From: a bacterium
GTDB lineage: Bacteria; Patescibacteriota; Minisyncoccia; UBA6257; JAUSGH01
Length of the DNA stretch: 64,000 nt
Direction of reading: 5' to 3'
NCBI GenBank assembly: GCA_030649055.1
Contig: JAUSGH010000007.1
Span: 1,854 to 65,853 of the forward strand
Part shown: positions 1 to 64,000 of the stretch, piece after piece
Position numbering within the stretch: position 1 is the first letter of the stretch
Layout: each line of letters starts with the position of its first letter
The notes under the pieces: model-generated
What the model was told of the DNA's origin: nothing
Seen by the model: only the letters and a program-made list of their open reading frames with translations
Database searches by the model: none
Translations under genes and position numbers: made by a program

Positions 1-545
1 CCTGAGTTCGGAATGTTGCAGAAACCCGTCACAATACCCGAAATGGTTGAACCGCCGCCGACAAGCAAGTTTGTGGTGCTTGCGGTGCCAACAACCGTCA
101 CGTTGCCCTCCGTATTGATGTTACCCGTTAATCCCGTCACTGTTGCCATGCCGCCAACCGTAAGCGCGCTGGCTTGAGTGAGCGAGACACCGGTGGTGGA
201 TGCGTAGACAAGAGACGTAAGACCGGTAGCAGTCAGCGTTCCCTGTGTCGCAATGTTACCCGTTGATCCTGTCACAGTGGCCATTCCGCCGATCATCAAA
301 GTTCCGGCGTAAGCAAGCGACTGGCTCGTTGACGATGCGTAAACCATCGTCGTGAGACCGGTGACCGAGAGCGTGCTGCTCAACGTTGCGGCGCCTGTAA
401 CCGTAAGCGAACCGCCCGTAGTAATGTCCGTGCTGATAGTCGTCGCGCCAAACACTGCGCCGACGGTTAGCATCACCGACAGACCAACTGATGTCGCGAT
501 CGCAGCAATCTGCTGCTTGCGACTTATAACTCTACTCTTCTCCAT
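1..545 (-). CDS. Partial CDS (C-terminal part beyond window start): Thr/Gly/Ser/Val-rich tandem-repeat putative secreted or surface protein with N-terminal hydrophobic signal/anchor
   Basis: Reverse-complement frame opens with ATG at 545 and has no stop through position 1. The N-terminus MEKSRVISRKQQIAAIATSVGLSVMLTVGAVFGA is signal-peptide-like. About 45-aa periodic repeats (L.VGGMATVTG.TGNI.T.G..T) are also visible as ~135-bp DNA repeats (121-175 vs 255-310). Confidence 0.5.
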   Translation of the reverse strand, partial: MEKSRVISRKQQIAAIATSVGLSVMLTVGAVFGATTISTDITTGGSLTVTGAATLSSTLSVTGLTTMVYASSTSQSLAYAGTLMIGGMATVTGSTGNIATQGTLTATGLTSLVYASTTGVSLTQASALTVGGMATVTGLTGNINTEGNVTVVGTASTTNLLVGGGSTISGIVTGFCNIPNS

Positions 546-620
546 AGAGATTTTTTTAATTAATTTTAATTTATAAAGCGACCTAATGTTGAACTCACCT
601 CAAAAGTACCTCCCTCGACC

Positions 621-703
621 AGAACCTATCTCAAAAATATCTCCAGTCGCGATACGAGCAAATCGCGACGAACGCGGCTTGGAGATATTTTGAGATAGGT
701 TCT
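621..703. repeat. Long imperfect palindrome (~24-bp arms AGAACCTATCTCAAAAATATCTCCA / TGGAGATATTTTGAGATAGGTTCT) enclosing an inner 8-bp inverted repeat; cruciform/hairpin in an intergenic region
   Basis: Read directly: arms at 621-645 and 680-703 are reverse complements with a one-base bulge. The loop contains GTCGCGAT...ATCGCGAC. Confidence 0.6.
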
Positions 704-819
704 AAATACTTCTGAGATGGATTCTTTGCATGCGCAGAATACGCACGCAATTCTCCTTATTTTTTTAGTATAGCAGACCAAATCACGGAGCAACTGTGGA
801 TAACTATAAAAGGTTTCGT

Positions 820-860
820 AATCAAAAATCAGCCCCACAATGCGGGGCTGATTTTTGATT
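820..860 (-). terminator. Rho-independent terminator-like hairpin downstream of the ligase-TPR gene
   Basis: Perfect 16-bp stem ATCAAAAATCAGCCCC / GGGGCTGATTTTTGAT (821-836 / 844-859) with a 7-nt loop, 40 bp past the stop of the minus-strand gene ending at 900. U-rich stretch follows on the minus strand. Confidence 0.5.
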
Positions 861-899
861 CTTGCTTCTCTGCTTTCTTGCTTTTATGCTTCGTTTATT

Positions 900-3203
900 C
901 TAAAACTCCACCGCCTCCCCTCTCCGAAGTTTTGCGATGATGTCATTCCCCGCTTGCGCGAAGTCCGGCTGCTTTGCGATGATCGTTTCAAGTTCACGAA
1001 TCGCGTCAGCATTCCGCCCAAGCGTATGATACGTTGACGCGAGCTGAAGCCGATGACCAATATCGTCCGGGTTAACAATGATAAATGCTTTAAGCGTACC
1101 GGCGATGCGCGCCTGATTACCGGTTACTCTATACACTCGAAGCAGAAGTTCATCGGCAACATCAACTGTTCCAAGATGTTCCTTGAGCAACGCATCAACA
1201 ATGTCCTGATCGCCGTTTAATATATGCACCGCGGCAAGATTCATTCCGACCGCGCCGAAGTTTTTCGTTTTCTGATAAATAAACTCCATCGTCTCAACGG
1301 CTTTTGCTGTATTTCCCATCTGCAAATACGCGTCCGCGAGCTCAAAATACACCTGATGCTTCATCGGGGCGAGCTTCAACGCGGCGTCAAACGCCTCTAA
1401 CGCCTTGTCATACATGCCGACTTTGGAAAGAATAATCGCGAGGAAAAGCCGCGATCGTGGATCTGACGGATTCTCTGTCACCACTCGATCGGCGAGCTCA
1501 ATCGCCTGCCGCAACATTTGCGAACGAAACTCCGGAGTGAGGGAAGGTGCTACGCCTGCCGCGAGTGCAAAACGCGAATATTGCTCGGCAATTTCCATCC
1601 TCCCCAACGCCGCATCATAGGAAAGCGCGTTATTATATTCATCATACGCGCCCTGGATGTCTTGCGCGCTCTGCAGCTTCAATGCATTAAGGAGGTGCAA
1701 ATTCACAAGTAGCGGCCGGATGTTTAACGCGTACAGCGTAAGCGTGAATCCCACGACAAGAATCGCGGAAACCATTCCAATGGCTTCAATACTCGCGCTT
1801 GCTCGTTGCGCCACTAAAGGAGCGCCAGCCGTTCGCCGCTCGTCAAAACTTTCAGCATGCGCGAATGCTGTGCTTTGGATAAACGCGAGTAAAGCGAAAA
1901 ACACGGTGTAGGTCGCGATATTGTCAAACACAAAAAAGTTCTGCAGGACGTACGCGAAAAGAAGCCCAGAAATCACAATGCCTGCATGAAGTTCTCGCGA
2001 TGCTTCATATTCTATCGCGGTTGTATGCTGCTTGTCCGCCGCTTCACGCGCAAGCGCGAAGTTTTTCCATAACATCCCGACGCCGGTCACGAACATCGCG
2101 AAATACGAGATAAGTCCAAGAATACCCGCGTTGATCAGCCAATCAAAAACAATATTGTGCGAGCGGTCAAACCACGGCTCCTGCTGCCAAAGTTCCGTCT
2201 TATAGTATTTTGAGAATACAACGAGATAATTTTCCGGCCCCCAGCCCAACAATGGATGTTCCTTAAAACCTTCCCAGCTCATGTTCCAAATAGTGAAACG
2301 CGACGTAATCGTCCGCTCCCTGAAGGACATTGACGTGAGGCGTATCAACACGTCGCTTCCGCGCACGAAAGATGTATTCCTCGCCATCCAAAGTCCCGCG
2401 GGAACGATGATGAGCAACGCGAGAGCGGAAAAAATAGCGCGCCTCATGCGTTTTGAAACGGTGATATCCGTTCGCATAAAGATAAGGAAAAGTCCGCCAG
2501 CGAAAATGCTACCGAGAAGCAAAGCAAGTGTCGGGCCACGGCTTGCGGTAAAGTAGATGATGAGCAACGTGAAAAACGTCGCGGCAAGCAGGTAGTATCT
2601 CGTCCATTTGTTACGCGCGTATATCCAAAGCAACAGCGCGAACGCGACAACAAACATCAAATATGCGGCAAGATATGTCGGATTACCGATGGTTCCGTCG
2701 GTGCGGAATCCGCCCTGCGGAGAAATCAAATATCCGAGTTTTTGGAATAACGCGTACACGCCCTGCAGAAGTCCGGCAACAAGCGAACAGTGCAAGAACA
2801 CCATCCAATCTTTGCGCCGGAGTATATGCGAAAGCACAACGAAATACATTGCGAGATGAAGATAAGCAATCGCTCCTTCCATGCGCTCAAAGTTAGACCA
2901 AAAACTCCGCGTTGGGTTCTCGCCGAACACGGTCGCGAGAAGCACAACAACGACCCAGAGAAGCACGCTCCACATAAGTGGCGTCATGCGCGGCCGGTAT
3001 TTCGGATTAAATATCGCGAGCCAAATCCACGCAAAAAATGCAACTTCCACGAGCGCGCGGAATACAAACGCTTTTCCCGTGATGTACGGGAAAAACATAT
3101 TTTGGGCGATGAGGAGCGGAACAAAGGGAACGACGAATAAGGCTATCTTCGTAATCCAGAGCAAAACACGTTCAGTGGTTGATTGCATAATATTCAAAGA
3201 CAT
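900..3203 (-). CDS. O-antigen ligase-like (Wzy_C family) polytopic membrane protein fused to C-terminal TPR repeats
   Basis: 767 aa. N-terminal ~420 aa has about 10-12 hydrophobic helices with the Wzy_C/O-antigen-ligase-like pattern. C-terminal ~330 aa is tetratricopeptide-like (repeating A..Y...G....A motifs). Confidence 0.6.
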   Translation of the reverse strand: MSLNIMQSTTERVLLWITKIALFVVPFVPLLIAQNMFFPYITGKAFVFRALVEVAFFAWIWLAIFNPKYRPRMTPLMWSVLLWVVVVLLATVFGENPTRSFWSNFERMEGAIAYLHLAMYFVVLSHILRRKDWMVFLHCSLVAGLLQGVYALFQKLGYLISPQGGFRTDGTIGNPTYLAAYLMFVVAFALLLWIYARNKWTRYYLLAATFFTLLIIYFTASRGPTLALLLGSIFAGGLFLIFMRTDITVSKRMRRAIFSALALLIIVPAGLWMARNTSFVRGSDVLIRLTSMSFRERTITSRFTIWNMSWEGFKEHPLLGWGPENYLVVFSKYYKTELWQQEPWFDRSHNIVFDWLINAGILGLISYFAMFVTGVGMLWKNFALAREAADKQHTTAIEYEASRELHAGIVISGLLFAYVLQNFFVFDNIATYTVFFALLAFIQSTAFAHAESFDERRTAGAPLVAQRASASIEAIGMVSAILVVGFTLTLYALNIRPLLVNLHLLNALKLQSAQDIQGAYDEYNNALSYDAALGRMEIAEQYSRFALAAGVAPSLTPEFRSQMLRQAIELADRVVTENPSDPRSRLFLAIILSKVGMYDKALEAFDAALKLAPMKHQVYFELADAYLQMGNTAKAVETMEFIYQKTKNFGAVGMNLAAVHILNGDQDIVDALLKEHLGTVDVADELLLRVYRVTGNQARIAGTLKAFIIVNPDDIGHRLQLASTYHTLGRNADAIRELETIIAKQPDFAQAGNDIIAKLRRGEAVEF

Positions 3204-3239
3204 AGGACTTATAGGTCCTATAAGACTTATAAGTCCTAT
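3203..3239. promoter_or_regulatory. Near-palindromic tandem motif TAGGACTTATAGGTCCTAT / AAGACTTATAAGTCCTAT directly upstream of the ligase-TPR gene start; second copy at 59506-59540
   Basis: Read directly. Contains a TATAAG -10-like hexamer in minus-strand orientation ~25 nt upstream of the ATG at 3203. The 14-bp perfect palindrome GGACTTATAAGTCC recurs at 59515-59528 in the same position relative to another minus-strand gene start. Confidence 0.3.
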
Positions 3240-3244
3240 GTGTT

Positions 3245-3979
3245 CTATTTGTCAATAACTTCCGGTCCGTCGTACTCAACTTCATCATCGGTGAGCCGCC
3301 GGTACGGCTTCTCCCGCTCCAACTCCTCACCGACATGCGCGATGAGTCCCGGAAGGCGGGCAAGCACAAACACGCCGTTCCCCATGCGCGCCTGAATACC
3401 GAGCTCGGAAAGCAATACGGCAAACGCACCGTCAATGTTTAACGGAAGCAACTTGCCGGACTTCTTATTGAGCTCTTGGCCAAGCTCACCTGCCAGCGCC
3501 GCATATTTTCCCAAAAGCCCCAATGCTTTAGCGCGCTCAAATAATGCAGTAGTACGGGGGTCCGCGTCTTTATACACCTTATGCCCATAACCCGGCAATC
3601 GCTCGCCCTTAGCGGATAATTCGGCAACGATGGTTGCCGCATTCTTTCCGGATTGCAACAATTCGGCAAGCGCTTCAATAGCTCCGCCGTGATGTTTTCC
3701 AATCGTGAGAATCCCAGCCGCGAGCGCGGCGGTAAACGAAGCACCGGTGGATGCGGTGGTGCGCGCAACAAACGTTGAGGGCGCCTCAACGCCGTGCTCA
3801 GAGGCGGCAACAAGCATCGCGCCCAAAAGTTCCGCCTGTGGTTTCTCCGGCATTTTCCCCGTAAGCAACAAAAATATAATTTCCGGAAACGTCTTTGTGG
3901 CAATAAGCTCCGTCAGCTTGTAGCCGCGGATGTAGAGCTCGCCGTTCTTGTGAACGCTGATTGAAGTTTTCCATTTCAT
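3245..3979 (-). CDS. Small citrate-synthase-family protein (citryl-CoA lyase-like, ~27 kDa)
   Basis: 244 aa with the citrate synthase active-site region motif GYGHKVYK (compare GFGHRVY). Lacks the large N-terminal domain of true citrate synthases. Size matches citryl-CoA lyase / the ATP-citrate-lyase C-terminal module. Confidence 0.55.
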   Translation of the reverse strand: MKWKTSISVHKNGELYIRGYKLTELIATKTFPEIIFLLLTGKMPEKPQAELLGAMLVAASEHGVEAPSTFVARTTASTGASFTAALAAGILTIGKHHGGAIEALAELLQSGKNAATIVAELSAKGERLPGYGHKVYKDADPRTTALFERAKALGLLGKYAALAGELGQELNKKSGKLLPLNIDGAFAVLLSELGIQARMGNGVFVLARLPGLIAHVGEELEREKPYRRLTDDEVEYDGPEVIDK

Positions 3980-4035
3980 GGCATTTATTCAAGTATAGAG
4001 TATTGAGTATTAAGAAGACAGTATACACGCAGGGA

Positions 4036-4422
4036 CTAACTGTTATCGCGAGAACTTTTGACTAACCCAGTGATGAGTTTGTGGACGATAACGGTTTGCT
4101 GAGCAATGCTGCTAAAATCAAATTTGGAAATATATCCGACGTCGCGCGCTACAAGAAGCTGATTCTGAACTTCAGTGAGAGAACCTTGCGCCATGTCATA
4201 AAAACGGTTCTTTTCTATTCGACTCCGCCGAGAAAAACCCTCCGCGATGTTTGACGAAACCGAAACTGCTGCGCGCCGTAGCTGATTACTCAAACCAAAA
4301 AGTTCTTCCTTCGGAAAACTTTTCGTAAGACGGTAGACGATTACTACAAGCTCATGGGCCTTACGCCACGCCACCAAATCGGTGAATGACTGAATTTTCT
4401 CTTGAGATTTTTGCGATTCCAT
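4036..4422 (-). CDS. Four-helix-bundle protein (23S rRNA intervening-sequence-type protein family)
   Basis: 128 aa. Pattern W.KA..L.V.VY.....FPKEE.FGL..QLRRAA.S...NIAEG is characteristic of the TIGR02436-type four-helix bundle proteins. Confidence 0.6.
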   Translation of the reverse strand: MESQKSQEKIQSFTDLVAWRKAHELVVIVYRLTKSFPKEELFGLSNQLRRAAVSVSSNIAEGFSRRSRIEKNRFYDMAQGSLTEVQNQLLVARDVGYISKFDFSSIAQQTVIVHKLITGLVKSSRDNS

Positions 4423-4437
4423 ACTGTCTTCTCAATA

Positions 4438-5358
4438 CTATATACTCAATACCTTCTTAATGAGTCCCGGCACCTCATCCAAAATATCCGCCACCATGAC
4501 TCCCGCCGCACGAAGCGCCTTTACTTTTGACGCGTAACTCCCGCGGCCTTTGGAAACAATCGCGCCCGCGTGGCCGAGCACGGTTCCTTGCGGCAGGGTT
4601 TCCGTAAACTTTCCGGCGACAAGCGCGACAACAGGCTTCGTAAACTTTTTTTTGCGAATGAATTCGGCCGCAAGTTCTTCATAAGTTCCGCCAACCTCGC
4701 CGAAAAGCACCACCGCTTTGGTCTCCGGATCTTTTTCAAAAAGCTCCAACAGGTCGGCAAAGTCCGAACCGATAATCGCATCTCCTCCGATTCCGATGAC
4801 AGTGCTTTGTCCTAATTTTTCGCGCGAAAGCGTTGAAGAAATCTCCGCCGTCATTCCCCCGCTTTTTGAAATAACGCCGATATGGCCGGGCGTGAATACG
4901 TTTTTAATTTCGCCGCTTCCGATGCTTCCAATTTTCCCGAGTCCGGGTGAAATAATGCCGACCGACGACGGGCCGACGACGCGCACGCCGACACGACGCG
5001 CCGCCGCAACAATGTATGCCGCATCTTGTGCCGTCACATGCTCGGTCAGAATATCAATAAGCGGAATACCCGCGTCAATGGCTTCCAACGCGGCGTCTTT
5101 TACAAACGCAGCCGGCACCGTGATGAGCGAGGTGTTGATTTCGGGATGTTGTTGAAGCGCCTCAAACACGGCGTTATACACCGGAATTCCCTCCACGCTT
5201 TGCCCGCCCTTGCCCGGCGTTACTCCGGCAACAACCGCCGTGCCATAAGCCAGCATCTCCTTGCACGCGCGCGAACCCTCGTTGCCGGTTATTCCTTGTA
5301 CAAGCACACTCGTTTTTTTATCAATAAGTATTGCCATAGTTATTTTTTTCATTGTCAT
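4438..5358 (-). CDS. sucD: Succinyl-CoA synthetase alpha-subunit family protein (CoA-binding; could be citryl-CoA synthetase small subunit)
   Basis: 306 aa. Near-colinear with SucD: ILIDKKT.V.VQGITG, GVTPGKGG, SKSGGMT, GIGGD, and the phosphohistidine loop GHAGAIV. Confidence 0.85.
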   Translation of the reverse strand: MTMKKITMAILIDKKTSVLVQGITGNEGSRACKEMLAYGTAVVAGVTPGKGGQSVEGIPVYNAVFEALQQHPEINTSLITVPAAFVKDAALEAIDAGIPLIDILTEHVTAQDAAYIVAAARRVGVRVVGPSSVGIISPGLGKIGSIGSGEIKNVFTPGHIGVISKSGGMTAEISSTLSREKLGQSTVIGIGGDAIIGSDFADLLELFEKDPETKAVVLFGEVGGTYEELAAEFIRKKKFTKPVVALVAGKFTETLPQGTVLGHAGAIVSKGRGSYASKVKALRAAGVMVADILDEVPGLIKKVLSI

Positions 5359-5470
5359 CCTGAGTTCGCCAGCAGGCCGGTTGATTGATTATAAATAATA
5401 TATCCGAAGAGGTGCCCGCGGCCGACGAAGGATCTCTCGGAGATTCTTCGGCTCATCGCCTCAGAATGAC
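5354..5470. repeat. Palindromic repeat element, family B (GTCATYCTGAG ... GAAGGATCTC-GAGATTCTTCG ... TCAGAATGAC)
   Basis: Read directly. Terminal inverted repeats GTCATCCTGAG / CTCAGAATGAC. Internal palindrome GAAGGATCTCTCGGAGATTCTTCG. Related copies at 34274-34342 and 60624-60687. Confidence 0.6.
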
Positions 5471-5484
5471 ACTGTAGTCTTACT

Positions 5485-6594
5485 TTATTGTTTCGATGCT
5501 TTATTGCTTCGATACGCCAATGCTACGACGCGCTTCGCGCTCTCCGCCATTGATGTTTTTCCGTCAAACACAGTGAACCGATATCCTTCTTTTTTTGCGA
5601 CTTCTCGCAACATCCGGAACGCTTGCTGCCCCCGCGGACCGTCACGACGGATAACAATCGGAAATGTCGGCTTCGGTTTCACTTCGCGCAGCCCCTCAAT
5701 AAACCCAACCATGGTTTCGTAAATATCGGTGAAATTCGCCGTACCGCCGATGACCCACAGCCCCTTCAAGCCGTGGCGCGCGAGCACACGCTTTGTTAAA
5801 TCACGCACCACTTCCTTCGGCGGATTTCCGGAATATTCGGTATAGTTCGCCGGCCATCCGTTATATTTCAAGAGCGCGTCAATGTTTAAAAGCGACGCTC
5901 CGCCTCCCGAAGCCAAAATCGCGATGTCCCCATCCATATCAATAAACCTGCGTTCACCGGGTTTTATTTTTTCGTCATCCAAAACAACCTTCGCGTCCGC
6001 CGCAACAAACTTTCCGTCTGGGGTCTTCATCAGCGGATTAATTTCGGCAAGCAAGGCATATTCGCCGAAGAAACAATTCCATAAACTTTTGACAATCGGC
6101 ACGAGGCCGCCGACATCGGCAAACGGGATGCCGGCGCGGAGCAACGCGCTACGGATAAAAAATGGGTGCAATCCTCCGATGACGTCAACCGGAAACACCT
6201 CCGCTTTCTTTGTGCCTGTGCCGCCGGAAACGGTTGCGGCCAAAACCGGCGCGCGATGATCTGTGGAGTAACTGAAACTTATATAATATTCCGCCACTGC
6301 CGCAATTTTTTGCTCAACCAACACTTTTTTCACGCGCTCACCGCGCAGCGTTTTGGAGAGTAAATCGGCGACTGCCGTTTTTGCCGCGCGCTCATCATCG
6401 GCAAAAAGAATTCCGCCACTGCGCGCGCGATCGCCAAAAGTAACCTGCGCCTTCACCGCGTATGGGCCGGAAAACTTCGGCCCGACACCAGGACGGGAAA
6501 CAAGCATGCCCTCCGGCACCAAAATTCCATACTTTTTGAATAACTTTTTTCCTTCGTGTTCGAATAAATTCATAAGGTATTCCTTCGATTTCAC
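5485..6594 (-). CDS. sucC: Succinyl-CoA synthetase beta-subunit family ATP-grasp protein (could be citryl-CoA synthetase large subunit)
   Basis: 369 aa. N-terminal ATP-grasp (NL.E.EGK.LF..YGI.VP...) and C-terminal CoA-ligase domain (DGDIAILASGGGASLLNIDAL) as in SucC. Confidence 0.8.
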   Translation of the reverse strand: MKSKEYLMNLFEHEGKKLFKKYGILVPEGMLVSRPGVGPKFSGPYAVKAQVTFGDRARSGGILFADDERAAKTAVADLLSKTLRGERVKKVLVEQKIAAVAEYYISFSYSTDHRAPVLAATVSGGTGTKKAEVFPVDVIGGLHPFFIRSALLRAGIPFADVGGLVPIVKSLWNCFFGEYALLAEINPLMKTPDGKFVAADAKVVLDDEKIKPGERRFIDMDGDIAILASGGGASLLNIDALLKYNGWPANYTEYSGNPPKEVVRDLTKRVLARHGLKGLWVIGGTANFTDIYETMVGFIEGLREVKPKPTFPIVIRRDGPRGQQAFRMLREVAKKEGYRFTVFDGKTSMAESAKRVVALAYRSNKASKQ

Positions 6595-6641
6595 TCAGGA
6601 AATATTATTCGCTGAGTTTGTCGAAGCGATACATGCACGTT

Positions 6642-8123
6642 TTACACAATCGTCCGCATAATCATGCGTAGCGTGTGATACGGACCGGTCGCGAACCGCC
6701 GGCCGATAAAAATGATTCCGGCAATGTATGCAAGCGCCGGAACGCCAAGCAACGCAATGAAGAGCGGCGCGCTCAACTTCGCGCCATACATATATAACGG
6801 CGCGGCAGCGAGCATAGTCATCAGTGTTGCGCCGAAGATGACCGCGATCGGAATCTTCACGTCGGCAAACCGCAGCCCTAAATAGCGGAAAGACCAGTAA
6901 CTCGCGATAAGCGCCAAGGCGAAACCGTTGATAAGCATAGCAACCGCCGCTCCGTAAATACTGAAGTACCGCGTGAGCACCAAAAGCAGCGGCGCGGAAA
7001 TGAAAAATTGCGCGACCGACATTTTGAACCGCACATCAGGAAATCCCGCGCCGTCAAGCAATGGATACGTAATCACCGCGAATCCTTCAAACGTGAGCGC
7101 AACAACGAGCACCTTCATCGCCGCAACCATACCCAGCCACTTCGCTCCCAAAAGAATCTGCGCGAGCGGTTCACCAAAAAGTAAAATAATCACGAGAAAC
7201 GGAATCATCGTGAGGAGCGCGATATCAAAACTCCGCAAAAATCCTTCGCGCAGTTTTTGCATGTCCCCTTGAATGCGCGCGTATGCCGGAAATCCGACTT
7301 TCGTCACGATCGTAAAAAGCGCCGAGGACGGCAATGAAGCGATGCTGTTCGCGCGAGAATACAATCCCAAATTCGCCGGACCGGAAAAACGGCCGACAAT
7401 AGACGATTCAACAAGATAATTGATTTGCCCCAAGGCATTTTGCGCCATGACCCACCCGCCGTACGAACTCAAGTCCCGCAAGCGCCCGAATTGGAAAGAA
7501 AACTTTGGCCGGTGCGGATGCCCCGCGTATTGCACTACAACCCCCGCAATGTACTGCGCGACGTAACCAAAAAAAAGCGCGGCGGCAGTTGGATGCAGAA
7601 ACGCGAAAGGTATCGCCGTCGCCGTAAACGCAAGCTGACCGGCAATGTCGCGCATAAACAGCGTCCGGAAATTCATCTCCTTAAAAAAGAACATGTTGCC
7701 GAGGTTGCTCAAGGACTGGATGACCGTAAGAATTCCGCCGTAACGCAACAGCGCAAGCGCGGTCGGATCAGTGATGTGAAAAAATATCGCGACAAACGGA
7801 GCGGCGAGATAAATAAGGACGGCGATGCCGATAGCTCTCAAAAAATTAAACGTCCAGTACACGTCAAGATAGGCACGAATATCTCCCTGCCGCTGGATGA
7901 TCGCGTTTTCAAACCCCGGCATTGAAGCGGTGTTCAAAATGCCGACGAACATCAGAATGATGGTGATGATACCGTAGTCATCGGGCGCAAGCGTCCGCGC
8001 CAAAACAAAAAAAGTCCCGAAGCCGACGATCTTCTGGGCAACGAGTCCCAACCCCGACCACTTCCCTCCTTGTATTGCTTTATGAAGCGTCCCTTCGGTT
8101 GATTCCATTGAGATAGATATCAA
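6642..8123 (-). CDS. wzx: Wzx-type oligosaccharide flippase (MOP/polysaccharide biosynthesis protein family)
   Basis: 493 aa, ~12-14 TM helices. N-terminal K..I.GG.WSGLG....K..GF.T..VLAR.L.P.DYG pattern is typical of Wzx/RfbX. Confidence 0.7.
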   Translation of the reverse strand: MISISMESTEGTLHKAIQGGKWSGLGLVAQKIVGFGTFFVLARTLAPDDYGIITIILMFVGILNTASMPGFENAIIQRQGDIRAYLDVYWTFNFLRAIGIAVLIYLAAPFVAIFFHITDPTALALLRYGGILTVIQSLSNLGNMFFFKEMNFRTLFMRDIAGQLAFTATAIPFAFLHPTAAALFFGYVAQYIAGVVVQYAGHPHRPKFSFQFGRLRDLSSYGGWVMAQNALGQINYLVESSIVGRFSGPANLGLYSRANSIASLPSSALFTIVTKVGFPAYARIQGDMQKLREGFLRSFDIALLTMIPFLVIILLFGEPLAQILLGAKWLGMVAAMKVLVVALTFEGFAVITYPLLDGAGFPDVRFKMSVAQFFISAPLLLVLTRYFSIYGAAVAMLINGFALALIASYWSFRYLGLRFADVKIPIAVIFGATLMTMLAAAPLYMYGAKLSAPLFIALLGVPALAYIAGIIFIGRRFATGPYHTLRMIMRTIV

Positions 8124-8242
8124 TATAACCGATTTTTCACTCTAATGGTAACCATCCGGCCGTTTGACTAAAAAACTAAAAAGATTTAGTATATCGCTAG
8201 TACCGAAACAGATTTGCTAGAACCTTTTGAAAGGGTAGGCCT

Positions 8243-9199
8243 ATGTCTTGGCAGGTACCGGTGGTGCTGCGGCTCGTGGTCGCATACGTCATCGCGCAGC
8301 CGCTCATCAAGAAACTCACAAAGGAGAACGATGAGTCCCGGACGCAGAAGTTCCTGTTGCAATTCCTCGTCTGTCTGCTGCTTGCGTCCGCATTCGCCAT
8401 CTGGAGCGGCGACTGCAACTTCGACAGAAACGCCCGCGTCCTCTTCGCCGTCGGCATCGCAAATGCCTTCGGCGCGTTCTGTCAGTGGAAGTCCATCGGA
8501 TACTCGCTCTCCAAGAACGCGCTCTTCACGGTGTGGGATGACATCATCGCGATGACACTCTGTTTCACGGTGCTCCACGAAGGTAAATTCCTAAACCCGT
8601 GGATCATCGCGGGAATCGTCACGAGCTTCATCGCGATCGTCTGCTTCTTCCGGCATGGATGGCGGAAAATGCAGAAAGCGGAGACATCGGGAAGCGCAGA
8701 AAGCAACTCGTCAACTCCTCCGGCCTTCTACGCATGCGTCGCCGGCTACAGCATCATCTGGGGAGTAGCGGTGTTCCTTATGCGCAAGTTCGCGGTGGAG
8801 GGCGTGTCACTTGGAACGTTCCTCGTCGGTTGGTACGGCGGTGCGGCAACAGGGGCTATGCTCATCTTCCTCGCGGGAGTGGAGCTGAACCCCAAATGCA
8901 CGCAGCCGCTCACAAAAAAGAGCATCCAATGGACGTGTGTGCTCTCCGTCTCCATCATCGCATCACTACTGCTCCAATACTGGTCGCTGAGGAAGGCGCC
9001 GCTCGTCATCGTACAGCCGATCTTCCTTACCGGGGAAATGATCATCCCGGCGCTCATCGGCCTCTACTTCTTCAAGGAAAAGAAAGATCTGGACAAGGCC
9101 GAACGCTGGTACTTCGCAATCGGCATCACCGGCGGCATACTGCTCTTTGCGCACGACGCGCTGCAGCAACTTGCAACGCGGCTCATCGCCTGGTTCTAG
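8243..9199 (+). CDS. Polytopic membrane protein, DMT/EamA-like transporter candidate
   Basis: 318 aa, ~10 predicted TM helices arranged as two similar halves. No decisive motif. Confidence 0.35.
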   Translation: MSWQVPVVLRLVVAYVIAQPLIKKLTKENDESRTQKFLLQFLVCLLLASAFAIWSGDCNFDRNARVLFAVGIANAFGAFCQWKSIGYSLSKNALFTVWDDIIAMTLCFTVLHEGKFLNPWIIAGIVTSFIAIVCFFRHGWRKMQKAETSGSAESNSSTPPAFYACVAGYSIIWGVAVFLMRKFAVEGVSLGTFLVGWYGGAATGAMLIFLAGVELNPKCTQPLTKKSIQWTCVLSVSIIASLLLQYWSLRKAPLVIVQPIFLTGEMIIPALIGLYFFKEKKDLDKAERWYFAIGITGGILLFAHDALQQLATRLIAWF

Positions 9200-9207
9200 G
9201 CGACCGA

Positions 9208-9252
9208 TGACCGGCCCCAGAGAGTTTCTCTCTGCGGGCCGGTTTCATTTTT
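9208..9252. terminator. GC-rich hairpin plus T-run between convergent genes (bidirectional terminator candidate)
   Basis: GACCGGCCCCAGAGAG-TTTC-TCTCTGCGGGCCGGT followed by TTCATTTTT, between the + gene ending at 9199 and the - gene ending at 9257. Confidence 0.5.
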
Positions 9253-9256
9253 GATT

Positions 9257-9931
9257 CTAATACTTCCTTATCTTCGCGATGAGATCGCGATGTTCCGGAT
9301 ACAGCGCGCGAAGCTCGCGAAGTGCGTCCTCCTGCCAGCCAGTTTCTTTCGTCACGCTTTCGGGCCTGCGGATATAAGTGAATAGCGGCTTTGGAATCCG
9401 AAAGCCCTTCCAGCGGCCGAGCGTCCGCAGCAGCAAATCATATTCGGGAAATTTCAGACCTTCACGGTAACATCCTTCCGCGGCTAACCGCTCCCTGCGA
9501 TACATCATCCCGATGGCGATGCTTGAAAATATATTTTCGGTGCTGACGACACGCGTAACGTCGCCCATGCGCTCCTCGTAATCGGAATACACGAAATCAA
9601 TCTCGGGATTGGCGTCAAGCACATCGGTTGTCTCACGCAAAAGGTCCGGCCCGAACGCATCGTCGCTATCAAGCTTGGTGACATAGGTGCCAACCGCCGC
9701 GCGGAACCCGGCATTCGCCGCGCCGACAAAACCGCGGTTCGCCTGCCGGATGACGCGGATAGCATTGCCGAACCGCGCGAGTATCTGCGGCGTCTCATCG
9801 GTGGAGCCGTCGTCAATAACGACGATCTCGTAATCGCTTTTCGGAAACTGCTGCGTGAGCGCACTCTGTAACGAGCGTTCAATAAACGCAGCGGAGTTAT
9901 ATGCCGTAATGACGATTGATGCTTTTATCAT
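9257..9931 (-). CDS. Glycosyltransferase family 2 (soluble, short)
   Basis: 224 aa. VITAYNSA...L.S...Q, DYEIVVIDDGSTD, and a DXD-type KLDSDD motif. Confidence 0.8.
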   Translation of the reverse strand: MIKASIVITAYNSAAFIERSLQSALTQQFPKSDYEIVVIDDGSTDETPQILARFGNAIRVIRQANRGFVGAANAGFRAAVGTYVTKLDSDDAFGPDLLRETTDVLDANPEIDFVYSDYEERMGDVTRVVSTENIFSSIAIGMMYRRERLAAEGCYREGLKFPEYDLLLRTLGRWKGFRIPKPLFTYIRRPESVTKETGWQEDALRELRALYPEHRDLIAKIRKY

Positions 9932-11031
9932 AAGCCCCCTTGTATATGGTCGCGCTGTAACGGCGTCCCGAACGCAATATCGCTCGCGGCTTTTTTGCCG
10001 ATGACCTTATCGTAAAACTTCGTTTCAAGACCGAACGCCGGCCGCACATCCCGGACATTTTCTTTGGTGAACAGTTCACCTTTTTTGATATCCTTCCCCG
10101 CAAACAGCGACCGGCGCCACCGTTTATTGTATTCTTCCAACTTATTATTCGGCCCATAATGCACCTCGCCAAGCATCGTAGCCGGAACCGTTTCCTTCTC
10201 GCCGCGTTTTTCTAAGTCACGAATTTTTGCAATCATTTCTTTAAGTTCGTGCGGCTCCAAAGAAAACTCAGCATCCGGCCCGCCGGTTTTTCTATCTAAA
10301 ATCAAGTGCTTCTCAACAATAGACGCGCCCGCACGCACCGCCATCACTGGGATCTCAACGCCTGCGTTGTTATCGGAAAATCCGCTGACGACCCCGAAAC
10401 GTTCGCGGATGTCCTGAATGGTTTTCAAATTCATATCTTCCCACTTCGGATTGCCGGAGTATCCCGTCACGCAATGCAGTATCGCGATATCCTTCGCGCC
10501 ATACGCGCGGAGCGTATCAATGGCAAACCGCGCCTCGTCTTCCGATGCGTAACCGATGGATATAATCACGGGCTTTCCGGTACGCGCGACTTTTTTGAGC
10601 AACACAAAATCCGTCGCCTCGTATGACGCGATTTTGAACGCCGGCACATCCATTTTGGTCAAAAAATCCACGGCGGTTTCGTCAAACGGAGTTGAAAAAA
10701 GCATGACGCCAAGTTTATCCGCAAGCTTTTTCAACTTCGGTTGCCATTCCCAAGGCGTATACGCGGTTTGATACAGCTGATATAACGTCTTACCTTTCCA
10801 CAATTCCGGATTATCTTCGCCACCGACTCTAAACCACTCTTTGTCACAGTTTAAGGTCATCGTATCCGGCGTATATGTTTGGAGTTTTACTGCGTCAACG
10901 CCCGCCGCTGCGGCGGCCTCCACCAGGCGCACGGCCTCTTCATATTTTTGATGATGATTACCCGAAAGCTCCGCAACGATAAAACACGGATTCCCCGGAC
11001 CGATTTTTTTATTGCCGATGTTCATAGTCAT
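9928..11031 (-). CDS. pseI: Nonulosonic acid synthase (pseudaminic/legionaminic/N-acetylneuraminic acid synthase family, NeuB/PseI-like) with C-terminal SAF domain
   Basis: 367 aa. IGPGNPCFIVAELSGNHH motif, TIM-barrel NeuB pattern, C-terminal SAF-like domain. 4-nt overlap with the downstream GT2. Confidence 0.85.
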   Translation of the reverse strand: MTMNIGNKKIGPGNPCFIVAELSGNHHQKYEEAVRLVEAAAAAGVDAVKLQTYTPDTMTLNCDKEWFRVGGEDNPELWKGKTLYQLYQTAYTPWEWQPKLKKLADKLGVMLFSTPFDETAVDFLTKMDVPAFKIASYEATDFVLLKKVARTGKPVIISIGYASEDEARFAIDTLRAYGAKDIAILHCVTGYSGNPKWEDMNLKTIQDIRERFGVVSGFSDNNAGVEIPVMAVRAGASIVEKHLILDRKTGGPDAEFSLEPHELKEMIAKIRDLEKRGEKETVPATMLGEVHYGPNNKLEEYNKRWRRSLFAGKDIKKGELFTKENVRDVRPAFGLETKFYDKVIGKKAASDIAFGTPLQRDHIQGGL

Positions 11032-11042
11032 GTATATAACAC

Positions 11043-11537
11043 CTACCGCGACGCGATCATTTCAATACATTCGTGGCCTTCGTAATCAACGATGCCGCGA
11101 TTTTCATATCCTGCTTTTTGAAATGTCTTCACGGATGCAAAGTTATCGGTTTTGATGTGCGCAAAAATCTTTTTGATGTTCGGAAAGTCTTTAAACAATG
11201 ATTGACCCGCGGAACGCAAAGCTTCGCTACCGATCCCCTTTCCACGAAAACGCTCCGTAACAGAAACACTGACCTCGGCGGATTCTCCGCCGTCATCAAC
11301 ATCAAATCGCACCTGACCCGCTGACGTGCCGTCCGCCTCAACGACGTACAATACGCGTTTAGGATTTCGCAAAGAGCTCTTGAACCACGCGTCGTGTGTG
11401 GACGCATCAACGCGCTCCGTATGCCAAGATTGCGCGCGAACGCTGTCCTCGTTGCGGAGTTGGAACAAAAAATCCTTGTCACGTTCTTCCGCGCGACGCA
11501 CGCGTATCGTTTGCGGCATGTTATCACTAGACCTCAT
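11043..11537 (-). CDS. GNAT family N-acetyltransferase (PseH-like candidate)
   Basis: 164 aa. GNAT acetyl-CoA binding motif RFRGKGIGSEAL, lying between the synthase and the HisF-like gene. Confidence 0.75.
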   Translation of the reverse strand: MRSSDNMPQTIRVRRAEERDKDFLFQLRNEDSVRAQSWHTERVDASTHDAWFKSSLRNPKRVLYVVEADGTSAGQVRFDVDDGGESAEVSVSVTERFRGKGIGSEALRSAGQSLFKDFPNIKKIFAHIKTDNFASVKTFQKAGYENRGIVDYEGHECIEMIASR

Positions 11538-11691
11538 GTATAATTATTTTCGTTATGCAGGAGGACCATCATTTTTTAAGGAGGAACATTGCATCCTTCT
11601 TGGTCGGGTCGTTTACTCAAACGCTTTGGCCGCGAACATGCTGCGGATATTACTTGACCACAATTCTACACCGTAACGGATTATATCCTTT

Positions 11692-12450
11692 TTAAACCAT
11701 CCTCACCGGAATGCCGGCATCCCACATCCGCTGCTTAATGCTGTTGGCGGTATGGCCGGAATAATGAAACATACTTGCCAAAGAAACCGCATCCGCATGA
11801 CCGACCAAAACCGCGTCAATAATATCCTGCACCTTCCCCGCTCCGCCAGAAGCAATGACCGGAACGGAAACGGCGCCAGCCACCGCCTTAATGAGATCTA
11901 AGTCGTAACCCTCCATGGTGCCATCCTTATCGATGGAAGTAAGCAAAATTTCTCCCGCTCCGCGACACTCCATTTCCCTTGCCCAGTGAACCGCCGATAT
12001 TCCGGAATTTTCCAGTCCACGATTTTTAAAGACAACATAATCGTTACCGACCTTTTTTGCGTCCATGGATAATACTACGCATTGACTGCCGAAAGTTCTC
12101 GCCGCCAAAGCGACGAATTCCGGGTTTTGCAACGCCTCGCTGTTCACGGCTATTTTATCCGCCCCTATTTTCAATAACATTCCGATGTCATCCAAGGAAT
12201 GAATGCCACCGCCGATAGTCAGCGGCATAAAACATTCCTTCGCGATTCCCTGAACAATTTCAAAAGCCGGTGGGCGGTGTTCTTCGGTAGCCTTTAAATC
12301 AATAAAAATTAATTCATCCACGTTCCGGCTGTTATAAACTCTCGCCATCTGTATGGGATTGCCAAGATTCCTTAATCCATCGAATTTGATTGTTTTGACA
12401 AGATTAATCCCATTAAACAGCATGCATGGGATAACTCTGGTTTTAAGCAT
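11692..12450 (-). CDS. Imidazole glycerol phosphate synthase cyclase-subunit homolog (HisF-like, WbuZ/PseA-partner type)
   Basis: 252 aa. HisF TIM-barrel motifs (RVIPC.....G..VK, IASGGAG). 8-nt overlap with the HisH-like gene. Confidence 0.85.
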   Translation of the reverse strand: MLKTRVIPCMLFNGINLVKTIKFDGLRNLGNPIQMARVYNSRNVDELIFIDLKATEEHRPPAFEIVQGIAKECFMPLTIGGGIHSLDDIGMLLKIGADKIAVNSEALQNPEFVALAARTFGSQCVVLSMDAKKVGNDYVVFKNRGLENSGISAVHWAREMECRGAGEILLTSIDKDGTMEGYDLDLIKAVAGAVSVPVIASGGAGKVQDIIDAVLVGHADAVSLASMFHYSGHTANSIKQRMWDAGIPVRMV

Positions 12451-13081
12451 ACTCAGTAATTTGTTTTAAAAAATTTTCTAAAAACTTCCATCCGCTATGT
12501 TGGCTTTTCTCCGGATGAAACTGCGCGGCGAAAATATTATCGCGTTGAATGCCGGCGGCAAACCTTTCTCCGTAATCGCAGGTTGCGGAAATAATCGCGA
12601 TGTCGTCGGGGCGGACACAATAACTGTGGACAAAATAAAAATTTTTATCCTCAATACCGTCAAAAAGACGGCTGTTCCCATTAACCGGTTCAACATTGTC
12701 CCAGCCGACATGAGGTAGCCGCAAACTTCCGGCATCCAGCTTAACGGTTTTGCCTTTAATAAAACCCAACCCGCGCGTTTCTCCGAACTCATAACCGACA
12801 TCTGTCAGTAGCTGCATGCCAAGACAAATGCCTAAAAACGGAACTTTCTCCTCCAGCACTCTTTGAGCTAAAATGTCCGCCAAACCGAAACGCTTAAGAT
12901 TCTCCATTCCGTCCCCAAACGCGCCTACTCCGGGAAGCACTAAGAAATCCGCGCGGGAAATTTCATCTTGTTTGCGGGAAACGACAACCGATGCGCCGAT
13001 TTTTTCGAATGTTTTCGCAACCGAAGCAACATTGCCCATCTCATAATCAATGATGATGCCGTTAAGCACTTTCATTGTCAT
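12443..13081 (-). CDS. Glutamine amidotransferase, HisH-like (WbuY-type)
   Basis: 212 aa. Class I GATase motifs: LPGVGAFG, GICLGMQLL, FHPEKS. Confidence 0.85.
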   Translation of the reverse strand: MTMKVLNGIIIDYEMGNVASVAKTFEKIGASVVVSRKQDEISRADFLVLPGVGAFGDGMENLKRFGLADILAQRVLEEKVPFLGICLGMQLLTDVGYEFGETRGLGFIKGKTVKLDAGSLRLPHVGWDNVEPVNGNSRLFDGIEDKNFYFVHSYCVRPDDIAIISATCDYGERFAAGIQRDNIFAAQFHPEKSQHSGWKFLENFLKQITEYA

Positions 13082-14222
13082 AATTTACTTTAACTAAATT
13101 CCCGGCAATATCCCGTAAAAACTTTCCGTGAGAATCCTTTTTGAAAATCTGCGGATTGGTAAAAGAATCCATAACGGCATCAATCTCCTCCTTGCTCATG
13201 CCGGAATATTCCGAAAATTCTTTAACTCCGTAATACGGATACTTGCCGTCATACTTTCGGACCAACTCCATTCCCTCTTCCCTGGTAATCCGGCCATTCC
13301 TAATGTCCAAGCAGGCATGATCCGTAGCCCTGCAAAAACCGTATTTGAGAAATTTCAAATAATCGTGGACGCCAACCGTACCCTCATCCAGATTTTCATA
13401 ATTGGTGTATGTTCCCTCAACCGGTCCGTCTTCCTTAACGGCAAATCCGTATCGCTTGACGATTTCATTTTGCTTTCTTGCGTCCCACTTAAAGTAATAG
13501 CCCAGGAATAGCCCGGTCGCGCCGACCCGTTTTAACTCATTGTCGCTCGGGTAAGAATACGCGAGCAGATCTTTTTTGGTAATCCCGCCGACGCCAATCA
13601 TGTCATCCACTCTGTTTCCCAAAAGTCCGCCGAATTCCTCAAGCCAGCGCCGGTCAAGATAATTTTTCTCGGTGGCGGACGCCGGTCCCCCATATTCCAA
13701 CTGGGAATTTTCCCCCCAAATAATCAGAGGGACATTATACTGGACAGCGGTCCGGACCGGAATCGTAAAAATACCGATGTGATTGGGCCATTCGTTGTCG
13801 CCGACCCGTTTAAAGGCCTCGATGGCCATTTTCTTGTATACATCCGGATTTTTTTTGAAATAAACGAAGTCGCAGCCGAATGTCCGGATATTCTCCCGAT
13901 TTTTTCTTCCCAATTCCGTAATATGGGTCTGCTCGAAAGAAACCAGCAGTGGATTCAGACCGTACACTTTTTTCATCACATAAACCTGGTAATGGCTATC
14001 CTTGCCGCCACTGACCGGAATAATGCAATCGTAATTGCTGCCGTCTTTGGAGCGGTATGTTTCAATAATGGCTTCAAATTCTTTTTTCCTCGCTTCCCAG
14101 TCAATGCCGGTTTCTTTCTTTACAGCCGACAGGCAGGCATCGCAAACTCCGGCCTGATCAAAAAATAAATCCGGCTTTGTATTGGGCATGACGCATTTTT
14201 TGCAGTAGGTGATTTTAGTCAT
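13062..14222 (-). CDS. N-acetyl sugar amidotransferase (PP-loop ATP pyrophosphatase; WbuX/PseA/LegX family)
   Basis: 386 aa. N-terminal Cys cluster CKKCVMPNTKPD...CDAC and PP-loop SGGKDS. Forms a trio with the HisH/HisF-like genes. Confidence 0.8.
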   Translation of the reverse strand: MTKITYCKKCVMPNTKPDLFFDQAGVCDACLSAVKKETGIDWEARKKEFEAIIETYRSKDGSNYDCIIPVSGGKDSHYQVYVMKKVYGLNPLLVSFEQTHITELGRKNRENIRTFGCDFVYFKKNPDVYKKMAIEAFKRVGDNEWPNHIGIFTIPVRTAVQYNVPLIIWGENSQLEYGGPASATEKNYLDRRWLEEFGGLLGNRVDDMIGVGGITKKDLLAYSYPSDNELKRVGATGLFLGYYFKWDARKQNEIVKRYGFAVKEDGPVEGTYTNYENLDEGTVGVHDYLKFLKYGFCRATDHACLDIRNGRITREEGMELVRKYDGKYPYYGVKEFSEYSGMSKEEIDAVMDSFTNPQIFKKDSHGKFLRDIAGNLVKVNYDNESA

Positions 14223-14279
14223 ACGATTTTTGCATGCCTCTCTAGTAACCAGATACTCACGCCTACGTTCACGACGAGC

Positions 14280-14981
14280 TTATATTTTCTTCAATAAAAA
14301 CATCTCGTCCACATTATTACCATTCACGTATTTATATTTTTCTCTTTTTACCAATCTGAGATTTGGAAACAAATCCAGATACATTTGGACGAAATCTCTT
14401 TTCCAAAGCCGGTCCTTATGGCCGCGGTAATCAATCGCCTGAGGTTTTTCCGAAAAATACTCCATCCCCCAGATATATTTCTTGCTGGTCCGATAAATTT
14501 CCCGCATGGCTTTTTTGAGATCCTTCGGAGCAATATGAATCAAAACTCCGGAGGTGAATACCAAATCAAAATAATCATCCTTAAAAGGAATATCAAAAGC
14601 GCTTCCCTGGATAATATTGATTCCTTTCGTGTGCGTTTGAGCTATCGCAACGGCGACGTTAAAAATTTCCACTCCGTAAAGATTTTGATGGCCTTGTGAT
14701 TGCAAAAGTGCCAATTGGTTTCCGACGCTGCTCCCAACCTCCAGGATATTATTCAACTTCAATGTACCCAAAAACCGGGTATTCATTACCGATCTGGACA
14801 GCCCGTATTCTTTCATATAAAGGTCGTCTAATTCCCTGTTGGTGAACAGGTTCCTTTCTATGTACCCTTTGTCAAAATCCGATTGCCAAAATTTTTCCTG
14901 GTCAGTGAATTTTCTATTTTTCATATAATACGATGATAACCAACAATTGCCCGCAATGCAAAATTCTACCGCATCACGCAT
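14280..14981 (-). CDS. Class I SAM-dependent methyltransferase (possibly nonulosonic-acid-associated methylase)
   Basis: 233 aa. Motif I LEVGSSVGNQL and a DLVFTSGVLIHI motif. Confidence 0.6.
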   Translation of the reverse strand: MRDAVEFCIAGNCWLSSYYMKNRKFTDQEKFWQSDFDKGYIERNLFTNRELDDLYMKEYGLSRSVMNTRFLGTLKLNNILEVGSSVGNQLALLQSQGHQNLYGVEIFNVAVAIAQTHTKGINIIQGSAFDIPFKDDYFDLVFTSGVLIHIAPKDLKKAMREIYRTSKKYIWGMEYFSEKPQAIDYRGHKDRLWKRDFVQMYLDLFPNLRLVKREKYKYVNGNNVDEMFLLKKI

Positions 14982-15042
14982 CGGACTTTTTTATAACGAT
15001 TTCATATATGACGGCGCCATACTCAACGCGATAGTCCTCTTT

Positions 15043-15609
15043 TTACTTACTATCAATCTCAGCTTCGAGTACTGACCAACAATCAACGTCCCGATAGCCG
15101 CGCGGCATCCGGAACGCGTCGCGGCGACGCCCTTCAAAAACCCAGTTTAGTTTACGCATGATGGCGTTAAAGACCGGGTGCGCCGATTCAGCCCATAACC
15201 GATGAAGCTTTAAAACTTTAAATGCCAGCTTGGTCGCGAGAATAATTGCTTCAGTCGCATAGCCCTTGCCCCAGACGCTCCGATCGCCAATCATAATCGA
15301 AAGCTCGGCGCTCTTGTTTTCCTTGTCGATAGCGATAATAAAGATATTCCCAATATGTTTCTCCCCATCTTTAATGAACACGGCAAAATGGCGATCGGGC
15401 GACTGTCGCGTTGACGCGATAAAATCCCTTACGTCCTTAAGCGAAAATTTTTTTCCTCGCCGTCGGGTGTAAAGCTGAACCTTGGCGTCGTTTAACCAGT
15501 GAACATACCTCAGTGTCGCCTCAGCCGGTGATAATTCCCTTAACCCGAGCCGCTCACTGGCAATAAGATACGTTGAATGCTTTTTCATTTTTTGGACGAC
15601 GCCTCGCAA
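15043..15609 (-). CDS. GNAT family N-acetyltransferase (RimL-like)
   Basis: 188 aa. GNAT core VWGKGYATEA. Confidence 0.7.
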   Translation of the reverse strand: MRGVVQKMKKHSTYLIASERLGLRELSPAEATLRYVHWLNDAKVQLYTRRRGKKFSLKDVRDFIASTRQSPDRHFAVFIKDGEKHIGNIFIIAIDKENKSAELSIMIGDRSVWGKGYATEAIILATKLAFKVLKLHRLWAESAHPVFNAIMRKLNWVFEGRRRDAFRMPRGYRDVDCWSVLEAEIDSK

Positions 15610-15635
15610 GAAGACAAGGCAGTAATGAAGATTAC

Positions 15636-16313
15636 TTATTTCCGCAGAATCGCTTCCGCGCGATCAAAATCTTCAGGGTAATCAATATCAACATTTTCAT
15701 CATTGTCCATGATGAGCGGCAGTAACTTATCGGCGACAACCTGCCGCATCAGGATATTGGTGCGCGTCAAATATATCGCCCCGTTTTCTTTGAACAGCGG
15801 CTTTGACATTTGGCGGTTTTCCAACTTTCGCGGATACAGACGCTCGTAGCCACCCTCAACCTCAACCCAAAAATGTCCCTTATCGTATGTGCCGCTGACA
15901 ACCGAGTCGGCATCGTTTGCCAGCGCCAGATCCACGGCTTGCTGTATCCGCTCGGTTTTCAATAAGGGCGAAGTCGGATACACCAAGAGGACGTAATCCG
16001 GACTATATCCTTCCTTACGCTTCAGCTCTTTCACCGCGTGCTGCAACACCGGCAGCGTCGCGACCTCATCGGTCGCAAGTTCCATCGGACGGATAAAGGG
16101 TACCTCGGCACCGAACTTTTTTGCCACCTCGGCAATTTCCTTGTCTTCGGTGCTCACAATGACCCGGTCAATGCCTTTCACTTTTTTTACGGAGGCGATG
16201 ATGTAGCTGATCATCGGTTTTCCGGCGAGCAGCTTGATATTTTTTCTCGGCACCCCTTTTGAACCTCCCCGGGCCGGAATAACAACAATTATTTTCTTTT
16301 TATTTTTTTCCAT
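15636..16313 (-). CDS. pseF: Acylneuraminate cytidylyltransferase family (CMP-nonulosonic acid synthetase, NeuA/PseF-like)
   Basis: 225 aa. IIVVIPARGGSKGVPRKN motif and the rest of the CMP-NeuAc synthetase fold pattern. Confidence 0.85.
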   Translation of the reverse strand: MEKNKKKIIVVIPARGGSKGVPRKNIKLLAGKPMISYIIASVKKVKGIDRVIVSTEDKEIAEVAKKFGAEVPFIRPMELATDEVATLPVLQHAVKELKRKEGYSPDYVLLVYPTSPLLKTERIQQAVDLALANDADSVVSGTYDKGHFWVEVEGGYERLYPRKLENRQMSKPLFKENGAIYLTRTNILMRQVVADKLLPLIMDNDENVDIDYPEDFDRAEAILRK

Positions 16314-17344
16314 ATTTTAGTGATAAAGGTAATAATATTTTGAGTTGCGTTCATATTCGCATACTGTTTCTTCAGCACCGAGAGCGTACGCGCCGGCGGC
16401 GACCACTGTTTCCGGCGATAATACTCATCTAAGTAATCATATAAATCTTTTTTATGATAGATTGCCCGGCTCAATCCTCTTCGGTTACTCACCAACACAT
16501 CATCCTTCGGATGAAGTCCCGGCTGATAGCTGATAACCGGCTTACCGGCAATGCTTGCTTCAAGCAGCACAATAGAATTTGTTCCGACAATCAGCGTTGC
16601 TTCGCTAAGTAATCGGTAAAGATCGGCATCCTTCACCACGCGAACCGGAACTTCGGGATAACGGGCGATAAGTTCATCGTACTTCCCTTCCTCTTCCTTC
16701 GGATGCAACTTCACGATAACAGGTCCGTAATCCTTCCATTGTGCGTATCCGAGCACGTCTTCCAGCACCTGAAATTCGTTGAAGGGATACGGATTGGGAT
16801 GCAACGAAGAAAACGGTGTTGAAATATATAACAAATTTTTCGGGTGTTTTGTTTTTGTACGGATTTTTTTTATGCTTGCCTCAAGAGCCGGGTTTCCTGT
16901 AATCGCGATTGCCCCGGCGGGAACGCCGAGTTCCAATAATTCGCGCTTCATCACGCGGTCAATCACGCAAATGTCATCCGGAAGATAACGGTGGCGTTTA
17001 TTTATTTTTTCTCCGAAGCGGTCGTCGTAACCGCTCCAATAATCAATCACGGAAACGGTTCGTATGCCGCGCGCCCGGGCAATAAGCGTGAACCGTTTTT
17101 CGATACTCAGTCCGGCGCTTGCCCCCAGCACCATGATGTCCGGCTTCCACGCAACAACAACATCCGCAAGCTGCGCGTCCGAATAAGAAGTGCAGTCCGT
17201 AGCACGAATCTTCTCCCGCGCGAACATCGGAACGGCGTATTTCGCTCCAAGCACCTTAACCGAAGCTTTTGCAGATAACTTTTTGATCACCGGCGCGAGC
17301 GCGTTCGCGCTGCCCGGATCCTGCGCCGCGAAAAGAACTCTCAT
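16289..17344 (-). CDS. GT-B fold protein, PseG-like UDP-sugar hydrolase / MurG-like candidate
   Basis: 351 aa. N-terminal MRVLFAAQDPGSANALAPV resembles the PseG/MurG Rossmann start. Position in the operon between the CMP-transferase and the aminotransferase. No decisive motif. Confidence 0.4.
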   Translation of the reverse strand: MRVLFAAQDPGSANALAPVIKKLSAKASVKVLGAKYAVPMFAREKIRATDCTSYSDAQLADVVVAWKPDIMVLGASAGLSIEKRFTLIARARGIRTVSVIDYWSGYDDRFGEKINKRHRYLPDDICVIDRVMKRELLELGVPAGAIAITGNPALEASIKKIRTKTKHPKNLLYISTPFSSLHPNPYPFNEFQVLEDVLGYAQWKDYGPVIVKLHPKEEEGKYDELIARYPEVPVRVVKDADLYRLLSEATLIVGTNSIVLLEASIAGKPVISYQPGLHPKDDVLVSNRRGLSRAIYHKKDLYDYLDEYYRRKQWSPPARTLSVLKKQYANMNATQNIITFITKIWKKIKRK

Positions 17345-17347
17345 ATA

Positions 17348-18691
17348 TTACTTATTTCCATTAAACTCCTGCCGGTTGGCGTAAACTTTTTTAACGGCGC
17401 TAACAAAAAGATCTATATGTTTTTTTGTCCTCGGATATTGACACACCGTCGTGAACGTAAATTCTTTTTCATACATCCGTTCAACCACGGGACAAATGCC
17501 CTTCGTATAATCAACGCGTCCCCCGTAATGGCTTCCCACAAACGGAAAGTTAGTGTTATTAAATACCTTTTGCTCCTGAAATACGCGCAGGAGATATAAA
17601 GGTTTGGTATATCCGAGGGACATGGGGAACCCTTCGGCGGTCATCGCCCGCGCAAAGTTATCACGAGAAATCTCCAGTTTCGATTCGTCAATTTTCATCG
17701 GGTACACATAAAACACGTGGCTCGAACCCTTGGGAACATACGGCAATACAAGGCCGGGAATGACGGACAACTGTTTTGTAAGATATGTTACCAACTCCAG
17801 CCGCTTCTTGTTCAAAAAATCCAGTTTGCGAAGCTGCTCATACGCGATCGCCGCCTCAAGTTCGGTCATGCGATAATTGCTTCCGATGATAGGACCGTCG
17901 GCGTAACCCGGATCCTGGTCAACATATGCTTCCCCGTGATTCCGCGCCAACTGCGCACGGAACGCGTAATGCGCGTTGTTCGTTACGAGAACTCCGCCCT
18001 CGCCGCTCTGGATAGTTTTATGCACATTGAAACTAAAGACGCCGATGTCGCCGATGGTTCCGGTGAACTTTCCTTTATACGTTGCGCCGGGTGACTGCGC
18101 GTTATCTTCAATAATTTTAATATTGAACTCTTTGGCAATCTTCAGCAGCTCGTCGAAATCAGATGATCCTCCGAAAATATTCACCGCCATAATCGCCTTC
18201 GTGCGCGGGGTAATACATTTTCTGACCGATGCCGGATCAATGCAAAATGTTTTCTCATCAATATCGGCGAATACCGGCACCGCTCCGTTCATCAAAATCG
18301 CGGTGGCCGAGGCACACATGGAGTACGGCGACACGATCACCTCATCACCGGGACCGATACTAAGCGCCGCAACCGCCGCATGTAGCGCAGTCGTCGCCGA
18401 GTTAAATGAAACCGCGTGCTTCACGCCGAATTTTTTACAAAACAGCGCTTCAAGTTTTTTGACCTGTTTGCCGCCCAAAAAATACGGGCCATTCGCGCCC
18501 ACAAAATCCGACAGCGGTCCGTTTTTTATTACTTGCGTCGCCGCGCGCAATTCTTCCTTGCCGATGTTGTACACCGGCGGAAATGGTTTCTTTAATATCG
18601 GCTTCCCTCCAAATAATGCGAGTTTTTTCATATGATTTAGCGAAATTATGTGATTCCCCAGAATCATCCTGGGGATAGGCGCAACGTCCAT
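17348..18691 (-). CDS. DegT/DnrJ/EryC1/StrS-family PLP-dependent sugar aminotransferase (second copy; WbpE-like candidate)
   Basis: 447 aa. GKEEL.A...V...G.LS, IEDNAQS, and FSFNVHKTIQSGEGGVL with the Schiff-base lysine. Confidence 0.85.
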   Translation of the reverse strand: MDVAPIPRMILGNHIISLNHMKKLALFGGKPILKKPFPPVYNIGKEELRAATQVIKNGPLSDFVGANGPYFLGGKQVKKLEALFCKKFGVKHAVSFNSATTALHAAVAALSIGPGDEVIVSPYSMCASATAILMNGAVPVFADIDEKTFCIDPASVRKCITPRTKAIMAVNIFGGSSDFDELLKIAKEFNIKIIEDNAQSPGATYKGKFTGTIGDIGVFSFNVHKTIQSGEGGVLVTNNAHYAFRAQLARNHGEAYVDQDPGYADGPIIGSNYRMTELEAAIAYEQLRKLDFLNKKRLELVTYLTKQLSVIPGLVLPYVPKGSSHVFYVYPMKIDESKLEISRDNFARAMTAEGFPMSLGYTKPLYLLRVFQEQKVFNNTNFPFVGSHYGGRVDYTKGICPVVERMYEKEFTFTTVCQYPRTKKHIDLFVSAVKKVYANRQEFNGNK

Positions 18692-18707
18692 TGAGCGCCG
18701 ACGCTTT

Positions 18708-19745
18708 TTATTTTTTCACATCCCCGCCCGGTTGAGGCAACTTCTTCACCTTCCCCCGAAACGACAAGCGGACATTCACCCCATTATGCTCAGAAGAATA
18801 CAACAATGCATGCATAATTTCGAGTGAAGCTAACGCCGTCTTCCCCGACGAACGCGGTTCGCGATTTTTCCCGACGCTACCCAAGAGATCCTGAAGCGCG
18901 GAATCCATATAATTGCGCGGCAAATCTTTCGAAATCGGATTCCGGGCATCATTGGCGATAAACTGCGACCCGAGCACCGGATCTTTTTGTTTCAGATAAT
19001 ACCGGTAGTCATATACGCCGAACGGCTTGTTGATGGTATCAAGCCGCGCGTCGGATCCGAAGATGTTCATCTCCAGAATGCTGTACTGTTTCGTCGCGAG
19101 TGGCATGATGGTGGCGAACACCGAACCGAATCGCAGTCGGCCGATTAATCCGTTCTTCGCATTCGTCGCCGACACTTCATCGCATGGTCCGAACAAAAAT
19201 ACTAAGAGATCCAGGAGATGCGAGCCAGTCGTTACAATACCGCCGCTATAATAACAGCCAACCGCCTGCACATCCCCTACCAGTTCCGCCATGTGTTCTT
19301 TAATAAACTCATAGAAAGGATCATAGCGGCGAATAAAATTCACGAGCAGTTTGACGCCGCGCCGTTCGCACGCAGCCGCCATTTTTTTCGCTTCGGTTAA
19401 AGAAATCGCCAGCGGTTTCTCGCACCAAATTCCGCGGACCGAAGCATGCTTCAACACCTCCCGCAAAATCGGGAAGTGGGTTTGGTCCGGAGTGCAGATA
19501 CTGACAAGCTCCGGCTTTTCTTGCCGAAACATTTCGCGATAATCGGAGTACGGTCGGCCGCGGAACAAGGCACTTGCCGATTGCAAGGCGCGCTGATCGG
19601 AATCGGCGATTGCGACAAGATTGATTTCCTGGTTAGCCAGGTATGCTTCCATATGCGTTGTATGGAACGGAAGTTGATATCCGCTGAACTTCACGCCGAT
19701 ATTGCCGGCTCCGATAATTGCGGCGCGTTTTTTTGTTTGTGCCAT
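18708..19745 (-). CDS. Gfo/Idh/MocA-family NAD(P)-dependent oxidoreductase (WbpB-like sugar 3-dehydrogenase candidate)
   Basis: Rossmann motif AIIGAGNIGVKF and EKPLA motif. The annotated start is the internal Met (MAQTKKRAAIIGAG) at 19745, which abuts the upstream gene. The longer ORF to 19985 would overlap PseC by 236 nt. Confidence 0.8.
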   Translation of the reverse strand: MAQTKKRAAIIGAGNIGVKFSGYQLPFHTTHMEAYLANQEINLVAIADSDQRALQSASALFRGRPYSDYREMFRQEKPELVSICTPDQTHFPILREVLKHASVRGIWCEKPLAISLTEAKKMAAACERRGVKLLVNFIRRYDPFYEFIKEHMAELVGDVQAVGCYYSGGIVTTGSHLLDLLVFLFGPCDEVSATNAKNGLIGRLRFGSVFATIMPLATKQYSILEMNIFGSDARLDTINKPFGVYDYRYYLKQKDPVLGSQFIANDARNPISKDLPRNYMDSALQDLLGSVGKNREPRSSGKTALASLEIMHALLYSSEHNGVNVRLSFRGKVKKLPQPGGDVKK

Positions 19746-19749
19746 AAAA

Positions 19750-20883
19750 TTAAGAGAGAGCGGTCCGCAATGTTTTAATAACATGCGCTTGATCAGCTTT
19801 TGAAAGGCCGGGGAAGATTGGGATGGAAATTTCCGAAGCGTAAAATGCTTCGGCATTAGGGCAACTACCCTTTGTATATCCCAACTTCCGGTAATACGGC
19901 TGGAGGTACACCGGAATATAATGCACCTGGCACCAAATACCGGCAGCGCGCAGCTGCGCGAAAACTTCTGCGCGTTTCTTCGCAAAAGCTCCGCGGAGCC
20001 GCACCGGGTATAAATGCCAACTGGACGTCACGCCCTTCTCCTCGGTCGGCAATTGCAAAACCTTTTGAAGGCCACCGAGTTCCTTCGCATAACGCGCGGC
20101 AACGGACCGCCGCAGCGCCATAAATCGGTCAATTTTTTTGAGCTGGCTCAACCCGAGCGCCGACTGAATATCGGTCAAGCGATAATTGAAACCGAGCTGC
20201 TGCATTTCATAGTACCACGCGCCCTCCGACTTTCTTTTGAGCAACGCCGCGTCTTTGGTGATGCCGTGCGTGCGGAATACCCGCAACGCATCCGCATACT
20301 GCTTGTTGTTGGTAAGCACCGCGCCGCCCTCGCCGGTAGTAATAGACTTCACCGGATGAAAACTGAAGGCCGTCATGTCCGCAATGCTACCGATGCGTTT
20401 CCCGCGGAGCGTTGCGCCAAGCGAATGGCAGGCATCCTCAACCAACACTACGCCGTGGCGTTTCGCTATTTTTTTGAACGCGGGAAGATTAGCAGGGTGT
20501 CCCCCGTAGTCAACAACGGAAATCAATTTTGTTTTCTTGTTGATTTTTTTCGCCGCCGCAATGGGATCAAGATTGCCTCGATCGTCAACGTCGGCAAAGA
20601 TGGGCTTTGCGCCAAGATACAACCCGGCGTTCGCGGTTGCAACGAAGGTGAGCGGACTCGTAATGAACTCATCCCCGCGCCCAAGTCCGGCCGCGAAGTA
20701 CGCGCCGTGCAGCGCCGCCGTGCCGTTTGAAAAAACAACGGCGTACTTCACGCCGCAGTATTTCGCCAATGCCTCCTCAAATGCTTCAACCTCCGGTCCT
20801 TGCGTCAAATACGGCGACCGGAGCACCTTCACGACCGCTCGGATATCGTCTTCATCAATGAATTGATGGCCATAGGGAATCAT
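19750..20883 (-). CDS. pseC: UDP-4-amino-4,6-dideoxy-N-acetyl-beta-L-altrosamine transaminase-like (PseC)
   Basis: 377 aa. IPYGHQ.I...D, FSFHPVKSITTGEGG, SALGLSQLKK, QVHYIPVYLQPYY closely follow the PseC pattern. Confidence 0.85.
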   Translation of the reverse strand: MIPYGHQFIDEDDIRAVVKVLRSPYLTQGPEVEAFEEALAKYCGVKYAVVFSNGTAALHGAYFAAGLGRGDEFITSPLTFVATANAGLYLGAKPIFADVDDRGNLDPIAAAKKINKKTKLISVVDYGGHPANLPAFKKIAKRHGVVLVEDACHSLGATLRGKRIGSIADMTAFSFHPVKSITTGEGGAVLTNNKQYADALRVFRTHGITKDAALLKRKSEGAWYYEMQQLGFNYRLTDIQSALGLSQLKKIDRFMALRRSVAARYAKELGGLQKVLQLPTEEKGVTSSWHLYPVRLRGAFAKKRAEVFAQLRAAGIWCQVHYIPVYLQPYYRKLGYTKGSCPNAEAFYASEISIPIFPGLSKADQAHVIKTLRTALS

Positions 20884-20899
20884 AGGGCTAGAACTAAAA

Positions 20900-21907
20900 C
20901 TAGACTTCAGTTATCCCGCTCATCAGAGCCTGTAATTCTTTTTTTGTGATCCACTTCGTATTGTGATCGCTCGTCAGCAAAAATTTGTTCTTTATTGCTT
21001 TTCCCGCGCGCGCGTACTTTGCGTAGGCCTCCCGGGGCAAAAATTCGGACTCCGGAATCACAACATAATAATCGCCGAAATCAACGGTATGCGCCGCTTC
21101 CTCCGCGGTTAAAAGCACTTCATGAATCTTTTCGCCCGGCCGCATGCCGATGATTTTTTTCTCCGCGTCCGGAGCAATGGCATTCACAAGATCAACAAGC
21201 TTCATGCTGGGAATTTTAGGGATGAAAATCTCTCCGCCCTCCATCTGCCGAAGCGCGAACATGACGAGCGCCGCTGCCTGTTCCAGATTAATCCAAAACC
21301 GCGTCATATTCGGGTCAGTGATATGGACTGTTTTCCCGCGGTTCTGCAACAGCGTTTCAACAATGCTGCCGCGGCTCCCCAGCACATTGCCATAACGCAC
21401 CGCCGCAAATTTTGTTTTATTACCGGACAATGCATTGCCGGCAACAAAAAGTTTTTCCGCGCACAATTTTGTTGAACCATACAAATTCGCCGGATACGCC
21501 GCTTTATCAGTTGAAATAAGTAGCGCGTGGGAGACACCGCAATCAATCGCCGCCTCAACCACGTTCTGGGATCCCAACACGTTTGTCTTCACCGCTTCCA
21601 TCGGGTTGTACTCTAACGCCGGCACCTGCTTTAACGCGGCGGCATGCACTACCACATCAACCCCGGAAAATGCGCGCTGCAAACGCGGAAGGTCGCGTAC
21701 ATCGCCCAAAAAAAACCGGAGCCGGTCATCGTGAAGCTCACGGCTCATGTGGTATTGCTTCAACTCATCGCGGCTGAACACAATAACTTTCTTCGTCGCG
21801 GTGTTGGCAAGCAAATACTTCACGAAACTCTTACCGAACGAGCCGGCGCCGCCGGTCACAAGAACTGTTTTTCCCTTCAAAATGTCGGTATTTTTCGTTG
21901 ATGCCAT
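20900..21907 (-). CDS. pseB: UDP-N-acetylglucosamine 4,6-dehydratase (inverting), PseB/FlaA1-like
   Basis: GKTVLVTGGAGSFG, STDKA, YGSTK, and the PseB-type C-terminal region. Start set at the internal Met (MASTKNT). The alternative start at 21967 adds 20 aa. Confidence 0.85.
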   Translation of the reverse strand: MASTKNTDILKGKTVLVTGGAGSFGKSFVKYLLANTATKKVIVFSRDELKQYHMSRELHDDRLRFFLGDVRDLPRLQRAFSGVDVVVHAAALKQVPALEYNPMEAVKTNVLGSQNVVEAAIDCGVSHALLISTDKAAYPANLYGSTKLCAEKLFVAGNALSGNKTKFAAVRYGNVLGSRGSIVETLLQNRGKTVHITDPNMTRFWINLEQAAALVMFALRQMEGGEIFIPKIPSMKLVDLVNAIAPDAEKKIIGMRPGEKIHEVLLTAEEAAHTVDFGDYYVVIPESEFLPREAYAKYARAGKAIKNKFLLTSDHNTKWITKKELQALMSGITEV

Positions 21908-21976
21908 AGGTTCTGAATATAACCGCCAATTGACTAGAATAGTAACCCATCGCGCCTGAAAAAGCAATGCGGCGCG

Positions 21977-22110
21977 GTATACCCCGTGCTACAACTTCGA
22001 TCATCATATTGTTTTGTATTATGATGACGATTGCGTTTTATTTGGACATTTTGTGTATGCAAAACATCTTAATTATTAATAAGCAATCGAAGTTGTAGCA
22101 CGGGGTATAC
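21977..22110. repeat. Perfect 25-bp inverted repeat (GTATACCCCGTGCTACAACTTCGAT / ATCGAAGTTGTAGCACGGGGTATAC) flanking an 84-bp AT-rich spacer
   Basis: Read directly: arms at 21977-22001 and 22086-22110, in the divergent region between pseB and the + gene at 22281. Confidence 0.7.
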
Positions 22111-22160
22111 TTTTGAGCTGGGATTCAGTTATACTATAATAACTTCGCCGTACATATATG

Positions 22161-22279
22161 CCGGGTAGTGAAAGTGCGATCGCTACGCGACTACGGCAAG
22201 AGTCGAAATTAGTATAAACGCAACGCTTAAATCGTAACAATATTATACGTAAGTAACTCATCGCACTTCTACTACCCGG
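22161..22279. repeat. Perfect 20-bp inverted repeat (CCGGGTAGTGAAAGTGCGAT / ATCGCACTTCTACTACCCGG) flanking a 79-bp spacer; right arm ends 1 nt before the ATG at 22281
   Basis: Read directly: arms at 22161-22180 and 22260-22279. Confidence 0.7.
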
Positions 22280-22280
22280 T

Positions 22281-23807
22281 ATGAAAGGCTGTTTATTACT
22301 ACAACGACGGTTTGCAACCATCAGCCACGCGATTGCGCTTGCGCTGAAAGAAAAATACGGCATAACCGAATTCTGCGGCTACGTTTGCGTCCGCTCGGGT
22401 TTTGATTTCCTGAAATCCCAAAAAGACATCAACTACGGAACCTTACTGCTCGATGACGAACTTCAAAAAGATTACGTCAAAGAAAAACTTGATCCCGAGT
22501 ACCTCCACCACCTGGAAAAAGAATATGGCATCCCCAACCTGTGGCCGTACATTGCCTGCGACCGCGTCATCATGTTTAAACAACTGTTGCGCGAGTATCC
22601 GTACAACACGCCGATGTATACCCACGAAGAAATGTTGCGCATGCTCCAGGTGAAGGCGCGCGCGATCATTCATATGCTTGAGGAGGAAAAACCCGATTTC
22701 CTTTTCGCGAGCGTCGTCGGTTCCATGGGAGGAATGCTCCTCTATCACATCGCCAAAAAGAAAAACATCAAGGTTATTATTGCCGATATCGCCCGCATCG
22801 GCGAACTGTTTACGGTAAGCGATCATTACGCATATCACACATGGACTGAACAAATTTTTCAAGAACTAAAACGCACGGAACGACACAGCCCCCGTGAACA
22901 CGACGCGCAAACCTTCCTGAAAAATTTCCGGAAAGAGCCGGCGCCGTTCTTCGGAAAACTTTACGAAAAAGACCAGTTAGTTGACCGCCGTAGGAAGCTC
23001 CAATTTTTGAAACCTACTCATATATTCCGATCGCTCGCGTGGGTTTTACAGCTCACGATCGGCTATCTCAAAAATCCTCATCGCGACGACTATGAGGAAA
23101 TCAAACCCTGGCATTACATAATTGATCGGCTCAAAAACAAAGCGCGCCTACTCCGCGGCTTCCGCGATCTCTACAGTAATCCGGAACCGAATGAAGATTA
23201 TGCCTTTTTCCCGTTACAATATGAACCGGAAATTTCTATGCTGCTCTATGCTCCATTTTTTTCCGACCAATCGTACGTGATCCGACAAATCGCCCGCTCG
23301 CTTCCCGTCACATATAAACTTTATGTTAAGGACCATCCTTCAATGGTCGGATTCCGGACGAGAAGTTATTACAAGGAACTGCTGAAAATACCGAATGTCC
23401 GACTCATCAACCCTGTTATCAAAAGTTTCCCGTTAATCCAAAATTCAAAAATTGTGACAACAATTACGGGCAGTGCCGGCTGGGAAGCGGTATTGCTCAA
23501 AAAACCCGTCATCACGTTCGGTGATGTGTTTTACAACGCGTTAAGTACCGTGAAACACTGTCGGACTATTGACGAACTTCCTTATTTGATTAAAGAACAA
23601 CTCGAGTCAACGCGTTATAACGAACAAGAGCTGATCAATTACATTGCCGCCACGATGGAAGTTTCCGTTGAGGTGTCACTGCTCCGGCTTTGGGAACGGG
23701 AAATAGGAGATTTTGAAAAAGTGAAAAAAGGCATGGAGCCTGCGGCGGACTTGATTGCAAGAAGACTCGGCGTGAAGGCCGTACCGAGTGTTACCCCAAG
23801 AAATTAA
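22281..23807 (+). CDS. Capsule-polysaccharide-biosynthesis-family protein (KpsC/KpsS-like fold) candidate glycosyltransferase
   Basis: 508 aa. The C-terminal third (YVKDHPSMVGF...IVTTITGSAGWEAVLLKKPVITFGDVFY) resembles capsule-synthesis / CDP-glycerol-transferase-like retaining transferases. Sits next to the nonulosonic acid operon. Confidence 0.4.
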   Translation: MKGCLLLQRRFATISHAIALALKEKYGITEFCGYVCVRSGFDFLKSQKDINYGTLLLDDELQKDYVKEKLDPEYLHHLEKEYGIPNLWPYIACDRVIMFKQLLREYPYNTPMYTHEEMLRMLQVKARAIIHMLEEEKPDFLFASVVGSMGGMLLYHIAKKKNIKVIIADIARIGELFTVSDHYAYHTWTEQIFQELKRTERHSPREHDAQTFLKNFRKEPAPFFGKLYEKDQLVDRRRKLQFLKPTHIFRSLAWVLQLTIGYLKNPHRDDYEEIKPWHYIIDRLKNKARLLRGFRDLYSNPEPNEDYAFFPLQYEPEISMLLYAPFFSDQSYVIRQIARSLPVTYKLYVKDHPSMVGFRTRSYYKELLKIPNVRLINPVIKSFPLIQNSKIVTTITGSAGWEAVLLKKPVITFGDVFYNALSTVKHCRTIDELPYLIKEQLESTRYNEQELINYIAATMEVSVEVSLLRLWEREIGDFEKVKKGMEPAADLIARRLGVKAVPSVTPRN

Positions 23808-24483
23808 ACCGCGCGATGTGCCAAAGCGCGGCGACTCCGTCTTTCCAGCCGATCTTTTTTCCCTCCGCGTAACTGCGGCCCGCGTAAGAAACCGCGACTT
23901 CGTAAATGCGGAAGTGGTGCTTGGCAACGCGTGCGGTGAGCTCCACCTCAATACCGAATCGCCGCGATTTCAAACGCGGCGCGATTGCATCAACTACGTT
24001 TCGCGTAAACACTTTATATCCGACTTCCACATCGGAAAGGTTCAAGTTTGTGCATAGATTGGAAAAAAACGTAATAAAACGGTTGGCGAGATAATGATGA
24101 AAGTTGAAAATCCGGTGCGGCTTATTGCCTAAAAATCGCGTTCCGTACACGACATCAGCCAAACCGGAGCGTATTGGGGCGAGCAAATCCGGGTAGTCAT
24201 TTGGGTCATACTCCAAATCCGCGTCTTGGATAAGGACAATGTCGCCGCTCGCGTGTTCAAAGCCGGTTTTAACAGCGCCGCCCTTGCCGAAATTTTTCTC
24301 ATGAAAAATTACAACGATCTCCGGAATGCTTTTTAGAATTTCCCTCGTTTTGTCGGTTGAACCGTCATCAACAACGATGATTTCTTTTTCAATGTCCGCC
24401 AACGGAACTGCCTGAACGCGGCGAATAATTTCCGCGATGGTTTTTTCTTCGTTGTATGCCGGGATAATAACCGAGAGCTTCAT
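23791..24483 (-). CDS. GT2 polyprenyl-phosphate sugar synthase-like glycosyltransferase (DPM1/ArnC-like)
   Basis: 230 aa. LSVIIPAYNEE, IIVVDDGSTD, and the DXD motif IQDADLEYDP. Confidence 0.8.
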   Translation of the reverse strand: MKLSVIIPAYNEEKTIAEIIRRVQAVPLADIEKEIIVVDDGSTDKTREILKSIPEIVVIFHEKNFGKGGAVKTGFEHASGDIVLIQDADLEYDPNDYPDLLAPIRSGLADVVYGTRFLGNKPHRIFNFHHYLANRFITFFSNLCTNLNLSDVEVGYKVFTRNVVDAIAPRLKSRRFGIEVELTARVAKHHFRIYEVAVSYAGRSYAEGKKIGWKDGVAALWHIARFNFLG

Positions 24484-24491
24484 GAGAAAAT

Positions 24492-24677
24492 TTAGTTCCT
24501 GAGTTTATCGAAGGACAACCATAATGAGAAGTCCAAATTTCTAATATCTAATGTCTATTATTGTATCCCTTCGACTTCGCTCAGGGAATAAAGATCTTAG
24601 TTCCTGAGTTTATCGAAGGACAACCTTTTCGCTCAGGGAATAAAGATCTTAGTTCCTGAGTTTATCGAAGGACAACC
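24492..24677. repeat. Tandem array: three copies of 29-bp TTAGTTCCTGAGTTTATCGAAGGACAACC (24492, 24597, 24649), the last two inside 52-bp direct repeats with CGCTCAGGGAATAAAGATC
   Basis: Read directly. The CCTGAGTTTATCGAAGG core is the reverse complement of CCTTCGATAAACTCAGG found at 30134 and 58696. Family C of the dispersed elements. Confidence 0.7.
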
Positions 24678-24695
24678 TTAACACGATGCATGGTA

Positions 24696-25280
24696 TCACT
24701 TCGTAACAAAAATCGTGAATCCCGAAGTTTGGTTTTTGCTTGGCACGAGCCAGTCCAATAATCGCGCAACTGGCGCAAAAACGCGGACGTAGGGCAAAAG
24801 GTACGCCACGGTCTCAAAAAATCCGCGCACCTTCACCATCTCTACCGACGAAAAATCTTTGAAGAGCATTTTTACTCCGTCTCCGGTGAACCGCCAATAG
24901 TCCGCGTAAAATCCCTTCTCCGCGTGATACGGAAAAAGAAACGGTACATAGATGAGCCCCAACCCTCCGGGCTTTAACACCCGTCGGAGCTCCGCGACAA
25001 CCCGAAAAGGATCTTCCACGTGCTCCAGCACCGACTTGCAAATCACGGCATCAAAACTTTCATCCTGAAACGGCAGGTTGTGCGCGTCGCCTTTGACTAC
25101 TCCAGCGGACTCATAATTCTTATCAATCACCACGTACTCGGTTTCCTTAAAAAGCTCGCGGTACGCCCCAAGCTGTTTTTGGAGCGGCGTTCCGCCGCCG
25201 ACGTCCAAAATCCGTTTCCTTTTCGCAATAAGCCGGATCTTCTCTTCAAAAAATTTTTCCCACGGGGCCATAGATTTCAT
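24696..25280 (-). CDS. Class I SAM-dependent methyltransferase
   Basis: 194 aa. Motif I ILDVGGGTP and the Methyltransf_11-like core. Confidence 0.7.
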   Translation of the reverse strand: MKSMAPWEKFFEEKIRLIAKRKRILDVGGGTPLQKQLGAYRELFKETEYVVIDKNYESAGVVKGDAHNLPFQDESFDAVICKSVLEHVEDPFRVVAELRRVLKPGGLGLIYVPFLFPYHAEKGFYADYWRFTGDGVKMLFKDFSSVEMVKVRGFFETVAYLLPYVRVFAPVARLLDWLVPSKNQTSGFTIFVTK

Positions 25281-25461
25281 TACAATAACTCACCACAAAG
25301 AAAACAGCAAATATCTCTCATTCCACCATTCGCGCGAATGAGGGTATAAGCTACACATCACAACATCCTTACAAACTGGAGTTTGTAAGGATGTTGTGTG
25401 ACGGTATAAATAATTTTGTCGATAACTTTACGATAGCGGCGCGGCACGATATGCTCATAAC

Positions 25462-26778
25462 ATGATGCTCACGCGCGAAGGAAAAATTATCCTGCTTCTT
25501 TTTGCGCTCGCGCTTCTCGTGCGCGTCGCGCTTTTTGGGGCGAACATTGCGGCACACGAAGGCGAACTGCTCCCGACAATTCTGAACTCTGAAGGATATT
25601 ACGAACTTGCGAATAACATCCTCGCCGGGCACGGATTCTCACAAAGCCCCGCGGCGCCATATGTGCCGGATTCGCTCCGCCCTCCGCTCTATCCGCTCTT
25701 CATCGCCGCATTCGTTGGACTTTCCGGAAGTTATTGGCCGGTCATCATCGCCCAAATACTGCTTGCGAGCGTTTTGCCGCTCCTCGCGCGGCGCATCGGT
25801 TTCCGCCTCACGCAAAATACGTTTGCCGGGAACGCGGTAGGCGTTCTGTTTGCCGTGGAGCCGGTGCTTGTGCGGCTCTCCGGGATTCTTCTCACCGAAA
25901 CGCTATTCCTCGCGTTGTTTCTGTCTTCCGTTATCACGTTCTTCAATTATCTTGATCGCGAAAAATTATCCGATCTTGCGGCAAGCGCGGCACTCCTCGG
26001 GCTCGCCACGCTCACGCGGCCGGTCACGCAATATCTTCCCGTTGTTATTATCGCGTTTCTCTTGTGGCATTTCCGTGGCGCGCTATCCCGGCGTGCCATG
26101 CTACATGTCGCCACATTCATCGCCGTCTTCGTTGTGGCGCTTTTGCCATGGCTCTACCGGAACGCTATCGTGTTCGGAAATCCGAGCGTCGCGAACACGC
26201 GCATCAGTAACTTTTACGGCTATTTTGCACCATCCGTTTTGGCGCTGGAACGCCATATCGGTTTTACCGAAGCACAACGCCAACTGTTCGCGGAAGACGG
26301 CGTACAGGATTACGGCGCGGTGACGCTCAAAGACGCGGAACATTTCACAAACCGGGCAAAAGCGATTATCAAAACCCATCCGAAGGAAACCGCAAAACTC
26401 CTCGGCATCACCACGTTTGCCTTTTTCACGCACGACGGGTACCTGGATGTACTTCAAGATCTCGGCTACATGAAGAATTTCTCGCGCACAATCCGCGCGC
26501 TCATCACAGGCCCCGGCATCATAATCCTCGCGGGAAGAATGTTTTGGACGCTCACAGCACTCCTCGCATTCCTCGGCACGTATCTCTTTTTCAAACGCGA
26601 AAAATTTCAGCCGAAGGCGCTTTTCGCCCTTCTCCTCATCACCTACTTCGCCGCAACCGCCGCAATTGTGGGCTTAGGCATCACCGCCCGCTACAGAGTC
26701 CCCGCAAACGTATTTATTGCCGCATTCGCGTTTTATGCTATCGCGCGCTGGCGTAAAACTCCGGAAGCCGCGAAATAA
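25462..26778 (+). CDS. GT-C membrane glycosyltransferase, family 39/83-like (ArnT/PMT-like), paralog 1
   Basis: 438 aa, ~11 TM helices. N-terminal periplasmic-loop pattern (G..Y.DS.RPPLYP) as in ArnT/PMT-type polyprenyl-phosphate-sugar-dependent transferases. Confidence 0.7.
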   Translation: MMLTREGKIILLLFALALLVRVALFGANIAAHEGELLPTILNSEGYYELANNILAGHGFSQSPAAPYVPDSLRPPLYPLFIAAFVGLSGSYWPVIIAQILLASVLPLLARRIGFRLTQNTFAGNAVGVLFAVEPVLVRLSGILLTETLFLALFLSSVITFFNYLDREKLSDLAASAALLGLATLTRPVTQYLPVVIIAFLLWHFRGALSRRAMLHVATFIAVFVVALLPWLYRNAIVFGNPSVANTRISNFYGYFAPSVLALERHIGFTEAQRQLFAEDGVQDYGAVTLKDAEHFTNRAKAIIKTHPKETAKLLGITTFAFFTHDGYLDVLQDLGYMKNFSRTIRALITGPGIIILAGRMFWTLTALLAFLGTYLFFKREKFQPKALFALLLITYFAATAAIVGLGITARYRVPANVFIAAFAFYAIARWRKTPEAAK

Positions 26779-26785
26779 AGTGCGG

Positions 26786-27144
26786 TGTCATTCCGGGCTT
26801 GACCCGGAATCCAGAGGATCTATGAAATCGTTATATAAATCTCTCCATTGCGGATTTTGGCGCTCAATAAGCTGAAGTTTCCACACACGGTGCCATTGTT
26901 TAACTTGTTTCTCTCGGGCAAGCGCCGTTCGCACGTCTGACGTTTCTTCGTAATAGACAAGCATATGTACTTTGTAGCGTTTCGTGAATCCATCAATCGC
27001 ATCGCTTTTGTGCTGTCCGACGCGCTTTACGAGATCGTTCGTGACGCCCGCATAGAGCGTACCGTTCCGCTTACTCGCCATTATGTACACATAATATGCG
27101 TTCATTATTGCGGCGTACTGGATTCCCGCTTTCGCGGGAATGAC
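26786..27144. mobile_element. GIY-YIG nuclease gene bracketed by the two halves of a palindromic element (GTCATTCCGGGCTTGACCCGGAATCCAG ... CTGGATTCCCGCTTTCGCGGGAATGAC)
   Basis: Half-sites at 26786-26813 and 27116-27144. The same two halves occur contiguously, without an ORF, at 35049-35147 and 43395-43479. Confidence 0.65.
26788..27105 (-). CDS. GIY-YIG nuclease superfamily small protein (UPF0213-like)
   Basis: 105 aa. N-terminal YYVYIMASKRNGTLYAGVTNDL..R..QH motif. The C-terminal ...LDSGSSPE is encoded by the element terminus. Confidence 0.8.
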   Translation of the reverse strand: MNAYYVYIMASKRNGTLYAGVTNDLVKRVGQHKSDAIDGFTKRYKVHMLVYYEETSDVRTALAREKQVKQWHRVWKLQLIERQNPQWRDLYNDFIDPLDSGSSPE

Positions 27145-27177
27145 AAAAAAATATATACAGAAGACACAAAACCAAAT

Positions 27178-28593
27178 CTAAAAAAACTTCATCTTCAGCA
27201 ACGAAAACGCCGTCATTTTGAGCAGTAGCCAGCCATGACGCCACCGGCTGATGTTGGTGCTGCCGTAGGTGCGCGCCTCATAACGAATAGGGAGGTCAAT
27301 GATTTTCAATCCCAATTTCGCCGCGCCGAACAATAAATCAAAATCACCGAACGGGTCAAAGTCGCCGAAAAAGGCCCGGCCTGCCGCGATGCGCTCATAG
27401 TCCGTCCGCAACAGCACCTTTGTTCCGCATAAGGTGTCCTTGACACGCTGGCCCAAAATCCACGAAAAACTCACACCAAAAAATTTATTGGCGATGTGGT
27501 TCAGCGTTTGCATTGCCTGGCGCTGCATCTGATACACCAGCCGCGAACCGTTAATGAACTCCCCCGCTCCCGAGGCGATCGCGGCATAAAACTTCGGCAA
27601 GTCCTCCGGAGGAACGGTTAAATCCGCGTCAAGAATAAACAACACGTCGCCCTTCGCCGCCGCAAACCCTTTCCGCACCGCGTCTCCCTTGCCTTTTCCG
27701 TCCTGGATGAGCAGCGTGATGTCTTTTTCTTTGTGCGCCGCAATCACGCGCTGAATTTCTTCCCGTGTGCCGTCTTTAGAACCGCCCTCAACGAAAATAA
27801 TTTCCGTGTGTGATCCCAGCTGCGGAGTCCGCAGCACCGCCGCTTCAATATTTCCTTTTTCGTTCCGCGCCGGAATAATAACCGACGTCGTATATTCGCG
27901 CACGGCCAATTGCCTCGGCTTCGCGATCACGTAACGCAAAAGGCACAGCCGCCGCAAAAGCGGAAGCCGGGCAATAAATCGGTTCACGAGATACGAAAGC
28001 AAGGGGATGTTTACCGGAATGAGTACCTCTTCGCCGCGCTTCACCACTTCAAACCCCGCAAGGTGGAGAAAATTTTCAAGATCGCCCGCGGAAAGCCAGT
28101 TTTGCGCCGGAGAAGACATTTTGAGATGCGCGAATTCCGCAAATCGTAGCAACGGCTCCCACAAAAAATTTGTGTAGGTGATAAGGATTTTCGTGTGGTC
28201 ATGTGTCACCTTTTTCAACTCCATAAACGCGCGCTGCACGTCGGGCAAATAGCTTACGAGGTCCGAACAGATGATATAGTCAAATTTCTCCGCAAGCGTA
28301 AGAGATTCCGCGTCCATAGTGAAAAAGGCGAGGTCAGAATGACGCTTTGCCGCGAGCGCGGTCATCTTTGGACTCATATCAACGCCCACGCCGCGTTTCG
28401 GCGCGACCGATGCGAGCAAATCCCCGGTGCCGGACCCCACGTCCAATACCGCGCTTCCTTTGGGAATGAAAAACTGCGCCACCTTGCGAATCGCTCCGTG
28501 ATAATAGCGGTGCCGCGTTTGCCACGCCCCACGTTTCGACGCGACGTCATCAAAAAACTTTTTAAGCTCCTCACCCGATGTCAGTTTTGTCAT
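27178..28593 (-). CDS. Bifunctional protein: N-terminal class I SAM methyltransferase fused to a C-terminal GT2 glycosyltransferase
   Basis: 471 aa. Motif I VLDVGSGTGDL in the N-terminal half. VIIPARNE, DGSKDGT, and DXD ILDADL in the C-terminal half. Confidence 0.75.
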   Translation of the reverse strand: MTKLTSGEELKKFFDDVASKRGAWQTRHRYYHGAIRKVAQFFIPKGSAVLDVGSGTGDLLASVAPKRGVGVDMSPKMTALAAKRHSDLAFFTMDAESLTLAEKFDYIICSDLVSYLPDVQRAFMELKKVTHDHTKILITYTNFLWEPLLRFAEFAHLKMSSPAQNWLSAGDLENFLHLAGFEVVKRGEEVLIPVNIPLLSYLVNRFIARLPLLRRLCLLRYVIAKPRQLAVREYTTSVIIPARNEKGNIEAAVLRTPQLGSHTEIIFVEGGSKDGTREEIQRVIAAHKEKDITLLIQDGKGKGDAVRKGFAAAKGDVLFILDADLTVPPEDLPKFYAAIASGAGEFINGSRLVYQMQRQAMQTLNHIANKFFGVSFSWILGQRVKDTLCGTKVLLRTDYERIAAGRAFFGDFDPFGDFDLLFGAAKLGLKIIDLPIRYEARTYGSTNISRWRHGWLLLKMTAFSLLKMKFF

Positions 28594-28606
28594 GCGATGA
28601 ATTCTA

Positions 28607-30115
28607 TCACGCCGTCTCTGTCTTTAGCAATCGCATTTTTTCCGTCAACAGCACCAATCCCGCCGCGACAAAAATGAAATAGATCGGCTCAAATGCCATT
28701 CTCATCCGCGCGTCAATCGCGGCGCCAATAGGCAGCGTGACGACAACAAAGAAAAGGATAAGTGCCGCAAAGAAAAACGCAGAAATCCTCCGCCTTTCAG
28801 GCACCTCCTTTAAGAAAGGAGGAATCGGGGGCACTTCTCCCTTTCCTAAAGGGAGTACCCGAAGGCCGGTGAATTTTAAAAAACGAATCCAAAAAGGTGC
28901 CCGTGGGCTTGAGGGATTTGCAAAAAGCACCCAAGTGCCGCAGATGGCGCAAAACAACAAAAATGACCAAATGGCTCGCATAACGAATGGAATCACATAC
29001 GTCCCGCGTATATACGGAATAATCTCGCCGATTGCGCGCAACGGATGCTCTTGCAATAGCGCCATGGAAAGCGGAATCGGCGGCCGCTTCGGGTACGGTA
29101 GCAACCGCATTTCATTCAGCATCGTCAACAGATTGTCATGCGTAAAAATTGTATAGACGGAGAGCGGCTGAAGCAGCATCATTTGCAGCGGGTATTGTTT
29201 GAAAATCGCAAGCGCGCGTTTTTTAAGTTCCGGCGCGACCCGCGGGTCATACAACTCTTCGTCGGTACCGCGTGCCGTCACTCCATCGCGTCCGAGTTGT
29301 GTGAGAAAGTTATTAAATACGGGGTTAAATTGCTGATTCGTTGCCGCGGCGTATACCGTCGCCCCGAGGCGCGTGTACACGTTGTACCAACCCGACGTTG
29401 AAAGCGTAAACACGCCGAACACGCGTTCGTTGCGCATCATCCACGGGAAAATAATGAGGAATGAGGGGATGAGGAACAGCACGCAAGCCGCTATCGCACT
29501 TTTCCAATTGCGCCACGCAAGTGGAAAAATAAGGAAGATGATCACGATCGGCAAAAAATAAAGAAAGTACGGCCTCGTGATTGAGGAAATTGCGAAAAGC
29601 GCTCCCGCAACAACCGCGCGGCCGGGTGTTGGGATGTCCAAGTAGCGCACAACTGCCACCGCAAACAACGCAAGAAGAAAAATAAAAATGCCCTCGGTCG
29701 CGATACCGACTTGATGATAAATAAGATGCGGTTCAACGGCGGTCAAAAACCCCGCAACATACGCAACGCTCCTGCTCCCCGACGCCTTCCACGCGAGCCA
29801 GAGTATCATAACCGGCACGAGCGCGTTCAGAAATACTTGGAAAAGATTTGCCGGCCAAAACGTCCCGAACACTTTATAAAACACGGCGAGGAAAACAGGA
29901 TAACCGGGTGTGCGGTACGCATCCGGCGCGTACGGCGCGACAGCGCTCAACGAAAACCCGTGACCCTCGACGATATTTTTCGCAAGCGTCGTGTAATGCG
30001 TCGCGTCAACGAGATATAACCCCTCGGGTCCCGAACGCCAGATAAAAAAATCGAATGCGGCAAGGCGCAGGATGAATGCGAAAAGAAAAATGGTGATGAG
30101 CGCACGTTTATCCAT
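28607..30115 (-). CDS. GT-C membrane glycosyltransferase, family 39/83-like (ArnT/PMT-like), paralog 2
   Basis: Polytopic, ~13 TM helices, with the ArnT-like loop (Y.TLAKN...GHGFS...P.A...YRTPGYP). Start set at the internal Met (MDKRALI) because the longer ORF runs into repeat element 30134-30205. Confidence 0.7.
   Translation of the reverse strand: MDKRALITIFLFAFILRLAAFDFFIWRSGPEGLYLVDATHYTTLAKNIVEGHGFSLSAVAPYAPDAYRTPGYPVFLAVFYKVFGTFWPANLFQVFLNALVPVMILWLAWKASGSRSVAYVAGFLTAVEPHLIYHQVGIATEGIFIFLLALFAVAVVRYLDIPTPGRAVVAGALFAISSITRPYFLYFLPIVIIFLIFPLAWRNWKSAIAACVLFLIPSFLIIFPWMMRNERVFGVFTLSTSGWYNVYTRLGATVYAAATNQQFNPVFNNFLTQLGRDGVTARGTDEELYDPRVAPELKKRALAIFKQYPLQMMLLQPLSVYTIFTHDNLLTMLNEMRLLPYPKRPPIPLSMALLQEHPLRAIGEIIPYIRGTYVIPFVMRAIWSFLLFCAICGTWVLFANPSSPRAPFWIRFLKFTGLRVLPLGKGEVPPIPPFLKEVPERRRISAFFFAALILFFVVVTLPIGAAIDARMRMAFEPIYFIFVAAGLVLLTEKMRLLKTETA
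28783..28856. repeat. Palindromic element, family D (AAATCCTCCGCCTTTCAGGCACCTCCTTTA-NN-AAAGGAGGAAT plus a second hairpin CTCCCTTTCCTAAAGGGAG), located inside the coding sequence of paralog 2
   Basis: Read directly. Copies at 56479-56522 and 57260-57337. Carries Shine-Dalgarno-like AAAGGAGGA. Translates in-frame as FLKEVPERRRIS here and as KSSAFQAPPLAKEE in 55928..57304. Confidence 0.65.
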
Positions 30116-30133
30116 AATATTTTCTATATGTAG

Positions 30134-30205
30134 CCCTTCGATAAACTCAGGGACTATTATTTCCTGAGCAAAGGTCCGATGAACATCGGACCGCAATCGA
30201 AGGAA
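30134..30205. repeat. Palindromic element, family C (CCCTTCGATAAACTCAGGG ... TCCTGAG-N27-TCGAAGGA)
   Basis: Read directly, between two minus-strand membrane protein genes. Confidence 0.6.
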
Positions 30206-30211
30206 TACCTT

Positions 30212-31978
30212 TTATAACTGATAAAGATAAATATCGTTATCAAAATCCCCGATAAGCAGCGGGCGATGAAGCGACTCATAGACCCAATCTTTCAATGGCC
30301 CGTCGGAGGCAACGTAATCAACGCGATAGCGCCGCAATGCCTCAAGAAAATCCTCATTCATAAACTCCGTAAAATCCTGTTCGCGCGCGCGAAGCAACCC
30401 ATCAATCCATCGCTCGTCAAAAAATACAAGATCGCGCCAATCCCGGCGAAAATGATCGCGGATCCACGTGCGATGTTCTATTAAAAACGCGCGGACGGTA
30501 CGCGACGTCACACCGTTCACGCGCATGAGCGTCAAAATATTATGCAGCACGCGCGCTTCCGCGTTATAACTCGCTTGCATCCACCCGTTCGCGTAGTCAT
30601 TGCACTGCGTAAATGCGGGTATGAGCCGCGTCAGCTTTTCCTCCACGCCTTCAGCGGAAAGCACGACGCAATCGTCAGGAGCATTCGCACGAAGCCACGA
30701 AAGCACGCCGTCGTATGTTTGAATGGAACGGAACTCCGGAATTTGATACGCGTATGTCCGCGCCGCCATAACGCCGTAGAAAAGCGCGAACGCCGAAACG
30801 CCGAGCATGCCCGCGGCCCATAATCTCGGAAGCCGCGGCCGAAACACGAAAGCGAGCGCCGCCATAACGGCAACAACGGCAAGCGGCGTGGTGTATTGCA
30901 CGAAGTGGTACGGCCAGATCGTTTTTCCGGTTATGATCTGCTGATTCAAGGCCCAAAGTCCGCCCAAAATAAGCGCGGAGCAAAACCACCACCGGTGAGG
31001 AAGCGCTACTCCCTCTCGTTTGCTCTTGCGGTACGCGGCGATAAGACATGAGATGAATATGAGCAACGCGAGAAATAACACCTTGTTCGCAATGGGCGCG
31101 TGCGTCAAGAGCAACCCGTTCTGCGCGTATATCCGGTCAGCTTCAGGAATCGCCGCCACCGCGCGCATGTTGTACCAATACGGAGCGGCAAGCATGAACC
31201 CGACGGCAACGGCGAGCGCGAGCCGTTTAAGAAATGTGTAGTCACGCAAGACAAACGCAATGGCGCCGAGAACTCCGGCAACCGAAAGCGCCATCCCCCA
31301 TGTAAAAAAATATCCGAACATCAGCGCGAACACGGCACCCGCGGCAACAACGACGCCAACGCTCGGGCGGCGCATCAGTTGCCACAACAAAAGCAAGAAT
31401 GTAAAAAGCAGTATCGCGCCCGTCACGGGATTCACCGGCCTGGCCCAAAGCGACCACGCGAAAAATTGCGCCTTGCCGTTTAAAACCGGCAAAAGACTAT
31501 TGTAGTCCACAAGACCGTAGCCGGTAGTCGCGAGCAATCCTCCGGCAACGCTGGCGAGCTTTCGCGCGTACTCCGGTTCCGCATCGGTCAGTCGGTAAAG
31601 CAATATATAAATCAAAAAAAACAAAACCGCGGGAAAGAAAAATTTCGCGAAAATAAGCGCGGAGACAAACGATGCGCCAAAGAACACCGGCCACATATAC
31701 GCATATTCGCCGATGGGATACAAGAATGGCGGGGCGTTTTTGTATTCATATATAAATGGCGAGCTCACCCAACCATGGCCATCCAGAATCTCGTGCATGC
31801 GCGCGACATAAAAACTGTTGTCATCCAGCGTCAAAAGATGAGCGCCTTTATAATCAGCGCCTAACGCGCGGATGGCCAACAGTTGTGGAGCAACCGCAAG
31901 TCCACCGACGACAACAGCAAAAAGAAGCGCGATCCAATGGCGCTGAAAGAAAAATTTTATACGTGCAGCGTAACTCAT
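30212..31978 (-). CDS. Large polytopic membrane protein with a C-terminal soluble domain; putative GT-C-type glycosyltransferase or glycan polymerase
   Basis: 588 aa, ~14 hydrophobic helices in the first 400 aa, then a ~180-aa hydrophilic domain. No named motif recognised. Confidence 0.4.
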   Translation of the reverse strand: MSYAARIKFFFQRHWIALLFAVVVGGLAVAPQLLAIRALGADYKGAHLLTLDDNSFYVARMHEILDGHGWVSSPFIYEYKNAPPFLYPIGEYAYMWPVFFGASFVSALIFAKFFFPAVLFFLIYILLYRLTDAEPEYARKLASVAGGLLATTGYGLVDYNSLLPVLNGKAQFFAWSLWARPVNPVTGAILLFTFLLLLWQLMRRPSVGVVVAAGAVFALMFGYFFTWGMALSVAGVLGAIAFVLRDYTFLKRLALAVAVGFMLAAPYWYNMRAVAAIPEADRIYAQNGLLLTHAPIANKVLFLALLIFISCLIAAYRKSKREGVALPHRWWFCSALILGGLWALNQQIITGKTIWPYHFVQYTTPLAVVAVMAALAFVFRPRLPRLWAAGMLGVSAFALFYGVMAARTYAYQIPEFRSIQTYDGVLSWLRANAPDDCVVLSAEGVEEKLTRLIPAFTQCNDYANGWMQASYNAEARVLHNILTLMRVNGVTSRTVRAFLIEHRTWIRDHFRRDWRDLVFFDERWIDGLLRAREQDFTEFMNEDFLEALRRYRVDYVASDGPLKDWVYESLHRPLLIGDFDNDIYLYQL

Positions 31979-32043
31979 AACCGGCGTCCTGCGCCATTCG
32001 CATTATTTACCCTCATTCGCATTACAGTTCGACAGTGCTCACT

Positions 32044-32099
32044 GTCATTATACCCTGAGCTTGTCGAAGGGTTCGCGATTACTCCTCCCGTTAATGACT
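32044..32099. repeat. Short palindromic element with GTCATTA...TAATGAC termini and a CCCTGAGCTTGTCGAAGGG core (family B/C hybrid), overlapping the 3' end of the GT2 gene
   Basis: Read directly. Confidence 0.5.
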
Positions 32100-33013
32100 T
32101 CCGACACAATCCCGATGGGCCGATGTTTCACTTCTTCATAAATCCTCGCCAAGTATTCCGCGATAACCGAAAGCGAGAGTAGCTGTACCGCGCCCAAAAA
32201 TAACATGAATACGAACATGGTGAGGTATCCTCGCGGCGCCGGGAAAAAGAAATACAACGCGGTATAGACGACAATCGCAATGCCCGCGAGAACCGTCACG
32301 ATTGCCGCGACATACGAAATAAGCTCCAGCGGTTTATACGAAAATGCGACAATCATCCGCTTCGCCCATTTGAAAAGCTCAAAAAAACTGTTAGTGCTTA
32401 CTCCCGAATACCGTTCATCACGAGTATACGGAACTCCGATAGAACGGAAGCCAACATACGCACGCATACCGCGAATATAACGATCAACTTCGCCAAAGCC
32501 ATTGATGACGTCGAGCGCCTTCCGGCCAATGAGCGAAAACTCGCCCGCATCCAATGGAATGTCGATGTAAGACATCTTGCGGAACACGCGGTAAAACGCT
32601 TTATAGAAAAACCGCATGAGCAAACTCGCCTTCCGCCGCGTCCGACGCCCATACACGATGGTGTATCCCGCAAGCCATTGCTTCACAAATTCCGGAAAAA
32701 GCTCCGGCGGGTCCTGAATGTCACCGTCCAAAAGAATCACCGCGTCGCCGTCCGCGTAACGCATGCCGGTGGTATACGCCACCTGTCCGCCGAAATTGCG
32801 CGAATGATTCAATACAATGAGATGTTTGTCTTTTGCCGCGATCTCGCGAAGTACGTCCAGGGCGTTATCCGGACTCGCATCGTTCACGTAAATAAGCTCC
32901 CAATTCGGCGTAATGCCGCGCATCACTTCCGTGACACGCCGGTGCATTTCTTTGACACTCCCCTCGTCATTCCAGCAAATAACGATGATGGAAATTTTTT
33001 TATCGGTGAGCAT
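32048..33013 (-). CDS. GT2 polyprenyl-phosphate glycosyltransferase with C-terminal membrane anchor (GtrB/ArnC-like)
   Basis: 321 aa. ISIIVICWNDEGSV, DXD motif LLDGDIQDPP, two C-terminal TM helices. Confidence 0.8.
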   Translation of the reverse strand: MLTDKKISIIVICWNDEGSVKEMHRRVTEVMRGITPNWELIYVNDASPDNALDVLREIAAKDKHLIVLNHSRNFGGQVAYTTGMRYADGDAVILLDGDIQDPPELFPEFVKQWLAGYTIVYGRRTRRKASLLMRFFYKAFYRVFRKMSYIDIPLDAGEFSLIGRKALDVINGFGEVDRYIRGMRAYVGFRSIGVPYTRDERYSGVSTNSFFELFKWAKRMIVAFSYKPLELISYVAAIVTVLAGIAIVVYTALYFFFPAPRGYLTMFVFMLFLGAVQLLSLSVIAEYLARIYEEVKHRPIGIVSEVINGRSNREPFDKLRV

Positions 33014-33099
33014 AGTTTTATTACCTAGTCATCATAGCGGCTTTATACGGTTGCCGTATGCGGCACATGAACCAATGATGCCGCAAAAATTGCAAGAAA

Positions 33100-34263
33100 T
33101 CAAACACAAGCGATGCGTTGGAGAAGTTGCTCAAACGCCTTTGCCGGCTCATGATAATCAAGCTCTTCGACGCGCGCGAATCCTTTTTCGATCAACGCGC
33201 CGGCAAGCGCTTCGTCATTCATCAACGACCCGATTTTTTTTGCCAAGTCATCAGCATTCTGATCCTCAAAGGCGAATCCCGCGTCACCCGTAAACCATTG
33301 TAACGCTCCGCCCCGTGGAACAATCGTCGGCACGCCGACGCCCATGGAATACACCACGAGCGCCGAGGCGATTTCCGGACGCCAGCACGGCAGAATAAAA
33401 CAATCGGCACGCTGCAACTGCGCGTACAATTCATCCATAGAAAGCCAGCCGGGAAATTCAACCTTGTCCGCGACGCCAAGATCGTGGGCAAGTTTTTGAA
33501 GTGGCCGGAGCTCCGGTCCGTCGCCGGCGACGACAACGCGAACGCGCTTGCGTTCCGGCATTTTTGCGACCGCGGTGAGCACAAGGTCAAACCCCTTCTC
33601 CCACACCATCCTGCCTCCGGTAAAAATAGTGAACTCGCCTTCTTGTCGCGCGCGGACAGCGCGTTTATGCCGAAGTATGTCTTCCGCGTCAAGAAAATCA
33701 AAGATAAAAAAAGATTTTTTCACGTCAAGCCCGAATCGGATATAACGATCACGGAGCATTGGCGAACAATATACGAAACCGTCAATATGATTCGCGAGAT
33801 AAATGCCGATTGTTTTTTCAATAACATATCGGATATTTCGCCGTAGCTCTGCGAACGTCCGCGTCACGGAAAACTTCTCTCTTCTTTTACGAAAAGGTGG
33901 GAAGGAAGTTTGTTCCCGGTTCAAGCCCGCTACAACCGGAGTTCGCCCCCCGAGCATGCGGTACAGCCCCGCGCCATACAAAGACACTGTACCATCAACG
34001 TGAAATACGTCCGCGCGTTTCTCGTATTTTTTAAGCATTCCGTACACACCATAATGGATGGCGAGCTGCCCCGAAGTGCCGATACGCTCCTCAATAACGG
34101 GGTATGCCGAAGGAATTGCCCCGCGGTTAATTCCGGGAAAAAGCGTGACGACAGTCACGTTGTGACCAAGCGCTTTCAATGCCCGCAATTTCAGATCAAG
34201 TTCCGGCGTTGAGTATCCTCCGGTTTCAAAATTAAGTTTTGTGGTAAAAAAGATGATGCGCAT
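33100..34263 (-). CDS. GT4 family glycosyltransferase (GT-B, group 1)
   Basis: 387 aa. C-terminal EGFDLVLTA...VVAGDGPE...VEFPGW..........D.FILPC..E.......YSMGVGVPTIV pattern of GT4. Confidence 0.8.
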   Translation of the reverse strand: MRIIFFTTKLNFETGGYSTPELDLKLRALKALGHNVTVVTLFPGINRGAIPSAYPVIEERIGTSGQLAIHYGVYGMLKKYEKRADVFHVDGTVSLYGAGLYRMLGGRTPVVAGLNREQTSFPPFRKRREKFSVTRTFAELRRNIRYVIEKTIGIYLANHIDGFVYCSPMLRDRYIRFGLDVKKSFFIFDFLDAEDILRHKRAVRARQEGEFTIFTGGRMVWEKGFDLVLTAVAKMPERKRVRVVVAGDGPELRPLQKLAHDLGVADKVEFPGWLSMDELYAQLQRADCFILPCWRPEIASALVVYSMGVGVPTIVPRGGALQWFTGDAGFAFEDQNADDLAKKIGSLMNDEALAGALIEKGFARVEELDYHEPAKAFEQLLQRIACV

Positions 34264-34273
34264 ATGCGTGCCG

Positions 34274-34342
34274 TCATTCTGAGCAGGACGAAGAATCTCT
34301 AAGAGATCCTTCGGCCCCGTTTAGCGGGGCCTCATGATGACC
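34274..34342. repeat. Palindromic element, family B (GTCATTCTGAGCAGGACGAAGAATCTC ... GAGATCCTTCGG ... CTCATGATGAC); its terminus supplies the last codons and stop of the GT2 gene
   Basis: Read directly. Confidence 0.55.
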
Positions 34343-35042
34343 GCGAGAAAAATTTCCACCAAATAATCTTCAGCAGCAACACCGCGTGGCGACGGAACTC
34401 GCGCGCGTAATTAAGCTTGGATACGCCGAATTGCCGCGCCGTGAGCTCCGCGGGGATTTCAACAAACGTCCTGCCTTTGAATACCAGTTTGAACAAAATC
34501 TCCGCGTTAATTTCGTATCCCTTACTCGTTAAATGCAACTCCTTCAACTGCGGCGTCTTGTAGAGCCGAAGAATTTGATTAATGGAGGTAACCGGTTTCC
34601 CTAAAAGCGTTGCGTACACTAAATTCGCCATTTTACTCACAAACAAACGGTACGCCGGAATGTCTTTGGCGTAACCGCCCAGCTTAGGCGAACCAATGAC
34701 AAAATCAACATCATTCGCCTCAAGCGCACTAAGAAGCGCGGGGATAAGTTTGGGGTGGAACGTCAGGTCGGAATCAAGAAAAACAATGAGATCGCCCGTT
34801 GCGCCCGCAATCCCCGTCCGCATCGCGGCGGAAAGTCCCTGATTTTTTTCGTGCGCGACAAGACGGACGCGTGCGTCGTGAATATTTTTTATTTCTCGCG
34901 CAGTACCATCAGCTGAACCGTCATCAACAAGCACCACTTCACTATCCATACCTAAGACATCAAGCACTGGCAAAAGCTCCGGCGCGAAACGTCGCACGTT
35001 CTCTTCTTCGTTAAAGCACGGGATGATGACGGATAATTTCAT
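34332..35042 (-). CDS. GT2 polyprenyl-phosphate sugar synthase-like glycosyltransferase (DPM1-like)
   Basis: LSVIIPCFNEEENV, VLVDDGSADGT, DXD LDSDLT. Start set at MKLSV; the 4 upstream codons come from the adjacent element terminus. Confidence 0.8.
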   Translation of the reverse strand: MKLSVIIPCFNEEENVRRFAPELLPVLDVLGMDSEVVLVDDGSADGTAREIKNIHDARVRLVAHEKNQGLSAAMRTGIAGATGDLIVFLDSDLTFHPKLIPALLSALEANDVDFVIGSPKLGGYAKDIPAYRLFVSKMANLVYATLLGKPVTSINQILRLYKTPQLKELHLTSKGYEINAEILFKLVFKGRTFVEIPAELTARQFGVSKLNYAREFRRHAVLLLKIIWWKFFSRSS

Positions 35043-35048
35043 GGTATG

Positions 35049-35147
35049 TGTCATTCCGGGCTTGACCCGGAATCCAGTACACCTAACTTTATAATCATAT
35101 TCTGGATTCCCGCTGGAGTTTATCCGCCTTCGGCGGGCGGGAATGAC
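35049..35147. repeat. Family A palindromic element, ORF-less copy (GTCATTCCGGGCTTGACCCGGAATCCAG - 24 bp - CTGGATTCCCGCTGGAGTTTATCCGCCTTCGGCGGGCGGGAATGAC)
   Basis: Both halves match the termini flanking the GIY-YIG gene at 26786-27144. Confidence 0.65.
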
Positions 35148-35165
35148 AGATGAAACGAAACCGCG

Positions 35166-36248
35166 CTATAACCCGATGTTCTTTTCTAATATATCCAGCA
35201 TATTCTTCGCGACATTTTTTCCATACGGATGCCGCCAATTCGGCTTTTTCTTCGCCATAAGCTTGGTCTTCTGCAAAATAGATTTCGGCTCATAGCCGGA
35301 AAGCATGTTTGATCCGAGAGCAAGCGTCTCCTGCCGTTCGGTGTTCGGCCGAAGCGAAACAACCGGAACATGCAAAATGCATCCTTCTTCCTGTAACCCC
35401 CCGGAGTCCGTGAGAATAACTTTCGCGTGCGCGAGCAGCGCCAAGAAGTCAAAATAACCGGCCGGCTCAATAAGCGTTACTCCGCGCGGGACAGTCAACC
35501 CGAACTCGGCCATATTCTTTTTTGCCCGCGGATGCATCGGATAAATCACCGGGAGTTTGAAGTGCGCCGCGACTTGCCCCAAGCCCGCGAGAATGTTTGA
35601 GAAGTTTTTCGGGTCGTCCACCGCGCCTGCGCGATGCACCGTCGCGAGAAAATATTTTCCTTTCTCCAATCCCAACGTCTGGTGTATCACGCTCTCACGC
35701 TCGGAACGCGGGAGCATTTCCGCGACAACATCCGCAATAAGGTTTCCGGTGACAAAAACGTTCTTTGTGATACCCTCTTTCTTTAAATGCGCGCGCTGAA
35801 GTTTCGTCGGCGCAAAAATATAATTCGCGAGCCGGTCCACCACAAGCCGATTTATCTCCTCGGGCATGGTCCGATCATAGGAGCGCAGCCCTCCCTCAAG
35901 CTGGATAATCGGAATGTTCAGTTTTGCGGCGGTGAGGGCCCCAGCAATGGCGCTGTTCGGGTCCGCATACACAACAACGGCATCCGGCTTCTCTTTCATA
36001 AGCACAGCTTCAATCCCGATCATCATATTGCCCACTTGCAAGCCTTGCGTGCCCGAACCGACGCCAAGATTATATGCGGCTTGCGGCAACGCGAAGTTTT
36101 CCCAGAACACCCTGTCCATTTGCGCCGAATAATGCTGGCCCGTATGGATAATAAAAAAATCGCGCTCCCGCGCTTCAAGGCCCTTGATGAACGGAGACAT
36201 CTTGATAATCTCCGGCCGCGTTCCGAAAATAAGTGCGAGTTTCGTCAT
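35166..36248 (-). CDS. wecB: UDP-N-acetylglucosamine 2-epimerase (non-hydrolysing), WecB/MnaA family
   Basis: 360 aa. FGTRPE.IKM, HTGQHY, DSGG.QEE motifs. Confidence 0.85.
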   Translation of the reverse strand: MTKLALIFGTRPEIIKMSPFIKGLEARERDFFIIHTGQHYSAQMDRVFWENFALPQAAYNLGVGSGTQGLQVGNMMIGIEAVLMKEKPDAVVVYADPNSAIAGALTAAKLNIPIIQLEGGLRSYDRTMPEEINRLVVDRLANYIFAPTKLQRAHLKKEGITKNVFVTGNLIADVVAEMLPRSERESVIHQTLGLEKGKYFLATVHRAGAVDDPKNFSNILAGLGQVAAHFKLPVIYPMHPRAKKNMAEFGLTVPRGVTLIEPAGYFDFLALLAHAKVILTDSGGLQEEGCILHVPVVSLRPNTERQETLALGSNMLSGYEPKSILQKTKLMAKKKPNWRHPYGKNVAKNMLDILEKNIGL

Positions 36249-36266
36249 CTTCTTACTCCATACTTC

Positions 36267-37181
36267 TTACTTCTTCCCACGCCATGCAATATAACGGTCA
36301 ATACCCTCATAAATGTTTACTGCCGACTCCCAACCAAGCAACCGCTTTGCTTTAGATGAATCCGCGATCATGTTGGACGCCTCTCCAGGCCTACCGTCGG
36401 CGTAAATCACTTTTCCATTCAATTTTTTCGCGACGTACTCGGCGATGTCTTTGATACGCGTCGCGTGACCGCTCCCAAAATTTACAACCTCGCCACGAAG
36501 CTCGGGGTGGTCCAAAAGCATTTCATACGCGCGAACGACGTCGGAAATATATACATAATCACGCGTCTGCTCCCCCGTACCGAACACGGTAATCGGTTTG
36601 CCCGCCAACGCGCGGCCGACAAAAATCGGAATCACGGCGCCGAATGTCCCCTCCTTCTGTCGCTCACCAAAGATATTAAAAAATCGGGCGATGGTCACCG
36701 GCGTTTTATACGTTTGCGCGTACGCGAAACACAGCCGGTCAGCGGCAGCTTTTGAAGCGGCGTACGGGCTCATCGGACGGAGTTCGGCATTTTCCGCGAC
36801 CGGCGCCCGTTCCGGCAAACCATACACCTCGCACGAAGACGTGAGGATCATCCGCGTTCCGGTTTTTTTGACTGCTTCAAGCACGTTGTATGTGCCGCGC
36901 ACATTCACCTCCATCGTCTCCCACGGGTGGGCAATTGACTCGTCCACGTTGACTCTAGCGCCAAGATGAAAAACAACATCCTTCCCGCGCATAGCCTTTT
37001 CGGTCACTTCGGCATCGGTGATTGAACCCCAAAGCACGCGACAACCTTCAAGATATTGTTCGTTGCCGGAGGCCTGCGGCGTAAGGGTGTTTAACACCGT
37101 CACCGCGTGCCCTAAACCAAGCATCTTTTGCGCCAAATGCGTCCCCTGAAACCCAGCCCCACCGGTGATAAGAATGTTCAT
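36267..37181 (-). CDS. NAD-dependent epimerase/dehydratase (SDR, GalE/UDP-sugar 4-epimerase-like)
   Basis: 304 aa. ILITGGAGFQG Rossmann motif and catalytic YAASK. Confidence 0.8.
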   Translation of the reverse strand: MNILITGGAGFQGTHLAQKMLGLGHAVTVLNTLTPQASGNEQYLEGCRVLWGSITDAEVTEKAMRGKDVVFHLGARVNVDESIAHPWETMEVNVRGTYNVLEAVKKTGTRMILTSSCEVYGLPERAPVAENAELRPMSPYAASKAAADRLCFAYAQTYKTPVTIARFFNIFGERQKEGTFGAVIPIFVGRALAGKPITVFGTGEQTRDYVYISDVVRAYEMLLDHPELRGEVVNFGSGHATRIKDIAEYVAKKLNGKVIYADGRPGEASNMIADSSKAKRLLGWESAVNIYEGIDRYIAWRGKK

Positions 37182-37220
37182 AAAAATGCAACAAATATCA
37201 TATAGACAAGAGTTATACAG

Positions 37221-38141
37221 ATGTATATACTATATACATTATCCATGCCTAACGTCAACAAATTGAAGGTCGGAATCATCGGAACCGGCAACATCGGGAG
37301 CGATTTGCTCATGAAAGTCATGCGCTCGCCGTTTTTGACGTGTGGCATGTTCACCGGACGAGATAAAGACTCCGCCGGCATCGCACGCGCGAAAAAACTC
37401 GGCGTGCCAACCTCGCACGAATCCATTAAGGCGATCATTGACGACCCTGCGTGTTGCGACATCGTATGCGACGCGACCTCGGCCGCGGTACACGCCGAGC
37501 ACGCCGCGATATTAAAAAAACTAGGGAAATTCACCATTGACCTTACCCCGTCGCGCATCGGCGTGCCCTGCATTCCCATTTTAAACCTTGACGAAGCGTT
37601 GGAAGCCGATAACGTGAGCTTAATCACGTGCGGAGGACAAAGTGTCATCCCCATCGCGCGAGCGATCATGGAGGTCCACCCCGAGACCGAATACATTGAG
37701 CTCGTCGGAAGCATCGCGTCCAAATCCGCGGGTCCGGGAACACGCGCGAACATTGAGGAATACATCCGGACGACCCGCAGCGCGCTCGAAAAGTTTTCCG
37801 GCGTGCCGCGCGGCAAAGTCATTCTTATCTTGAACCCCGTGGAACCGCCAATTCATATGCACAATACGGTGTACGCGCAGATTCCGCATCCGGACATTCC
37901 CGCATTGCGTAAAAAAATTATGGCCGTCGTGAAACGCATCCAAGCATATGTGCCCGGTTATCGTTTGTCGGTAGGACCTATCGCGCGGCAAGACAGAGTC
38001 ACCGTTGTGACGGAAGTTGTTGGTGCCGAAGATTTTTTGCCGGCGTACGCGGGCAATCTTGATATCATCACCTGCGCGGCCGTCAAAGTCGCCGAAGCGT
38101 ACGCCGAAAAGCACGTGGCTGGGCGACGCAAAAAGCGGTAA
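37221..38141 (+). CDS. Acetaldehyde dehydrogenase (acetylating), DmpF/MhpF family
   Basis: 306 aa. LKVGIIGTGNIGSDL start, catalytic Cys in ITCGGQS, overall colinear with DmpF. True start may be the Met at 37245 (MPNVNKLKV). Confidence 0.8.
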   Translation: MYILYTLSMPNVNKLKVGIIGTGNIGSDLLMKVMRSPFLTCGMFTGRDKDSAGIARAKKLGVPTSHESIKAIIDDPACCDIVCDATSAAVHAEHAAILKKLGKFTIDLTPSRIGVPCIPILNLDEALEADNVSLITCGGQSVIPIARAIMEVHPETEYIELVGSIASKSAGPGTRANIEEYIRTTRSALEKFSGVPRGKVILILNPVEPPIHMHNTVYAQIPHPDIPALRKKIMAVVKRIQAYVPGYRLSVGPIARQDRVTVVTEVVGAEDFLPAYAGNLDIITCAAVKVAEAYAEKHVAGRRKKR

Positions 38142-38158
38142 CTTCAAACACTGACGCC

Positions 38159-39193
38159 ATGAACGACATCAAAATTTTTGATTCAACCCTGCGCGACGGC
38201 TCGCACGCCATCGCGCACACCCTAACACCGGAAAACGTCGCTCGGTACTGCCGGGCGATTGACGGCTCCGGCGTGCACGTGGTCATCGTCGGGCACGGGA
38301 ACGGTCTTGGCGCCTCATCACTTCAAGTGGGACTTTCTTCCGCGTCAGACGAGGCACTGCTCAAAGCCGCGCGCAAAGAATTAAAACACACAAAGCTGGG
38401 TGTCCTTATTTTCCCGGGCTTTGGCACCATCGAAGACGACCTGAAACCGGCGCTCGCGCTCGGCACGGACGTCATACTTGTCGCGGCGCACTGCACCGAG
38501 GCAGACCTCACCGCGCAATACATTTCTTACGCGAAGACGCAAAAAAAAGAGGTGTACGGAATGCTGATGATGTATCACATGACGACCAAAGAGCGCTTGC
38601 TTACGGAAGCTAAAAAAATGGAAGGGTATGGCGCGCAAGGGCTGCTGTTAATGGACTCCGCCGGCGCCTCAACTCCCGCGCTGGTCAAAGAAACCGTTTC
38701 CCATCTCGTAGGAAACCTCTCTATTCCCGTGGGGTTCCACGCGCACAATAATTTGGGGATGGCGGTCGCGCACACATGGATCGCTCTCGAAGCCGGGGCG
38801 CGTATCGTTGACGGCACCGTCAAGGGTTTTGGCGCGGGCGCGGGCAATTGCGCGCTTGAAGTCTTAACCGCGCTGCTGCAGAAAATGGGTTATAAAACGC
38901 CGACGAATCTCTATAAACTCATGGACGCGGGCGATGAACTGGAGCGCTCCATTATGAAAAAACCGCAGGAGATCAGCTCCATCAGCATCGCAAGCGCTCT
39001 CGCCGGTGTATTTTCCGGCTTTGCGCGGCCAGTGAAACGCGCGGCGGAGATCTATGGCGTTGATCCGCGCGACATCTTTAAGATATTGGGCGAGCGCCGC
39101 ATTATCGTCGGGCAGGAAGACATGGTGTTTGAAATCGCCATGGAGCTGGCTAAACTGAAGAAGGGCAAAAGCAATAAAGCAATAAAGCAATAA
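38159..39193 (+). CDS. 4-hydroxy-2-oxovalerate aldolase family (DmpG/MhpE-like, HMGL-like TIM barrel)
   Basis: 344 aa. IFDSTLRDGSHA motif, HAHNNLGMAVA metal site, C-terminal DmpG communication domain. Confidence 0.8.
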   Translation: MNDIKIFDSTLRDGSHAIAHTLTPENVARYCRAIDGSGVHVVIVGHGNGLGASSLQVGLSSASDEALLKAARKELKHTKLGVLIFPGFGTIEDDLKPALALGTDVILVAAHCTEADLTAQYISYAKTQKKEVYGMLMMYHMTTKERLLTEAKKMEGYGAQGLLLMDSAGASTPALVKETVSHLVGNLSIPVGFHAHNNLGMAVAHTWIALEAGARIVDGTVKGFGAGAGNCALEVLTALLQKMGYKTPTNLYKLMDAGDELERSIMKKPQEISSISIASALAGVFSGFARPVKRAAEIYGVDPRDIFKILGERRIIVGQEDMVFEIAMELAKLKKGKSNKAIKQ

Positions 39194-39202
39194 AACGCTA
39201 CC

Positions 39203-41038
39203 ATGAATGTTGCCGATTTTCTCTTAAAATATTTCAGCGACCGCGGCGTCACGCACGCGTTCCTCTTGCCCGGCGGGCATGCCATGTTTTTAAATGATGC
39301 GCTCGCAAAAAATAAACAACTGAGCTACACCTGCCTGCTTCATGAACAAGGCGTCGCAATGGCGGCAGAGGCCTACGGACGCGCATGCGGAAAACCCGCA
39401 ATCGCGATGGTAACCGCCGGCCCCGGAGCGACAAACGCCATCACGGGGGTTGTTGGCGCGTGGGTGGACTCTTCCCCTATGATCATCATCACAGGCCAGT
39501 CCGATCTGAATATTGTGCGACGCGCCGAAAAAACAGGCATACGCCAGCTTGGCGCGCAAGGCATTAGTATCCGCGCCATGGTCACGCCAATCACCAAATA
39601 TTTTGTAACAGTGGACAGTCCCGCAAAGGCCGGCGCATATGCCGCGAAAGCGTGGGAAGCGCTCCACGTCGGACGTCCCGGCCCGGTGTGGCTTGAGGTG
39701 CCGCTGGACATCCAGCGCTCCGAAGTTCCGCCGGCGGTCGTTCGCGCGGCAGAACACATCACCGCGCCACGCGACGTGCATCGCGTGACACCAACGCTCG
39801 CCAAATATGCAGCTGAGGTGTACAAAAAAATCACGGAGGCAAAGCGACCGCTTTTCATCTTCGGCCAAGGCGTGCGCCTTTCAGGCGGCGTTTCGGAATT
39901 TGAATCGGTAATCAAAAAAATAAAAATTCCTCTTATCACCTCCCGCCTGGGGCTGGATATTATCCCAAGCGACCATCCCGCCTTCATCGGCCGCCCGGGC
40001 ACATATGGCGACCGCGCCGCAAATTTAGCCGTACAAAACGCTGACCTTATTGTGGCCGTCGGCTCGCGCCTTGCGACTTCAATGACGGGATACAACGTAA
40101 AGGATTTTGGCAGGAACGCGGGCATTATTCTTGTGGACATTGACGAAAAGGAATTAAAAAAACCCGATCTCCGCCTCGTTATGCCAATCAAAGCCGACGC
40201 GAAAGCGTTTCTTGCGGCACTCGCAAACGAAGCAGGCGCGAAGGGCGACATTGAGCGCGCATCTTGGCTCGCCATCGCCAAGGGTTGGAGAAAAAAATAC
40301 CCTGTGGTGCTTCCGGAATATAAAACACAAAATCCGGTAAACACATATTACTTCGTGGATCGGCTCTCCGCGCTGGCGCCCGAAGGAGCGCAAATTCTTA
40401 CGGACACCAGTTCAATCTTCCACGTAAGCGCGCAAGCGTGGAAGATTAAAAAGGGTCAACGCTATATCACGACCGGCGGCATTTCCACTATGGGCTACTG
40501 GGTGGCGAGCGTGGGCATGTGCATTGCGAACAACAGGAAACCCACGATCGTACTTGTCGGTGACGGCAGTTTGGAAATGAACATCTACGGATTCGCAACC
40601 GTAAAAGGAAGCAACCTTCCGATTAAGATATTTGTCTTAAATAACAACGGCTACCTGCTCATCCGCCACACGCAAAAAAACTTTTTTGAAGGACGCATGA
40701 TCGGCGAAAGCCCTGCCTCGGGCGTCACGCTCCCCGATGTGCGAAAAGTCGCCGAAGCGTATGGCCTAAAAACCATGCGCATCAACTCAGCGAGCGAGGT
40801 AGATCAAAAAATCAAAGAAATGCTCGCCTACGACGGCCCCGTGGTGTGTGAAGTCATGACCCCCGAGTGGCAATTTATTATGCCGAGAGTCGGCGGGATG
40901 AAACAAGCGGACGGAAAAGTTGTGCCGAACAGGTACGAGAACATGTCTCCCCCGCTTCCGCCGGAGGAATTAAAAGCGAATATGATCGCGGAGTCGGGGC
41001 GATCGTCATTGCGAGCAAAGCGAAGCAATCTTACATAA
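39203..41038 (+). CDS. Thiamine-diphosphate-dependent enzyme of the acetolactate-synthase large-subunit family (YerE-like sugar-branching enzyme candidate)
   Basis: 611 aa. Three-domain AHAS-like layout; ThDP-binding GDGS...NN motif (LVGDGSLEMNIYG...NNNGY). Confidence 0.85.
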   Translation: MNVADFLLKYFSDRGVTHAFLLPGGHAMFLNDALAKNKQLSYTCLLHEQGVAMAAEAYGRACGKPAIAMVTAGPGATNAITGVVGAWVDSSPMIIITGQSDLNIVRRAEKTGIRQLGAQGISIRAMVTPITKYFVTVDSPAKAGAYAAKAWEALHVGRPGPVWLEVPLDIQRSEVPPAVVRAAEHITAPRDVHRVTPTLAKYAAEVYKKITEAKRPLFIFGQGVRLSGGVSEFESVIKKIKIPLITSRLGLDIIPSDHPAFIGRPGTYGDRAANLAVQNADLIVAVGSRLATSMTGYNVKDFGRNAGIILVDIDEKELKKPDLRLVMPIKADAKAFLAALANEAGAKGDIERASWLAIAKGWRKKYPVVLPEYKTQNPVNTYYFVDRLSALAPEGAQILTDTSSIFHVSAQAWKIKKGQRYITTGGISTMGYWVASVGMCIANNRKPTIVLVGDGSLEMNIYGFATVKGSNLPIKIFVLNNNGYLLIRHTQKNFFEGRMIGESPASGVTLPDVRKVAEAYGLKTMRINSASEVDQKIKEMLAYDGPVVCEVMTPEWQFIMPRVGGMKQADGKVVPNRYENMSPPLPPEELKANMIAESGRSSLRAKRSNLT

Positions 41039-41045
41039 ACTATTT

Positions 41046-41924
41046 ATGAAAATTTTTCTTACCGGCGGCGCCGGATTCATCGGAAAAAACATCATTGAAC
41101 AGCTCGGCAAAGTGCACGAGATTATTGCGCCCACGCGCGAGGAGCTTGACCTCACGAACTCCGAGGCGGTATTCACGTTCCTCAAGAAACATCCGGTGGA
41201 TGTCGTGATTCATGCCGCAAACATCGGCGGTACGCGCAAGCAACAGCACGTCTTCGGCATCACGCACACGAACCTCAAAATGTTTTTCAATATTATCCGC
41301 GCGAAACCATTTTTCAAACGCATGATCACGCTCGGATCCGGCGCGGAATACGGCAAGCAACACCCCATCATGAACGTGAACGAAAACAATTTCAGCACCC
41401 ACGTTCCCGACGACGAGTACGGCCTCTATAAATACGTTTGCGCGGAGTACGCGTCAAAGGTGGACTACATCACGCACGTGCGACTCTTCGGAGTGTTCGG
41501 AAAATACGAGGATATCCAAATCCGCTTTATTTCCAACGCCATCTGCAAGGCGCTTTCGGGCATGCCCATCACCATTCGCCAGAACGTCGTGTTTGATTAC
41601 ATTTTCGTTGACGACCTCGTGCGGATACTGGACGCGTTTGTCCGCCGCAAACCGAAAGAAATATTTTTCAACACCGGCCGCGGTGAAGGCGTAGATCTTC
41701 GGACCATCGCGAAAAAAGTCATTCACGAAGTCGGCACGAAAGTACCCGTGCTCGTGCAGACGCCGGGACGCGCGAAGGAATACACCTGTTCAACCGCGCG
41801 CCTCAAAAAAACGTTGACGCACTTCTCATACACGCCGCTCGATATCGCCATCGCGAAACTTGTCGCGTACTACCAAACTATCCTCCCCACGATTGACCGC
41901 GAACTACTCACGCGCGACATTTAA
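41046..41924 (+). CDS. NAD(P)-dependent sugar epimerase/reductase (SDR; RmlD/YerF-like ketoreductase candidate)
   Basis: 292 aa. IFLTGGAGFIGKN Rossmann motif, YGLYK catalytic motif. Confidence 0.75.
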   Translation: MKIFLTGGAGFIGKNIIEQLGKVHEIIAPTREELDLTNSEAVFTFLKKHPVDVVIHAANIGGTRKQQHVFGITHTNLKMFFNIIRAKPFFKRMITLGSGAEYGKQHPIMNVNENNFSTHVPDDEYGLYKYVCAEYASKVDYITHVRLFGVFGKYEDIQIRFISNAICKALSGMPITIRQNVVFDYIFVDDLVRILDAFVRRKPKEIFFNTGRGEGVDLRTIAKKVIHEVGTKVPVLVQTPGRAKEYTCSTARLKKTLTHFSYTPLDIAIAKLVAYYQTILPTIDRELLTRDI

Positions 41925-43381
41925 CTTTCGTCAGAACACGCACGAGCGCTATCGCGCCGATACATAAAGATTTTCCCGACGTCGCCCTGAAATGCGTAGC
42001 ATGGTGGGATTCTTTCTATTTCAGGTCCGGAATTCCTCGGGACAAAAATTGTTGAAAAAACACCCCGCAGGAGCTTTGCCTCATTTTCTTGCCCCACAAT
42101 AAACCGGTCGCTCATGCGGATGTATTGGTAAAACGCGCTTGACTGGTGCCGCGCGGCAATCTGCGGCAAATTGTAGAAAAACACGTTATTGTCGCTGCGT
42201 AACGCTTCAAGGTGTGACCCTATCGTTACCGGCAACACGTCCCGGACACGGCTCCCCTCCTTCCAAAGCGGAACAAGCTGCGCTCCAATAAATACGGCGA
42301 TGAGCGCCGCAAAAAACTTAAGACGCAACCCGTCACGTTTCAGCGCAACGCCAAGCATCGCATCAATGCCGGGCGCGAGGAAAAGAAAAAGCATGATGTG
42401 CGCGGGATAAAAATAACGATACCATCCTTCGGTGCGCACATAGAACGCGAGCGTCAGGAGCGCGAAAAGAAATGCCGCGATTTCCGCCATCGACACTCCT
42501 CTCTGCTGCCATATTTTTTTAACAAGAAACGCGAATGCGACGAGGAACAATACAAGCAAATGTGCAGGTGTTGATTCAGTAAAAAAACGCGCTATATTCG
42601 CCGCAATAAGCGGAACAAAATCCGCGACGTAATACGGATTCGCGTAATGCCCGAAAATTCGCGCGAGGGAGGACGCCCCGCCAAACTGCGTGAATATCCA
42701 CCACAAAATGGCCCCAACGCATCCTAACGCAAGCCAGAGCGTTTGCCGCCGGCCCTCGGGCGTAAGTACCATACGGCGCGCATTAAAAAGCAGTGCAAGA
42801 AATAACGCGGGTAGTATAACGAGAAACGTCGGCTTCGCGCTTGCCGCGAACCCCAACACAACACCGGAGGCGGCAAAAAGTACCGACGATGCCTTTGCGG
42901 ATTGCTCGGCGTACAGAAGTAACAGCAAGCCAGCCACTAAAAAGAACAGCGCGGGCGTTTCCCCGGCAAAGCTTTTTCCGTTGCCATAGAGCGGCGTAAA
43001 AGTTGTAAGCAATGCCGTTCCAACGCATGCGATCCGATTCCCGTAGAGTTTCCGCGACAGAAAGAAGAAAGCCACGACAAGTCCAAGCGCGAAAAGCACC
43101 GCGACAATGTGAAACACCGTAACGGAAAATCCGAAGATCAAGATTGCCGCGACCGCGGGGTAAATCGTCGGGTACCCCATCGTGATAAGCGCCGCGTTAT
43201 AAAACGTGCCGGGAGCGATTTCTATACCCCAAACACCCTGCTCCGCAATGTTCCGGACAAGCTGGACAAAAATCCCTTCGTCAAACCAAAATTCAGGATT
43301 CCACACGGAAAAATACAAAAACGCCGCAGCGGTGAATCCGAATAACAATGCCGCAACAAGGATGTATCGTCGATTTATCAT
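41921..43381 (-). CDS. GT-C membrane glycosyltransferase, family 39/83-like, paralog 3
   Basis: Polytopic ArnT/PMT-like pattern (FDEGIF...G.........YP). Start set at MINRRYIL; the first two codons of the longer ORF derive from element 43395-43479. Confidence 0.65.
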   Translation of the reverse strand: MINRRYILVAALLFGFTAAAFLYFSVWNPEFWFDEGIFVQLVRNIAEQGVWGIEIAPGTFYNAALITMGYPTIYPAVAAILIFGFSVTVFHIVAVLFALGLVVAFFFLSRKLYGNRIACVGTALLTTFTPLYGNGKSFAGETPALFFLVAGLLLLLYAEQSAKASSVLFAASGVVLGFAASAKPTFLVILPALFLALLFNARRMVLTPEGRRQTLWLALGCVGAILWWIFTQFGGASSLARIFGHYANPYYVADFVPLIAANIARFFTESTPAHLLVLFLVAFAFLVKKIWQQRGVSMAEIAAFLFALLTLAFYVRTEGWYRYFYPAHIMLFLFLAPGIDAMLGVALKRDGLRLKFFAALIAVFIGAQLVPLWKEGSRVRDVLPVTIGSHLEALRSDNNVFFYNLPQIAARHQSSAFYQYIRMSDRFIVGQENEAKLLRGVFSTIFVPRNSGPEIERIPPCYAFQGDVGKIFMYRRDSARACSDES

Positions 43382-43394
43382 AGTGAGGCACTTT

Positions 43395-43479
43395 GTCATT
43401 CCGGACTCGATCCGGAATCCAGTTTGCCAAGTCCTGGATTCCCGCTGGAGTTTACCCGCCTTTGGCGGGCGGGAATGAC
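43395..43479. repeat. Family A palindromic element, ORF-less copy (GTCATTCCGGACTCGATCCGGAATCCAG ... CTGGATTCCCGCTGGAGTTTACCCGCCTTTGGCGGGCGGGAATGAC)
   Basis: Read directly. Confidence 0.65.
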
Positions 43480-43482
43480 ACG

Positions 43483-44607
43483 CTAAAAACTTTCCATAAA
43501 TTTAATAATCTGCAGCGCGCGGTTTTCCCAGCTATATTCCCGAACATGGTTCTGCGCGGCAAGCGCAATCTGGTGCGCCGCATGCTCATTGTGAAGTACG
43601 GCAGCAATTCCACCGGCAAGCGCCAAAGAGTCATCGGGGTGGACAAAAATTGCCTGCGACTCATTAAGCACCTCGCGAATCGACGGGAGATCAGAGGCGA
43701 CAATCGGCGTACCGGAGGCCATATATTCAAAAAGCTTCATCGGAGAAGTATAGCGCGCGCCGATGGCTGTTTTGCCACTGGTGGGAAGCACGAGTACGTC
43801 CGCCGCCTTGAGCCACAACGGAATCTCGGAGGAACTCCGCCATCCCAGCACGTGCAGGTTTGCCGAAGGGAACCGCCGATTAAATGCCTCCGTGTCAGCC
43901 AGTGTTCCGCCGACAACATACACATGTGTATCGGGTGGAAGTTCTGCCGCCGCGCGAGCTAAGACATCGGCTCCTTTCCAATCATACAAATGGCCGGTAT
44001 ACGCGACAATTTTTTTATCAGCCGGGAGATGCAGTTTCGCGCGACATTCATCGCGACTCGCCGTAATATAAAATTTCTTCATATCAACCGCGTCGCGCGC
44101 GAGTAAAATCTTTTGCTCCGGAACGCCAAAGGCGATAAGCGCCTTTCGCAACCCGTCGCTAATCACAACAATTCCTTTTGCGCGCCGCCAGGCGCGACGG
44201 TGCAGCCAGTTCTCACGCTCCGGCAACGAATGGATTTCGTAAAAAACCGGCACACGCGTCAACAATCCCGCCGCGACGGCAAGGTCGCGCGTATAATACG
44301 CGTCATATGTATTGAAAAGCAGATGCCACCACAAGGCCTTTATAAAACTCATGCTCTCTAATACAAATCCGAGTTGTTTCAAAAAAGGCAACGCTAAAAA
44401 ATCCGCAACAAAAATCTTACGGATTGAAAAGTTGCGCGGGACACCGTAGAAAACAAAAGGGTCGTCTTTGAGCATATTCAGGCGCCGCGGAACCACAAGC
44501 GTCACAGCATTTCCTGCAGCCGCAAACGCCGCACACATATGCACCACCTGGATGCCGTGCGCCTTTTCGGTCGGAAGGCGGATATTTGCAAGATAAGCGA
44601 TTTTCAT
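43483..44607 (-). CDS. GT4 family glycosyltransferase
   Basis: GT4 C-terminal motif (VGG....E.......LKAADVLVLPT...E.......EYMASGTPIVASD). Start set at MKIAYLANI, giving an ATGA-type 4-nt overlap with asnB. Confidence 0.8.
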   Translation of the reverse strand: MKIAYLANIRLPTEKAHGIQVVHMCAAFAAAGNAVTLVVPRRLNMLKDDPFVFYGVPRNFSIRKIFVADFLALPFLKQLGFVLESMSFIKALWWHLLFNTYDAYYTRDLAVAAGLLTRVPVFYEIHSLPERENWLHRRAWRRAKGIVVISDGLRKALIAFGVPEQKILLARDAVDMKKFYITASRDECRAKLHLPADKKIVAYTGHLYDWKGADVLARAAAELPPDTHVYVVGGTLADTEAFNRRFPSANLHVLGWRSSSEIPLWLKAADVLVLPTSGKTAIGARYTSPMKLFEYMASGTPIVASDLPSIREVLNESQAIFVHPDDSLALAGGIAAVLHNEHAAHQIALAAQNHVREYSWENRALQIIKFMESF

Positions 44608-46463
44608 GATGTTGGTTGCCGGCGGATAAATTGTTCGTACCATAACTCCCACATAACAATCGCCCAAATCATATTAAGATTATACCGCTCTCCCGTAACA
44701 TGCGCCTCAAACATCCGCCGGACTTCTTCACGATTGAAAAACTCTTGCGGAATGTTCGCGAGGATATCTCGAACCCTATCTTTCAGCTCGCCGCGCATCC
44801 ACTTTGCCATAGGCGTAAACCAGCCGCGCTTCGGCTCACGCGCCACATGCGGCGGCAGATAGTCCGCGATCGCATCGCGCCAAATGCGCTTGCCCTGGAA
44901 ATGCCTTCCGGTATTCCCTAAAAGCGAAAACTTCCATCGCGTGGGAATCTTCGCGGCAAGCTCCGCGAGCCGATAATCCAGCATAGGTACTCGACACTCA
45001 AGTCCATGACCCATCGTCATTTTATCCGACCGCATCAGCGACTCGTCCACCAGCCAGCTCTGCCGATCAATGTTCATGAATACTTTCTCAAAATCGCGCG
45101 GTTGCGCCGATGCAAAATACCGCTCGCTAAAATGCCTCGTGATTGTCTCGGGGTCGCTGACGTCACGCGAAAGCACGCCGACTACATTATTCTCTTTTTC
45201 CGCGAGGAACGCGACCACGCGCGACGCATCCGCCGGAAGTCGCAGCTTTTGCGCGTTGTTTTTCCCGAAACAACCCGCAAGCGCGGAGTGGAACGGCAGC
45301 CGCTGGAACGCGGTAATCGCGCGGCTGTACCAATACCGCGGATAACCGCCGAAGAGCTCGTCTCCCCCGTCGCCGCCCAAAACCACCGCCACGTTTTCCT
45401 TCGCCATTTTTGACAACAGATACATCGCGCCCGCGGTCGGGTTAAAATTTGGCTCATCCAGGTGCCACGCGATACGTTCCAAATTATCACCGATATCTTT
45501 TGCCCCGATCATAAGCTCGTGATGCTCTGCTCCGTAGTGCGCCGCGGTCATCCGCGCGAGGCGAACATCAGCATTAAATTTATCCCGCTGCACATCAACG
45601 TCAAACCCCACGGAAAATGTCTGCGCTTTGCCCGCGGCGGCAACAACCGAGCCCAACACCGCTGTGGAATCCATGCCTCCCGAAAGAAACACACCGACGG
45701 GTCTGTCGGAAATAAGCTGACGCTTTACAGAGTCGTCAAACAACCGCCGGATCTCACGCCGTGCTTCATCACGCGAGACAACATCCGTAAAATCCGTCAC
45801 CTCCCAATACTTTTCGATCGTCAGCTTTCCGTTTGTGAATACGGCGCGGCTCGCCGCGGGAAGCTTGAAAATATTTTGAAACATCGTAAGCGGCTCCGGC
45901 ACATAGTAAAGATGAAAATAAAAATTCATCGCCTCCTTGGAAACCGCCCGAGCGATATCATGCGCAAGAATCGCCTTAATCTCCGATGAAAAAATAAATC
46001 GCGCCTGCCCTGAGCTCGTCGAAGGGTCAAAGTAGTAGTACAGCGGCTTCACGCCCGCGTGATCGCGCGCGAGAAACAGTTCTTGCTTCGCCGCGTCCCA
46101 AATGGCAAACGCAAAAATGCCGTTGAACTTTTTGACGCACTCTTTCCCCCACTTCGCGTACGCCACCAAAATTACCTCGGTGTCGCTCGCCGTGCGGAAC
46201 GGATAACCGGACTTTAACTCTTCTTTCAACTCACGGTAATTGTAAATCTCACCGTTAAAAACAATAACCAGCCGCCCATCCGCGCTTTTCATCGGCTGGC
46301 TGGCGGCAGAACTCAAATCAATAATGCTCAAGCGGTCGTGGCCGAGCGAAATTCCATCTGCAACAAAAACATCGGTCCCATCGGGTCCCCGATGAACTGT
46401 GGCGGCGTTCATGCTCTTAATGAGCGCCTCGTCTTTGAAATTAAATCCATTGATGCTACACAC
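44604..46463 (-). CDS. asnB: Asparagine synthase (glutamine-hydrolysing) family amidotransferase (AsnB/WbpS-like)
   Basis: 619 aa. N-terminal MCSINGF Ntn-Cys start, PP-loop SGGMDS. Confidence 0.85.
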   Translation of the reverse strand: MCSINGFNFKDEALIKSMNAATVHRGPDGTDVFVADGISLGHDRLSIIDLSSAASQPMKSADGRLVIVFNGEIYNYRELKEELKSGYPFRTASDTEVILVAYAKWGKECVKKFNGIFAFAIWDAAKQELFLARDHAGVKPLYYYFDPSTSSGQARFIFSSEIKAILAHDIARAVSKEAMNFYFHLYYVPEPLTMFQNIFKLPAASRAVFTNGKLTIEKYWEVTDFTDVVSRDEARREIRRLFDDSVKRQLISDRPVGVFLSGGMDSTAVLGSVVAAAGKAQTFSVGFDVDVQRDKFNADVRLARMTAAHYGAEHHELMIGAKDIGDNLERIAWHLDEPNFNPTAGAMYLLSKMAKENVAVVLGGDGGDELFGGYPRYWYSRAITAFQRLPFHSALAGCFGKNNAQKLRLPADASRVVAFLAEKENNVVGVLSRDVSDPETITRHFSERYFASAQPRDFEKVFMNIDRQSWLVDESLMRSDKMTMGHGLECRVPMLDYRLAELAAKIPTRWKFSLLGNTGRHFQGKRIWRDAIADYLPPHVAREPKRGWFTPMAKWMRGELKDRVRDILANIPQEFFNREEVRRMFEAHVTGERYNLNMIWAIVMWELWYEQFIRRQPTS

Positions 46464-46465
46464 GG

Positions 46466-46500
46466 CAATATTTGCTTAATTGCTTAATTGTTTTATTGCT
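46466..46500. repeat. Short tandem octamer repeat (GCAATWAA-like units; reverse complement reads GCAATAAAACAATTAAGCAATTAAGCAA) at a gene junction
   Basis: Read directly. Similar octamer runs at 39169-39192 (GCAATAAA x3) and 50636-50672. They encode ...AIKQ termini. Confidence 0.5.
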
Positions 46501-48122
46501 TTAACGACCATCGTTGGTCCATTCGACCGAAGCGCGAACATTTTCAATAGTCCACCGCCGAAACCGTTCGTGATGTCATCGGAGTTATCCGCAGAGCCCG
46601 AAAATATTCCAACAGTTTCGCCTAAGCTCGCGAGATGGTCGGAAATGCCATACCCTGCAACAAATTCCGGACTATACAGAAGATACGCGTAATCATTCGC
46701 CTGCATATATTCGGAGAGATGGTCGGTGAATGGGCCGGGCTGCGCGGCGAAAAGATTCAGCGCGTGGTAGCGCGGCGAGGGCAGCAGCTCCTCCGGCAAC
46801 GCTTCAGTCGCCACGTCCGCGCTCCGAAGCGAGCCGGGGTCAAGGCGTCGCTGTTCTTGAACCGCATCGGCGGTCGTGGGAATCCGCATCAGGCGCGCGA
46901 ATGTAACCACTTTTTCTCCGGCTGGAACATTTGCCGCAGTCCACTCTGCCGCCTGCACGCGCGTATCATTTTTGAGAAGCAGCGAGTCAAACCGCAGCAC
47001 TCCCGCCGCCATCGTTCCAAACACAACGACACCAAGGCCATACGCAAGAAACCTTGAACGCGCCGCAATCCACATAGTTGCTTCGTGCATCCCGTACCCC
47101 GCGACAAGCGCGAACAGCGGATAAAGCATCAGGATGTACCGGTCCATGTGAAAGAAGAACAAGTAGAAGACGGCGATATAGGCGAAAGAAAAGAGCGACG
47201 CAACCGCAAAAAACCTGCGCTTGCGGAGGAATGCGTAAAGCAACCCCGCAATAATAAACACGAAAAACGCCGACTCCGTTTCAATGAGCTTTTTTGCATA
47301 AAATCCGTATCCCGCGAAAAATCCAATAATGCTCTTTGCTCCCCCAACAACATTCTCCGCGTGCACCACAAGTCCCCCGGGATAAAGCGCGTAAGCCAGT
47401 GCCACAAGTGCCGTAAAAAGCAGCGCGCTCCCGTAAACCCACCGCTCCCTCAAAGACAGCCGGTCATACAACAAAAACCACAGCGCGATAAACAACGCCG
47501 AAAGTCCGGCCTGGTAGTTGATACCGACACCTATGCCGGCAAAAAGCGTGGCGAGGAGGTAGCGCCGCCGCGCCGCAATATCAGCGCGGGAAAGCACGTA
47601 CATGACGAGCGCAAAGAAAAACGTTGCCGGAACCCAATGTCGCGCCCAATGCGAAAAATTTGCATGGAGAAAACTTAATGCCAAAAATGCGGCCGAATAT
47701 AGCGCGGGCGCTTCCGCCGCAAAAACATTCTTCCCGATTTTATAAACAAGCCAAACCGTCGCGGTGCCGAGGACGACACTCGCGAGACGCGCGGCAATAA
47801 AAAGCGCCGAGGGGTCAAGCGTTGTTGCGGAAATAAACTGCGGGAACGTCCCGGAAAACAGCAAATATTTTATCACGAGCACGGGAATAAAAAGTACAAG
47901 GTAGATGTAGGAAAGATATGGCGGAAAATAGAGAATGCGCCCGAACTCCGCGGCATGAAGCGCCGGCACTAGGCTACGGAGCTCCATCATCTTTAGCGCT
48001 CCAAAAATAAACGGCGGCTCGTCCGAGACAAGCCACATCGGCAAACCGTAAGAAATCCCCGCAAGACGCACGAAAAACGCAACCGCGATAATCAAAAGTA
48101 ACGCGATTTTGAAGCGAGACAT
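46476..48122 (-). CDS. GT-C membrane glycosyltransferase, family 39/83-like, paralog 4
   Basis: 548 aa polytopic. N-terminal SYGLPMWLVSDEPPF and ArnT/PMT-like helices. Confidence 0.65.
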   Translation of the reverse strand: MSRFKIALLLIIAVAFFVRLAGISYGLPMWLVSDEPPFIFGALKMMELRSLVPALHAAEFGRILYFPPYLSYIYLVLFIPVLVIKYLLFSGTFPQFISATTLDPSALFIAARLASVVLGTATVWLVYKIGKNVFAAEAPALYSAAFLALSFLHANFSHWARHWVPATFFFALVMYVLSRADIAARRRYLLATLFAGIGVGINYQAGLSALFIALWFLLYDRLSLRERWVYGSALLFTALVALAYALYPGGLVVHAENVVGGAKSIIGFFAGYGFYAKKLIETESAFFVFIIAGLLYAFLRKRRFFAVASLFSFAYIAVFYLFFFHMDRYILMLYPLFALVAGYGMHEATMWIAARSRFLAYGLGVVVFGTMAAGVLRFDSLLLKNDTRVQAAEWTAANVPAGEKVVTFARLMRIPTTADAVQEQRRLDPGSLRSADVATEALPEELLPSPRYHALNLFAAQPGPFTDHLSEYMQANDYAYLLYSPEFVAGYGISDHLASLGETVGIFSGSADNSDDITNGFGGGLLKMFALRSNGPTMVVKAIKQLSN

Positions 48123-48141
48123 ATGATAACTATAACATCCC

Positions 48142-49419
48142 CTATCTCACCTTTCCCGGCTTTTTGGAGTCCAAAAACTTCTTGAACGTGGCCTTCACGT
48201 AGCTGAGCATCTTTGGCGTGATGCATTGGTGCGCGCCGATGACAAACGAGTCGCGCATGATCTTATCCGCGTTCGCGAGTGTCCCGACAATGCGCCGCGG
48301 CGTGTCTTTGTATCCCGGCTGGCGCAAGATGTTTCCCGCGAACAAAAGACGTGTCTGGATATTTGCCGCCTCAAGATAACTCACCAGCTCAAGACGCGTA
48401 AACGGAACATTGTCCTTGAGCGTCAGCGGAAACGCGAGCCATGCCACCTTCGCCTTCGGATGCTCTTTCGGCAAAATAAAGTAGTCCTCGTACCCGCTGA
48501 AAAAGTTGTAGAGCCCGTCAAACACCGCGCGACGCATACCGATAAACTTATTCAGTTTCTTGAGCTGCACCAACCCGAACGCGAACATCATCTCCACGGG
48601 CTTTAAGTTGTGGCCCATGTGCGTGTAGGTGAACTTGCGGTCATAAGATATACCGGTCAACTCCGTCGTGAAACGCTCGCTGATATCCTCGTTATTATCC
48701 AGCGCCGCTCTTCCCCATTCGCGGAACGCATACGCAGTCCGCCAAAACTCCGGTTTTGACATGCAAAGAATTCCGCCGCCTCCGCCCGCGGTCGTGATGT
48801 GCGAGGCGTAAAAACTGGAGGTCGTCATGTCGCTATAGGCGCCGGTCGGCTTTCCGTTGAATGTCCCGCCAATGGTGTCACAGCTGTCCTCAACAAGATA
48901 CAGGTTATGTTTTTTACAGAACGCGCTCAGCACTTCCATATCATTCAAATTGCCGAGCGTGTGCGGAATCATCACCGCGCGCGTCTTGGGCGAAAGCATC
49001 TTCTCCAAATTTTTGAGGTCAAGATTGTAACTACCAATCTCTGAGTCCCCGACCACCGGCATGCATCCGGCGAGCAATATCGCGCTATAGGTTGTGGGGA
49101 AAGTACAGGCCGGAGTAATCACCTCGCTTCCTTCAGGCAAGCCCAGCACTTTAAACGCAAGATAATCCGCCGAAGAACCGGAATTGACCACCAATCCGTG
49201 CGTGTGCCCAAAAATGCCCGAAACTTTTTGTTCAAACTCCGCGACATATTTTCCCATCCCCAGCCACCCTTCTTCTAAGCACTTCACAACGGCGTTAATC
49301 TCCTCTTTGCCGTACGACGCCTGCGCGTAATACACCTTGTCCTTTCCGGGTTGAAAAGTTTTTTTCATATTAAAAATGCCGTAATACTGCTTCGCCGCGG
49401 ATTTTTTAGAGGGTTTCAT
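48142..49419 (-). CDS. DegT-family PLP/PMP-dependent sugar 3-dehydrase-like enzyme (E1/DdhC/RfbH-type)
   Basis: 425 aa. VNSGSSADYLAF, TFPTT, MIPHTLGN, EDSCDTIGG match the CDP/TDP-4-keto-6-deoxyglucose-3-dehydrase (E1) pattern. The site of the usual Schiff-base Lys lies in the E1-type region. Confidence 0.7.
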   Translation of the reverse strand: MKPSKKSAAKQYYGIFNMKKTFQPGKDKVYYAQASYGKEEINAVVKCLEEGWLGMGKYVAEFEQKVSGIFGHTHGLVVNSGSSADYLAFKVLGLPEGSEVITPACTFPTTYSAILLAGCMPVVGDSEIGSYNLDLKNLEKMLSPKTRAVMIPHTLGNLNDMEVLSAFCKKHNLYLVEDSCDTIGGTFNGKPTGAYSDMTTSSFYASHITTAGGGGGILCMSKPEFWRTAYAFREWGRAALDNNEDISERFTTELTGISYDRKFTYTHMGHNLKPVEMMFAFGLVQLKKLNKFIGMRRAVFDGLYNFFSGYEDYFILPKEHPKAKVAWLAFPLTLKDNVPFTRLELVSYLEAANIQTRLLFAGNILRQPGYKDTPRRIVGTLANADKIMRDSFVIGAHQCITPKMLSYVKATFKKFLDSKKPGKVR

Positions 49420-49706
49420 ATTGTTGAATTATAGAATAACAATATAACAAAAGACAAGGCGGACGGGTCACACGTCGCCACCATCAATAAGGATAAGTCA
49501 CCGTACTCATTTTTTGCAGCATATTGGAGCGATGCGTGAAATTCCCGAGTAAAGAAATCACGAAGTCGGAACAATGGCGCTGTATGAATCCCGAAGTCCG
49601 CCTAAGGCGGGCGGAGGTTGAGTTCGCCTTGTTCCGTCACCTTCGCGATTTTTTACGAGGAGAATTTCCGCAAGCGGAAATCGTTGCAAAAAATGGGCGC
49701 GGTGAC

Positions 49707-50639
49707 CTATCCGGACAACTTCTTGTATGCCTCGATAACCCGCGACAATCCCGTTTTATAATCTATCTTCGCCTTCCATCCCAACGCATTGATTTTGGAA
49801 GTGTCGGCGATAAAGTTACCAACGCCCACCGCGCGGTGAAACGCCGGCGGTTCCATTTGCACAAGCTTAGAACGCCGTCCGGTATACTCCAACACATAGT
49901 CCATCATTGTCCTAAACTTCACCGGCGAACCATATCCGATCAAAAACGTGTCGTTCTTGGCATGTGACTCCAGAAATCGCAGGGCGTCAATAACATCATT
50001 CACATAAATATAGTCGCGGTAAAAACTTCCGTCGCCATACATGGTCACCTCCTCGCCCTTCACCGCGCTCATAATAAGAAAACTCAAGGCGCCCTTCTTC
50101 TTTTGCGTAAAATCCTCCCCTTCGGCATACACATTCGTGAGACGCGTAATGAGGTACGGGATGTCGTACAGCCGCGCGTAGAGCTTGATAATGCTTTCGG
50201 CGCAAAGTTTTGTCGCGGGGTAGAGCGCCCGCGGGTCCGTCGCGCTTTCTTCGTTCACGGGTTTGCCCCCGCTTTTATCGCACGTGTTACCGTACACAAA
50301 AAACGTGGAGGGATAGATGACGAGCGGTTTTTTTGCCATATCCTTCACCAGCTCCAGCAGCCGAATGGTCCCTTTGAGGTTGGTGTCAACGTCAATATAC
50401 GGGTTATCAAGCACATGATAATTGTGCACCGTGCTCGCGCAGTGATAGATGACGTCCGCACTGTCTATGTCCGCGGCTTCAAGCGCGTTGAGGTCTTTCA
50501 ACACAATCCGCGCATCTTTTCGCGTCAGCCGATCTTTAGGGGCGCCGGCGCGGTCAATCACGGTCACATCCCCCTCCACGCTATTTGCAAGCAATGAGCC
50601 GATAAGCCCGAGCCCTCCGGTTATAACGTATTGCTTCAT
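49707..50639 (-). CDS. NAD-dependent epimerase/dehydratase (SDR)
   Basis: Rossmann motif YVITGGLGLIGSLL, YPATK catalytic motif. Start set at MKQYVITGG; the 13 upstream codons overlap the octamer repeat. Confidence 0.75.
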   Translation of the reverse strand: MKQYVITGGLGLIGSLLANSVEGDVTVIDRAGAPKDRLTRKDARIVLKDLNALEAADIDSADVIYHCASTVHNYHVLDNPYIDVDTNLKGTIRLLELVKDMAKKPLVIYPSTFFVYGNTCDKSGGKPVNEESATDPRALYPATKLCAESIIKLYARLYDIPYLITRLTNVYAEGEDFTQKKKGALSFLIMSAVKGEEVTMYGDGSFYRDYIYVNDVIDALRFLESHAKNDTFLIGYGSPVKFRTMMDYVLEYTGRRSKLVQMEPPAFHRAVGVGNFIADTSKINALGWKAKIDYKTGLSRVIEAYKKLSG

Positions 50640-50643
50640 TGCT

Positions 50644-51420
50644 CTATTGCTTAATTGCTTTATTGCCTTCCATTTCAAATATCGGAAACTTTTTTATGCC
50701 AAGCTTGTACAAAATATACTTCACCACCACGCGGAGCGAGTTTAATCCGTATTTCACGCTGCTTTTAAAATTCACCGATGACGCTTCCTTAAAGTACCGC
50801 GTGGGGATCGCCACCTCCGCAACGCGGAATTTGCCGATCCGCAACTGCGGAAATACCTCGGCGTCAAACATAAAGCCGTCGGAATTGTCGTTAAACGGAA
50901 TTGTCTCCAAAACTTTTCTGCTATACGCGCGGTACCCGGTGTGATATTCGGAGAGACCCAGCCGGAACACCGAATTCTCAACAAGCGAAAGGACGATATT
51001 GGGAATAAATTTCCAGATCGGCATTCCCCCTTTTAGGGCATTGCGCTTCACCGCCATACGCGAACCGAACGTCGCGTCCGCCCGGCCTTCGACAATCGGC
51101 CGAACCATTTCCGGAATAAGCGACGGGTCATACTGATAATCCGCGTGGAGCATCACCACAATATCGGCGCCATCCTTCAACGCCTCGTTGTAACACGTCT
51201 TTTGGTTTGCGCCGTACCCGCGATTCACCTCATGTACGATGGTCTTGATACCCAGCGATCGGGAAATCTCCGCGGTGCGGTCACCCCCACCATCGTCGCA
51301 CAAAATCACCTCATCCACCCAATCAAGAGGAATGGCGCGGTACGTTTTTTCAACGGTTTTCTCGGCGCGGTACGCGATCATACATACCACGACTTTTTTG
51401 CCATTTGCGAGGCGGGTCAT
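50644..51420 (-). CDS. GT2 polyprenyl-phosphate sugar synthase-like glycosyltransferase
   Basis: 258 aa. VVCMIAYRAE, ILCDDGGGD, MLHADYQYDP DXD region. Confidence 0.8.
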   Translation of the reverse strand: MTRLANGKKVVVCMIAYRAEKTVEKTYRAIPLDWVDEVILCDDGGGDRTAEISRSLGIKTIVHEVNRGYGANQKTCYNEALKDGADIVVMLHADYQYDPSLIPEMVRPIVEGRADATFGSRMAVKRNALKGGMPIWKFIPNIVLSLVENSVFRLGLSEYHTGYRAYSRKVLETIPFNDNSDGFMFDAEVFPQLRIGKFRVAEVAIPTRYFKEASSVNFKSSVKYGLNSLRVVVKYILYKLGIKKFPIFEMEGNKAIKQ

Positions 51421-51423
51421 ATT

Positions 51424-52284
51424 CTAAATAGGCTTCCTTTTACCATCAATTTTTTTCTTCTCCATCCTCTCTAGTTGTTTCACCTCTTTCTTCACTTCTT
51501 TAATGTGTTTTTCTGTTGGCAGATACTCTGGCGTCGTCCCACCAATTTCCTTAATGGTCTGCCGGACTTTTCCGCCCACCATAAAATGTGTTTGGGCGGC
51601 CAAACTTTCTCCTTGTATGTTATCCTTTTTTAATTTCTCATCGGTTTGAGTAATACGAAACAAATTAGCCGCCAACTCGGTAGAACCAGCCCTATCTAAT
51701 AATTCTCCCTTGTTTATTCCCTTTCTACGTTCAATCTCCGATAATGGCATCCCATAAAGACCTCTATATCCAGCATCATTAAACAACCCGAACTTGCTCA
51801 CCCCAGCTTGCCTTGCCGTCTTGAAAAGTTTCTTGTTGTAGTCAGATACTTCGCTGCGAATGAATAATCTCTTTTCGGCATCGGGTAACTGTTCAAAAAC
51901 TTCCTGCCTTCTTGTCTGAATAGCAAAATAGGTCTGAGCCATCGCTATTTCGATTTTTTTAGGGTCTCCATTCTGAGCAATAAGATAGCAGGCGTAGCGA
52001 TCGAGTTTATAATTGACCACTTCTCGAACCGTATTTGAGCCAATATTGACCATTTTACTGAGCTTAGTAAAATGGTTATCCACATCCTGACCGCTGTTAA
52101 TACAAGCTCTAGCCGCTCTCGCAATCACATCCTCTGCATTTTGCCATTTTTCATAACCCAAAATAGGCAACAACTCCCGCGCATCCCAATACTCAACCCC
52201 ATTCTCGTCAACATTTTTGATGCCCTCAAAATCCTTATGAATGCTTGGCGGCGCTATTTCATTGGTCATAAGTTTATTTTGCAC
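51424..52284 (-). CDS. dinD: DNA-damage-inducible protein D homolog (DinD family)
   Basis: 286 aa, colinear with E. coli DinD: RYACYLIAQNGDP, AQTYFAIQTRRQE, EKRLFIR.E, GSTELAANLFR.TQTDEKLK, VGGKVRQTI.E.GGT.PE.LPT. GC ~43%, well below its neighbours. Confidence 0.8.
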   Translation of the reverse strand: MQNKLMTNEIAPPSIHKDFEGIKNVDENGVEYWDARELLPILGYEKWQNAEDVIARAARACINSGQDVDNHFTKLSKMVNIGSNTVREVVNYKLDRYACYLIAQNGDPKKIEIAMAQTYFAIQTRRQEVFEQLPDAEKRLFIRSEVSDYNKKLFKTARQAGVSKFGLFNDAGYRGLYGMPLSEIERRKGINKGELLDRAGSTELAANLFRITQTDEKLKKDNIQGESLAAQTHFMVGGKVRQTIKEIGGTTPEYLPTEKHIKEVKKEVKQLERMEKKKIDGKRKPI

Positions 52285-52304
52285 ATTAAAAAGAAAATTT
52301 GCAA

Positions 52305-52346
52305 TGTATAAAAGGATCGGCCGCGGAGAGATTCTCTCCGCGGCCG
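52305..52346 (-). terminator. GC-rich hairpin (CGGCCGCGGAGAGA / TCTCTCCGCGGCCG) with adjacent U-tract; terminator candidate after the RHH gene
   Basis: Read directly: arms at 52318-52331 and 52333-52346. AT-rich tract 52307-52316. Confidence 0.45.
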
Positions 52347-52354
52347 TACGCTAC

Positions 52355-52567
52355 TTACGTCACGATGACGAGCTCCTTCAGGATGGACTTGGCATCCCGC
52401 GAAGAGATGACGAGACGCTTGCCCTCGTCCTTCGCCTTCTTCGCTTCGTTGAGAAGCGCGATCGCCATCCGGAAGACTGCTGCCTTGGACTTCTTTCCGA
52501 ACGCTACGCGGAGCTCTTCGAGCAGAGCGTCCACCTTGTCATCCACCTGCATCGTAAACATCTTCAT
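52355..52567 (-). CDS. Small ribbon-helix-helix-like DNA-binding protein (CopG/Arc family candidate)
   Basis: 70 aa from MKMFTMQVDDKVDALLEELR. Beta-strand then two helices. Good RBS GGAAGGAG 8 nt upstream. The longer ORF to 52834 is a GC-rich read-through artefact. Confidence 0.45.
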   Translation of the reverse strand: MKMFTMQVDDKVDALLEELRVAFGKKSKAAVFRMAIALLNEAKKAKDEGKRLVISSRDAKSILKELVIVT

Positions 52568-52635
52568 CGTATTCTCCTTCCAATACTGGCCCGGACAATA
52601 TCCGCCGCAACAAAGTGCTGCGAGCGGCCCCGTAG

Positions 52636-53160
52636 CTACAGGTTTCCCTTCACGCGCCGACTCTCCAACCGCCGCCTGAACCATCCGCGCAGCCCGAGGA
52701 TATCCAGGATCGGAAACGCGATGGTGAGGATGAGGTCCGCCACCGCGAGCGACGGCCTCGGGATTCCCCACGCAATGTGGTGCTTGACGCCCCGCTCGCG
52801 GCAGAGCCACCACACGCGCGGGAAATGAAGCCACGTAGAGATGACGACGAGCATCAACCGTTCACGTCTCGCCACATCCAACGCGTAGTCTAATTGCCCC
52901 ATGGTCTCGTACGCCTCGCGCACTACGACGAGATTGCTGATGCCAAGCTCCTCCGCCGCCGCAACGTAGATGTCCTCCTCGTGCCGCTCTCCGGCAACCT
53001 GGAGGTTGCTCAAGATAAGCACGGGTGCCTGTCCGTACCGTGGCTGGAGTCGCTTGGCCAGCACCATACTCCTGTACCAGTCCTGCCACGTCCTCGGCCC
53101 GACACGTCCTTTCGCGCAAGGCCCCTTGGTCAACGGAAGAAGAACAAAATTCTCTTTCAA
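52636..53160 (-). CDS. DUF218 (YdcF/ElyC/SanA-like) domain protein with C-terminal hydrophobic segment
   Basis: 174 aa. APVLILSNLQVAGE...EDIYVAAAEELGIS..NLVVVREAYETMGQLDYA...RLMLVVISTWLHFPRV matches the DUF218 core pattern. Confidence 0.5.
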   Translation of the reverse strand: MKENFVLLPLTKGPCAKGRVGPRTWQDWYRSMVLAKRLQPRYGQAPVLILSNLQVAGERHEEDIYVAAAEELGISNLVVVREAYETMGQLDYALDVARRERLMLVVISTWLHFPRVWWLCRERGVKHHIAWGIPRPSLAVADLILTIAFPILDILGLRGWFRRRLESRRVKGNL

Positions 53161-53266
53161 CGCGCACCTCCTTTTGTTGGCTTGATTCCTCTACAAGTGC
53201 TGACAAGAGGATAGCATTTTAGAATAACGGGGTCAACATCTTTGCCATATGACATCAAAATGAAAC

Positions 53267-53298
53267 GGACCGTACACCTCCGAAGAGATGTACGGTCC
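53267..53298 (-). terminator. Hairpin (GGACCGTACA-N12-TGTACGGTCC) downstream of the Ubl gene
   Basis: Read directly; followed on the minus strand by GTTTCATTTTGAT. Confidence 0.35.
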
Positions 53299-53322
53299 GT
53301 GCTGGTTCTGACTTCCGGCTCG

Positions 53323-53571
53323 CTATGAGCCCCGCGGGCGCTCCGACACGGCGACGACGGGCTTGTCCTTCGCCTCCAGCGCGTCCTTCGGACCCACGTG
53401 GGTCGTGAGCTTGGCCGGCTTGCCGTTCATCGTGAGGTCCATGTTCTTCACGTCGATCCCCGCGGCCTCGCACACCTCCGCGACAGAGGCGCCGCTCTCC
53501 TCGACCTCGACGTCCTTCGTGGTGCTCTTGCCTTGCGTCGGTACCACCTTCACTTTGATCTTCATCGTCAT
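53323..53571 (-). CDS. Small beta-grasp ubiquitin-like (MoaD/ThiS-like) protein, C-terminus ...ERPRGS (no terminal GG)
   Basis: 82 aa. MKIKVKVVP....K.VEVEE..SVAEV....GID.....L..NGKPA pattern of Ubl/ThiS-fold proteins. Directly upstream is an E1-like gene. Confidence 0.45.
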   Translation of the reverse strand: MTMKIKVKVVPTQGKSTTKDVEVEESGASVAEVCEAAGIDVKNMDLTMNGKPAKLTTHVGPKDALEAKDKPVVAVSERPRGS

Positions 53572-53636
53572 CTCCTTCCGATAATGAAACGGAACTACCG
53601 GTCTCCGATGCGTTTCCTCCTTTCATTCTCACAGAC

Positions 53637-54299
53637 CTAGTCAATCATCTCCATGACGCCGGTCAGCGCCTTGTGATGGCGCTTCTTCTTTCCATGCTGC
53701 CACCAATATACCAGATCCGCGGCAACTGCGGAAGCAGCACTCATTGATGCGTACACGATGCCATGTCTCCCGCACATCGGATGCGCGGTTTCCTTGGTCG
53801 TATACGCAAGATGATGTTCGTAGTACGCAATGTCGTCCGGATCGCACGGAGCGATAGCAAAAACCCAGACGAGCTCCTCGGCAGTCCGCGTGTCGATCAA
53901 AATGTCCACCCTGGGTTGCATCTTGACGTTACGCCAAACCGCCTGCCGAGCTTCCATGGTATCCACACAGCACACCACTGCGTCGCGCAGCGGCTCGTTC
54001 TCGTAGAACTGCCGACGGGCATCAATGACGACACCCGACGCTTCCAGAACGATGTCGCGCAACGCTTCCACCTTCGGCCGGCCAAGGTCACACGGCCGGT
54101 AGACGGACATCGGAATGTTGTGCGATTCAACGTAGTCGTCGTCGATGACCGTGAGTTTCGTTACTCCCATCTTGGCCAAGGTGACGGCAACGTATCCGCC
54201 GACGGCACCCGCGCCGATGATGGTTACGCTTCTCGCAGTCATCGCGTTGAAGAGGTTGTGCTGTCCCGAGAGATTCATCGTCGGTTCTACCACGGTCAC
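53637..54299 (-). CDS. ThiF/MoeB/HesA-family E1-like adenylyltransferase (minimal, ~220 aa)
   Basis: VTIIGAGAVGGYVAVTLAKMGV..LTVIDDDYVE.HN nucleotide-binding motif, GRPKVEAL; candidate Cys in HPMCGRHG. Confidence 0.75.
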   Translation of the reverse strand: MTVVEPTMNLSGQHNLFNAMTARSVTIIGAGAVGGYVAVTLAKMGVTKLTVIDDDYVESHNIPMSVYRPCDLGRPKVEALRDIVLEASGVVIDARRQFYENEPLRDAVVCCVDTMEARQAVWRNVKMQPRVDILIDTRTAEELVWVFAIAPCDPDDIAYYEHHLAYTTKETAHPMCGRHGIVYASMSAASAVAADLVYWWQHGKKKRHHKALTGVMEMID

Positions 54300-55771
54300 C
54301 TCCTTTCGTCAGGTTCGGCCAGCCACTCCTCCAACGGATGCAGTGTGGTCTCCGGCGTATAGGTGTTAAGCCAACGCATGACGACGAGCGCCGCCTCCGC
54401 GAAACGGAACTCACTCATGTACTTCGCGATGGCAACCGTCGCATTTCCGAAGCAAGCCAAACTAATCCGGCTGACGTGCGGATGATGGTGCCCAAGCGAA
54501 TGCCTCGGCGCCTCGCTCCACACTCCGATCTTGCCGTTCGGGTCCAGACGGATCGTAAACGGTCCCAGATTGTACCGGCGGCCGTTGTCTTCCAGGATGA
54601 TGTCCGTGGTCACAATGTGCACGCCACTATCGACAATGCGCACTGCCGCCACGCCATCCATCTTCGTAATCTCGTCAAGTTCCATCGGAAGACGCTTGTG
54701 CAAGCCACGGACGAATTCCGAATCCTGCATCGTCTTCACGCGGAGGGTGAACAGCTGTTGTTTGCGCGACTCATCCGCCAATTTATCCTCCGCGTCCTGA
54801 ATATCGGCGGACGTCACCTGCATCGCCTCGAGAAGAACAGCAAGCACCTTCTGATCGTGCAGCTTGTCTGCCAGCTCGTTTTCCTCGCTCCGAATCAAGG
54901 CATTAATGCGTTCCAGCGTTGTCTGAAGCTCTCCCAGAATCGCAGCGGCTTGGATAATGACAAACCCCGAAAAGTCCTCGGCGTTCGTCTCCACGATCGG
55001 TTCCGTTTTTCTGTCGGACGCTTTCACGAGATCACGATACATGCAGCCGAGCAGCTTGCGGAAGATCGTCTCACGCGCCGCCTCGCCGTGAAAAGCGGTA
55101 TGCGTAAGACAGAGCTGATAATAGTTGGATCCGAGCACCTGGAAGATTGGGGTTACGCCATCAATGATGAGCCGTCCCCGTCCGCGAGTAGGCATGTTCA
55201 CAAGACGCGTCTGCCCGTCCTCCCACACCTGAACTCCGAAAAGCGTTTCCACCACCATGCCGGAATTGTAAACACCGGGCGGACGGGCCTGGCAGAAGAG
55301 ATGCACCGTTCCAGCTTTCTCCGAGAACGGCGGGTTGCTAATGGTGGTACTGTAACAGTAGACGAAGTGCAGACCGGCAAAACGCGAGAGCGCCTCCACC
55401 TGCCGCATGTCGGACTCCACCATCGGCTTCGCTTGGATGAACCCGCCGGACGTAGGTGTTTCGTCCACGTTGAGCAGCTCGGCATTCGGCTCTTTTGCCA
55501 CGAGCAACGCGAATGATGCGACATCAATCTCGCAGGATTCGAGCACCAACTCACGTCCCTGCTCGCGGCCGCGCCGCTGCAACATCTCCACCGCTTCGTT
55601 GCTGGCCGCCTCACCGGTGAAGGTGAGAAGGTCCACGATGATGTCAAAGTCATTGGAAACCACCGTCACGCGCTTCGTCGCAGTAGCCGTCGGCAGCTCA
55701 ACCCCGAGCCACCGCATGATGAGCACCGGCACCGCGAAGGCGTACCCGGATTCAAACAGTGGGCTTGTCAT
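54296..55771 (-). CDS. Large protein of unknown function with a C-terminal E2/UBC-like active-site motif (HPHVSRISLAC); candidate E2-like conjugating enzyme fusion
   Basis: 491 aa. C-terminal GHHHPHVSRISLACFGNAT resembles the UBC HPN(V/I)...G.ICL catalytic loop. Start codon overlaps the E1-like gene by 4 nt. The antisense 392-aa ORF is Arg-rich junk. Confidence 0.35.
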   Translation of the reverse strand: MTSPLFESGYAFAVPVLIMRWLGVELPTATATKRVTVVSNDFDIIVDLLTFTGEAASNEAVEMLQRRGREQGRELVLESCEIDVASFALLVAKEPNAELLNVDETPTSGGFIQAKPMVESDMRQVEALSRFAGLHFVYCYSTTISNPPFSEKAGTVHLFCQARPPGVYNSGMVVETLFGVQVWEDGQTRLVNMPTRGRGRLIIDGVTPIFQVLGSNYYQLCLTHTAFHGEAARETIFRKLLGCMYRDLVKASDRKTEPIVETNAEDFSGFVIIQAAAILGELQTTLERINALIRSEENELADKLHDQKVLAVLLEAMQVTSADIQDAEDKLADESRKQQLFTLRVKTMQDSEFVRGLHKRLPMELDEITKMDGVAAVRIVDSGVHIVTTDIILEDNGRRYNLGPFTIRLDPNGKIGVWSEAPRHSLGHHHPHVSRISLACFGNATVAIAKYMSEFRFAEAALVVMRWLNTYTPETTLHPLEEWLAEPDERR

Positions 55772-55927
55772 TTCAAACTCTCCTTCATGTCAAAGGGCTG
55801 TTTCATCGCCGCGAGTACACCTCGCACGATGCTGGCTAAATAATAATGAAATAAAAGGCGGGCGTCAAGCCGCTGCAGAGTTGCTCGCACCTTCGCCATT
55901 CACACGATATTCGTTATACTGAAAGCG

Positions 55928-57304
55928 ATGAAAAGCCGCGCTATCCTCTATATCCTCCTCGCCGCCGCGATCCTTGTCGCAGTCGCGGGATTTGTTGCTG
56001 ACTTCAAAAATACCGCCTTTTATGGCGGCGTGGACCTGCGTAACCGCGTCACCGCCGCGCGTGTCGCTCAAGAGTTAAAACAAGACCCGTATTTTTATAA
56101 ATGGTCGCCCAAAGAAAGCGACCGCTATCTTGATCCATCAGACAACACAGCAATCCCCGTCGCGCGCGTGACGGTGCCTCCGACCGTATTGCTTTTCCAA
56201 AACCTCATCTCGGCGCTCCCCTACGGCACCCAACGGTGGATTTGGTTTGCATTCCAATGGGCCGCGCTTATTGCGTCGCTCGCACTCCTCGCACAATACG
56301 TCTATCGCGTCAGCGAAGAATCATGTGCAAAGCGCAACCGTTTACTCGTCATAACGCTTGGATTGCTATTCATTTCCGGAAGTTCTTTTTGGCGGCTCCA
56401 TGTTGAACGCGGACAAATATATGTGTGGTATGTATCGCTCTTCAGCGCAGCGCTTTATTTATACAGTCGAGCAGAAGAAAAATCCTCCGCCCTTCAGGCA
56501 CCTCCTTTAACAAAGGAGGAATATGAGTGGCTTCCGCTCGCCGCGAGCGGACTCATTCTCGGCTACCTCATCAGCTTGCGCCCGCCGTTTATTTTTGCAA
56601 TTATCCCGTTTCTGCTTTATAAAAAATTCAAATTTGTATCATTCGTCGCTGCCGGCGCGCTAACAAGCGTCCTTATCACCGGATTATTTTTCCCGTTCGC
56701 GCTATGGAAAAGCTACGAACAATCGGCCACGTTTCAAGGCGCGATGCGTACGGATGCGGCAACGAACTTCACATCAGTTGGCGTTGATGTCGCCGAAGGC
56801 ATGAACATTCACGAATTCTTGAGCGTGCCCGGAGAAGACAGCTCGCTCCAACGCATCATCCGTGGTGCAACAGGACAATGGGTAGGAAGCGCGACGCTGG
56901 CGCTGCTGCTTGTTATCACAACCGCGCTTCTTGCGTTTTTTATGTATCGTTTCCATCCGTCGCTTTCTGTAGGGACAAATGATTTATTTCTTGCCGGCAT
57001 CGCATTTACCATGCTCGCGGAATTATTCATTCCCGCTCCGCGCTGGCCGTACGCGGACGTCATCTGGCTTATTCCTTTGGCATTGCTCGTACAAAAACTA
57101 AGCACAACGACACGCGGCACGTTACGCAGCACCGTGCTCGGCCTCATGCTTACGGGACTCATGCTTAATACCGGAGTACATGGCATCTCCCGGCTTACAC
57201 TCCTTGGCGAAGGTCTGTTTATCGGGGCATTGCTTCTTGCGCTTTTGAGTAAGGAAAAGAAATCCTCCGCCTTTCAGGCACCTCCTTTAGCAAAGGAGGA
57301 ATAA
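55928..57304 (+). CDS. Polytopic membrane protein (DUF2029/GT87-like or other GT-C-type candidate), containing two in-frame family-D element copies
   Basis: 458 aa, ~12 TM helices. Family-D element translated as EEKSSALQAPPLTKEE (internal) and EKKSSAFQAPPLAKEE (C-terminus). Confidence 0.45.
   Translation: MKSRAILYILLAAAILVAVAGFVADFKNTAFYGGVDLRNRVTAARVAQELKQDPYFYKWSPKESDRYLDPSDNTAIPVARVTVPPTVLLFQNLISALPYGTQRWIWFAFQWAALIASLALLAQYVYRVSEESCAKRNRLLVITLGLLFISGSSFWRLHVERGQIYVWYVSLFSAALYLYSRAEEKSSALQAPPLTKEEYEWLPLAASGLILGYLISLRPPFIFAIIPFLLYKKFKFVSFVAAGALTSVLITGLFFPFALWKSYEQSATFQGAMRTDAATNFTSVGVDVAEGMNIHEFLSVPGEDSSLQRIIRGATGQWVGSATLALLLVITTALLAFFMYRFHPSLSVGTNDLFLAGIAFTMLAELFIPAPRWPYADVIWLIPLALLVQKLSTTTRGTLRSTVLGLMLTGLMLNTGVHGISRLTLLGEGLFIGALLLALLSKEKKSSAFQAPPLAKEE
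56479..56522. repeat. Family D element copy (AAATCCTCCGCCCTTCAGGCACCTCCTTTAACAAAGGAGGAAT) inside the coding sequence
   Basis: Read directly. Confidence 0.65.
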
Positions 57305-57337
57305 CAACAGGACGCATTCTCCCTTTTCTAAAGGGAG
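57260..57337. repeat. Family D element copy with second hairpin (CTCCCTTTTCTAAAGGGAG), spanning the stop of 55928..57304 and the 3' end of 57328..58689
   Basis: Read directly. Confidence 0.65.
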
Positions 57338-58689
57338 GGAACCGCTTGCGGTGAGGGATTTTTTCGCGTCCAACAAAGTAGCGTAATCGAATAAATCGCA
57401 AGCGTAAACAATATCGGATTCAACGGAATCCGCAGACGCGCGCCGCTGATGGGCGAAGAAAGCAACGCGTAAAGGAGAATTGCCACGACAAAAAATATCG
57501 TGGTTTTTTTGATTCTCCCTTCACGACGCCATTCAACAAACGGACTCACAATTGCGAGTAGCGCGACGATAATAAAAAAGAAGTTTGCAATCAGCGCGAG
57601 TAAAAGTACCGGATGCGCGGCAACGCGCCCCGCTGCGATAACAAAACGAAACGCACCGATGTCGTCGTAAAGTGCCTGCTCATCTTCATATCTAAACCCC
57701 AGCTGCGGGATAGAATAAAAAAAGTTATTATACGCCGCGTTTGTGAAAAGGCTCGGCATGTGCGTCACGTGAAACACCCCATAGGCGAAGGGGTATGCGC
57801 CGATAAACCGCACCGCCTTTGCTTGTATCTCGGGAATGCGCGATACGTCATAGCGGAAATTTACATCCAAAAGATCGTCGGGCGCAAGCGCCACCCCGCG
57901 CTCTGCAAAAAGTTTTGGGAAGTGCGCCTGAAGCCACAGAGAAAAATCCCCGGCGTTATACGCGTAAAGGTTGTATCCGGATTGCGAAGAAAAATCCCAC
58001 GTGTGAAGCGTGAGCCGATTGCGGATAATCCAGGGCGAAAGTATGACGAAGAAAACCGTAAGCGGCACAAGAAGCGCCCTCCATTCGCGCAACCGCGATC
58101 CCGCGAGCACATACGCGAACGGAATCATCACGACAAAAAACAAGGCGAATTGTTTTAAGAGTGCCGCAATCGCAAGTGCTACGGCGCCAACGAGAAGATC
58201 GCGAGGTTTCGCGCGCTGCACATAGAACGCAAAATTAAACATCGCAACAATAAACAGCAAACTAAAAAATGACTCGGTCATAATTTGTCCTCCGATAAGC
58301 GCGCCAAAAGGCTCAATGGCGAACATGAGCGCCGCGGCAAACACGATTTTTTCCGGAAAAATCCGCCGGCCAAGGAGAAATACGAGTACCGCGGCGCCGG
58401 ACATCACAATTGCCTGAATTGCCGCAAGGACATACCAGGAAATCCCAAACTTTACGAACGGCAAAAGTATCAGCGGATAAAGTGGCGTCCGGAAACTGTC
58501 GGGGCTCGGCGGCACGTCATAGCCCATAGAGTAAATGCCGTGGGTCAAAAGATTTTTTGCCGCCTGGATGTACGTGTAGCTATCGTGGTAGAGTAAAGAA
58601 TTTTCATCGGAAAAGGCAAAAAGAAAAACAACACGCGTGAGGAGCGCAATGGAAAAGATAAGTATGGCGGCGCGTTTCATGAGAAACAA
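57328..58689 (-). CDS. GT-C membrane glycosyltransferase, family 39/83-like, paralog 5
   Basis: 453 aa polytopic. Y.DS..Y...A.NLL.HG.YS......P...RTPLYP loop typical of ArnT/PMT-like enzymes. Confidence 0.65.
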   Translation of the reverse strand: MFLMKRAAILIFSIALLTRVVFLFAFSDENSLLYHDSYTYIQAAKNLLTHGIYSMGYDVPPSPDSFRTPLYPLILLPFVKFGISWYVLAAIQAIVMSGAAVLVFLLGRRIFPEKIVFAAALMFAIEPFGALIGGQIMTESFFSLLFIVAMFNFAFYVQRAKPRDLLVGAVALAIAALLKQFALFFVVMIPFAYVLAGSRLREWRALLVPLTVFFVILSPWIIRNRLTLHTWDFSSQSGYNLYAYNAGDFSLWLQAHFPKLFAERGVALAPDDLLDVNFRYDVSRIPEIQAKAVRFIGAYPFAYGVFHVTHMPSLFTNAAYNNFFYSIPQLGFRYEDEQALYDDIGAFRFVIAAGRVAAHPVLLLALIANFFFIIVALLAIVSPFVEWRREGRIKKTTIFFVVAILLYALLSSPISGARLRIPLNPILFTLAIYSITLLCWTRKNPSPQAVPSL

Positions 58690-58695
58690 GGTTAG

Positions 58696-58753
58696 CCTTC
58701 GATAAACTCAGGCAATAAATTTTAACATTAGTTCCTGAGCCGGTCGAAGGACT
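58696..58753. repeat. Family C palindromic element (CCTTCGATAAACTCAGG - 15 bp - TTAGTTCCTGAGCCGGTCGAAGGAC)
   Basis: Read directly. Confidence 0.6.
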
Positions 58754-58755
58754 AC

Positions 58756-59496
<741 letters not shown>

Positions 59497-59505
59497 AGTG
59501 GTATT

Positions 59506-59540
59506 GGTCCTATTGGACTTATAAGTCCTATTAATCCTAT
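59506..59540. promoter_or_regulatory. Second copy of the GGTCCTAT / GGACTTATAAGTCC motif, just upstream of the rmlA-like start
   Basis: Perfect 14-bp palindrome GGACTTATAAGTCC at 59515-59528, flanked by GGTCCTAT-type repeats. Same arrangement as 3203-3239. Confidence 0.3.
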
Positions 59541-60550
59541 ACAAGCTTCTTCGCAACCGCCTTCACCCAATCACCATTCTTTATATACCATTCTACGGTT
59601 TTTTGCAAGCCATCTTCAAAATTATGCGCCGGCTTATAGCCCAGTTCGCTCGCGGCCTTGGTGTAGTCAATAGCATAACGGAGATCGTGGCCCAGGCGGT
59701 CATTCACGTACGTGATGAGCGACTCGTCCTTCCCTACATGCCGCAAAATGGTTTTTACCACATCAATATTCGCCCGCTCCGCCCCTCCGCCGATGCAATA
59801 CGTCTCACCGACCCGTCCCTTAGTAATGATCAGCTCAACGCCACGGGAATGATCCTCCACATGCACCCAATCGCGTACATTCACGCCCCTACCATACACC
59901 GGCAAAGGTTTCCCTTGAAGCGCGTAAGTAATCATCAGCGGGATAAGTTTTTCCGGCGTCTGATACGGTCCATAGTTGTTACTGCAATTAGAAATAGTGA
60001 GCGGCAATCCGTAGGTATGCGCGTACGCGCGCGCGAGCATGTCAGATGCCGCCTTGGACGCGGCGTAGGGGCTGCTTGGTTGGTATGGTGATTGTTCATT
60101 AAACTTGCGCGTATCATCCAACGCCAAACTGCCGAACACCTCATCGGTTGAAACATGGTGAAAACGCGCTACCTTTGCCTCAAGCGCCGCCTGAAGCAGC
60201 ACTTGCGTACCCAACACATTCGTCACCACGAAGGGTGCCGCATCCGCAATGGAGCGGTCCACGTGGCTTTCCGCGGCAAAGTGCACCACGGTGTCCGCGC
60301 CTTTCATCGCCTCGCGGACAGTCGCGGGGTCGCAAATATCGCCATGTATAAATGCGTAGTTCGGATGCTTGGCGATCGCCTCAAGATTTTCCAAATGTCC
60401 GGCGTACGTCAGTTTATCAAGATTGACAATCTTGTCCTCGGGGTGGTGCTTCATCCAGTAATGGATGAAGTTGCTCCCGATAAACCCTGCACCACCCGTA
60501 ACAAGTATTTTCTTTTCTTTTTTTGTCGCCATCAACGTGTTCATAAACAC
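59537..60550 (-). CDS. rmlB: dTDP-glucose 4,6-dehydratase
   Basis: 337 aa. ILVTGGAGFIGSNF, HVSTDEVFG, YAASKAASD; colinear with RmlB. Confidence 0.9.
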   Translation of the reverse strand: MFMNTLMATKKEKKILVTGGAGFIGSNFIHYWMKHHPEDKIVNLDKLTYAGHLENLEAIAKHPNYAFIHGDICDPATVREAMKGADTVVHFAAESHVDRSIADAAPFVVTNVLGTQVLLQAALEAKVARFHHVSTDEVFGSLALDDTRKFNEQSPYQPSSPYAASKAASDMLARAYAHTYGLPLTISNCSNNYGPYQTPEKLIPLMITYALQGKPLPVYGRGVNVRDWVHVEDHSRGVELIITKGRVGETYCIGGGAERANIDVVKTILRHVGKDESLITYVNDRLGHDLRYAIDYTKAASELGYKPAHNFEDGLQKTVEWYIKNGDWVKAVAKKLV

Positions 60551-60623
60551 AAGTATGACCTCATACGTGGTGCGGGGTAAATCCAGCTCCGCCGGTAACT
60601 AAAAGTTTCATATGGTTTTTGTT

Positions 60624-60687
60624 GTCATTCTGAGTACAGCGAAGGATCTCCGGAGATTCTTCCTCGCTTATGGCGAGTCAGAATGAC
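60624..60687. repeat. Family B palindromic element (GTCATTCTGAGTACAGCGAAGGATCTCCGGAGATTCTTCCTCGCTTATGGCGAGTCAGAATGAC)
   Basis: Read directly. Confidence 0.6.
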
Positions 60688-60702
60688 CGTGTGTACATAT
60701 AA

Positions 60703-61557
60703 CTATGCCACCACGGATGCGGTTTTCCCCTTCCGCACCAGTTCCCGCGCATGTGCAATCATAAGCGCAAGGAAATACACGTGCTGCCACATAGTAAAAA
60801 ATTCATAGCGGAACGGGGTAGTTTCCTTGAAACCGTGGAGTAAATACAGCCGCGGAATGCGCCAGAACAAAAAACCAAAAATAACGCGCAAACGGTAATA
60901 GATGCCCCAGCGGAAAAACGATGCCCATGAATCAAACGCCAATGTCTCAAACTCCCAGCGGGTATATTTTTTTTGATATTGCCAGTAGTTCCTGACGCGC
61001 TCCGACGAAATCCGGAAATCGTAAAAACTTTTCGTGGTGCCGACCCGATACTTCGTTTTGTCATACACGATATGATCGTGCACTTTCCCCTTAAAAAACG
61101 CGCCGGTTTTCCGGTTAAACAGTCGCAACTGATACGCGGGGTACACCGAGGCGTACTTCACGAGCTTGTCATCAATAAAAATCCTGCTCGGCATACGGTA
61201 TAGGAGATACGAGGGGTTGGGGTTCTCCACGATACTGCGGATTTCTTCAGCGGTATCGGGCAAGAGCGCATCGTCGGCGTCCATAAAAAAATACCAATCG
61301 TATGTCGCCGCGGCCATGTTCCGCATACGCACATTCGCCTTGTCCTTCACACAGGGCAAGTTCGGCTCGTCGGAATCATATTGCTTAATGATTTTCGCGC
61401 CGTATCTCCGCGCAACTTCAAGCGTATCATCAGTGCTGTTGCCGTCGCACACAATAATCTCGGCAAAATCCTTAAATGATTCAAGACACCGGCCAAGCGT
61501 TTTGCCGGCATTCAGCGTCAGGACTCCTACTGAACATGGGATTTTCTTAGAGCTCAT
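60703..61557 (-). CDS. GT2 family glycosyltransferase
   Basis: VGVLTLNAGKTL, IVCDGNSTDDT, DXD motif FMDADD. Start set at MSSKKIP; 61581 is also possible. Confidence 0.7.
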   Translation of the reverse strand: MSSKKIPCSVGVLTLNAGKTLGRCLESFKDFAEIIVCDGNSTDDTLEVARRYGAKIIKQYDSDEPNLPCVKDKANVRMRNMAAATYDWYFFMDADDALLPDTAEEIRSIVENPNPSYLLYRMPSRIFIDDKLVKYASVYPAYQLRLFNRKTGAFFKGKVHDHIVYDKTKYRVGTTKSFYDFRISSERVRNYWQYQKKYTRWEFETLAFDSWASFFRWGIYYRLRVIFGFLFWRIPRLYLLHGFKETTPFRYEFFTMWQHVYFLALMIAHARELVRKGKTASVVA

Positions 61558-61772
61558 AGTGTATAAAGTATTGTGTATCAAGAAGTGAGTATGGGCGCAA
61601 GGAGTGCATACAGCCTTCTTGATACTCTATACTTGATACCTCCCCACTTACAACCTCTTGACTTTCGTTGGCGTTTCAACTATACTAGTCGTAGCACGAA
61701 TCGGCAATCAAACGCTTGTTTTCACTGCGGTGACGCGGTGCAAGCGTGGGTTCCATTTCAAAGAGGTGAAAC

Positions 61773-62501
61773 ATGCGCGGACAGCCGCTATCCTACGACG
61801 AGTGGGTGCTCGCACTCACCGAGATGGCCAAGGGGCGCGGGACATACGACAGGATCGGAGACGCCATCCCTCTCGCGCTCTCGGAGAACGAGGCAAAGCT
61901 CGCTGGGGAATTACTCTGCCGGGCAACGCCAACGCCAACACTCGAATGGCCGATTCTGAAGGCCATCTGGGATCACCGACTCATTCGGATGAATCCGATG
62001 GAGCTCTGGATCCTCGACAAGTCAATGTTCGAAACTGAAACTGACGAAACGCCGCGCGTTCTGCTCTCCCGCCGTCCCGACAACGATCCCTACTTCCCCG
62101 GCCAATGGCATAACCCGGGTGGCTACGTCGGGGGAGGAGAATCTACCGATAAGGCATGCGAACGAGTCGCACTCAAGGAGACCGGTGCGTCGCTCGAGAA
62201 CTGTGTGCTGATCGGAGTTGGCGACTTCGTGAATCTGAGTCGTGATCCCGAACTCTCGCTCATCTTCCTCTGCACGCTGGGTGACGCGCCGAAGCTTAGC
62301 GATACGCTTCGATGGTTCCCGGTCAACGAACTCCCGGAGAGCATGATGGAACATTCCAGGGCGATGCTCGAACAGCGCATAGTCCCTTATGTACAGATTG
62401 GGAGAAGGTACAGCACACACCAAGGCGCCTTACAAGCGCTGATGGAGATGGCTACGCTCATGCAACCACTCCAGATGCCGGACAACAAAAAAGTAAGGTA
62501 A
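61773..62501 (+). CDS. NUDIX hydrolase with ~90-aa N-terminal extension of unknown function
   Basis: 242 aa. Nudix box GGYVGGGESTDKACERVALKETGA. GC ~60%, higher than surrounding genes. Confidence 0.7.
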   Translation: MRGQPLSYDEWVLALTEMAKGRGTYDRIGDAIPLALSENEAKLAGELLCRATPTPTLEWPILKAIWDHRLIRMNPMELWILDKSMFETETDETPRVLLSRRPDNDPYFPGQWHNPGGYVGGGESTDKACERVALKETGASLENCVLIGVGDFVNLSRDPELSLIFLCTLGDAPKLSDTLRWFPVNELPESMMEHSRAMLEQRIVPYVQIGRRYSTHQGALQALMEMATLMQPLQMPDNKKVR

Positions 62502-62523
62502 CCGTACAAGTACGCGAACGCGC

Positions 62524-62565
62524 GAAGCCCCGAGACCCACAAGGTCTTGGGGCTTCTACATTTTC
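62524..62565. terminator. Hairpin GAAGCCCCGAGACC-CACAA-GGTCTTGGGGCTTC plus T-run between convergent genes
   Basis: Read directly. 14-bp stem with one G-U pair, followed by ACATTTTC. Confidence 0.5.
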
Positions 62566-62579
62566 ACCACCAACCACAA

Positions 62580-63368
62580 CTAATCCTTTGTCGCGAGCGC
62601 GAATAACATCTCTCGCATGTTTGGAAACGGTATCGCAAGCAACATCGCGATATGCCCCAATGCCTTTCGCGGATGAAGCAACCTCCGCCAGCTGAAAAAC
62701 GAATTTTGCGTGGTGATGGATACGGCAGAAAATCCGGTCCATTCAAGCATCGCGCGGAGTTCGGAAACAGTGAACTCTCTCCGATGTCCGGTAAAGTGCT
62801 CCCCACGGTCAAAATAATCTTTGATGTCCCACATAGGGCTCCGTCCGAACATAAACCGTGCTCTCCGCAACAGATTCGCAAGGTTCGGCGTCGTCACCAA
62901 AAACACACCTCCGGGTGTTAATACTCGTTGCACCTCAGCAAATAAACCTTTTGGCGAATGTAGCAAATGCTCAATAGTGGCGTCGGAGTTCACCGCGTCA
63001 AAGGCGCTGTTCTCAAACGGCAGCCGTGAAAGAATGTCGTGTTCAATGACGGTAATGCCGTACGCGTCCCAAACGCGCCGCAACGCCTTAAAATCCGCGA
63101 TGCGATACGGATTGTCGCTCGCGCTCGGAAAAATAAACTTATCAACGCCCGTTACTTTGCCCCCGAGTTTTTGGAGCGCAAGCGCCATAATACCGACGCC
63201 GCACCCGAGGTCAAGAATACGCTTGCCCCGAATAGCGTCACGGCTTCCTAAAAGTTCCAGCGAATATAAAAATCGCTTAAAATCCACCGCGTATGGAACG
63301 GAAAAATCGCCGAGGTCGCGATAAACCTCGCGCAACACCTTAGCGTACGTTTGCGAGGTACCATTCAT
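62580..63368 (-). CDS. Class I SAM-dependent methyltransferase
   Basis: 262 aa. Motif I ILDLGCGVGIMA and a Methyltransf_11-type core. Confidence 0.75.
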   Translation of the reverse strand: MNGTSQTYAKVLREVYRDLGDFSVPYAVDFKRFLYSLELLGSRDAIRGKRILDLGCGVGIMALALQKLGGKVTGVDKFIFPSASDNPYRIADFKALRRVWDAYGITVIEHDILSRLPFENSAFDAVNSDATIEHLLHSPKGLFAEVQRVLTPGGVFLVTTPNLANLLRRARFMFGRSPMWDIKDYFDRGEHFTGHRREFTVSELRAMLEWTGFSAVSITTQNSFFSWRRLLHPRKALGHIAMLLAIPFPNMREMLFALATKD

Positions 63369-64000
63369 AAGTCATCTTGAGCCCTTGCGGCAAATCAATG
63401 CGGTGCTTCCAGCCCAGCCCGTGGAGCCGACCGACATCCAAAAGCTTCCTCGGTGTGCCGTCAGGCTTTGTAGTGTCCCACAAAATCTTGCCCTCGTAAC
63501 CGACAACACCCCCCACCAACTCGGCCAGCTCTTTAATGGACACGTCCTCTCCTGTTCCGATATTCACGATCTCAGGTTTGTCGTAATTATTCATGAGGAA
63601 TACGCAGGCGCCCGCGAGGTCGTCAACGTGCAAGAATTCCCGCTTCGGACTGCCCGTCCCCCACAATGTAAGCTCCGGCTTTTTGCCAAGCTTCGCCTCA
63701 TGAAACTTCCGAATCATCGCCGGAAGCACATGTGAAGTTTCCAAATCAAAATTGTCATTCTCGCCATACAAATTCGTCGGCATCACGGAAATGAAGTTTG
63801 CTCCATACTGCTCATGAAGTGATTGGCACAACACGATGCCCGCGATTTTTGCCACCGCGTACGCGCGGTTGGTCGGTTCAAGATCGCCGGTCAATAAATA
63901 CTCCTCCTTAATCGGCTGCGGGCACATCCGCGGATAAATGCACGAGCTCCCCAAAAACAAAAGTTTTTTGACGCCGTTCGCGTACGCTCCGTGAACGACA
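63340..64000 (-). CDS. fcl: GDP-L-fucose synthase-like epimerase/reductase (Fcl/WcaG family), partial: N-terminus beyond window end
   Basis: LFLGSSCIYP, YAVAK, NLYG.ND.F....SHV.PA.I.K motifs. The frame is open to the window end. Confidence 0.8.
   Translation of the reverse strand, partial: VVHGAYANGVKKLLFLGSSCIYPRMCPQPIKEEYLLTGDLEPTNRAYAVAKIAGIVLCQSLHEQYGANFISVMPTNLYGENDNFDLETSHVLPAMIRKFHEAKLGKKPELTLWGTGSPKREFLHVDDLAGACVFLMNNYDKPEIVNIGTGEDVSIKELAELVGGVVGYEGKILWDTTKPDGTPRKLLDVGRLHGLGWKHRIDLPQGLKMTYEWYLANVR

Follow-up and report, generated by a model that had tools for sequence, protein, structure and literature searches.

Organization of the locus

The window, that is, the whole 64-kb stretch of DNA analysed here, carries on its minus strand three genes that probably code for a two-subunit citryl-CoA synthetase (CCS) and a citryl-CoA lyase (CCL). 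The ccsA-like gene (5485..6573) specifies the large (beta) subunit of 362 aa with the domains PF08442 and PF16114 (GenBank MDO8584830.1), the ccsB-like gene (4438..5358) the small (alpha) subunit of 306 aa with PF02629, PF00549 and a GHAGA phosphohistidine loop, and ccl (3245..3979) the lyase of 244 aa, a protein of the NF004869 family (GenBank MDO8584827.1). The ccsB-like gene and ccl are separate genes 458 nt apart, with a gene for a four-helix-bundle protein (4036-4422, minus strand; 128 aa, PF05635 at 124.8 bits) between them. An earlier note on this DNA had listed the same four open reading frames as SucC-like, SucD-like, four-helix-bundle and citrate-synthase-family genes; all of them are present, and all are on the minus strand. 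Two of its details had to be amended. The computed mass of the 244-aa protein is 26.1 kDa and not 27 kDa. The SucC-like frame extends to a GTG at 6594 (5485-6594, 369 aa), which had been taken as its beginning, but the true start is likely the ATG at 6573, since a protein begun there lines up with the first residue of SucC and CcsA and agrees with the GenBank entry. The 64-kb window yielded no further homolog of SucC, SucD or citrate synthase, and a scan of 30 flanking ORFs, reaching to about 38 kb, detected no TCA enzymes.

The spacer between the ccsA-like and ccsB-like genes (5359..5484, minus strand) is 126 nt long, against 22 nt in the closest relative, L088. It contains at 5442-5470 a copy (GTCATTCTGAGGCGATGAGCCGAAGAATC) of a hairpin-type intergenic family, GTCATTC-N-GAATC, represented by eight copies in the window; the gene set is thus interrupted by a repeat element, as previously described. 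The 126-nt spacer contains no terminator-like site and its RNA fold is unremarkable (z -1.45). The four-helix-bundle gene that interrupts the module belongs to an inserted cassette (3993..4452, minus strand) whose two ends are 32-nt inverted repeats (3993-4024 and 4421-4452). Over a block of 508 nt (3966-4473) the sequence shows 100% identity to L088, where the flanking genes are 74-81% identical. Between the stop of ccl and the start of the Wzy-like gene lies a palindrome (3200..3241, strand unassigned) with an 18-bp stem of 9-nt units; it belongs to family D4, of which another site lies at 59502-59549, and may serve as a terminator or as a processing hairpin.

The module sits within a pseudaminic-acid-like glycan locus. 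Directly downstream of ccl is a gene for a Wzy_C (O-antigen ligase/polymerase-like) protein with TPR repeats (900..3203), and directly upstream of the ccsA-like gene one for a Wzx-type polysaccharide flippase (Polysacc_synt_3; 6642..8123), both on the minus strand. A nonulosonic-acid (pseudaminic-acid-like) sugar pathway follows at 9928..21967, also on the minus strand. It comprises NeuB+SAF (9928-11031), a PseH-like GNAT (11043-11537), HisF/HisH-like genes (11692-13081), a further GNAT (15043-15609), a cytidylyltransferase (15636-16313), two DegT genes (17348-18691 and 19750-20883), a Gfo/Idh gene (18708-19985) and a PseB-like gene (20900-21967). The two GNAT N-acetyltransferases of this pathway are consumers of acetyl-CoA.

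Relationships of the three proteins

The beta subunit combines an ATP-grasp domain (PF08442, 88.1 bits) with a Citrate_bind domain (PF16114, 78.4 bits, cut-off 26.8), which occupies its C-terminal half and replaces the Ligase_CoA domain of succinyl-CoA synthetase (SCS). Its original description as an ATP-grasp SucC-like subunit is confirmed, with a citrate-binding unit as the second domain. The SucC equivalog models are missed (NF001913, 154.2 vs 370 bits; TIGR01016, 153.5 vs 375.55), and the best PDB match is the large subunit of Hydrogenobacter thermophilus CCS (6hxq_B, 172 bits, compared with 121 for SCS beta). Taken alone, the C-terminal domain scores 75.5 bits with CcsA, 73.6 with AclB and at most 33.8 with SCS; the N-terminal ATP-grasp half matches SCS beta (93.9 bits) and CcsA (88.3 bits) equally well. 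In a neighbour-joining tree of the C-terminal domain, SCS was split from CcsA, ATP-citrate lyase (ACL) and the CPR beta family with 100% bootstrap support, which places this SucC homolog outside SCS. In the same tree the beta family and ACL were grouped apart from CcsA in 89% of bootstraps. Because it groups with ACL and not with Aquificae CcsA, the CPR beta family would be a candidate 'unfused ACL' that may be relevant to the origin of ACL.

Three motifs of the beta subunit correspond to residues of human ACLY: EYSG to S308/G309, GGTANFT to N346/F347/T348 and IRRDGP to R378/R379. Four of these residues, G309, N346, T348 and R379, we take to be the citrate contacts in the ACLY–citrate structure 3MWD. 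The three motifs are at least 95% conserved across 75 homologs; SCS has GGGA, GGI(V/T)R and R(L/V)(E/A)G at the EYSG, ANFT and RR sites.

In the alpha subunit, both the CoA-binding domain PF02629 and the CoA-ligase domain PF00549 were matched, and the phosphohistidine loop ascribed earlier to the SucD-like protein was located as GHAGA at 262-266 of 306 aa, where it holds H263. Among 72 homologs, conservation of this residue and of E221 is at least 95%. The protein scores 315 bits with the SCS alpha subunit 2yv2, presumably from Aeropyrum pernix, and 232 bits with CcsB (6hxq_A), and it falls under the SucD equivalog cut-offs (316 vs 353 and 312 vs 336 bits). The family resemblance of alpha is not diagnostic. 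Substrate choice resides in beta, so the likeness of alpha to SCS would leave the CCS reading standing.

The lyase matches Pfam Citrate_synt at positions 163-355 of 357 only, and so lacks the N-terminal region of complete citrate synthases. This agrees with its first description as a truncated citrate-synthase-family protein with a GYGHKVY motif, found here at 130-136. It passes the NCBIfam citryl-CoA lyase model NF004869 with 254.7 bits (cut-off 212). With the free CCL of H. thermophilus (6hxp_A) it gives 208 bits at 43% identity, whereas no citrate synthase exceeds 91 bits and the C-terminal module of Chlorobium ACL gives only 59. Motif comparison identifies H97 (HHGGA), H133 (GYGHKVY), R142 (DPR), D183 (NIDGA) and R208, which align with the motifs of CCL and bacterial citrate synthases and show at least 95% conservation among 65 homologs. 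Their counterparts in pig citrate synthase we take to be H274, H320, R329, D375 and R401. The alignment check proposed for this protein thus recovered the His/His/Asp triad together with two oxaloacetate-binding arginines, and the intact catalytic residues of the 65 CCL homologs argue that the 244-aa protein is not a decaying gene.

Several other identifications were considered and rejected. They include succinyl-CoA synthetase (SucCD), for which the SucC cut-offs are missed, the motifs differ and the tree split stands at 100%; full-length citrate synthase (GltA/CitZ, about 360-430 aa), as the protein has 244 aa and its best citrate-synthase model score is 117.6 against a cut-off of 332; and ATP-citrate lyase proper (AclA/AclB or ACLY), the alpha and CCL modules being unfused here.

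Conservation of the gene order and its neighbours

Of about 80 species-representative loci, almost all of them from Patescibacteria and some from DPANN, essentially all have the order ccsA-like, ccsB-like, ccl. By ORF calling, the three genes lie in this order on one strand in 61 of 66 loci, and the remaining cases were rescued by tblastn except for one (L034). The intergenic gaps within the module have medians of 1 and 8 nt, the flanking genes vary between loci, and the ccsB-like gene and ccl are unfused in the loci examined.

The earlier note had considered a position beside a glycan locus unexpected. This view must be revised, as amino-sugar genes occur within 8 kb of the module in 55 of 82 loci, a count drawn from related genomes whose loci are not phylogenetically independent. 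These neighbours are GlmS (32 loci), YvcK-like proteins (28 loci), GlmU-like proteins, small GNATs and DegT; GlmU-type genes are recurrent too, and a GNAT gene directly adjoins the module in 18 of 30 cases. At least five different arrangements of this linkage exist, and the acetyltransferase can lie to either side of the module. Some lineages have a nearby GlmU homolog of 262 aa that covers GlmU positions 2-234 and is devoid of the acetyltransferase half; in these a small GNAT adjoins the module. Next to the module, neither a citrate transporter nor an enzyme that consumes oxaloacetate was detected.

Possible function and relation to known systems

PF16114 on beta, the passing of NF004869 by the lyase, the 100% split from SCS and the near-universal synteny bear out the CCS plus CCL domain set that had been proposed for this locus. 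Apart from the inventory of TCA genes, which covered this window alone, the checks suggested in the earlier note all favoured its reading. We estimate at about 0.7 the probability that, as sequence comparison suggests, the three genes code for a two-enzyme, ATP-dependent CCS/CCL system of citrate cleavage whose acetyl-CoA is destined mainly for N-acetyltransferases. The substrate, the reaction direction and the physiological role of the module we infer as follows. The ATP-grasp half of beta (362 aa) would bind ATP, whose phosphate would then move onto His263 of alpha. Citrate held in the ACL-type C-terminal domain of beta would be phosphorylated and then attacked by CoA bound to alpha, giving citryl-CoA, which the free 244-aa lyase would split into acetyl-CoA and oxaloacetate using the triad His97/His133/Asp183 and the oxaloacetate-binding Arg142 and Arg208. 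The module would in this way convert citrate scavenged from the host or the community into acetyl-CoA, chiefly for the N-acetyltransferases that serve UDP-GlcNAc and N-acetylated surface sugars; in the window, this acetyl-CoA would be used by the two GNATs that the pseudaminic-acid-like locus contains.

The overall ACL or CCS/CCL reaction is near equilibrium, and its direction is consequently not fixed by sequence. The same enzymes could run in reverse, CCL condensing acetyl-CoA with oxaloacetate and CCS freeing citrate and ATP, which would endow a fermenter with an energy-conserving citrate synthase. Such a role would suit a citrate-synthase homolog with an intact triad and the reliance of CPR bacteria on substrate-level phosphorylation. 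However, the recurrent neighbours (GNATs and GlmU-type proteins) use acetyl-CoA and do not make it, no flank showed an aconitase, an isocitrate dehydrogenase or a citrate exporter, and a steady oxaloacetate supply would be demanded of a reduced genome. We therefore regard the reverse direction as unlikely. The binding domain of beta is just 34-38% identical to those of characterised CcsA, AclB and ACLY, and the lyase 43% identical to H. thermophilus CCL, values that would be compatible with a CCS/CCL-like pair for another hydroxy-acid (malate/malyl-CoA, citramalate, 2-methylcitrate or homocitrate). This is quite improbable, as the presumed citrate-contact positions of ACLY (G309, N346, T348 and R379) are kept and nearly invariant in 75 homologs, the oxaloacetate-binding arginines of citrate synthase are retained in the lyase, and the curated citryl-CoA lyase model is passed.

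An ordinary succinyl-CoA synthetase accompanied by a degraded citrate synthase, both left over from a lost TCA cycle, is hardly credible and already contradicted by the data. It could invoke the 54% identity of alpha to the presumed A. pernix SCS alpha and the label 'succinyl-CoA synthetase beta subunit' that JGI pipelines attach to relatives of beta. Yet beta reaches 154 bits against the 370-bit SucC cut-off, Citrate_bind replaces the SCS domain, the SCS motifs are absent and the tree separates the beta family with 100% support. Moreover, the 244-aa protein is a full-length conserved member of the CCL family, and nearly all of the loci preserve the order of the three genes.

Returning to citrate cleavage by CCS and CCL, we tentatively suggest, with less than even confidence, that the unfused CCS/CCL of CPR/Patescibacteria and some DPANN is a dedicated acetyl-CoA generator for amino-sugar N-acetylation rather than something left over from the (r)TCA cycle. 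Citrate cleavage would feed the acetyltransferases of UDP-GlcNAc synthesis (GlmS, YvcK-like, small GNAT, GlmU-type) and surface nonulosonic-acid glycans, and the module is possibly the main source of acetyl-CoA in the organisms that carry it. CPR lineages are generally devoid of a TCA cycle, as is well established.

The enzyme type is not new, as CCS/CCL homologs in CPR and DPANN are already known, and GenBank already names these exact proteins (MDO8584827.1 as 'citryl-CoA lyase'). One preprint notes the CPR and DPANN homologs and gives -5.9 kJ/mol for citryl-CoA synthesis (bioRxiv 10.1101/2022.10.25.513756), and another proposes that Patescibacteria and DPANN take up citrate and cleave it by means of ACL-like genes (bioRxiv 10.1101/2024.08.02.606368), an idea raised for Nanohaloarchaea in a 2016 paper (PMC4766312). 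ATP-dependent formation of acetyl-CoA and oxaloacetate from citrate is suggested for the CPR/DPANN homologs in the available text of all three (PMC4766312; 10.1101/2022.10.25.513756; 10.1101/2024.08.02.606368), which describes neither conservation of the three-gene operon nor a linkage to GlmS, YvcK, GNAT and GlmU or to a glycan locus.

What the present analysis adds is the proposed physiological assignment, together with a correction of the mis-annotations 'succinyl-CoA synthetase' and 'citrate synthase'. CPR bacteria build peptidoglycan and elaborate N-acetylated surface glycans, yet are mostly devoid of the TCA cycle and of fatty-acid synthesis, and the origin of their acetyl-CoA is rarely addressed. 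A conserved citrate-cleaving operon beside amino-sugar steps that consume acetyl-CoA would provide a concrete, testable answer, and the module points to citrate as a metabolite drawn from hosts or the community. Should this hold, the eukaryotic connection of ACLY with the hexosamine pathway would have a counterpart in prokaryotes.

Among known systems, SucC/SucD belong to the same superfamily and have the same alpha/beta architecture as the module. They differ in that beta here has an ACL-type C-terminal substrate domain, both subunits fall below the SucC/SucD cut-offs, and beta has other motifs in place of the GGI(V/T)R and R(L/V)(E/A)G of SCS. A DPANN member of the family is found in an Iainarchaeum MAG (L060), whose beta is 61% identical to that of the window in the binding domain. 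The CcsA/CcsB and Ccl of H. thermophilus (Aquificae; 6HXQ, 6HXP) are three separate polypeptides, as here, and share a beta subunit with ATP-grasp and citrate-binding domains, an alpha subunit with the phosphohistidine loop and a free triad lyase of about 250 aa. However, beta is about 65 aa shorter here (362 vs 429 aa in CcsA), its binding-domain motifs are ACL-type (AGGGAS-like, EYSG, ANFT) where CcsA has FGGGGS, DIGG and ANNT, and alpha is nearer to SCS alpha than to CcsB. Unlike in that system, the three genes form one tight cluster, and the host is a non-autotrophic CPR bacterium with a reduced genome and not an rTCA autotroph. AclA/AclB (Chlorobium limicola, 6HXJ; Methanothrix, 6HXI) and ACLY have PF16114, the contact residues and the overall chemistry in common with the module, although in them alpha is fused to the lyase module and here the genes are separate. 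The role suggested for the module would resemble that of ACLY in cytosolic acetyl-CoA supply, including that of the hexosamine pathway.

Genes and enzymes of the module

All four co-directional ORFs that the earlier note had claimed were present in the ORF listing and lie consecutively on the minus strand: a ccsA-like ORF encoding the SucC-like beta subunit (5485-6594, 369 aa from a GTG), a ccsB-like ORF encoding the SucD-like alpha subunit (4438-5358, 306 aa), a four-helix-bundle gene (4036-4422, 128 aa) and ccl, encoding the putative lyase (3245-3979, 244 aa). The true start of ccsA is most likely the ATG at 6573, because from there the alignment begins at position 1 of both SucC and CcsA; the 362-aa product has an exact match in GenBank. 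The co-directional run extends beyond the module on both sides. A Wzx-type flippase gene ends 47 nt upstream and, 41 nt downstream, a gene for a Wzy_C/TPR (Wzy-like) protein begins, so that these two genes of a glycan locus enclose the module. Within the 64 kb no further homolog of the four genes was detected, and scanning the window for tRNAs and Rfam families gave no hits.

The beta subunit combines ATP-grasp_2 with PF16114, ‘ATP citrate lyase citrate-binding’ (78.4 bits, cut-off 26.8), and stays far below the NCBI SucC models (154 versus 370 bits). Its closest solved structure is the large subunit of the Hydrogenobacter thermophilus citryl-CoA synthetase (CcsA, 6hxq_B; 172 bits), whereas the best succinyl-CoA synthetase (SCS) beta subunit reaches 121 bits. 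The C-terminal domain alone scores 75.5 bits with CcsA, 73.6 with Chlorobium AclB, 52 with human ATP-citrate lyase (ACLY) and at most 34 with SCS beta subunits. In the alignment, the motifs shared by the window protein and its relatives are (S/A)GGGAS, ANYTEYSGNP, GGTANFTDI and IVIRR(D/G)GP, which match human ACLY residues 281-285, 306-309 (S308, G309), 345-348 (N346, F347, T348) and 378-382 (R378, R379) in computed numbering; we take these positions to be citrate contacts, as in the ACLY–citrate structure 3MWD. In SCS beta subunits these positions read NGAGL, DxGGGA, GGI(V/T)R and R(L/V)(E/A)G. The ATP-citrate lyase (ACL)-type positions and the ATP-grasp residues are at least 95 per cent conserved in 75 homologs.

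Of the Pfam citrate synthase model, the 244-aa protein covers just the C-terminal 193 positions; with NCBIfam NF004869, ‘citryl-CoA lyase’, it scores 254.7 bits, above the cut-off of 212. It is 43 per cent identical to the H. thermophilus citryl-CoA lyase (6hxp_A, 208 bits), compared with 91 bits for the best citrate synthase and at most 60 bits for the C-terminal modules of ACL. H97 (HHGGA), H133 (GYGHKVY) and D183 (NIDGA) align with the catalytic His/His/Asp of citrate synthase, and R142 (DPR) and R208 with its two oxaloacetate-binding arginines; all five residues are at least 95 per cent conserved in 65 homologs.

A neighbour-joining tree was built from 141 columns of the beta C-terminal domain, with 300 bootstraps and explicit monophyly tests. 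It comprised 17 family members, H. thermophilus CcsA, Chlorobium AclB, human ACLY, the SCS beta subunit 3ufx and E. coli SucC, the reference sequences being taken from PDB alignments and from L087, one of the loci with relatives of the module. SCS split from everything else in 100 per cent of bootstraps. The CPR/DPANN family grouped with ACL, leaving the Aquificae CcsA outside, in 89 per cent; with so few reference sequences, a closer affinity of the CPR/DPANN beta subunit to ACL than to Aquificae CcsA is only a lead. The reading as citryl-CoA synthetase plus lyase advanced in the earlier note is supported by PF16114, NF004869, the motifs and the tree: the phylogeny it had proposed, run here on beta, places this subunit outside SCS, and the residue alignment finds the whole catalytic triad kept in the small protein.

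Conservation and amino-sugar context

Databases contain more than 1,700 relatives of the 362-aa protein. Among the best 120, both domains are always present, nearly all lengths fall within 345-413 aa, and the named ones are Patescibacteria. When one genome per GTDB species was scanned, with flanks of up to 10 kb, 299 stretches were found to encode a beta relative. The best 80 are almost all from Patescibacteria (Parcubacteria-group candidates, Microgenomates, Magasanik- and Doudnabacteria), and one is from an Iainarchaeum (DPANN) MAG. The highest identity to the window beta subunit was only 60 per cent, so the species of the window is absent from these representatives.

ORF calling recovered the beta–alpha–lyase order, with all three genes co-directional, in 61 of the 66 loci with enough downstream sequence, with median gaps of 1 and 8 nt. 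The missing genes of the remaining loci were recovered by tblastn, except at L034 (Yanofskybacteria MAG JAUYJF010000033.1, 8001-9056), the only locus at which ccsB and ccl do not follow ccsA within the 2.2 kb available downstream. At about 15 loci the module is interrupted by unrelated genes spanning 0.3-2.9 kb, so its interruption in the window is not unusual. These inserts are heterogeneous (NUDIX in two, DUF2268 in one, a methyltransferase in one, six without a Pfam match), and a single shared mobile family was rejected as their source.

The same three-gene module occurs in a DPANN archaeal MAG at L060 (Iainarchaeum, JAGVWE010000002.1, 7992-10898) and also at L061. The beta binding domain of L060 is 61 per cent identical to that of the window and nests among CPR sequences in the tree, which suggests either CPR–DPANN transfer or mis-binning.

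The genes flanking the module vary by lineage. Clustering of all flanking ORFs identified as recurrent neighbours GlmS (32 loci), GNAT acetyltransferases (30 loci; an approximately 134-aa type in 18 and an Acetyltransf_3 type in 8), a CofD-family protein whose best NCBIfam match is the UDP-GlcNAc-binding protein YvcK (28), DegT aminotransferases (12), epimerases (10), a 262-aa protein consisting only of the uridylyltransferase half of GlmU (10), archaeal-type bifunctional GlmU (9) and Gfo/Idh oxidoreductases (7). At least one of them lies in the flank examined at 55 of 82 loci. The GNAT gene immediately adjoins the module in 18 of 30 cases, against about 15 per cent expected from the available gene slots. 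Because the arrangement differs between lineages (GlmS-A-B-C-GNAT-HAD-CofD, NTP transferase-GlmS-CofD-GNAT-A-B-C, Gfo-DegT-...-GNAT-A-B-C or A-B-GNAT-C, where A-B-C are ccsA, ccsB and ccl), the proximity of the module to amino-sugar genes has outlived rearrangement.

Identification of the small adjacent GNAT as the GlcN6P N-acetyltransferase GNA1 was rejected, as it gave only generic-GNAT PDB matches of 22-25 bits and no NCBIfam equivalog. In the Magasanikbacteria-type loci L069-L086 (for example L074, 1601-2389, and L080, 6785-7189), GlmU is represented near the module by the 262-aa uridylyltransferase half alone, and a 134-aa GNAT adjoins ccsA. This set is consistent with a UDP-GlcNAc pathway that is split or eukaryote-like, the acetylation being left to a separate GNAT.

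The glycan locus of the window holds, at 9928-21967, a near-complete pseudaminic-/legionaminic-acid-like nonulosonic acid set in a CPR-type genome: PseB-like, two DegT, Gfo/Idh, NeuB with SAF, a CMP-sugar cytidylyltransferase, a HisH/HisF-like amidotransferase/cyclase and two GNATs whose best curated match is PseH. Many glycosyltransferases are also encoded. The contexts share acetyl-CoA-dependent N-acetylation of amino sugars, from which, on context evidence from related genomes, we infer that the role of the module is acetyl-CoA supply.

A putative mobile cassette and repeats in the window

The four-helix-bundle gene (PF05635) lies in a 460-nt cassette (3993-4452) with 32-nt inverted repeats at both ends, and the last codons and stop of ccsB come from its outer repeat arm. 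A 508-nt block comprising the cassette gene and spacers (3966-4473) is 100 per cent identical to positions ~3950-4460 of the closest relative, L088, a contig from another groundwater metagenome with the same gene order, whereas nucleotide identity is only 74-81 per cent for ccsA, ccsB, ccl and the flippase and Wzy genes. The cassette thus looks like a recently exchanged mobile element at the same insertion site. The exact four-helix-bundle protein was seen on 16 contigs.

Hairpin-type intergenic repeats of the form GTCATTC-(8-30 nt)-GAATC are present in eight copies (5442-5470, 26787, 27144, 28343, 34273, 35050, 43395 and 60687), with inverted partners at 35102-35148 and 43434-43480. The unusual length of the ccsA–ccsB spacer (126 nt, versus 22 nt in the closest relative) is due to one of these copies. 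The predicted fold of this spacer is no more stable than that of shuffled sequences (z -1.45), and the spacer contains no terminator-like site. Directly past the ccl stop, a palindrome with an 18-bp stem and 9-nt units (TATAGGTCC/TATAAGACT...; 3200-3241) could act as a terminator or recognition site; a related copy lies at 59502-59549. A 50-nt element, AAATCCTCCGCC(C/T)TTCAGGCACCTCCTTTA.CAAAGGAGGAAT, with an internal CCTCCTTT/AAAGGAGG inverted repeat, occurs in three copies, 84-100 per cent identical (28777-28826, 56474-56523 and 57254-57303).

Proposed reaction and relation to previous work

We propose that the alpha/beta enzyme would form citryl-CoA in an ATP-dependent manner via phospho-His263 and that the free lyase would split it into acetyl-CoA and oxaloacetate, the pathway running in the direction of cleavage and its acetyl-CoA feeding N-acetyltransferases. 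To this reading as a whole we give a probability of about 0.7. Operation in the reverse, ATP-yielding direction would leave the enzyme assignment intact and is unlikely, the amino-sugar context pointing to acetyl-CoA supply; slightly less probable still is a different hydroxy-acid as substrate, given the presumed citrate contacts conserved in beta. The alpha subunit, with CoA_binding and Ligase_CoA domains and a GHAGA loop, falls slightly under the NCBI SucD cut-off (316 versus 353 bits) and is closer to the archaeal SCS alpha subunit 2yv2 (315 bits, 54 per cent identity) than to CcsB (232 bits). Members of this enzyme superfamily bind the acid substrate through beta, so the affiliation of alpha is not diagnostic for succinate versus citrate. 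A plain SCS accompanied by a decayed citrate synthase is contradicted by the domains, model cut-offs, conserved residues, motifs and beta tree, and we consider it very improbable. The outcome is one testable physiological hypothesis.

The enzyme assignment itself is not new. GenBank names two of the window proteins ‘citryl-CoA lyase’ (MDO8584827.1) and ‘ATP citrate lyase citrate-binding domain-containing protein’ (MDO8584830.1). A 2022 preprint reports that CPR and DPANN sequences labelled SCS or citrate synthase are monophyletic with citryl-CoA synthetase or lyase (bioRxiv 10.1101/2022.10.25.513756), a 2024 preprint proposes citrate uptake and ACL-type cleavage for Patescibacteria and DPANN (bioRxiv 10.1101/2024.08.02.606368), and a 2016 paper makes the same citrate-cleavage suggestion for Nanohaloarchaea (PMC4766312). 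Our literature search found no paper joining Patescibacteria, citrate lyase, acetyl-CoA and UDP-GlcNAc. The conservation of the operon and its linkage to amino-sugar genes appear to be undescribed in the literature searched.

Follow-up and report, generated by a model that had tools for sequence, protein, structure and literature searches.

The palindromes dispersed through the window, by which we mean the whole 64-kb stretch analysed here, are real and form a family of DNA hairpin repeats that looks selfish. The window, a cluster of genes for glycan biosynthesis, comes from the metagenome-assembled genome of a member of the Parcubacteria (CPR). In many bacterial phyla, such hairpin repeats flank tiny GIY-YIG nuclease genes on both sides. 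The elements belong to the superfamily of CGTC-tagged REPs, Neisseria dRS3/NTS and Ssn-related motifs (SRM), and we consider it probable that they are non-autonomous, REP-like repeats whose hairpins are recognised by small GIY-YIG single-strand nucleases.

A half-site in three architectures

A first-pass annotation had listed palindromic copies sharing GTCAT...ATGAC termini and/or a CCTGAG-N-TCGAAGG core. All are present where it placed them, and their common part could be refined to a half-site, YCTGAG-N4-6-CGAAGR, found about 18 times at nine places in the window. The half-site is either solitary, in an inverted pair, or in a long compound palindrome with GTCAT...ATGAC ends (64-117 nt). The copies at 6582-6627 and 46008-46026 are additional to the earlier list. 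Allowing at most one mismatch, GTCATTCTGAG has 8 matches in the window versus 0.64 expected; with at most three mismatches, CCTGAGTTTATCGAAGG has 8 versus 0.14. In both cases 0 of 100 shuffles reached as high a count. The elements are as follows (strand where assigned; R1, covariance model described below).

5354-5470: 117-nt compound palindrome GTCATCCTGAG...CGAAGGATCTC / GAGATTCTTCG...CTCAGAATGAC, identified from the sequence, in the spacer between the sucC-like gene and sucD, 17 nt upstream of the latter's start (5337); R1 match 5436-5474 (-), 18.4 bits; branched hairpin, z -2.1 (+), -2.9 (-)
6582-6627: inverted pair CCTTCGATTTCACTCAGG, 11 nt, GCTGAGTTTGTCGAAGC, between a polysaccharide-synthesis gene and the sucC-like gene; R1 16.0 and 12.3 bits; fold z -3.2, both strands
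24492-24520 (+): solitary 29-nt copy TTAGTTCCTGAGTTTATCGAAGGACAACC, upstream of the GT2 gene 23791-24483 (-), from whose start it is 9 nt away; R1 18.0 bits
24564-24625: inverted pair CCCTTCGACTTCGCTCAGGG, loop, TCCTGAGTTTATCGAAGGA; R1 23.8 and 18.4 bits; fold z -3.6 (+), -2.9 (-)
24576-24679 (+): 52-nt unit in perfect tandem duplication (Tandem Repeats Finder: period 52, 2.0 copies, 100%)
30134-30205: inverted pair in whose second half-site a 29-nt insert is nested that forms a hairpin itself (CCTGAG-CAAAGGTCCGATGAACATCGGACCGCAA-TCGAAGG), upstream of a PMT_2 glycosyltransferase gene with its probable ATG at 30115; R1 17.4 and 8.1 bits; fold z -5.4, both strands
32026-32071: degenerate half-site 32028-32041 (-), R1 12.1 bits for the element, and the top-scoring half-site CCCTGAGCTTGTCGAAGGG, 32053-32071 (+), R1 32.3 bits, E 8e-7, with GTCAT (32044-32048) before it; the GT2 ORF 32048-33013 (-) overlaps the element at its 3' end, where the element encodes the terminal NPSTSSGY and the stop codon of the ORF
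34273-34341: 69-nt compound palindrome GTCATTCTGAG-CAGGA-CGAAGAATCTC / GAGATCCTTCG-(nested hairpin)-CTCATGATGAC; R1 22.3 bits; three-way-junction fold, z -3.4 (+), -5.5 (-)
46008-46026 (+): in-frame half-site CCCTGAGCTCGTCGAAGGG, encoding PSTSSG inside the asnB-like gene 44604-46463 (-); R1 25.0 bits, E 9.5e-5
58696-58750: inverted pair CCTTCGATAAACTCAGG, 21 nt, CCTGAGCCGGTCGAAGG, between NTP-transferase and PMT_2 genes; R1 21.9 and 16.6 bits; fold z -3.8, both strands
60624-60687: 64-nt compound palindrome GTCATTCTGAG-TACAG-CGAAGGATCTCC / GGAGATTCTTCC-(nested hairpin)-GTCAGAATGAC, between GT2 and dehydratase genes; R1 15.3 and 13.1 bits; fold z -4.0, both strands

The tandem array reported earlier is borne out: the three 29-nt copies of TTAGTTCCTGAGTTTATCGAAGGACAACC, at 24492, 24597 and 24649, are identical, and the third (24649-24677; R1 match 24646-24680, 18.9 bits) results from the tandem duplication of the 52-nt unit. 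A Logan contig from the same sample (L001) ends within the repeat region at 24492-24520.

The copies had been described as exactly intergenic. This does not hold for 32053-32071, which forms the terminal codons of a GT2 gene, nor for 46008-46026, within the asnB-like gene. Precisely at the latter position the PDB homologues 7ylz and 1ct9 have a gap of 5-6 residues. Six of the nine places lie outside long ORFs, a space of 7.6% of the window (P = 1.3e-5, despite over-long ORF calls). Donation of a stop codon, also proposed earlier, was found for the GT2 ORF 34332-35054 (-), whose stop (34332-34334) lies in the ATGAC end of 34273-34341.

Covariation and folding

The model R1 was built from external, gene-adjacent hairpins only. 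It detected 13 window sites at E < 0.05, including every site of the first-pass annotation. In alignments, too, the copies prove related. Pair 9-29 of the closing stem is formed in 111 of the 112 sequences, by four types of pair, and 0 shuffles reached the observed score; in alignment A2, the invariant CTGAG and CGAAG columns are imposed by the search pattern. Family membership and covariation of the stem are shown. Folded one by one, inverted pairs and compounds gave z values of -2.1 to -5.5, and solitary half-sites folded no better than shuffles (z about 0, nearest-neighbour DNA parameters). Because these parameters credit tandem G.A poorly, the hairpin structure rests on covariation. The unit is a short hairpin in which 2-5 covarying pairs close the stem and are followed by C-G and T-A pairs, a tandem G.A/A.G mismatch, a G-C pair and a loop of 4-6 nt; a 5' GTCAY tag often precedes it.

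Association with GIY-YIG genes in other genomes

Loci of 80 metagenome UPF0213-like GIY-YIG genes and of 48 Ssn-like genes were compared (32-49% identity between the UPF0213-like and the Ssn-like set). A CTGAG/CGAAG hairpin was found at most 260 nt from 72 of the 80 UPF0213-like genes, versus 2 of the 48 Ssn-like genes, both spurious. Ssn-like genes have NTS-type arms in their place: the SRM pattern occurred at 23 of 48 loci of the Ssn-like clade and at 0 of 80 of the UPF0213-like clade. Peptides encoded by the arms at protein ends were split between the clades in the same way (26 versus 1, and 0 versus 11).

Around UPF0213-like genes, the strict pattern YCTGAG-N3-8-CGAAGR was present within 250 nt upstream in 41/80 cases, downstream in 43/80 and on both sides in 33/80; with a relaxed closing pair and loop, the hairpin was found at 73/80 loci, and on both sides in 51/80. 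The density of the strict pattern was 4.7 per kb up to 100 nt from the gene, versus 0.0-0.2 per kb beyond 500 nt. With no motif assumed, the most enriched flanking 7-mers were GTCGAAG (60/80), TCGAAGG (54/80) and CCTGAGC (50/80). An exact 17-mer core flanks GIY-YIG genes in three genomes (L150, L158 and the CPR genome L156), and an exact GTCATTCTGAG-N5-CGAAGAAT half-site flanks one in L266. The association is tight, and differs between the two GIY-YIG clades.

In many phyla, the 17-mer core and GTCAY-tagged forms are found in contexts unrelated to this one, so the family is not locus-specific, in agreement with its earlier description as a repeat family. All copies seen in the source genome do lie within one 64-kb glycan-biosynthesis cluster, as would be expected of operators or protein-binding sites regulating the polysaccharide genes. 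Given this wide occurrence, the lack of conservation at orthologous junctions (see below) and arrays that stem from recent tandem duplication, such a locus-specific function is extremely improbable.

Insertion polymorphism in close relatives

In relatives whose SucD is 84-88% identical to that of the window, the sucC-sucD spacer is either empty (6 nt, L323), filled with the element found at 5354-5470 (L324), or occupied by a different element (70 nt, L322). The elements are thus insertion-polymorphic, and the state of this junction favours insertion over conserved regulation. At another junction, where the window has no element, L324 carries a GIY-YIG cassette with arms GTCATTGCGA...GAAGCAATCTC. 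The repeat load is lineage-specific: 24.5 kb of L322 and L323 contained 0 R1 matches at E <= 0.5, versus 13 (E < 0.05) in the 64-kb window.

The suggestion that the copies are MITEs is right as to mobile, non-autonomous behaviour, seen in the sucC-sucD polymorphism and the tandem duplication. Classical MITEs would derive from insertion sequences by deletion and rely on a transposase acting in trans, of the DDE or the tyrosine type (RAYT, IS200/IS605). The elements are small and dispersed between genes, have GTCAT...ATGAC as terminal inverted repeats and show presence/absence polymorphism, all of which fits this origin, and the NTS-ssnA-NTS layout has been likened to an IS (PMC11893778). However, no target-site duplication is visible in the sequence at any of six long palindromes, none of the about 60 ORFs of the window has a transposase or RAYT domain, the GTAG tag is absent, and the gene within full-length copies encodes a GIY-YIG nuclease instead of a transposase. 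We regard this origin as very unlikely.

Do the elements act as RNA?

The elements could instead act mainly in transcripts, by stabilising upstream mRNA, by attenuation or termination, or by masking translation starts, the nuclease link being incidental. Compound elements indeed fold strongly (z -3 to -6.7), and the genes that elements separate run in the same direction, often with a start codon 9-20 nt away. In other CPR genomes (L130, L136, L153, L185), the 17-mer caps longer, terminator-like hairpins with A-/T-runs. E. coli REPs stabilise mRNA as a side effect. PMC3733652 names hypothesised roles.

The terminators proposed earlier did not materialise: 24000-36000 has 19 terminator-like sites, 0 of them at an element, no element is followed by a T-run, and both orientations relative to transcription are found. 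The elements are not terminators. Other observations go against a main role in RNA: in solitary copies the strand with G.A is antisense to the mRNA, a close relative has no element at the same junction, some copies are in frame within genes, no Rfam family matches the CTGAG/CGAAG elements, and the nuclease-gene association is strong and clade-dependent. A mainly RNA-level function is therefore unlikely; a secondary effect on RNA is possible.

A sibling palindrome with a GIY-YIG gene

The window holds a third, related palindrome type (GTCATTCCGGG...), which, like the partner small GIY-YIG nuclease genes, was absent from the first-pass annotation.

26787-27144 (-): sibling element, GTCAT...ATGAC palindrome with arms GTCATTCCGGGCTTGACCCGGAATCCAG and CTGGATTCCCGCTTTCGCGGGAATGAC (from sequence and translation), its loop containing the 105-aa Ssn-like GIY-YIG ORF 26788-27105 (-) (Pfam GIY-YIG, E 2.8e-18)
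35050-35147: empty copy with the same arms, a 24-nt loop and no ORF; fold z -4.9 (+), -6.7 (-)
43395-43479: second empty copy; fold z -5.2 (+), -5.5 (-)

The C-terminus of the GIY-YIG protein, LDSGSSPE, is encoded by the palindrome arm. The upstream arm is near-canonical NTS, and the published SRM pattern matches 27118-27145 (-), versus 0.2 matches expected in shuffles. The first arm at 43395-43479 has compensatory changes (CCGGA...TCCGG versus CCGGG...CCCGG). This ORF is the sole GIY-YIG gene of the window and has NTS-type arms; none there has CTGAG-type arms. A cognate enzyme of the CTGAG elements was therefore not found in the window.

Discussion

The closest known system is that of NTS and SRM with their SsnA-family GIY-YIG ssDNA nucleases (Chenal et al., Nat Commun 2025, PMC11893778). 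In both systems, the repeats are short, imperfect hairpins, oriented by a 5' GTC(AT) tag and present in many copies, mainly intergenic and clustered around surface-related genes, and a single-domain GIY-YIG gene of about 100 aa is flanked on both sides by inverted repeats; the window itself has one cassette of this kind, in which an arm is near-canonical NTS. The CTGAG elements differ in their CTGAG...CGAAG stem with tandem G.A mismatches, versus ATTCCCGCG...CGCGGGAAT in NTS/SRM, do not match the published SRM pattern, and have partners elsewhere that belong to the UPF0213-like clade. The terms UPF0213, cd10456, YhbQ, CTGAG, Bacteroid- and Chloroflex- do not appear in the main text of PMC11893778.

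CGTC-tagged REPs (CGTC-1 to -4, including Neisseria dRS3 and Rickettsia RPE-4/RPE-6; Di Nocera et al., BMC Genomics 2013, PMC3733652) likewise have a CGTC or TGTC tag, then AT and a stem-loop; they form dimers, occur in several phyla and occasionally inside genes, and have no transposase. Their stems are of 8-9 perfect pairs, those with more than one mismatch having been discarded, and their tails fit CCA, whereas the CTGAG/CGAAG type, which PMC3733652 does not mention, has two built-in mismatches and other tails. No dedicated enzyme was found for them in that study, whereas the CTGAG type has a GIY-YIG gene as partner.

Intergenic hairpin repeats, inverted dimers, a repeat-flanked partner gene and the lack of target-site duplication recall REP/BIME with RAYT (IS200/IS605-like tyrosine transposases), as would recognition as ssDNA, expected for the CTGAG elements by analogy with Ssn. 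However, the elements have no GTAG tag, the window has no RAYT gene, and the fold of the partner is GIY-YIG instead of HUH/Y1. Like Rickettsia palindromic elements (RPE), the copy at 46008-46026 adds about 6 in-frame residues, in a loop of the asparagine-synthase-like enzyme, and another (32053-32071) supplies a glycosyltransferase C-terminus; unlike them, insertions are of about 18 nt versus 100-150 nt, and the sequence is unrelated.

Under the nuclease reading that we favour, the central loop of the long GTCAT...ATGAC palindromes would be the seat of the small GIY-YIG gene in full-length cassettes. As in Ssn nucleases, a cognate single-domain enzyme would bind the hairpin formed by one strand of ssDNA and cut beside it. 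The enzyme of the CTGAG hairpin most likely belongs to the UPF0213-like clade, for which ssDNA cleavage is presumed by the same analogy, and would be encoded elsewhere in the genome. The repeats spread into spacers between genes of the surface-glycan cluster, and occasionally in frame into its genes; there they can contribute stop codons and C-terminal residues, and may serve as points of recombination or breakage. Cleavage, the way in which the repeats spread and any benefit to the host are inferred. The CTGAG/CGAAG repeats would then represent an undescribed variant of the published NTS/Ssn repeat-nuclease partnership.

Structure and placement of the CTGAG/CGAAG elements

The first-pass annotation had listed a family of dispersed palindromes in the window, and on inspection of the sequence all of its sites were present at their positions. 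Allowing up to one mismatch, GTCATTCTGAG was matched 8 times against 0.64 expected, and CCTGAGTTTATCGAAGG, with up to three mismatches, 8 times against 0.14 expected; no shuffle scored as high in either case. The array at 24492-24677 was also as described: its three 29-nt copies are identical, and two of them lie within a perfect 52-nt tandem duplication (24576-24679). The copies at 6582-6627 and 46008-46026 are additional to those first listed.

The unit common to all elements is a half-site, YCTGAG-N4-6-CGAAGR. One strand can fold into C-G, T-A, G.A, A.G and G-C pairs around a small loop, and the complementary strand has pyrimidine mismatches where the other has G.A and A.G. About 18 half-sites occupy nine places in the 64 kb, six or seven of them intergenic. 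In the compound palindromes, the layout is GTCAT-YCTGAG-x-CGAAGRATCTC, a short loop, then GAGATYCTTCG-x-CTCAGRATGAC, with nested hairpins possible at x.

CTGAG/CGAAG elements of the window (inverted pairs have a spacing of 11-21 nt; compound palindromes measure 64-117 nt)
5354-5470, compound palindrome
6582-6627, inverted pair
24492-24520, solitary half-site
24564-24625, inverted pair
30134-30205, inverted pair
32053-32071, solitary half-site
34273-34341, compound palindrome
46008-46026, solitary half-site
58696-58750, inverted pair
60624-60687, compound palindrome

On both strands, the folds of inverted pairs and compound elements were much more stable than those of shuffles (z −2.1 to −5.5). 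Solitary half-sites folded no better than shuffles (z about 0), so thermodynamic folding was discarded as evidence for them and covariation was used instead. The G.A-bearing strand of every solitary half-site is the + strand, but as these amount to only 3-4 independent sites, no strand or replication bias was interpreted. The GC skew of the + strand is about −0.09 and negative throughout 1-64000 (−0.08 to −0.13).

Nearly all genes of the window concern sugar or polysaccharide biosynthesis, and 47 of the 59 long ORFs are on the minus strand. Placement of the elements exactly between genes, as first described, held for six of the nine places, which lie in the 7.6% of the window not covered by long ORFs, despite over-extended ORF calls (P = 1.3×10−5); it did not hold for two genuine in-gene copies. 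A GT2 gene (32048-33013, minus strand) takes its last eight codons, for NPSTSSGY, and its stop codon from the copy at 32053-32071. The half-site at 46008-46026 lies in frame within an asnB-like (asparagine-synthase-like) ORF (44604-46463, minus strand) and encodes PSTSSG, an insert in a glutamine-amidotransferase domain loop; exactly at this point, the PDB homologues 7ylz and 1ct9 show a gap of 5-6 residues. The proposed donation of a stop codon was borne out, the stop of ORF 34332-35054 falling within the ATGAC end of the element at 34273-34341. A second C-terminus shaped by a repeat is the one at 32048-32071.

A GIY-YIG cassette and its empty siblings

The ORF at 26788-27105 (minus strand) encodes a 105-aa GIY-YIG protein (Pfam E 2.8×10−18) and occupies the loop of a palindrome with arms GTCATTCCGGGCTTGACCCGGAATCCAG and CTGGATTCCCGCTTTCGCGGGAATGAC; the C-terminus of the protein, LDSGSSPE, is encoded by a palindrome arm. 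Two copies of this palindrome are empty: one at 35050-35147 and another, whose stem has compensatory changes, at 43395-43479. These sibling palindromes and the long CTGAG/CGAAG palindromes have one architecture: GTCAT, hairpin, central stem, hairpin, ATGAC. Within the window, neither a second GIY-YIG gene nor a GIY-YIG gene flanked by CTGAG-type copies was found.

Chenal et al. 2025 (PMC11893778) showed ssnA genes of many bacteria to be flanked by the NTS repeats of Neisseria (CGTCATTCCCGCGMAVGCGGGAATCYRG) or by related hairpins, termed “SRM”. The ssnA product, a single-domain GIY-YIG protein of about 94 aa, binds the hairpin on one ssDNA strand and cuts upstream of it, is inactive on dsDNA or RNA, and by its activity modulates natural transformation in Neisseria; the NTS-ssnA-NTS arrangement is insertion-sequence-like (PMC11893778). 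The published SRM pattern, HGTCWYN(0-2)YYVSBRHN(0-5)WNVSBRGN(0-2)RNCYNB (PMC11893778), had a sole match in the window, at 27118-27145 (minus strand), against 0.2 expected in shuffles. Since this match is the arm adjoining the GIY-YIG start, the cassette at 26787-27144 is an ordinary member of the SRM/Ssn system.

Variation at orthologous junctions

SucD of the window shares 84-88% identity with proteins from Candidatus Harrisonbacteria and other Parcubacteria, which places the source, a metagenome-assembled genome, in CPR/Patescibacteria. Comparison of orthologous junctions, which had been suggested as a check, showed that the spacer between the sucC-like gene and sucD differs among close relatives.

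Spacer between the sucC-like gene and sucD (identities are of SucD to that of the window)
Window: 147 nt, 117-nt compound palindrome
Relative L323, 87%: 6 nt, empty
Relative L324 (Harrisonbacteria), 85%: length only partly visible, same element but shorter; the contig ends inside it
Relative L322, 84%: 70 nt, a different, degenerate CCTTCGA...CTCAAGG element

A GIY-YIG cassette is present in L324 as well, with arms GTCATTGCGA...GAAGCAATCTC and GAGATTGCTTCG...CTCGCAATGAC and a protein 47% identical to that of the window. It is positioned between citrate-synthase-like and Wzy genes, and the corresponding junction of the window is empty. At 2762-3023 of L324, the GIY-YIG gene has a 131-nt internal tandem duplication which breaks the reading frame.

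No other strain of the source genome was found in the sequence collections, where SucD (P0241), the GIY-YIG protein (P0001) and one flanking protein each occurred on a single contig. Short-read contigs of the source sample (L001) and of the relative L324 (1-70) end within these repeats. Assemblies are thus interrupted by the repeats, an indirect sign of multiple copies.

The elements had also been proposed to be MITEs. They do have inverted ends, but no target-site duplication was found at the six long palindromes, whose flanking bases are not direct repeats, and the gene within full-length copies is that of a nuclease and not of a transposase. No transposase or RAYT domain was found in the roughly 60 window ORFs scanned against Pfam. 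As neither a target-site duplication nor a transposase was found, the reading as classical MITEs was rejected.

The intergenic region between divergent genes at 21968-22280 holds two MITE-like sequences unrelated to the CTGAG family. One, at 21977-22110, is 134 nt long and ends in perfect inverted repeats of 25 nt (GTATACCCCGTGCTACAACTTCGAT); the other is a 23-nt inverted repeat at 22158-22282. Other short palindromes, of the TATAGGTCCTATAAGACTTATAAGTCC type and GTATCAAGAAGTGAGTAT, occur at gene starts (3197-3253, 59501-59542 and 61561-61639), and similar GTATC-rich strings adjoin the L324 cassette.

Comparison with known repeat systems

The Rfam gathering-score scan of the whole window gave no match, and our literature search found no paper containing CTGAG/CGAAG repeat sequences.

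SRM/NTS repeats are defined as 20-50-nt hairpins oriented by a non-palindromic 5' flank (GTC...), which is conserved (PMC11893778). Likewise, the long CTGAG/CGAAG palindromes open with (C/T)GTCAT followed by a hairpin, and external gene-adjacent copies have GTCAY or GTTCGY 5' of the hairpin; the tag is variable, since the 29-nt copies of the window have TTAGT. The copies are also numerous and mainly outside genes, as SRM/NTS repeats are. However, no CTGAG/CGAAG element of the window matches the published SRM pattern. The typical SRM/NTS partner is an ssnA-type GIY-YIG gene (cd10448), usually with repeats on both sides; CTGAG-type copies elsewhere flank GIY-YIG genes of a UPF0213-like clade.

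“CGTC-tagged REPs”, catalogued in 2013 by Di Nocera et al., include dRS3 and RPE-4/6 and had no known enzyme (PMC3733652). By definition they carry a CGTC tag; their stems, of 8-9 pairs, begin with AT and have no more than one mismatch, the loops are of 4-5 nt, and the tail is CCA-like (PMC3733652). The sibling palindromes at 26787, 35050 and 43395 fit this description, with TGTC, AT, an 8-pair stem, a 5-nt loop and CCAG. CTGAG/CGAAG elements differ: CGTC is found at 34272 only, with TGTC elsewhere; the tandem G.A in the stem ATTCTGAG/CGAAGAAT makes two mismatches; and the tail is CTC, not CCA. Their stems are absent among the CGTC-tagged REPs catalogued in PMC3733652. The REP/RAYT system was rejected, as element ends carry no GTAG tag and no RAYT gene was found in the window. 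The CTGAG/CGAAG family probably works like the NTS/SRM-Ssn and CGTC-REP systems and is related to them, yet fails their formal sequence definitions.

The motif in other phyla and its possible role in RNA

Restriction of the elements to this locus was not seen. The exact 17-mer core was matched in many phyla, the listed species-representative matches including Bacteroidota, Chloroflexota, Patescibacteria, Planctomycetota, Ignavibacteria, Cloacimonadota and others. By our calculation, about 70 such matches are expected by chance in 596 Gb, so the count alone is meaningless and the evidence lies in the non-random flanks, which among the listed matches extend the stem with covariation (gtcatCC...GGatgac, accgcCC...GGgcggt). 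The CTGAG/CGAAG elements are a genuine repeat family. The reading as a locus-specific operator of the glycan cluster was rejected.

A main function of the elements as terminators or transcript stabilisers, as first proposed, is unlikely, but they may have a side effect at the RNA level. In some CPR genomes, listed 17-mer matches cap hairpins flanked by A- and T-runs. These resemble bidirectional terminators and may represent an exaptation. On the other hand, the elements of the window occur in both orientations, and none overlaps any of the 19 terminator-like sites (G+C-rich stem-loop plus T-run) in 24000-36000, a number equal to the shuffle expectation (20.5). On this lack of overlap in 24000-36000, the reading as intrinsic terminators was rejected. 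Longer hairpins tipped by the 17-mer, with A-run and T-run, were seen in four loci of other CPR genomes (L130 at 3714, L136 at 3169, L153 at 2807 and L185 at 4567).

Association with UPF0213-like GIY-YIG genes

Among the listed 17-mer matches, a GIY-YIG gene lay within about 130 nt of the motif in four loci and at about 600 nt in a fifth (L127). GIY-YIG genes were flanked on both sides by the motif in loci L150 (two genes) and L158, and another locus with a nearby gene, L156, belongs to a Saccharibacteria (CPR) genome. The encoded proteins are UPF0213-like, their best solved relative being UPF0213 protein BH0048 (E 2×10−14), and show 32% identity to the GIY-YIG protein of the window.

In viral contigs, TCCTGAG-N4-5-TCGAAGGA matched at least 120 stretches, and none of the 120 listed had a GIY-YIG gene nearby. 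The association is therefore invisible from random copies and has to be approached from the gene side, for which 80 metagenome loci of UPF0213-like GIY-YIG genes were used. The strict motif was found within 250 nt upstream of the gene in 41 of the 80 loci, downstream in 43 and on both sides in 33. Its density was 4.7 per kb up to 100 nt from the gene, and 0.0-0.2 per kb beyond 500 nt. Most commonly, the upstream copy was on the same strand as the gene and the downstream copy on the opposite strand. When any complementary closing pair and loop insertions were allowed, 73 loci had a copy, 51 of them on both sides. A motif-free count gave GTCGAAG, TCGAAGG and CCTGAGC as the most enriched 7-mers flanking these genes.

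Hairpin units also form tandem arrays (L125 at 2470-2582, L150 at 3630-3790 and 5078-5668, and L247), with units of 24 nt repeated five times in a Bacteroidota contig, about 63 nt in Cloacimonadota and about 110 nt in a metagenome contig.

A covariance model, R1, was built from 112 external hairpins, each within 200 nt of a UPF0213-like gene. In its training alignment, pairs outside the imposed core covary: columns 9-29 are paired in 111 of the 112 sequences, with four pair types, and columns 10-28 in 109. The covariation score was 0.328 versus 0.179 in shuffles (none of 500 as high) and 0.11-0.16 in slid registers. Applied to the window, R1 found 13 sites at E <0.05, with 17 recognisable sites altogether, and recovered every listed site (best, 32045-32079, 32.3 bits), so that the copies are indeed related. 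In 24.5 kb of the relatives L322 and L323, it had no hit at E up to 0.5. The exact half-site of the long palindromes, GTCATTCTGAG-N5-CGAAGAAT, flanks a UPF0213-like gene in L266, and GTCATCCTGAG...CGAAGGATG forms adjoin such genes in L150, L246, L247 and L281.

Two nuclease clades, two hairpin types

Hairpins within 260 nt of GIY-YIG genes of two clades
UPF0213-like (metagenome contigs), 80 loci: CTGAG/CGAAG hairpin in 72, SRM pattern in 0
Ssn-like (relatives of the window protein, IMG/VR), 48 loci: CTGAG/CGAAG hairpin in 2, both spurious with a long loop; SRM pattern in 23

The peptides encoded by hairpin arms at protein termini were split in the same way, 26 NTS-type versus 1 CTGAG-type in the Ssn-like set, and 0 NTS-type versus 11 CTGAG-type in the UPF0213-like set. 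Together, terminal peptides and flanking hairpins indicate that the two nuclease clades pair with the two hairpin types. The association is not general to all small GIY-YIG genes, as 13 viral-contig loci of distant UPF0213-like relatives (40-48% identity) had neither hairpin type.

In other genomes, the CTGAG/CGAAG family pairs with a different, biochemically uncharacterised GIY-YIG clade. We think it somewhat probable that the CTGAG...CGAAG hairpins, with their tandem G.A and covarying closing stem, are the recognition sites of this second clade of single-domain GIY-YIG proteins (UPF0213-like; BH0048/YhbQ-type), in a partnership parallel to that of NTS and Ssn but of different specificity, present in CPR, Bacteroidota, Chloroflexota, Planctomycetota, Cloacimonadota and other phyla, and that they are the source of the very common spurious tails PSTSSG and PEPVEG of predicted proteins.

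Genomic setting and implications

The glycan cluster has other features of note. Window positions 3245-6594 and the relatives L322, L323 and L324 have a conserved set within the Parcubacteria sugar-biosynthesis cluster, consisting of a sucC-like gene with a citrate-binding domain, sucD, a 23S-rRNA-IVS protein and a 244-aa citrate-synthase C-terminal fragment; this set resembles citryl-CoA synthetase/lyase. In the middle of the cluster, 51424-55771 encodes a Bro-N domain protein, a ThiF-like E1 enzyme and several ORFs with no Pfam match, and may be a foreign or defence island.

The elements are concentrated in a surface-glycan cluster, as NTS clusters around surface genes in Neisseria, and by this analogy may be of relevance to recombination or transformation there. 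The repeats account for assembly breaks (L001, L324), for artefacts in which ORFs are extended, for changed C-termini and for a stretch inserted in frame into an enzyme. The present analysis proposes a partner for a very widespread repeat. If it is correct, the 2025 Ssn/NTS paradigm of hairpin repeats and tiny single-strand-specific nucleases would come to include CPR bacteria and a second clade of nucleases. UPF0213-like proteins would then be expected to cut ssDNA at specific sites and to have a new specificity for hairpins, which is of interest for ssDNA tools.

Follow-up and report, generated by a model that had tools for sequence, protein, structure and literature searches.

The Parcubacteria-like (CPR) bacterium studied here (Patescibacteriota; Minisyncoccia; UBA6257; JAUSGH01) carries an operon which, judged by its sequence families, is built around a pseudaminic type nonulosonic acid core. 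We tentatively propose, with slightly less than even confidence, that a built-in tailoring module extends this core to an 8-amino (triamino) Pse derivative and that an unnamed GT-B protein, X, acts as the hydrolase. Within the window (the whole 64,000-nt stretch of contig JAUSGH010000007.1, assembly GCA_030649055.1, that was analysed), the minus strand at 9257-21967 holds one tight operon of 14 ORFs read in the same direction, which overlap at four junctions and are otherwise never more than 154 nt apart. Identities were assigned by curated NCBIfam equivalog cut-offs, and by Pfam for the Gfo/Idh/MocA protein, the second DegT protein and the two GNATs; the family matches of the operon (E-values from 1e-59 to 1e-152) are far beyond chance. 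All genes named in an earlier sequence-only reading lie where it placed them on the minus strand. Its gene set, the Pse-type core, the amidotransferase trio and the predicted N-modification stand, whereas its "PseG-like" call does not, the word "complete" is not borne out and a WbpB/WbpE side route is the less likely reading.

The inverting UDP-GlcNAc 4,6-dehydratase PseB (20900-21907; the ORF extends to 21967 from a TTG, but the ATG at 21907 is the likely start), the C4 aminotransferase PseC (19750-20883) and the pseudaminic acid synthase PseI (NeuB family with a SAF domain, 9928-11031) score 442.4, 506.4 and 415.9 bits on TIGR03589, TIGR03588 and TIGR03586 (cut-offs 407.75, 423.5 and 340.25). 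Because all three pass, the core is assigned to the pseudaminic and not to the legionaminic or sialic type; the competing models fail, LegB giving 57 bits on PseB (cut-off 475) and NeuB 255.4 bits on PseI (cut-off 399.65). In comparison with the canonical PseB-PseC-PseH-PseG-PseI-PseF pathway of Campylobacter, Helicobacter and a Klebsiella plasmid locus (L006), these three enzymes are orthologous (44-50% identity to Klebsiella, with 50% for PseB and 47% for PseI), and the best solved relative of PseC is that of H. pylori (2fn6, 241 bits). The CMP-nonulosonate cytidylyltransferase (15636-16313, PF02348 1e-25) is PseF-like, with 47% identity to Klebsiella PseF over its N-terminal 128 aa, but stays below the PseF cut-off (TIGR03584, 164.7 versus 205.7 bits). 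Both GNATs are confirmed by Pfam; the PseH-like one, GNAT2 (11043-11537), nevertheless scores under its cut-off (TIGR03585, 45.4 versus 93.1 bits), and it aligns to the PseH half of the Klebsiella PseG-PseH fusion with 30% identity (E 2e-11).

The acetamidino-forming trio read from the sequence is real, as is the methylase beside it. The WbuX/PseA-type N-acetyl sugar amidotransferase (13062-14222) reaches 389.9 bits on TIGR03573 (cut-off 203.2) and the HisH-like glutaminase partner of WbuY type (12443-13081, PF00117) 229.1 bits on TIGR01855 (105.4), while the HisF-like cyclase-fold partner of WbuZ/AglZ type (11692-12450) lies just under the WbuZ cut-off (TIGR03572, 294.8 versus 299.7 bits) and scores 260.9 bits on AglZ/HisF2. 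The pseudaminic-acid-associated SAM methyltransferase (14280-14981) is well above its threshold (TIGR03587, 200.4 versus 112.05 bits); the GC content of its gene is 0.39, that of the window 0.51. An amidotransferase above cut-off with adjacent HisH/HisF-like partners and overlapping genes resembles the WbuXYZ, PseA, PtmG and AglXYZ systems, although Campylobacter PseA works without such partners. An origin of the trio in a FucNAm-type pathway is contradicted by the lack of any FnlA type in the window (FnlA model 261 bits, cut-off 730). A heavily N-modified nonulosonic acid was a sound prediction.

Unlike in the canonical pathway, pseC is separated from these tailoring genes by five additional ones, with X adjoining and overlapping the cytidylyltransferase gene by 25 nt. 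As homology and gene order indicate, Gfo, the long DegT protein (DegTL), X, the cytidylyltransferase and a GNAT constitute one portable, widely conserved and uncharacterised module, which accompanies synthases of the NeuB family at some 20 divergent loci, in permuted gene orders; the hosts include CPR lineages, Geobacter, Methanoperedens and an Azospirillum plasmid. Of 18 informative loci, 15 have DegTL (44-76% identity across related loci) directly next to X, and Gfo is kept beside both in other loci; in 12 loci CTP_transf_3 is encoded by a neighbouring or fused gene, and NeuB lies no more than 10 kb away in 16. Homologues of GNAT1 occur within the module in L001, L003, L005, L007, L013, L015, L016, L021, L024 and L026. 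Where a locus encodes a second cytidylyltransferase, as some do, the module may serve to activate another sugar. The Geobacter locus (L026) has a legionaminic core, with true LegB (543 bits, cut-off 475) and LegC (549 bits, cut-off 420) as well as NeuD, NeuB, PtmE-like and LegF-like genes, the last two followed by Gfo; NeuC is absent from this cluster and Gfo-DegTL-X-GNAT is present instead.

The gene at 16289-17344, which encodes X, had been taken for a PseG-like hydrolase; however, TIGR03590 (PseG) gives no match, the hhalign probability against Klebsiella PseG is 1.4%, and the protein is a member of a sizeable GT-B family that has no name and comprises 2826 50%-clusters at E<=1e-30. In the whole 64-kb window, tblastn with the PseG-PseH fusion matches by the PseH half only, and since no PseG family member is found there the operon cannot be called complete. 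PseG could be encoded elsewhere in the genome. The sole Epimerase_2 protein of the window is a non-hydrolysing WecB (TIGR00236, 316 bits, cut-off 210; 66 bits on the NeuC model, under the 236 cut-off), and neither PseG by tblastn nor the NeuC model showed an alternative hydrolase to X in the window. X is predicted to be soluble; every Pfam family stays below its gathering score (Epimerase_2, 23 versus 30.6) and a PDB sequence search gave no match. Its AF2 model (pLDDT 92) nonetheless retrieves in Foldseek the UDP-GlcNAc 2-epimerase family in all of the top 40 matches (E about 1e-13, TM about 0.7), the WbpI-like 8syd among them, and hhalign against the WecB of the window gives 81%, while the epimerase catalytic motifs D95 and PEExNR are absent. 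From predicted fold, gene context and the fusions of its relatives to a cytidylyltransferase or a HAD phosphatase, X is a candidate stand-in hydrolase which probably replaces PseG/LegG.

Alternatively, and rather doubtfully, X could be an inverting GT-B transferase using a CMP-sugar by sialyltransferase-like catalysis through its HP motif, with hydrolysis left to an unlinked PseG or another enzyme. H214-P215 is essentially invariant, and there is weak similarity to CMP/CDP-dependent GT-B transferases, namely PolyST (7 of 16 members), Glyphos_transf and the BFO_1060 Pse/Leg transferase family, as well as to TIGR04396. An X::CTP_transf_3 fusion (P0093, seen in four assemblies) would couple the consecutive steps of activation and transfer, GT-B::HAD fusions like that of X with a HAD phosphatase (P0176) are classical for glycoside-phosphate synthases, and as L020 and L015 encode, besides X, a true PseG and a true NeuC respectively, X may not be the hydrolase. 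Against this, most loci would then have no enzyme for the indispensable hydrolysis, the X gene of L011 and L016 lies amid the core biosynthetic genes (PseB-Gfo-DegTL-X-PseC), and X is closer to the epimerase/NeuC family both in whole-protein fold and by hhalign. Moreover, dedicated transferase candidates already exist: LIC12162/Glyphos_transf proteins in L026 and L027 and, in the window, a divergently transcribed 508-aa GT-B protein (22281-23807, plus strand) outside the interval of the sequence-only reading. This candidate nonulosonate transferase matches PF05159 Capsule_synth (1e-12) and the T. forsythia BFO_1060 family (3e-8), and has homologues in L001 (78%), L003, L014, L015, L016 and L020.

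In analogy to ElaA/ElaB and KdnA/KdnB, the module is best modelled as successively oxidising, transaminating and N-acylating an activated nonulosonate. We favour this sequence of steps because the EKP motif (E109 K110 P111) and H176 of Gfo are invariant in 35 homologues, because Gfo::Formyl_trans_N (L010) and DegTL::methyltransferase fusions exist, and because two aminotransferases and two GNATs are encoded within the window. The NAD(P)-dependent Gfo/Idh/MocA dehydrogenase (18708-19745, its likely start corrected to 19745; 345 aa, PF01408 4e-23, AF2 pLDDT 94) would provide the ketone, DegTL (17348-18631, likely start corrected to 18631 in an ORF extending to 18691; 427 aa, PLP-dependent, PF01041 7e-91) the amine, and GNAT1 (15043-15609, Acetyltransf_3, PF13302 2e-18) is the proposed N-acyltransferase for it.

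In A. baumannii KL49, C8 of CMP-Leg5,7Ac2 is the proposed site of oxidation by ElaA, a Gfo-family protein encoded beside the CTP-transferase ElaB (PMC13656337), and Leg clusters contain PtmF, an annotated oxidoreductase of 326 aa and thus about the size of Gfo (PMC4481668). As in ElaABC and PtmF-LegF-PtmA, a Gfo/Idh/MocA dehydrogenase with conserved EKP Lys and His lies here by a CTP-transferase in a nonulosonate cluster, the likeness being one of family, size and gene context rather than of sequence alignment. The SDR reductase ElaC/PtmA, which would complete an epimerisation, is absent and replaced by a PLP aminotransferase and a GNAT; amination is therefore predicted instead of 8-epimerisation. 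A dehydrogenase and a DegT aminotransferase also act on an ulosonic acid in Shewanella, where KdnB and KdnA make Kdo8N (8-amino-3,8-dideoxy-octulosonic acid), and KdnA (203.2 bits, about 40% identity) is the joint-best solved relative of DegTL, equalled by perosamine synthase (203.7 bits, the top score) and followed by 8gyh (190, full length), WbpE (137) and PseC (129). KdnB, however, is an iron alcohol dehydrogenase, and the Kdo8N route starts from a primary C8 alcohol, whereas the substrate here would be the secondary alcohol of a 9-deoxy nonulosonate. A Pse-like sugar of the predicted product class, 8-amino-3,5,7,8,9-pentadeoxy-manno-nonulosonic acid, occurs in the O-antigen of Tenacibaculum maritimum (PMC3210612); it is known as a chemical structure only, and described biosynthetic genes for its 8-amino group were not found in the literature. 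The module most likely provides the nine-carbon sugar with its third amino group. By analogy with ElaA and PtmF, the relatedness to KdnA and this natural 8-amino nonulosonate, C8 is the most likely site of that group rather than C4 or a hexose carbon.

WbuX-type enzymes amidate 3-NAc groups in P. aeruginosa O5 and M. maripaludis, which counts for the 2,3-diamino reading of Gfo and DegTL, a less likely one that we consider improbable in its full form. There, Gfo, DegTL, GNAT1 and X would form a WlbA/C/B/D (WbpB/E/D/I)-like pathway, oxidising UDP-GlcNAc(A) at C3, transaminating C3, N-acetylating and 2-epimerising to a separate UDP-2,3-diacetamido-2,3-dideoxy sugar of ManNAc3NAc type, while the Pse stays an ordinary di-N-acyl sugar; the WbuX trio might then act like WbpG and AglXYZ and yield the 3-acetamidino form of it. 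The enzyme classes match all four of wlbABCD, X has the 2-epimerase fold, and Gfo is nearest to WlbA (3q2k, Foldseek rank 2-4) and to the archaeal UDP-GlcNAc 3-dehydrogenase, its best full-length NCBIfam match, although these matches are weak and not discriminating (71.7 bits versus a cut-off of 450; GenD2 also ranks high and TM_0414 is at rank 31). Pfam confirms both proteins of the pair named in the sequence-only reading, but its WbpB/WbpE route is weak, with DegTL scoring 203 bits to KdnA and perosamine synthase against 137 to WbpE, X lacking the epimerase catalytic residues, and no UDP-GlcNAc 6-dehydrogenase found among the 43 window ORFs that were family-scanned. Nor does a separate route agree with a pair that travels with X, GNAT, NeuB-family synthase and a cytidylyltransferase, which a UDP-only pathway would not need and which even occurs fused to X, at Pse- and Leg-type cores; neither the Pse pathway of the window nor its Leg counterpart in L026 would have a hydrolase, and were the sugar to feed PseI, an amine at C3 would not allow the pyranose to close.

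Quite improbable is a DegTL acting as an alternative C4 aminotransferase (like Bacillus Pam/perosamine synthase), with Gfo in precursor supply or as ketoreductase and a second diamino stereoisomer as product: perosamine synthase, a C4 enzyme, tops its PDB matches, full-length alignment with Bacillus pseC/Pam-type genes gives 34% identity and DegTL is the only aminotransferase in L004 and L017, as PseC is not seen there, yet the window and most loci combine DegTL with a bona fide PseC (or LegC) and two N-acyltransferases, the dedicated dehydrogenase with its formyltransferase fusion points to a new keto/amino position, and the RmlD-like 4-ketoreductase encoded in L004 would use up the 4-keto group.

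According to the triamino model, PseB, PseC and GNAT2 would produce UDP-2,4-diacetamido-2,4,6-trideoxy-L-altrose, from which X, in place of PseG and in the LegG slot of the legionaminic-type relative, would free the hexose for condensation with PEP by PseI and activation to the CMP-sugar by the cytidylyltransferase. Gfo would then oxidise a free hydroxyl of the (CMP-)nonulosonate, most likely at C8 as proposed for ElaA, DegTL would transaminate the ketone as KdnA does for Kdo8N, and GNAT1 would acylate the new amine, a step at which other loci may employ the formyltransferase fused to Gfo. The trio would turn one acetamido substituent into an acetamidino group and the methylase would attach a methyl group, giving a predicted CMP-activated 5,7,8-triamino-3,5,7,8,9-pentadeoxy-nonulosonic acid derivative of Pse configuration, which the 508-aa GT-B protein and a small GT2 would pass to surface glycan assembly. 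This small GT2 (9257-9931, minus strand, 224 aa, PF00535 2e-30), the last gene of the operon, closes the interval and had gone unmentioned in the sequence-only reading. No TM segments were found in the protein, which appears to be soluble; homologues lie beside NeuB in L001, L005, L018 and L027, and Azospirillum (L022) has one as a fusion with CTP_transf_3.

The operon at 9257-21967 consists of 14 ORFs, all on the minus strand, with gaps of at most 154 nt and four overlapping gene pairs. Curated NCBIfam models, applied with their own cut-offs, underlie the PseB, PseC, PseI, methylase, WbuX, HisH and WbuZ calls, whereas the remaining families named here for the operon were assigned with Pfam. 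The inverting UDP-GlcNAc 4,6-dehydratase PseB (20900-21907; TIGR03589, 442.4 bits, cut-off 407.75), the aminotransferase PseC (19750-20883; TIGR03588, 506.4 bits, cut-off 423.5) and the synthase PseI (9928-11031; TIGR03586, 415.9 bits, cut-off 340.25) all score above threshold. On the same PseB the LegB model yields 57 bits and the FnlA model 261.6 bits (cut-off 730), and the NeuB model gives the PseI 255.4 bits, below its cut-off of 399.65; as these competing models stay far below their cut-offs, the pseudaminic-type core proposed by the sequence-only reading is preferred over a legionaminic or sialic one. The best PDB match of PseC is PseC itself (2fn6), with bit scores of 241 for PseC, 205 for Per and 164 for KdnA, and identities to the canonical pse cluster of a Klebsiella plasmid amount to 50% (PseB), 44% (PseC) and 47% (PseI). 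The PseF-like CTP_transf_3 cytidylyltransferase (15636-16313) has TIGR03584 (PseF) as its best match, at 164.7 bits below the cut-off of 205.7, and aligns with Klebsiella PseF over the N-terminal 128 aa alone (47% identity). Two GNATs are encoded: GNAT1 (15043-15609), and GNAT2 (11043-11537), which reaches 45.4 bits on the PseH model TIGR03585 (cut-off 93.1) and shares 30% identity (2e-11) with the PseH domain from Klebsiella. A small GT2 lies at 9257-9931. One gene has its closest relative in a Candidatus Harrisonbacteria protein (85% identity). An exact-sequence look-up of PseI returned no identical record. The Rfam scan of the window gave no match, and a promoter/terminator scan no excess over the shuffled expectation.

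The operon had also been described as complete and as containing a PseG-like hydrolase at 16289-17344, and neither description can be upheld. None of the 14 operon proteins matches the PseG model TIGR03590, and a tblastn search of the 64-kb window with the PseG-PseH fusion of Klebsiella recovered the PseH half alone, on the GNAT at 11043-11537. The sole Epimerase_2 protein in the window is a non-hydrolysing WecB (35166-36248; TIGR00236, 316 bits, cut-off 210; NeuC model, 66 bits, cut-off 236). The encoded pathway therefore is without a recognised enzyme freeing the hexose from UDP and, PseG being absent from the window, does not represent a complete canonical Pse pathway. As for the supposed hydrolase, in the following called X, alignment of its family with PseG by hhalign returns a probability of 1.4%. 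Even if only the ordinary part of our reading holds, this correction matters for automated pathway calls in which Pse completeness is judged by PseG.

X, on record as the MAG protein Q7R85_01835, matches no Pfam family above threshold, and a PDB sequence search gave no match. Its alignment-based AlphaFold model (pLDDT 92) points to a fold: the best 40 Foldseek matches all belong to the UDP-GlcNAc 2-epimerase family (WecB, NeuC, WbpI-like; E about 1e-13, TM about 0.7). Comparison with the WecB of the window by hhalign (81% probability, 257 columns) pairs ITGNP with VTGN and LHPK with MHPR, and X indeed has the GT-B two-domain fold, the HP-motif His and the TGN motif of the UDP-GlcNAc 2-epimerase superfamily. 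By Pfam and NCBIfam thresholds it nevertheless falls outside the 2-epimerase family (23 bits on PF02350 against a gathering score of 30.6; no match to TIGR00236 or TIGR03568), and the features of a WbpI-type non-hydrolysing 2-epimerase are missing, as neither the acid residue D95 of the epimerases nor their PEExNR motif is conserved. Near-invariant in the family are G11, S76, D101, W103, R109, D129, G150, H214-P215 and S272. An exhaustive profile search retrieved 2826 clusters at 50% identity with E<=1e-30 and 7153 with E<=1e-10, none carrying an informative name; a profile word-index search for named homologues brought up a single 'CDP-glycerol glycerophosphotransferase family' label besides entries called 'hypothetical protein', and nothing else.

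We favour a hydrolase role for X, but it may instead be a CMP-sugar transferase. Members of the family show weak matches to Epimerase_2 (8 out of 16), to polysialyltransferases (7 out of 16) and to Glyphos_transf (2 out of 16), and further weak matches to TIGR04396 and to the BFO_1060 family, which includes a Tannerella Pse/Leg transferase with an HP motif; the HP motif together with the weak PolyST, TagF and BFO_1060 similarity would suit a transferase. So would the co-occurrence of X homologues with a genuine PseG in locus L020 (218.7 bits, cut-off 153.55) and with a genuine NeuC in L015 (399.9 bits, cut-off 235.9). Against this, the window already has a transferase candidate in a 508-aa Capsule_synth/BFO_1060-like protein (22281-23807), and separate LIC12162/Glyphos_transf candidates are encoded with X in a Geobacter and a Methanoperedens locus. 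These last proteins, situated downstream of the gene module described below (L026:14304-16052 and L027:15339-17252, respectively), are likely nonulosonate transferases.

In metagenomes, genomes of species representatives and a collection of plasmids, the neighbourhoods of X homologues reveal a recurrent set of companions: a Gfo/Idh/MocA dehydrogenase (Gfo; here 18708-19745), a second, long DegT aminotransferase (17348-18631), a CTP_transf_3 cytidylyltransferase and an Acetyltransf_3 GNAT. The long DegT directly adjoins X in 15 of the 18 informative loci, a cytidylyltransferase is adjacent or fused in 12 loci, and in 16 loci a NeuB-family synthase lies at most 10 kb away. Gene order varies, being Gfo-DegT-X-CTP in the window, X-CTP-Gfo-DegT in L005 and L027, CTP-Gfo-X in Azospirillum (L022) and CTP-Gfo-DegT in L020. 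The long DegT is best conserved across loci (44-76% identity), compared with 24-63% for Gfo and 25-67% for X. Hosts of this module comprise Parcubacteria, Saccharibacteria, Kaiserbacteria and Peribacteria, MAGs of Gammaproteobacteria, Limisphaerales and Geobacter, the archaeon Methanoperedens, and plasmid p6 of the cultured Azospirillum argentinense MTCC4035. Several components occur fused: X to CTP_transf_3 (P0093, L024:10001-11809; 602 aa, in four assemblies), X to a HAD phosphatase (P0176, 577 aa), Gfo to Formyl_trans_N (P0041, 520 aa; also L010) and, in Azospirillum, the long DegT to a methyltransferase (780 aa) and a GT2 to CTP_transf_3. A DegT::X fusion considered for the Azospirillum plasmid was discarded, the C-terminal half being the methyltransferase and X a separate gene. 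Radical-SAM/B12 methyltransferases recur in several module loci.

Two of these loci deserve closer attention. On Azospirillum p6 (NZ_CP032327, 11420-23653) the module occurs without PseB and PseC but with a short NeuB, two further cytidylyltransferases, Gfo, an X homologue, AsnB and GalE; X is annotated there as 'hypothetical protein' (WP_137119091; hhalign 99.2%), and the cultured host makes this locus tractable for experiments. The Geobacter locus holds a bona fide legionaminic cluster (LegB 543 bits, cut-off 475; LegC 549 bits, cut-off 420) with a NeuD-type acetyltransferase, a NeuB synthase, a PtmE-like nucleotidyltransferase and a LegF-like cytidylyltransferase, followed by Gfo, long DegT, X, GNAT and WbuX, and it contains no NeuC/LegG. 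The same module hence serves both core types, and the canonical hydrolase is missing from the Pse core of the window as well as from the Leg core of Geobacter.

Gfo retains the catalytic EKP lysine and histidine, E109-K110-P111 and H176 being invariant. The UDP-GlcNAc(A) 3-dehydrogenase model NF040723 gives it 71.7 bits, far below the cut-off of 450, and in a structure search it resembles WlbA no more closely than it resembles unrelated Gfo enzymes, so that this search does not discriminate. Here and in 12 loci, Gfo lies next to, or at most two genes from, a CTP-transferase gene. A Gfo match on the E. coli plasmid pECOED was set aside for its unrelated gene context. KdnA is the transaminase making 8-amino-Kdo, and the long DegT is about 40% identical to it; in PDB comparisons perosamine synthase (203.7 bits) and KdnA (203.2) score highest, followed by 8gyh (190, full-length), whose identity could not be traced in the literature, with WbpE (137) and PseC (129) clearly further away.

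These affiliations recall a proposed system. In the KL49 cluster of A. baumannii, the Gfo/Idh/MocA enzyme ElaA is proposed to oxidise CMP-Leg5,7Ac2 at C8, ElaB being the CTP-transferase and the SDR ElaC reducing the ketone to the 8-epimer (PMC13656337); ordinary Leg clusters contain an 'oxidoreductase' of similar size, PtmF, beside LegF and PtmA (PMC4481668). The module shares with ElaABC a Gfo/Idh/MocA enzyme with catalytic Lys and His encoded near a CTP-transferase, Gfo being likened to ElaA by enzyme family. It contains no SDR reductase of the ElaC/PtmA kind, however, and in its place a PLP-dependent DegT aminotransferase followed by an N-acyltransferase (GNAT); unlike KdnAB, it has no iron alcohol dehydrogenase either. 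On these grounds we place it outside both systems, although by analogy it would work like them. PDB entry 8w9s was considered as ElaA, but composition and a low score speak against it.

In the pathway that we propose, PseB, PseC and GNAT2 would form UDP-diacetamido-altrose, X would free the hexose, and PseI and the cytidylyltransferase would yield the CMP-sugar; Gfo, the long DegT and GNAT1 would introduce a third amino group, most likely at C8, and acylate it, before WbuX/HisH/HisF and the methylase complete the tailoring. The two aminotransferases and two GNATs of the operon are consistent in number with this scheme. Beyond family membership we infer function, including the position of the amine, the free or CMP-linked state of the substrate and the role of X. 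We tentatively suggest, at rather low confidence, that the module constitutes a route to 8-amino (triamino) nonulosonic acids, pluggable into Pse and Leg cores in bacteria and archaea, and that X founds a hydrolase family replacing PseG/LegG/NeuC; read as a nucleotide-sugar hydrolase family, it would span at least 2800 clusters at 50% identity.

Alternatively, Gfo, DegT, GNAT and X could form a wlbABCD-like route to a separate UDP-2,3-diacetamido sugar, a reading for which the enzyme classes are right and some weak support exists. It leaves unexplained, however, the obligatory linkage to a cytidylyltransferase and a synthase as well as the X::cytidylyltransferase fusion, and it leaves the Pse or Leg core without any hydrolase; moreover, Gfo does not match the 3-dehydrogenase family nor X the 2-epimerase family, and the long DegT scores 137 bits with WbpE against 203 with KdnA/Per. 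The long DegT has a further rival interpretation as an alternative C4 aminotransferase. This would fit two loci of Parcubacteria and Saccharibacteria, L004 (3892-6856) and L017, where PseB is accompanied by an RmlD-like 4-ketoreductase and PseC is lacking, but the majority of loci carry both PseC and the long DegT. Amination of the hexose at C3 was rejected for a purely chemical reason: the hydroxyl at this carbon ends up as the ring oxygen on C6 of the nonulosonate, and a hexose aminated there cannot feed PseI. It should also be noted that the NeuB proteins of L004 and L017 are nearer to the NeuB than to the PseI model; the gene content suggests a 5-amino-9-deoxy (fusaminic-like) backbone, to which the module would add the sole further amine.

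The acetamidino trio named by the sequence-only reading is borne out by the models: the WbuX PP-loop amidotransferase (13062-14222; TIGR03573, 389.9 bits, cut-off 203.2) and its adjacent HisH-like partner (12443-13081; TIGR01855, 229.1 bits, cut-off 105.4) exceed their cut-offs, and the WbuZ/HisF-like protein (11692-12450; WbuZ, 294.8 bits) remains marginally below 299.7. The three genes overlap by 20 and 8 nt. Next to them lies a 'pseudaminic acid biosynthesis-associated methylase' (14280-14981; 200.4 bits, cut-off 112.05). A FucNAm pathway was rejected, as no FnlA-type enzyme is present (261.6 bits, cut-off 730). Across 11692-14981 the GC content is 0.39 in the methylase and 0.455-0.47 in WbuX/HisH/HisF, compared with 0.512 for the window, and trio and methylase recur beside the module in L001, L014, L015, L021 and L026; the lower GC and this recurrence suggest a separately acquired tailoring block acting on the same sugar as the module. 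Pse core, trio and methylase all belong to known families and are unremarkable within them.

No description of the Gfo/long DegT/X/cytidylyltransferase/GNAT module was found in the searchable literature, nor anything relevant on CPR bacteria and nonulosonic or pseudaminic acid. Flagella, S-layers, capsules and LPS carry nonulosonic acids, which control recognition by the immune system and the adsorption of phages; how these sugars are chemically tailored has been mapped in part only. If true, our proposal would supply genes for an orphan sugar class, the 8-amino nonulosonates, chemically known from a fish pathogen: 8-amino-3,5,7,8,9-pentadeoxy-manno-nonulosonic acid occurs in the O-antigen of Tenacibaculum maritimum (PMC3210612). 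An O-antigen study of this species mentions a second locus, of which only the gene types are given (dehydratase, aminotransferase, oxidoreductase and acetyltransferase; PMC9796276). We found no literature description of the genes for the 8-amino group itself. The proposal would further mean that oxidation at C8 of the ElaA type was recruited not for epimerisation alone but for amination too, and it would assign a role to a protein family that is very large and unnamed and that makes many Pse/Leg clusters look 'incomplete'. The operon also shows that CPR bacteria, for all their genome reduction, invest in elaborate sugars on their surface.

Nearly the entire window (900-60000) is a surface-glycan island. 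It includes a Wzy_C protein with TPR (900-3203), a MOP flippase (6642-8123), four PMT_2 GT-C proteins (25462-26778, 28607-30196, 41921-43399 and 46476-48122), a methyltransferase::GT2 fusion (27178-28593), AsnB (44604-46463), a GT87 (55928-57304) and several GT2/GT4 genes, besides the WecB. An RfbH-like 3-dehydrase (395.8 bits, just below the cut-off of 423), a ThDP-dependent enzyme and an HMGL/DmpG-type aldolase (38159-41038 and 48142-49419) hint at a route to a 3,6-dideoxy or branched-chain sugar. At the island edge, on the minus strand (3245-6594), adjacent genes encode a citrate-synthase C-terminal-like protein (244 aa), a succinyl-CoA-ligase alpha-like protein and an ATP-grasp_2 plus Citrate_bind protein; unexpected for a CPR-like genome, they look like citryl-CoA synthetase/lyase or a split ATP-citrate lyase and may supply acetyl-CoA. 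A convergent ORF of 318 aa on the plus strand (8243-9199) encodes at least seven hydrophobic segments and matches no family; a homologue is found in a Saccharibacteria-like locus (L003:393-1301; 28% identity, 7e-35).
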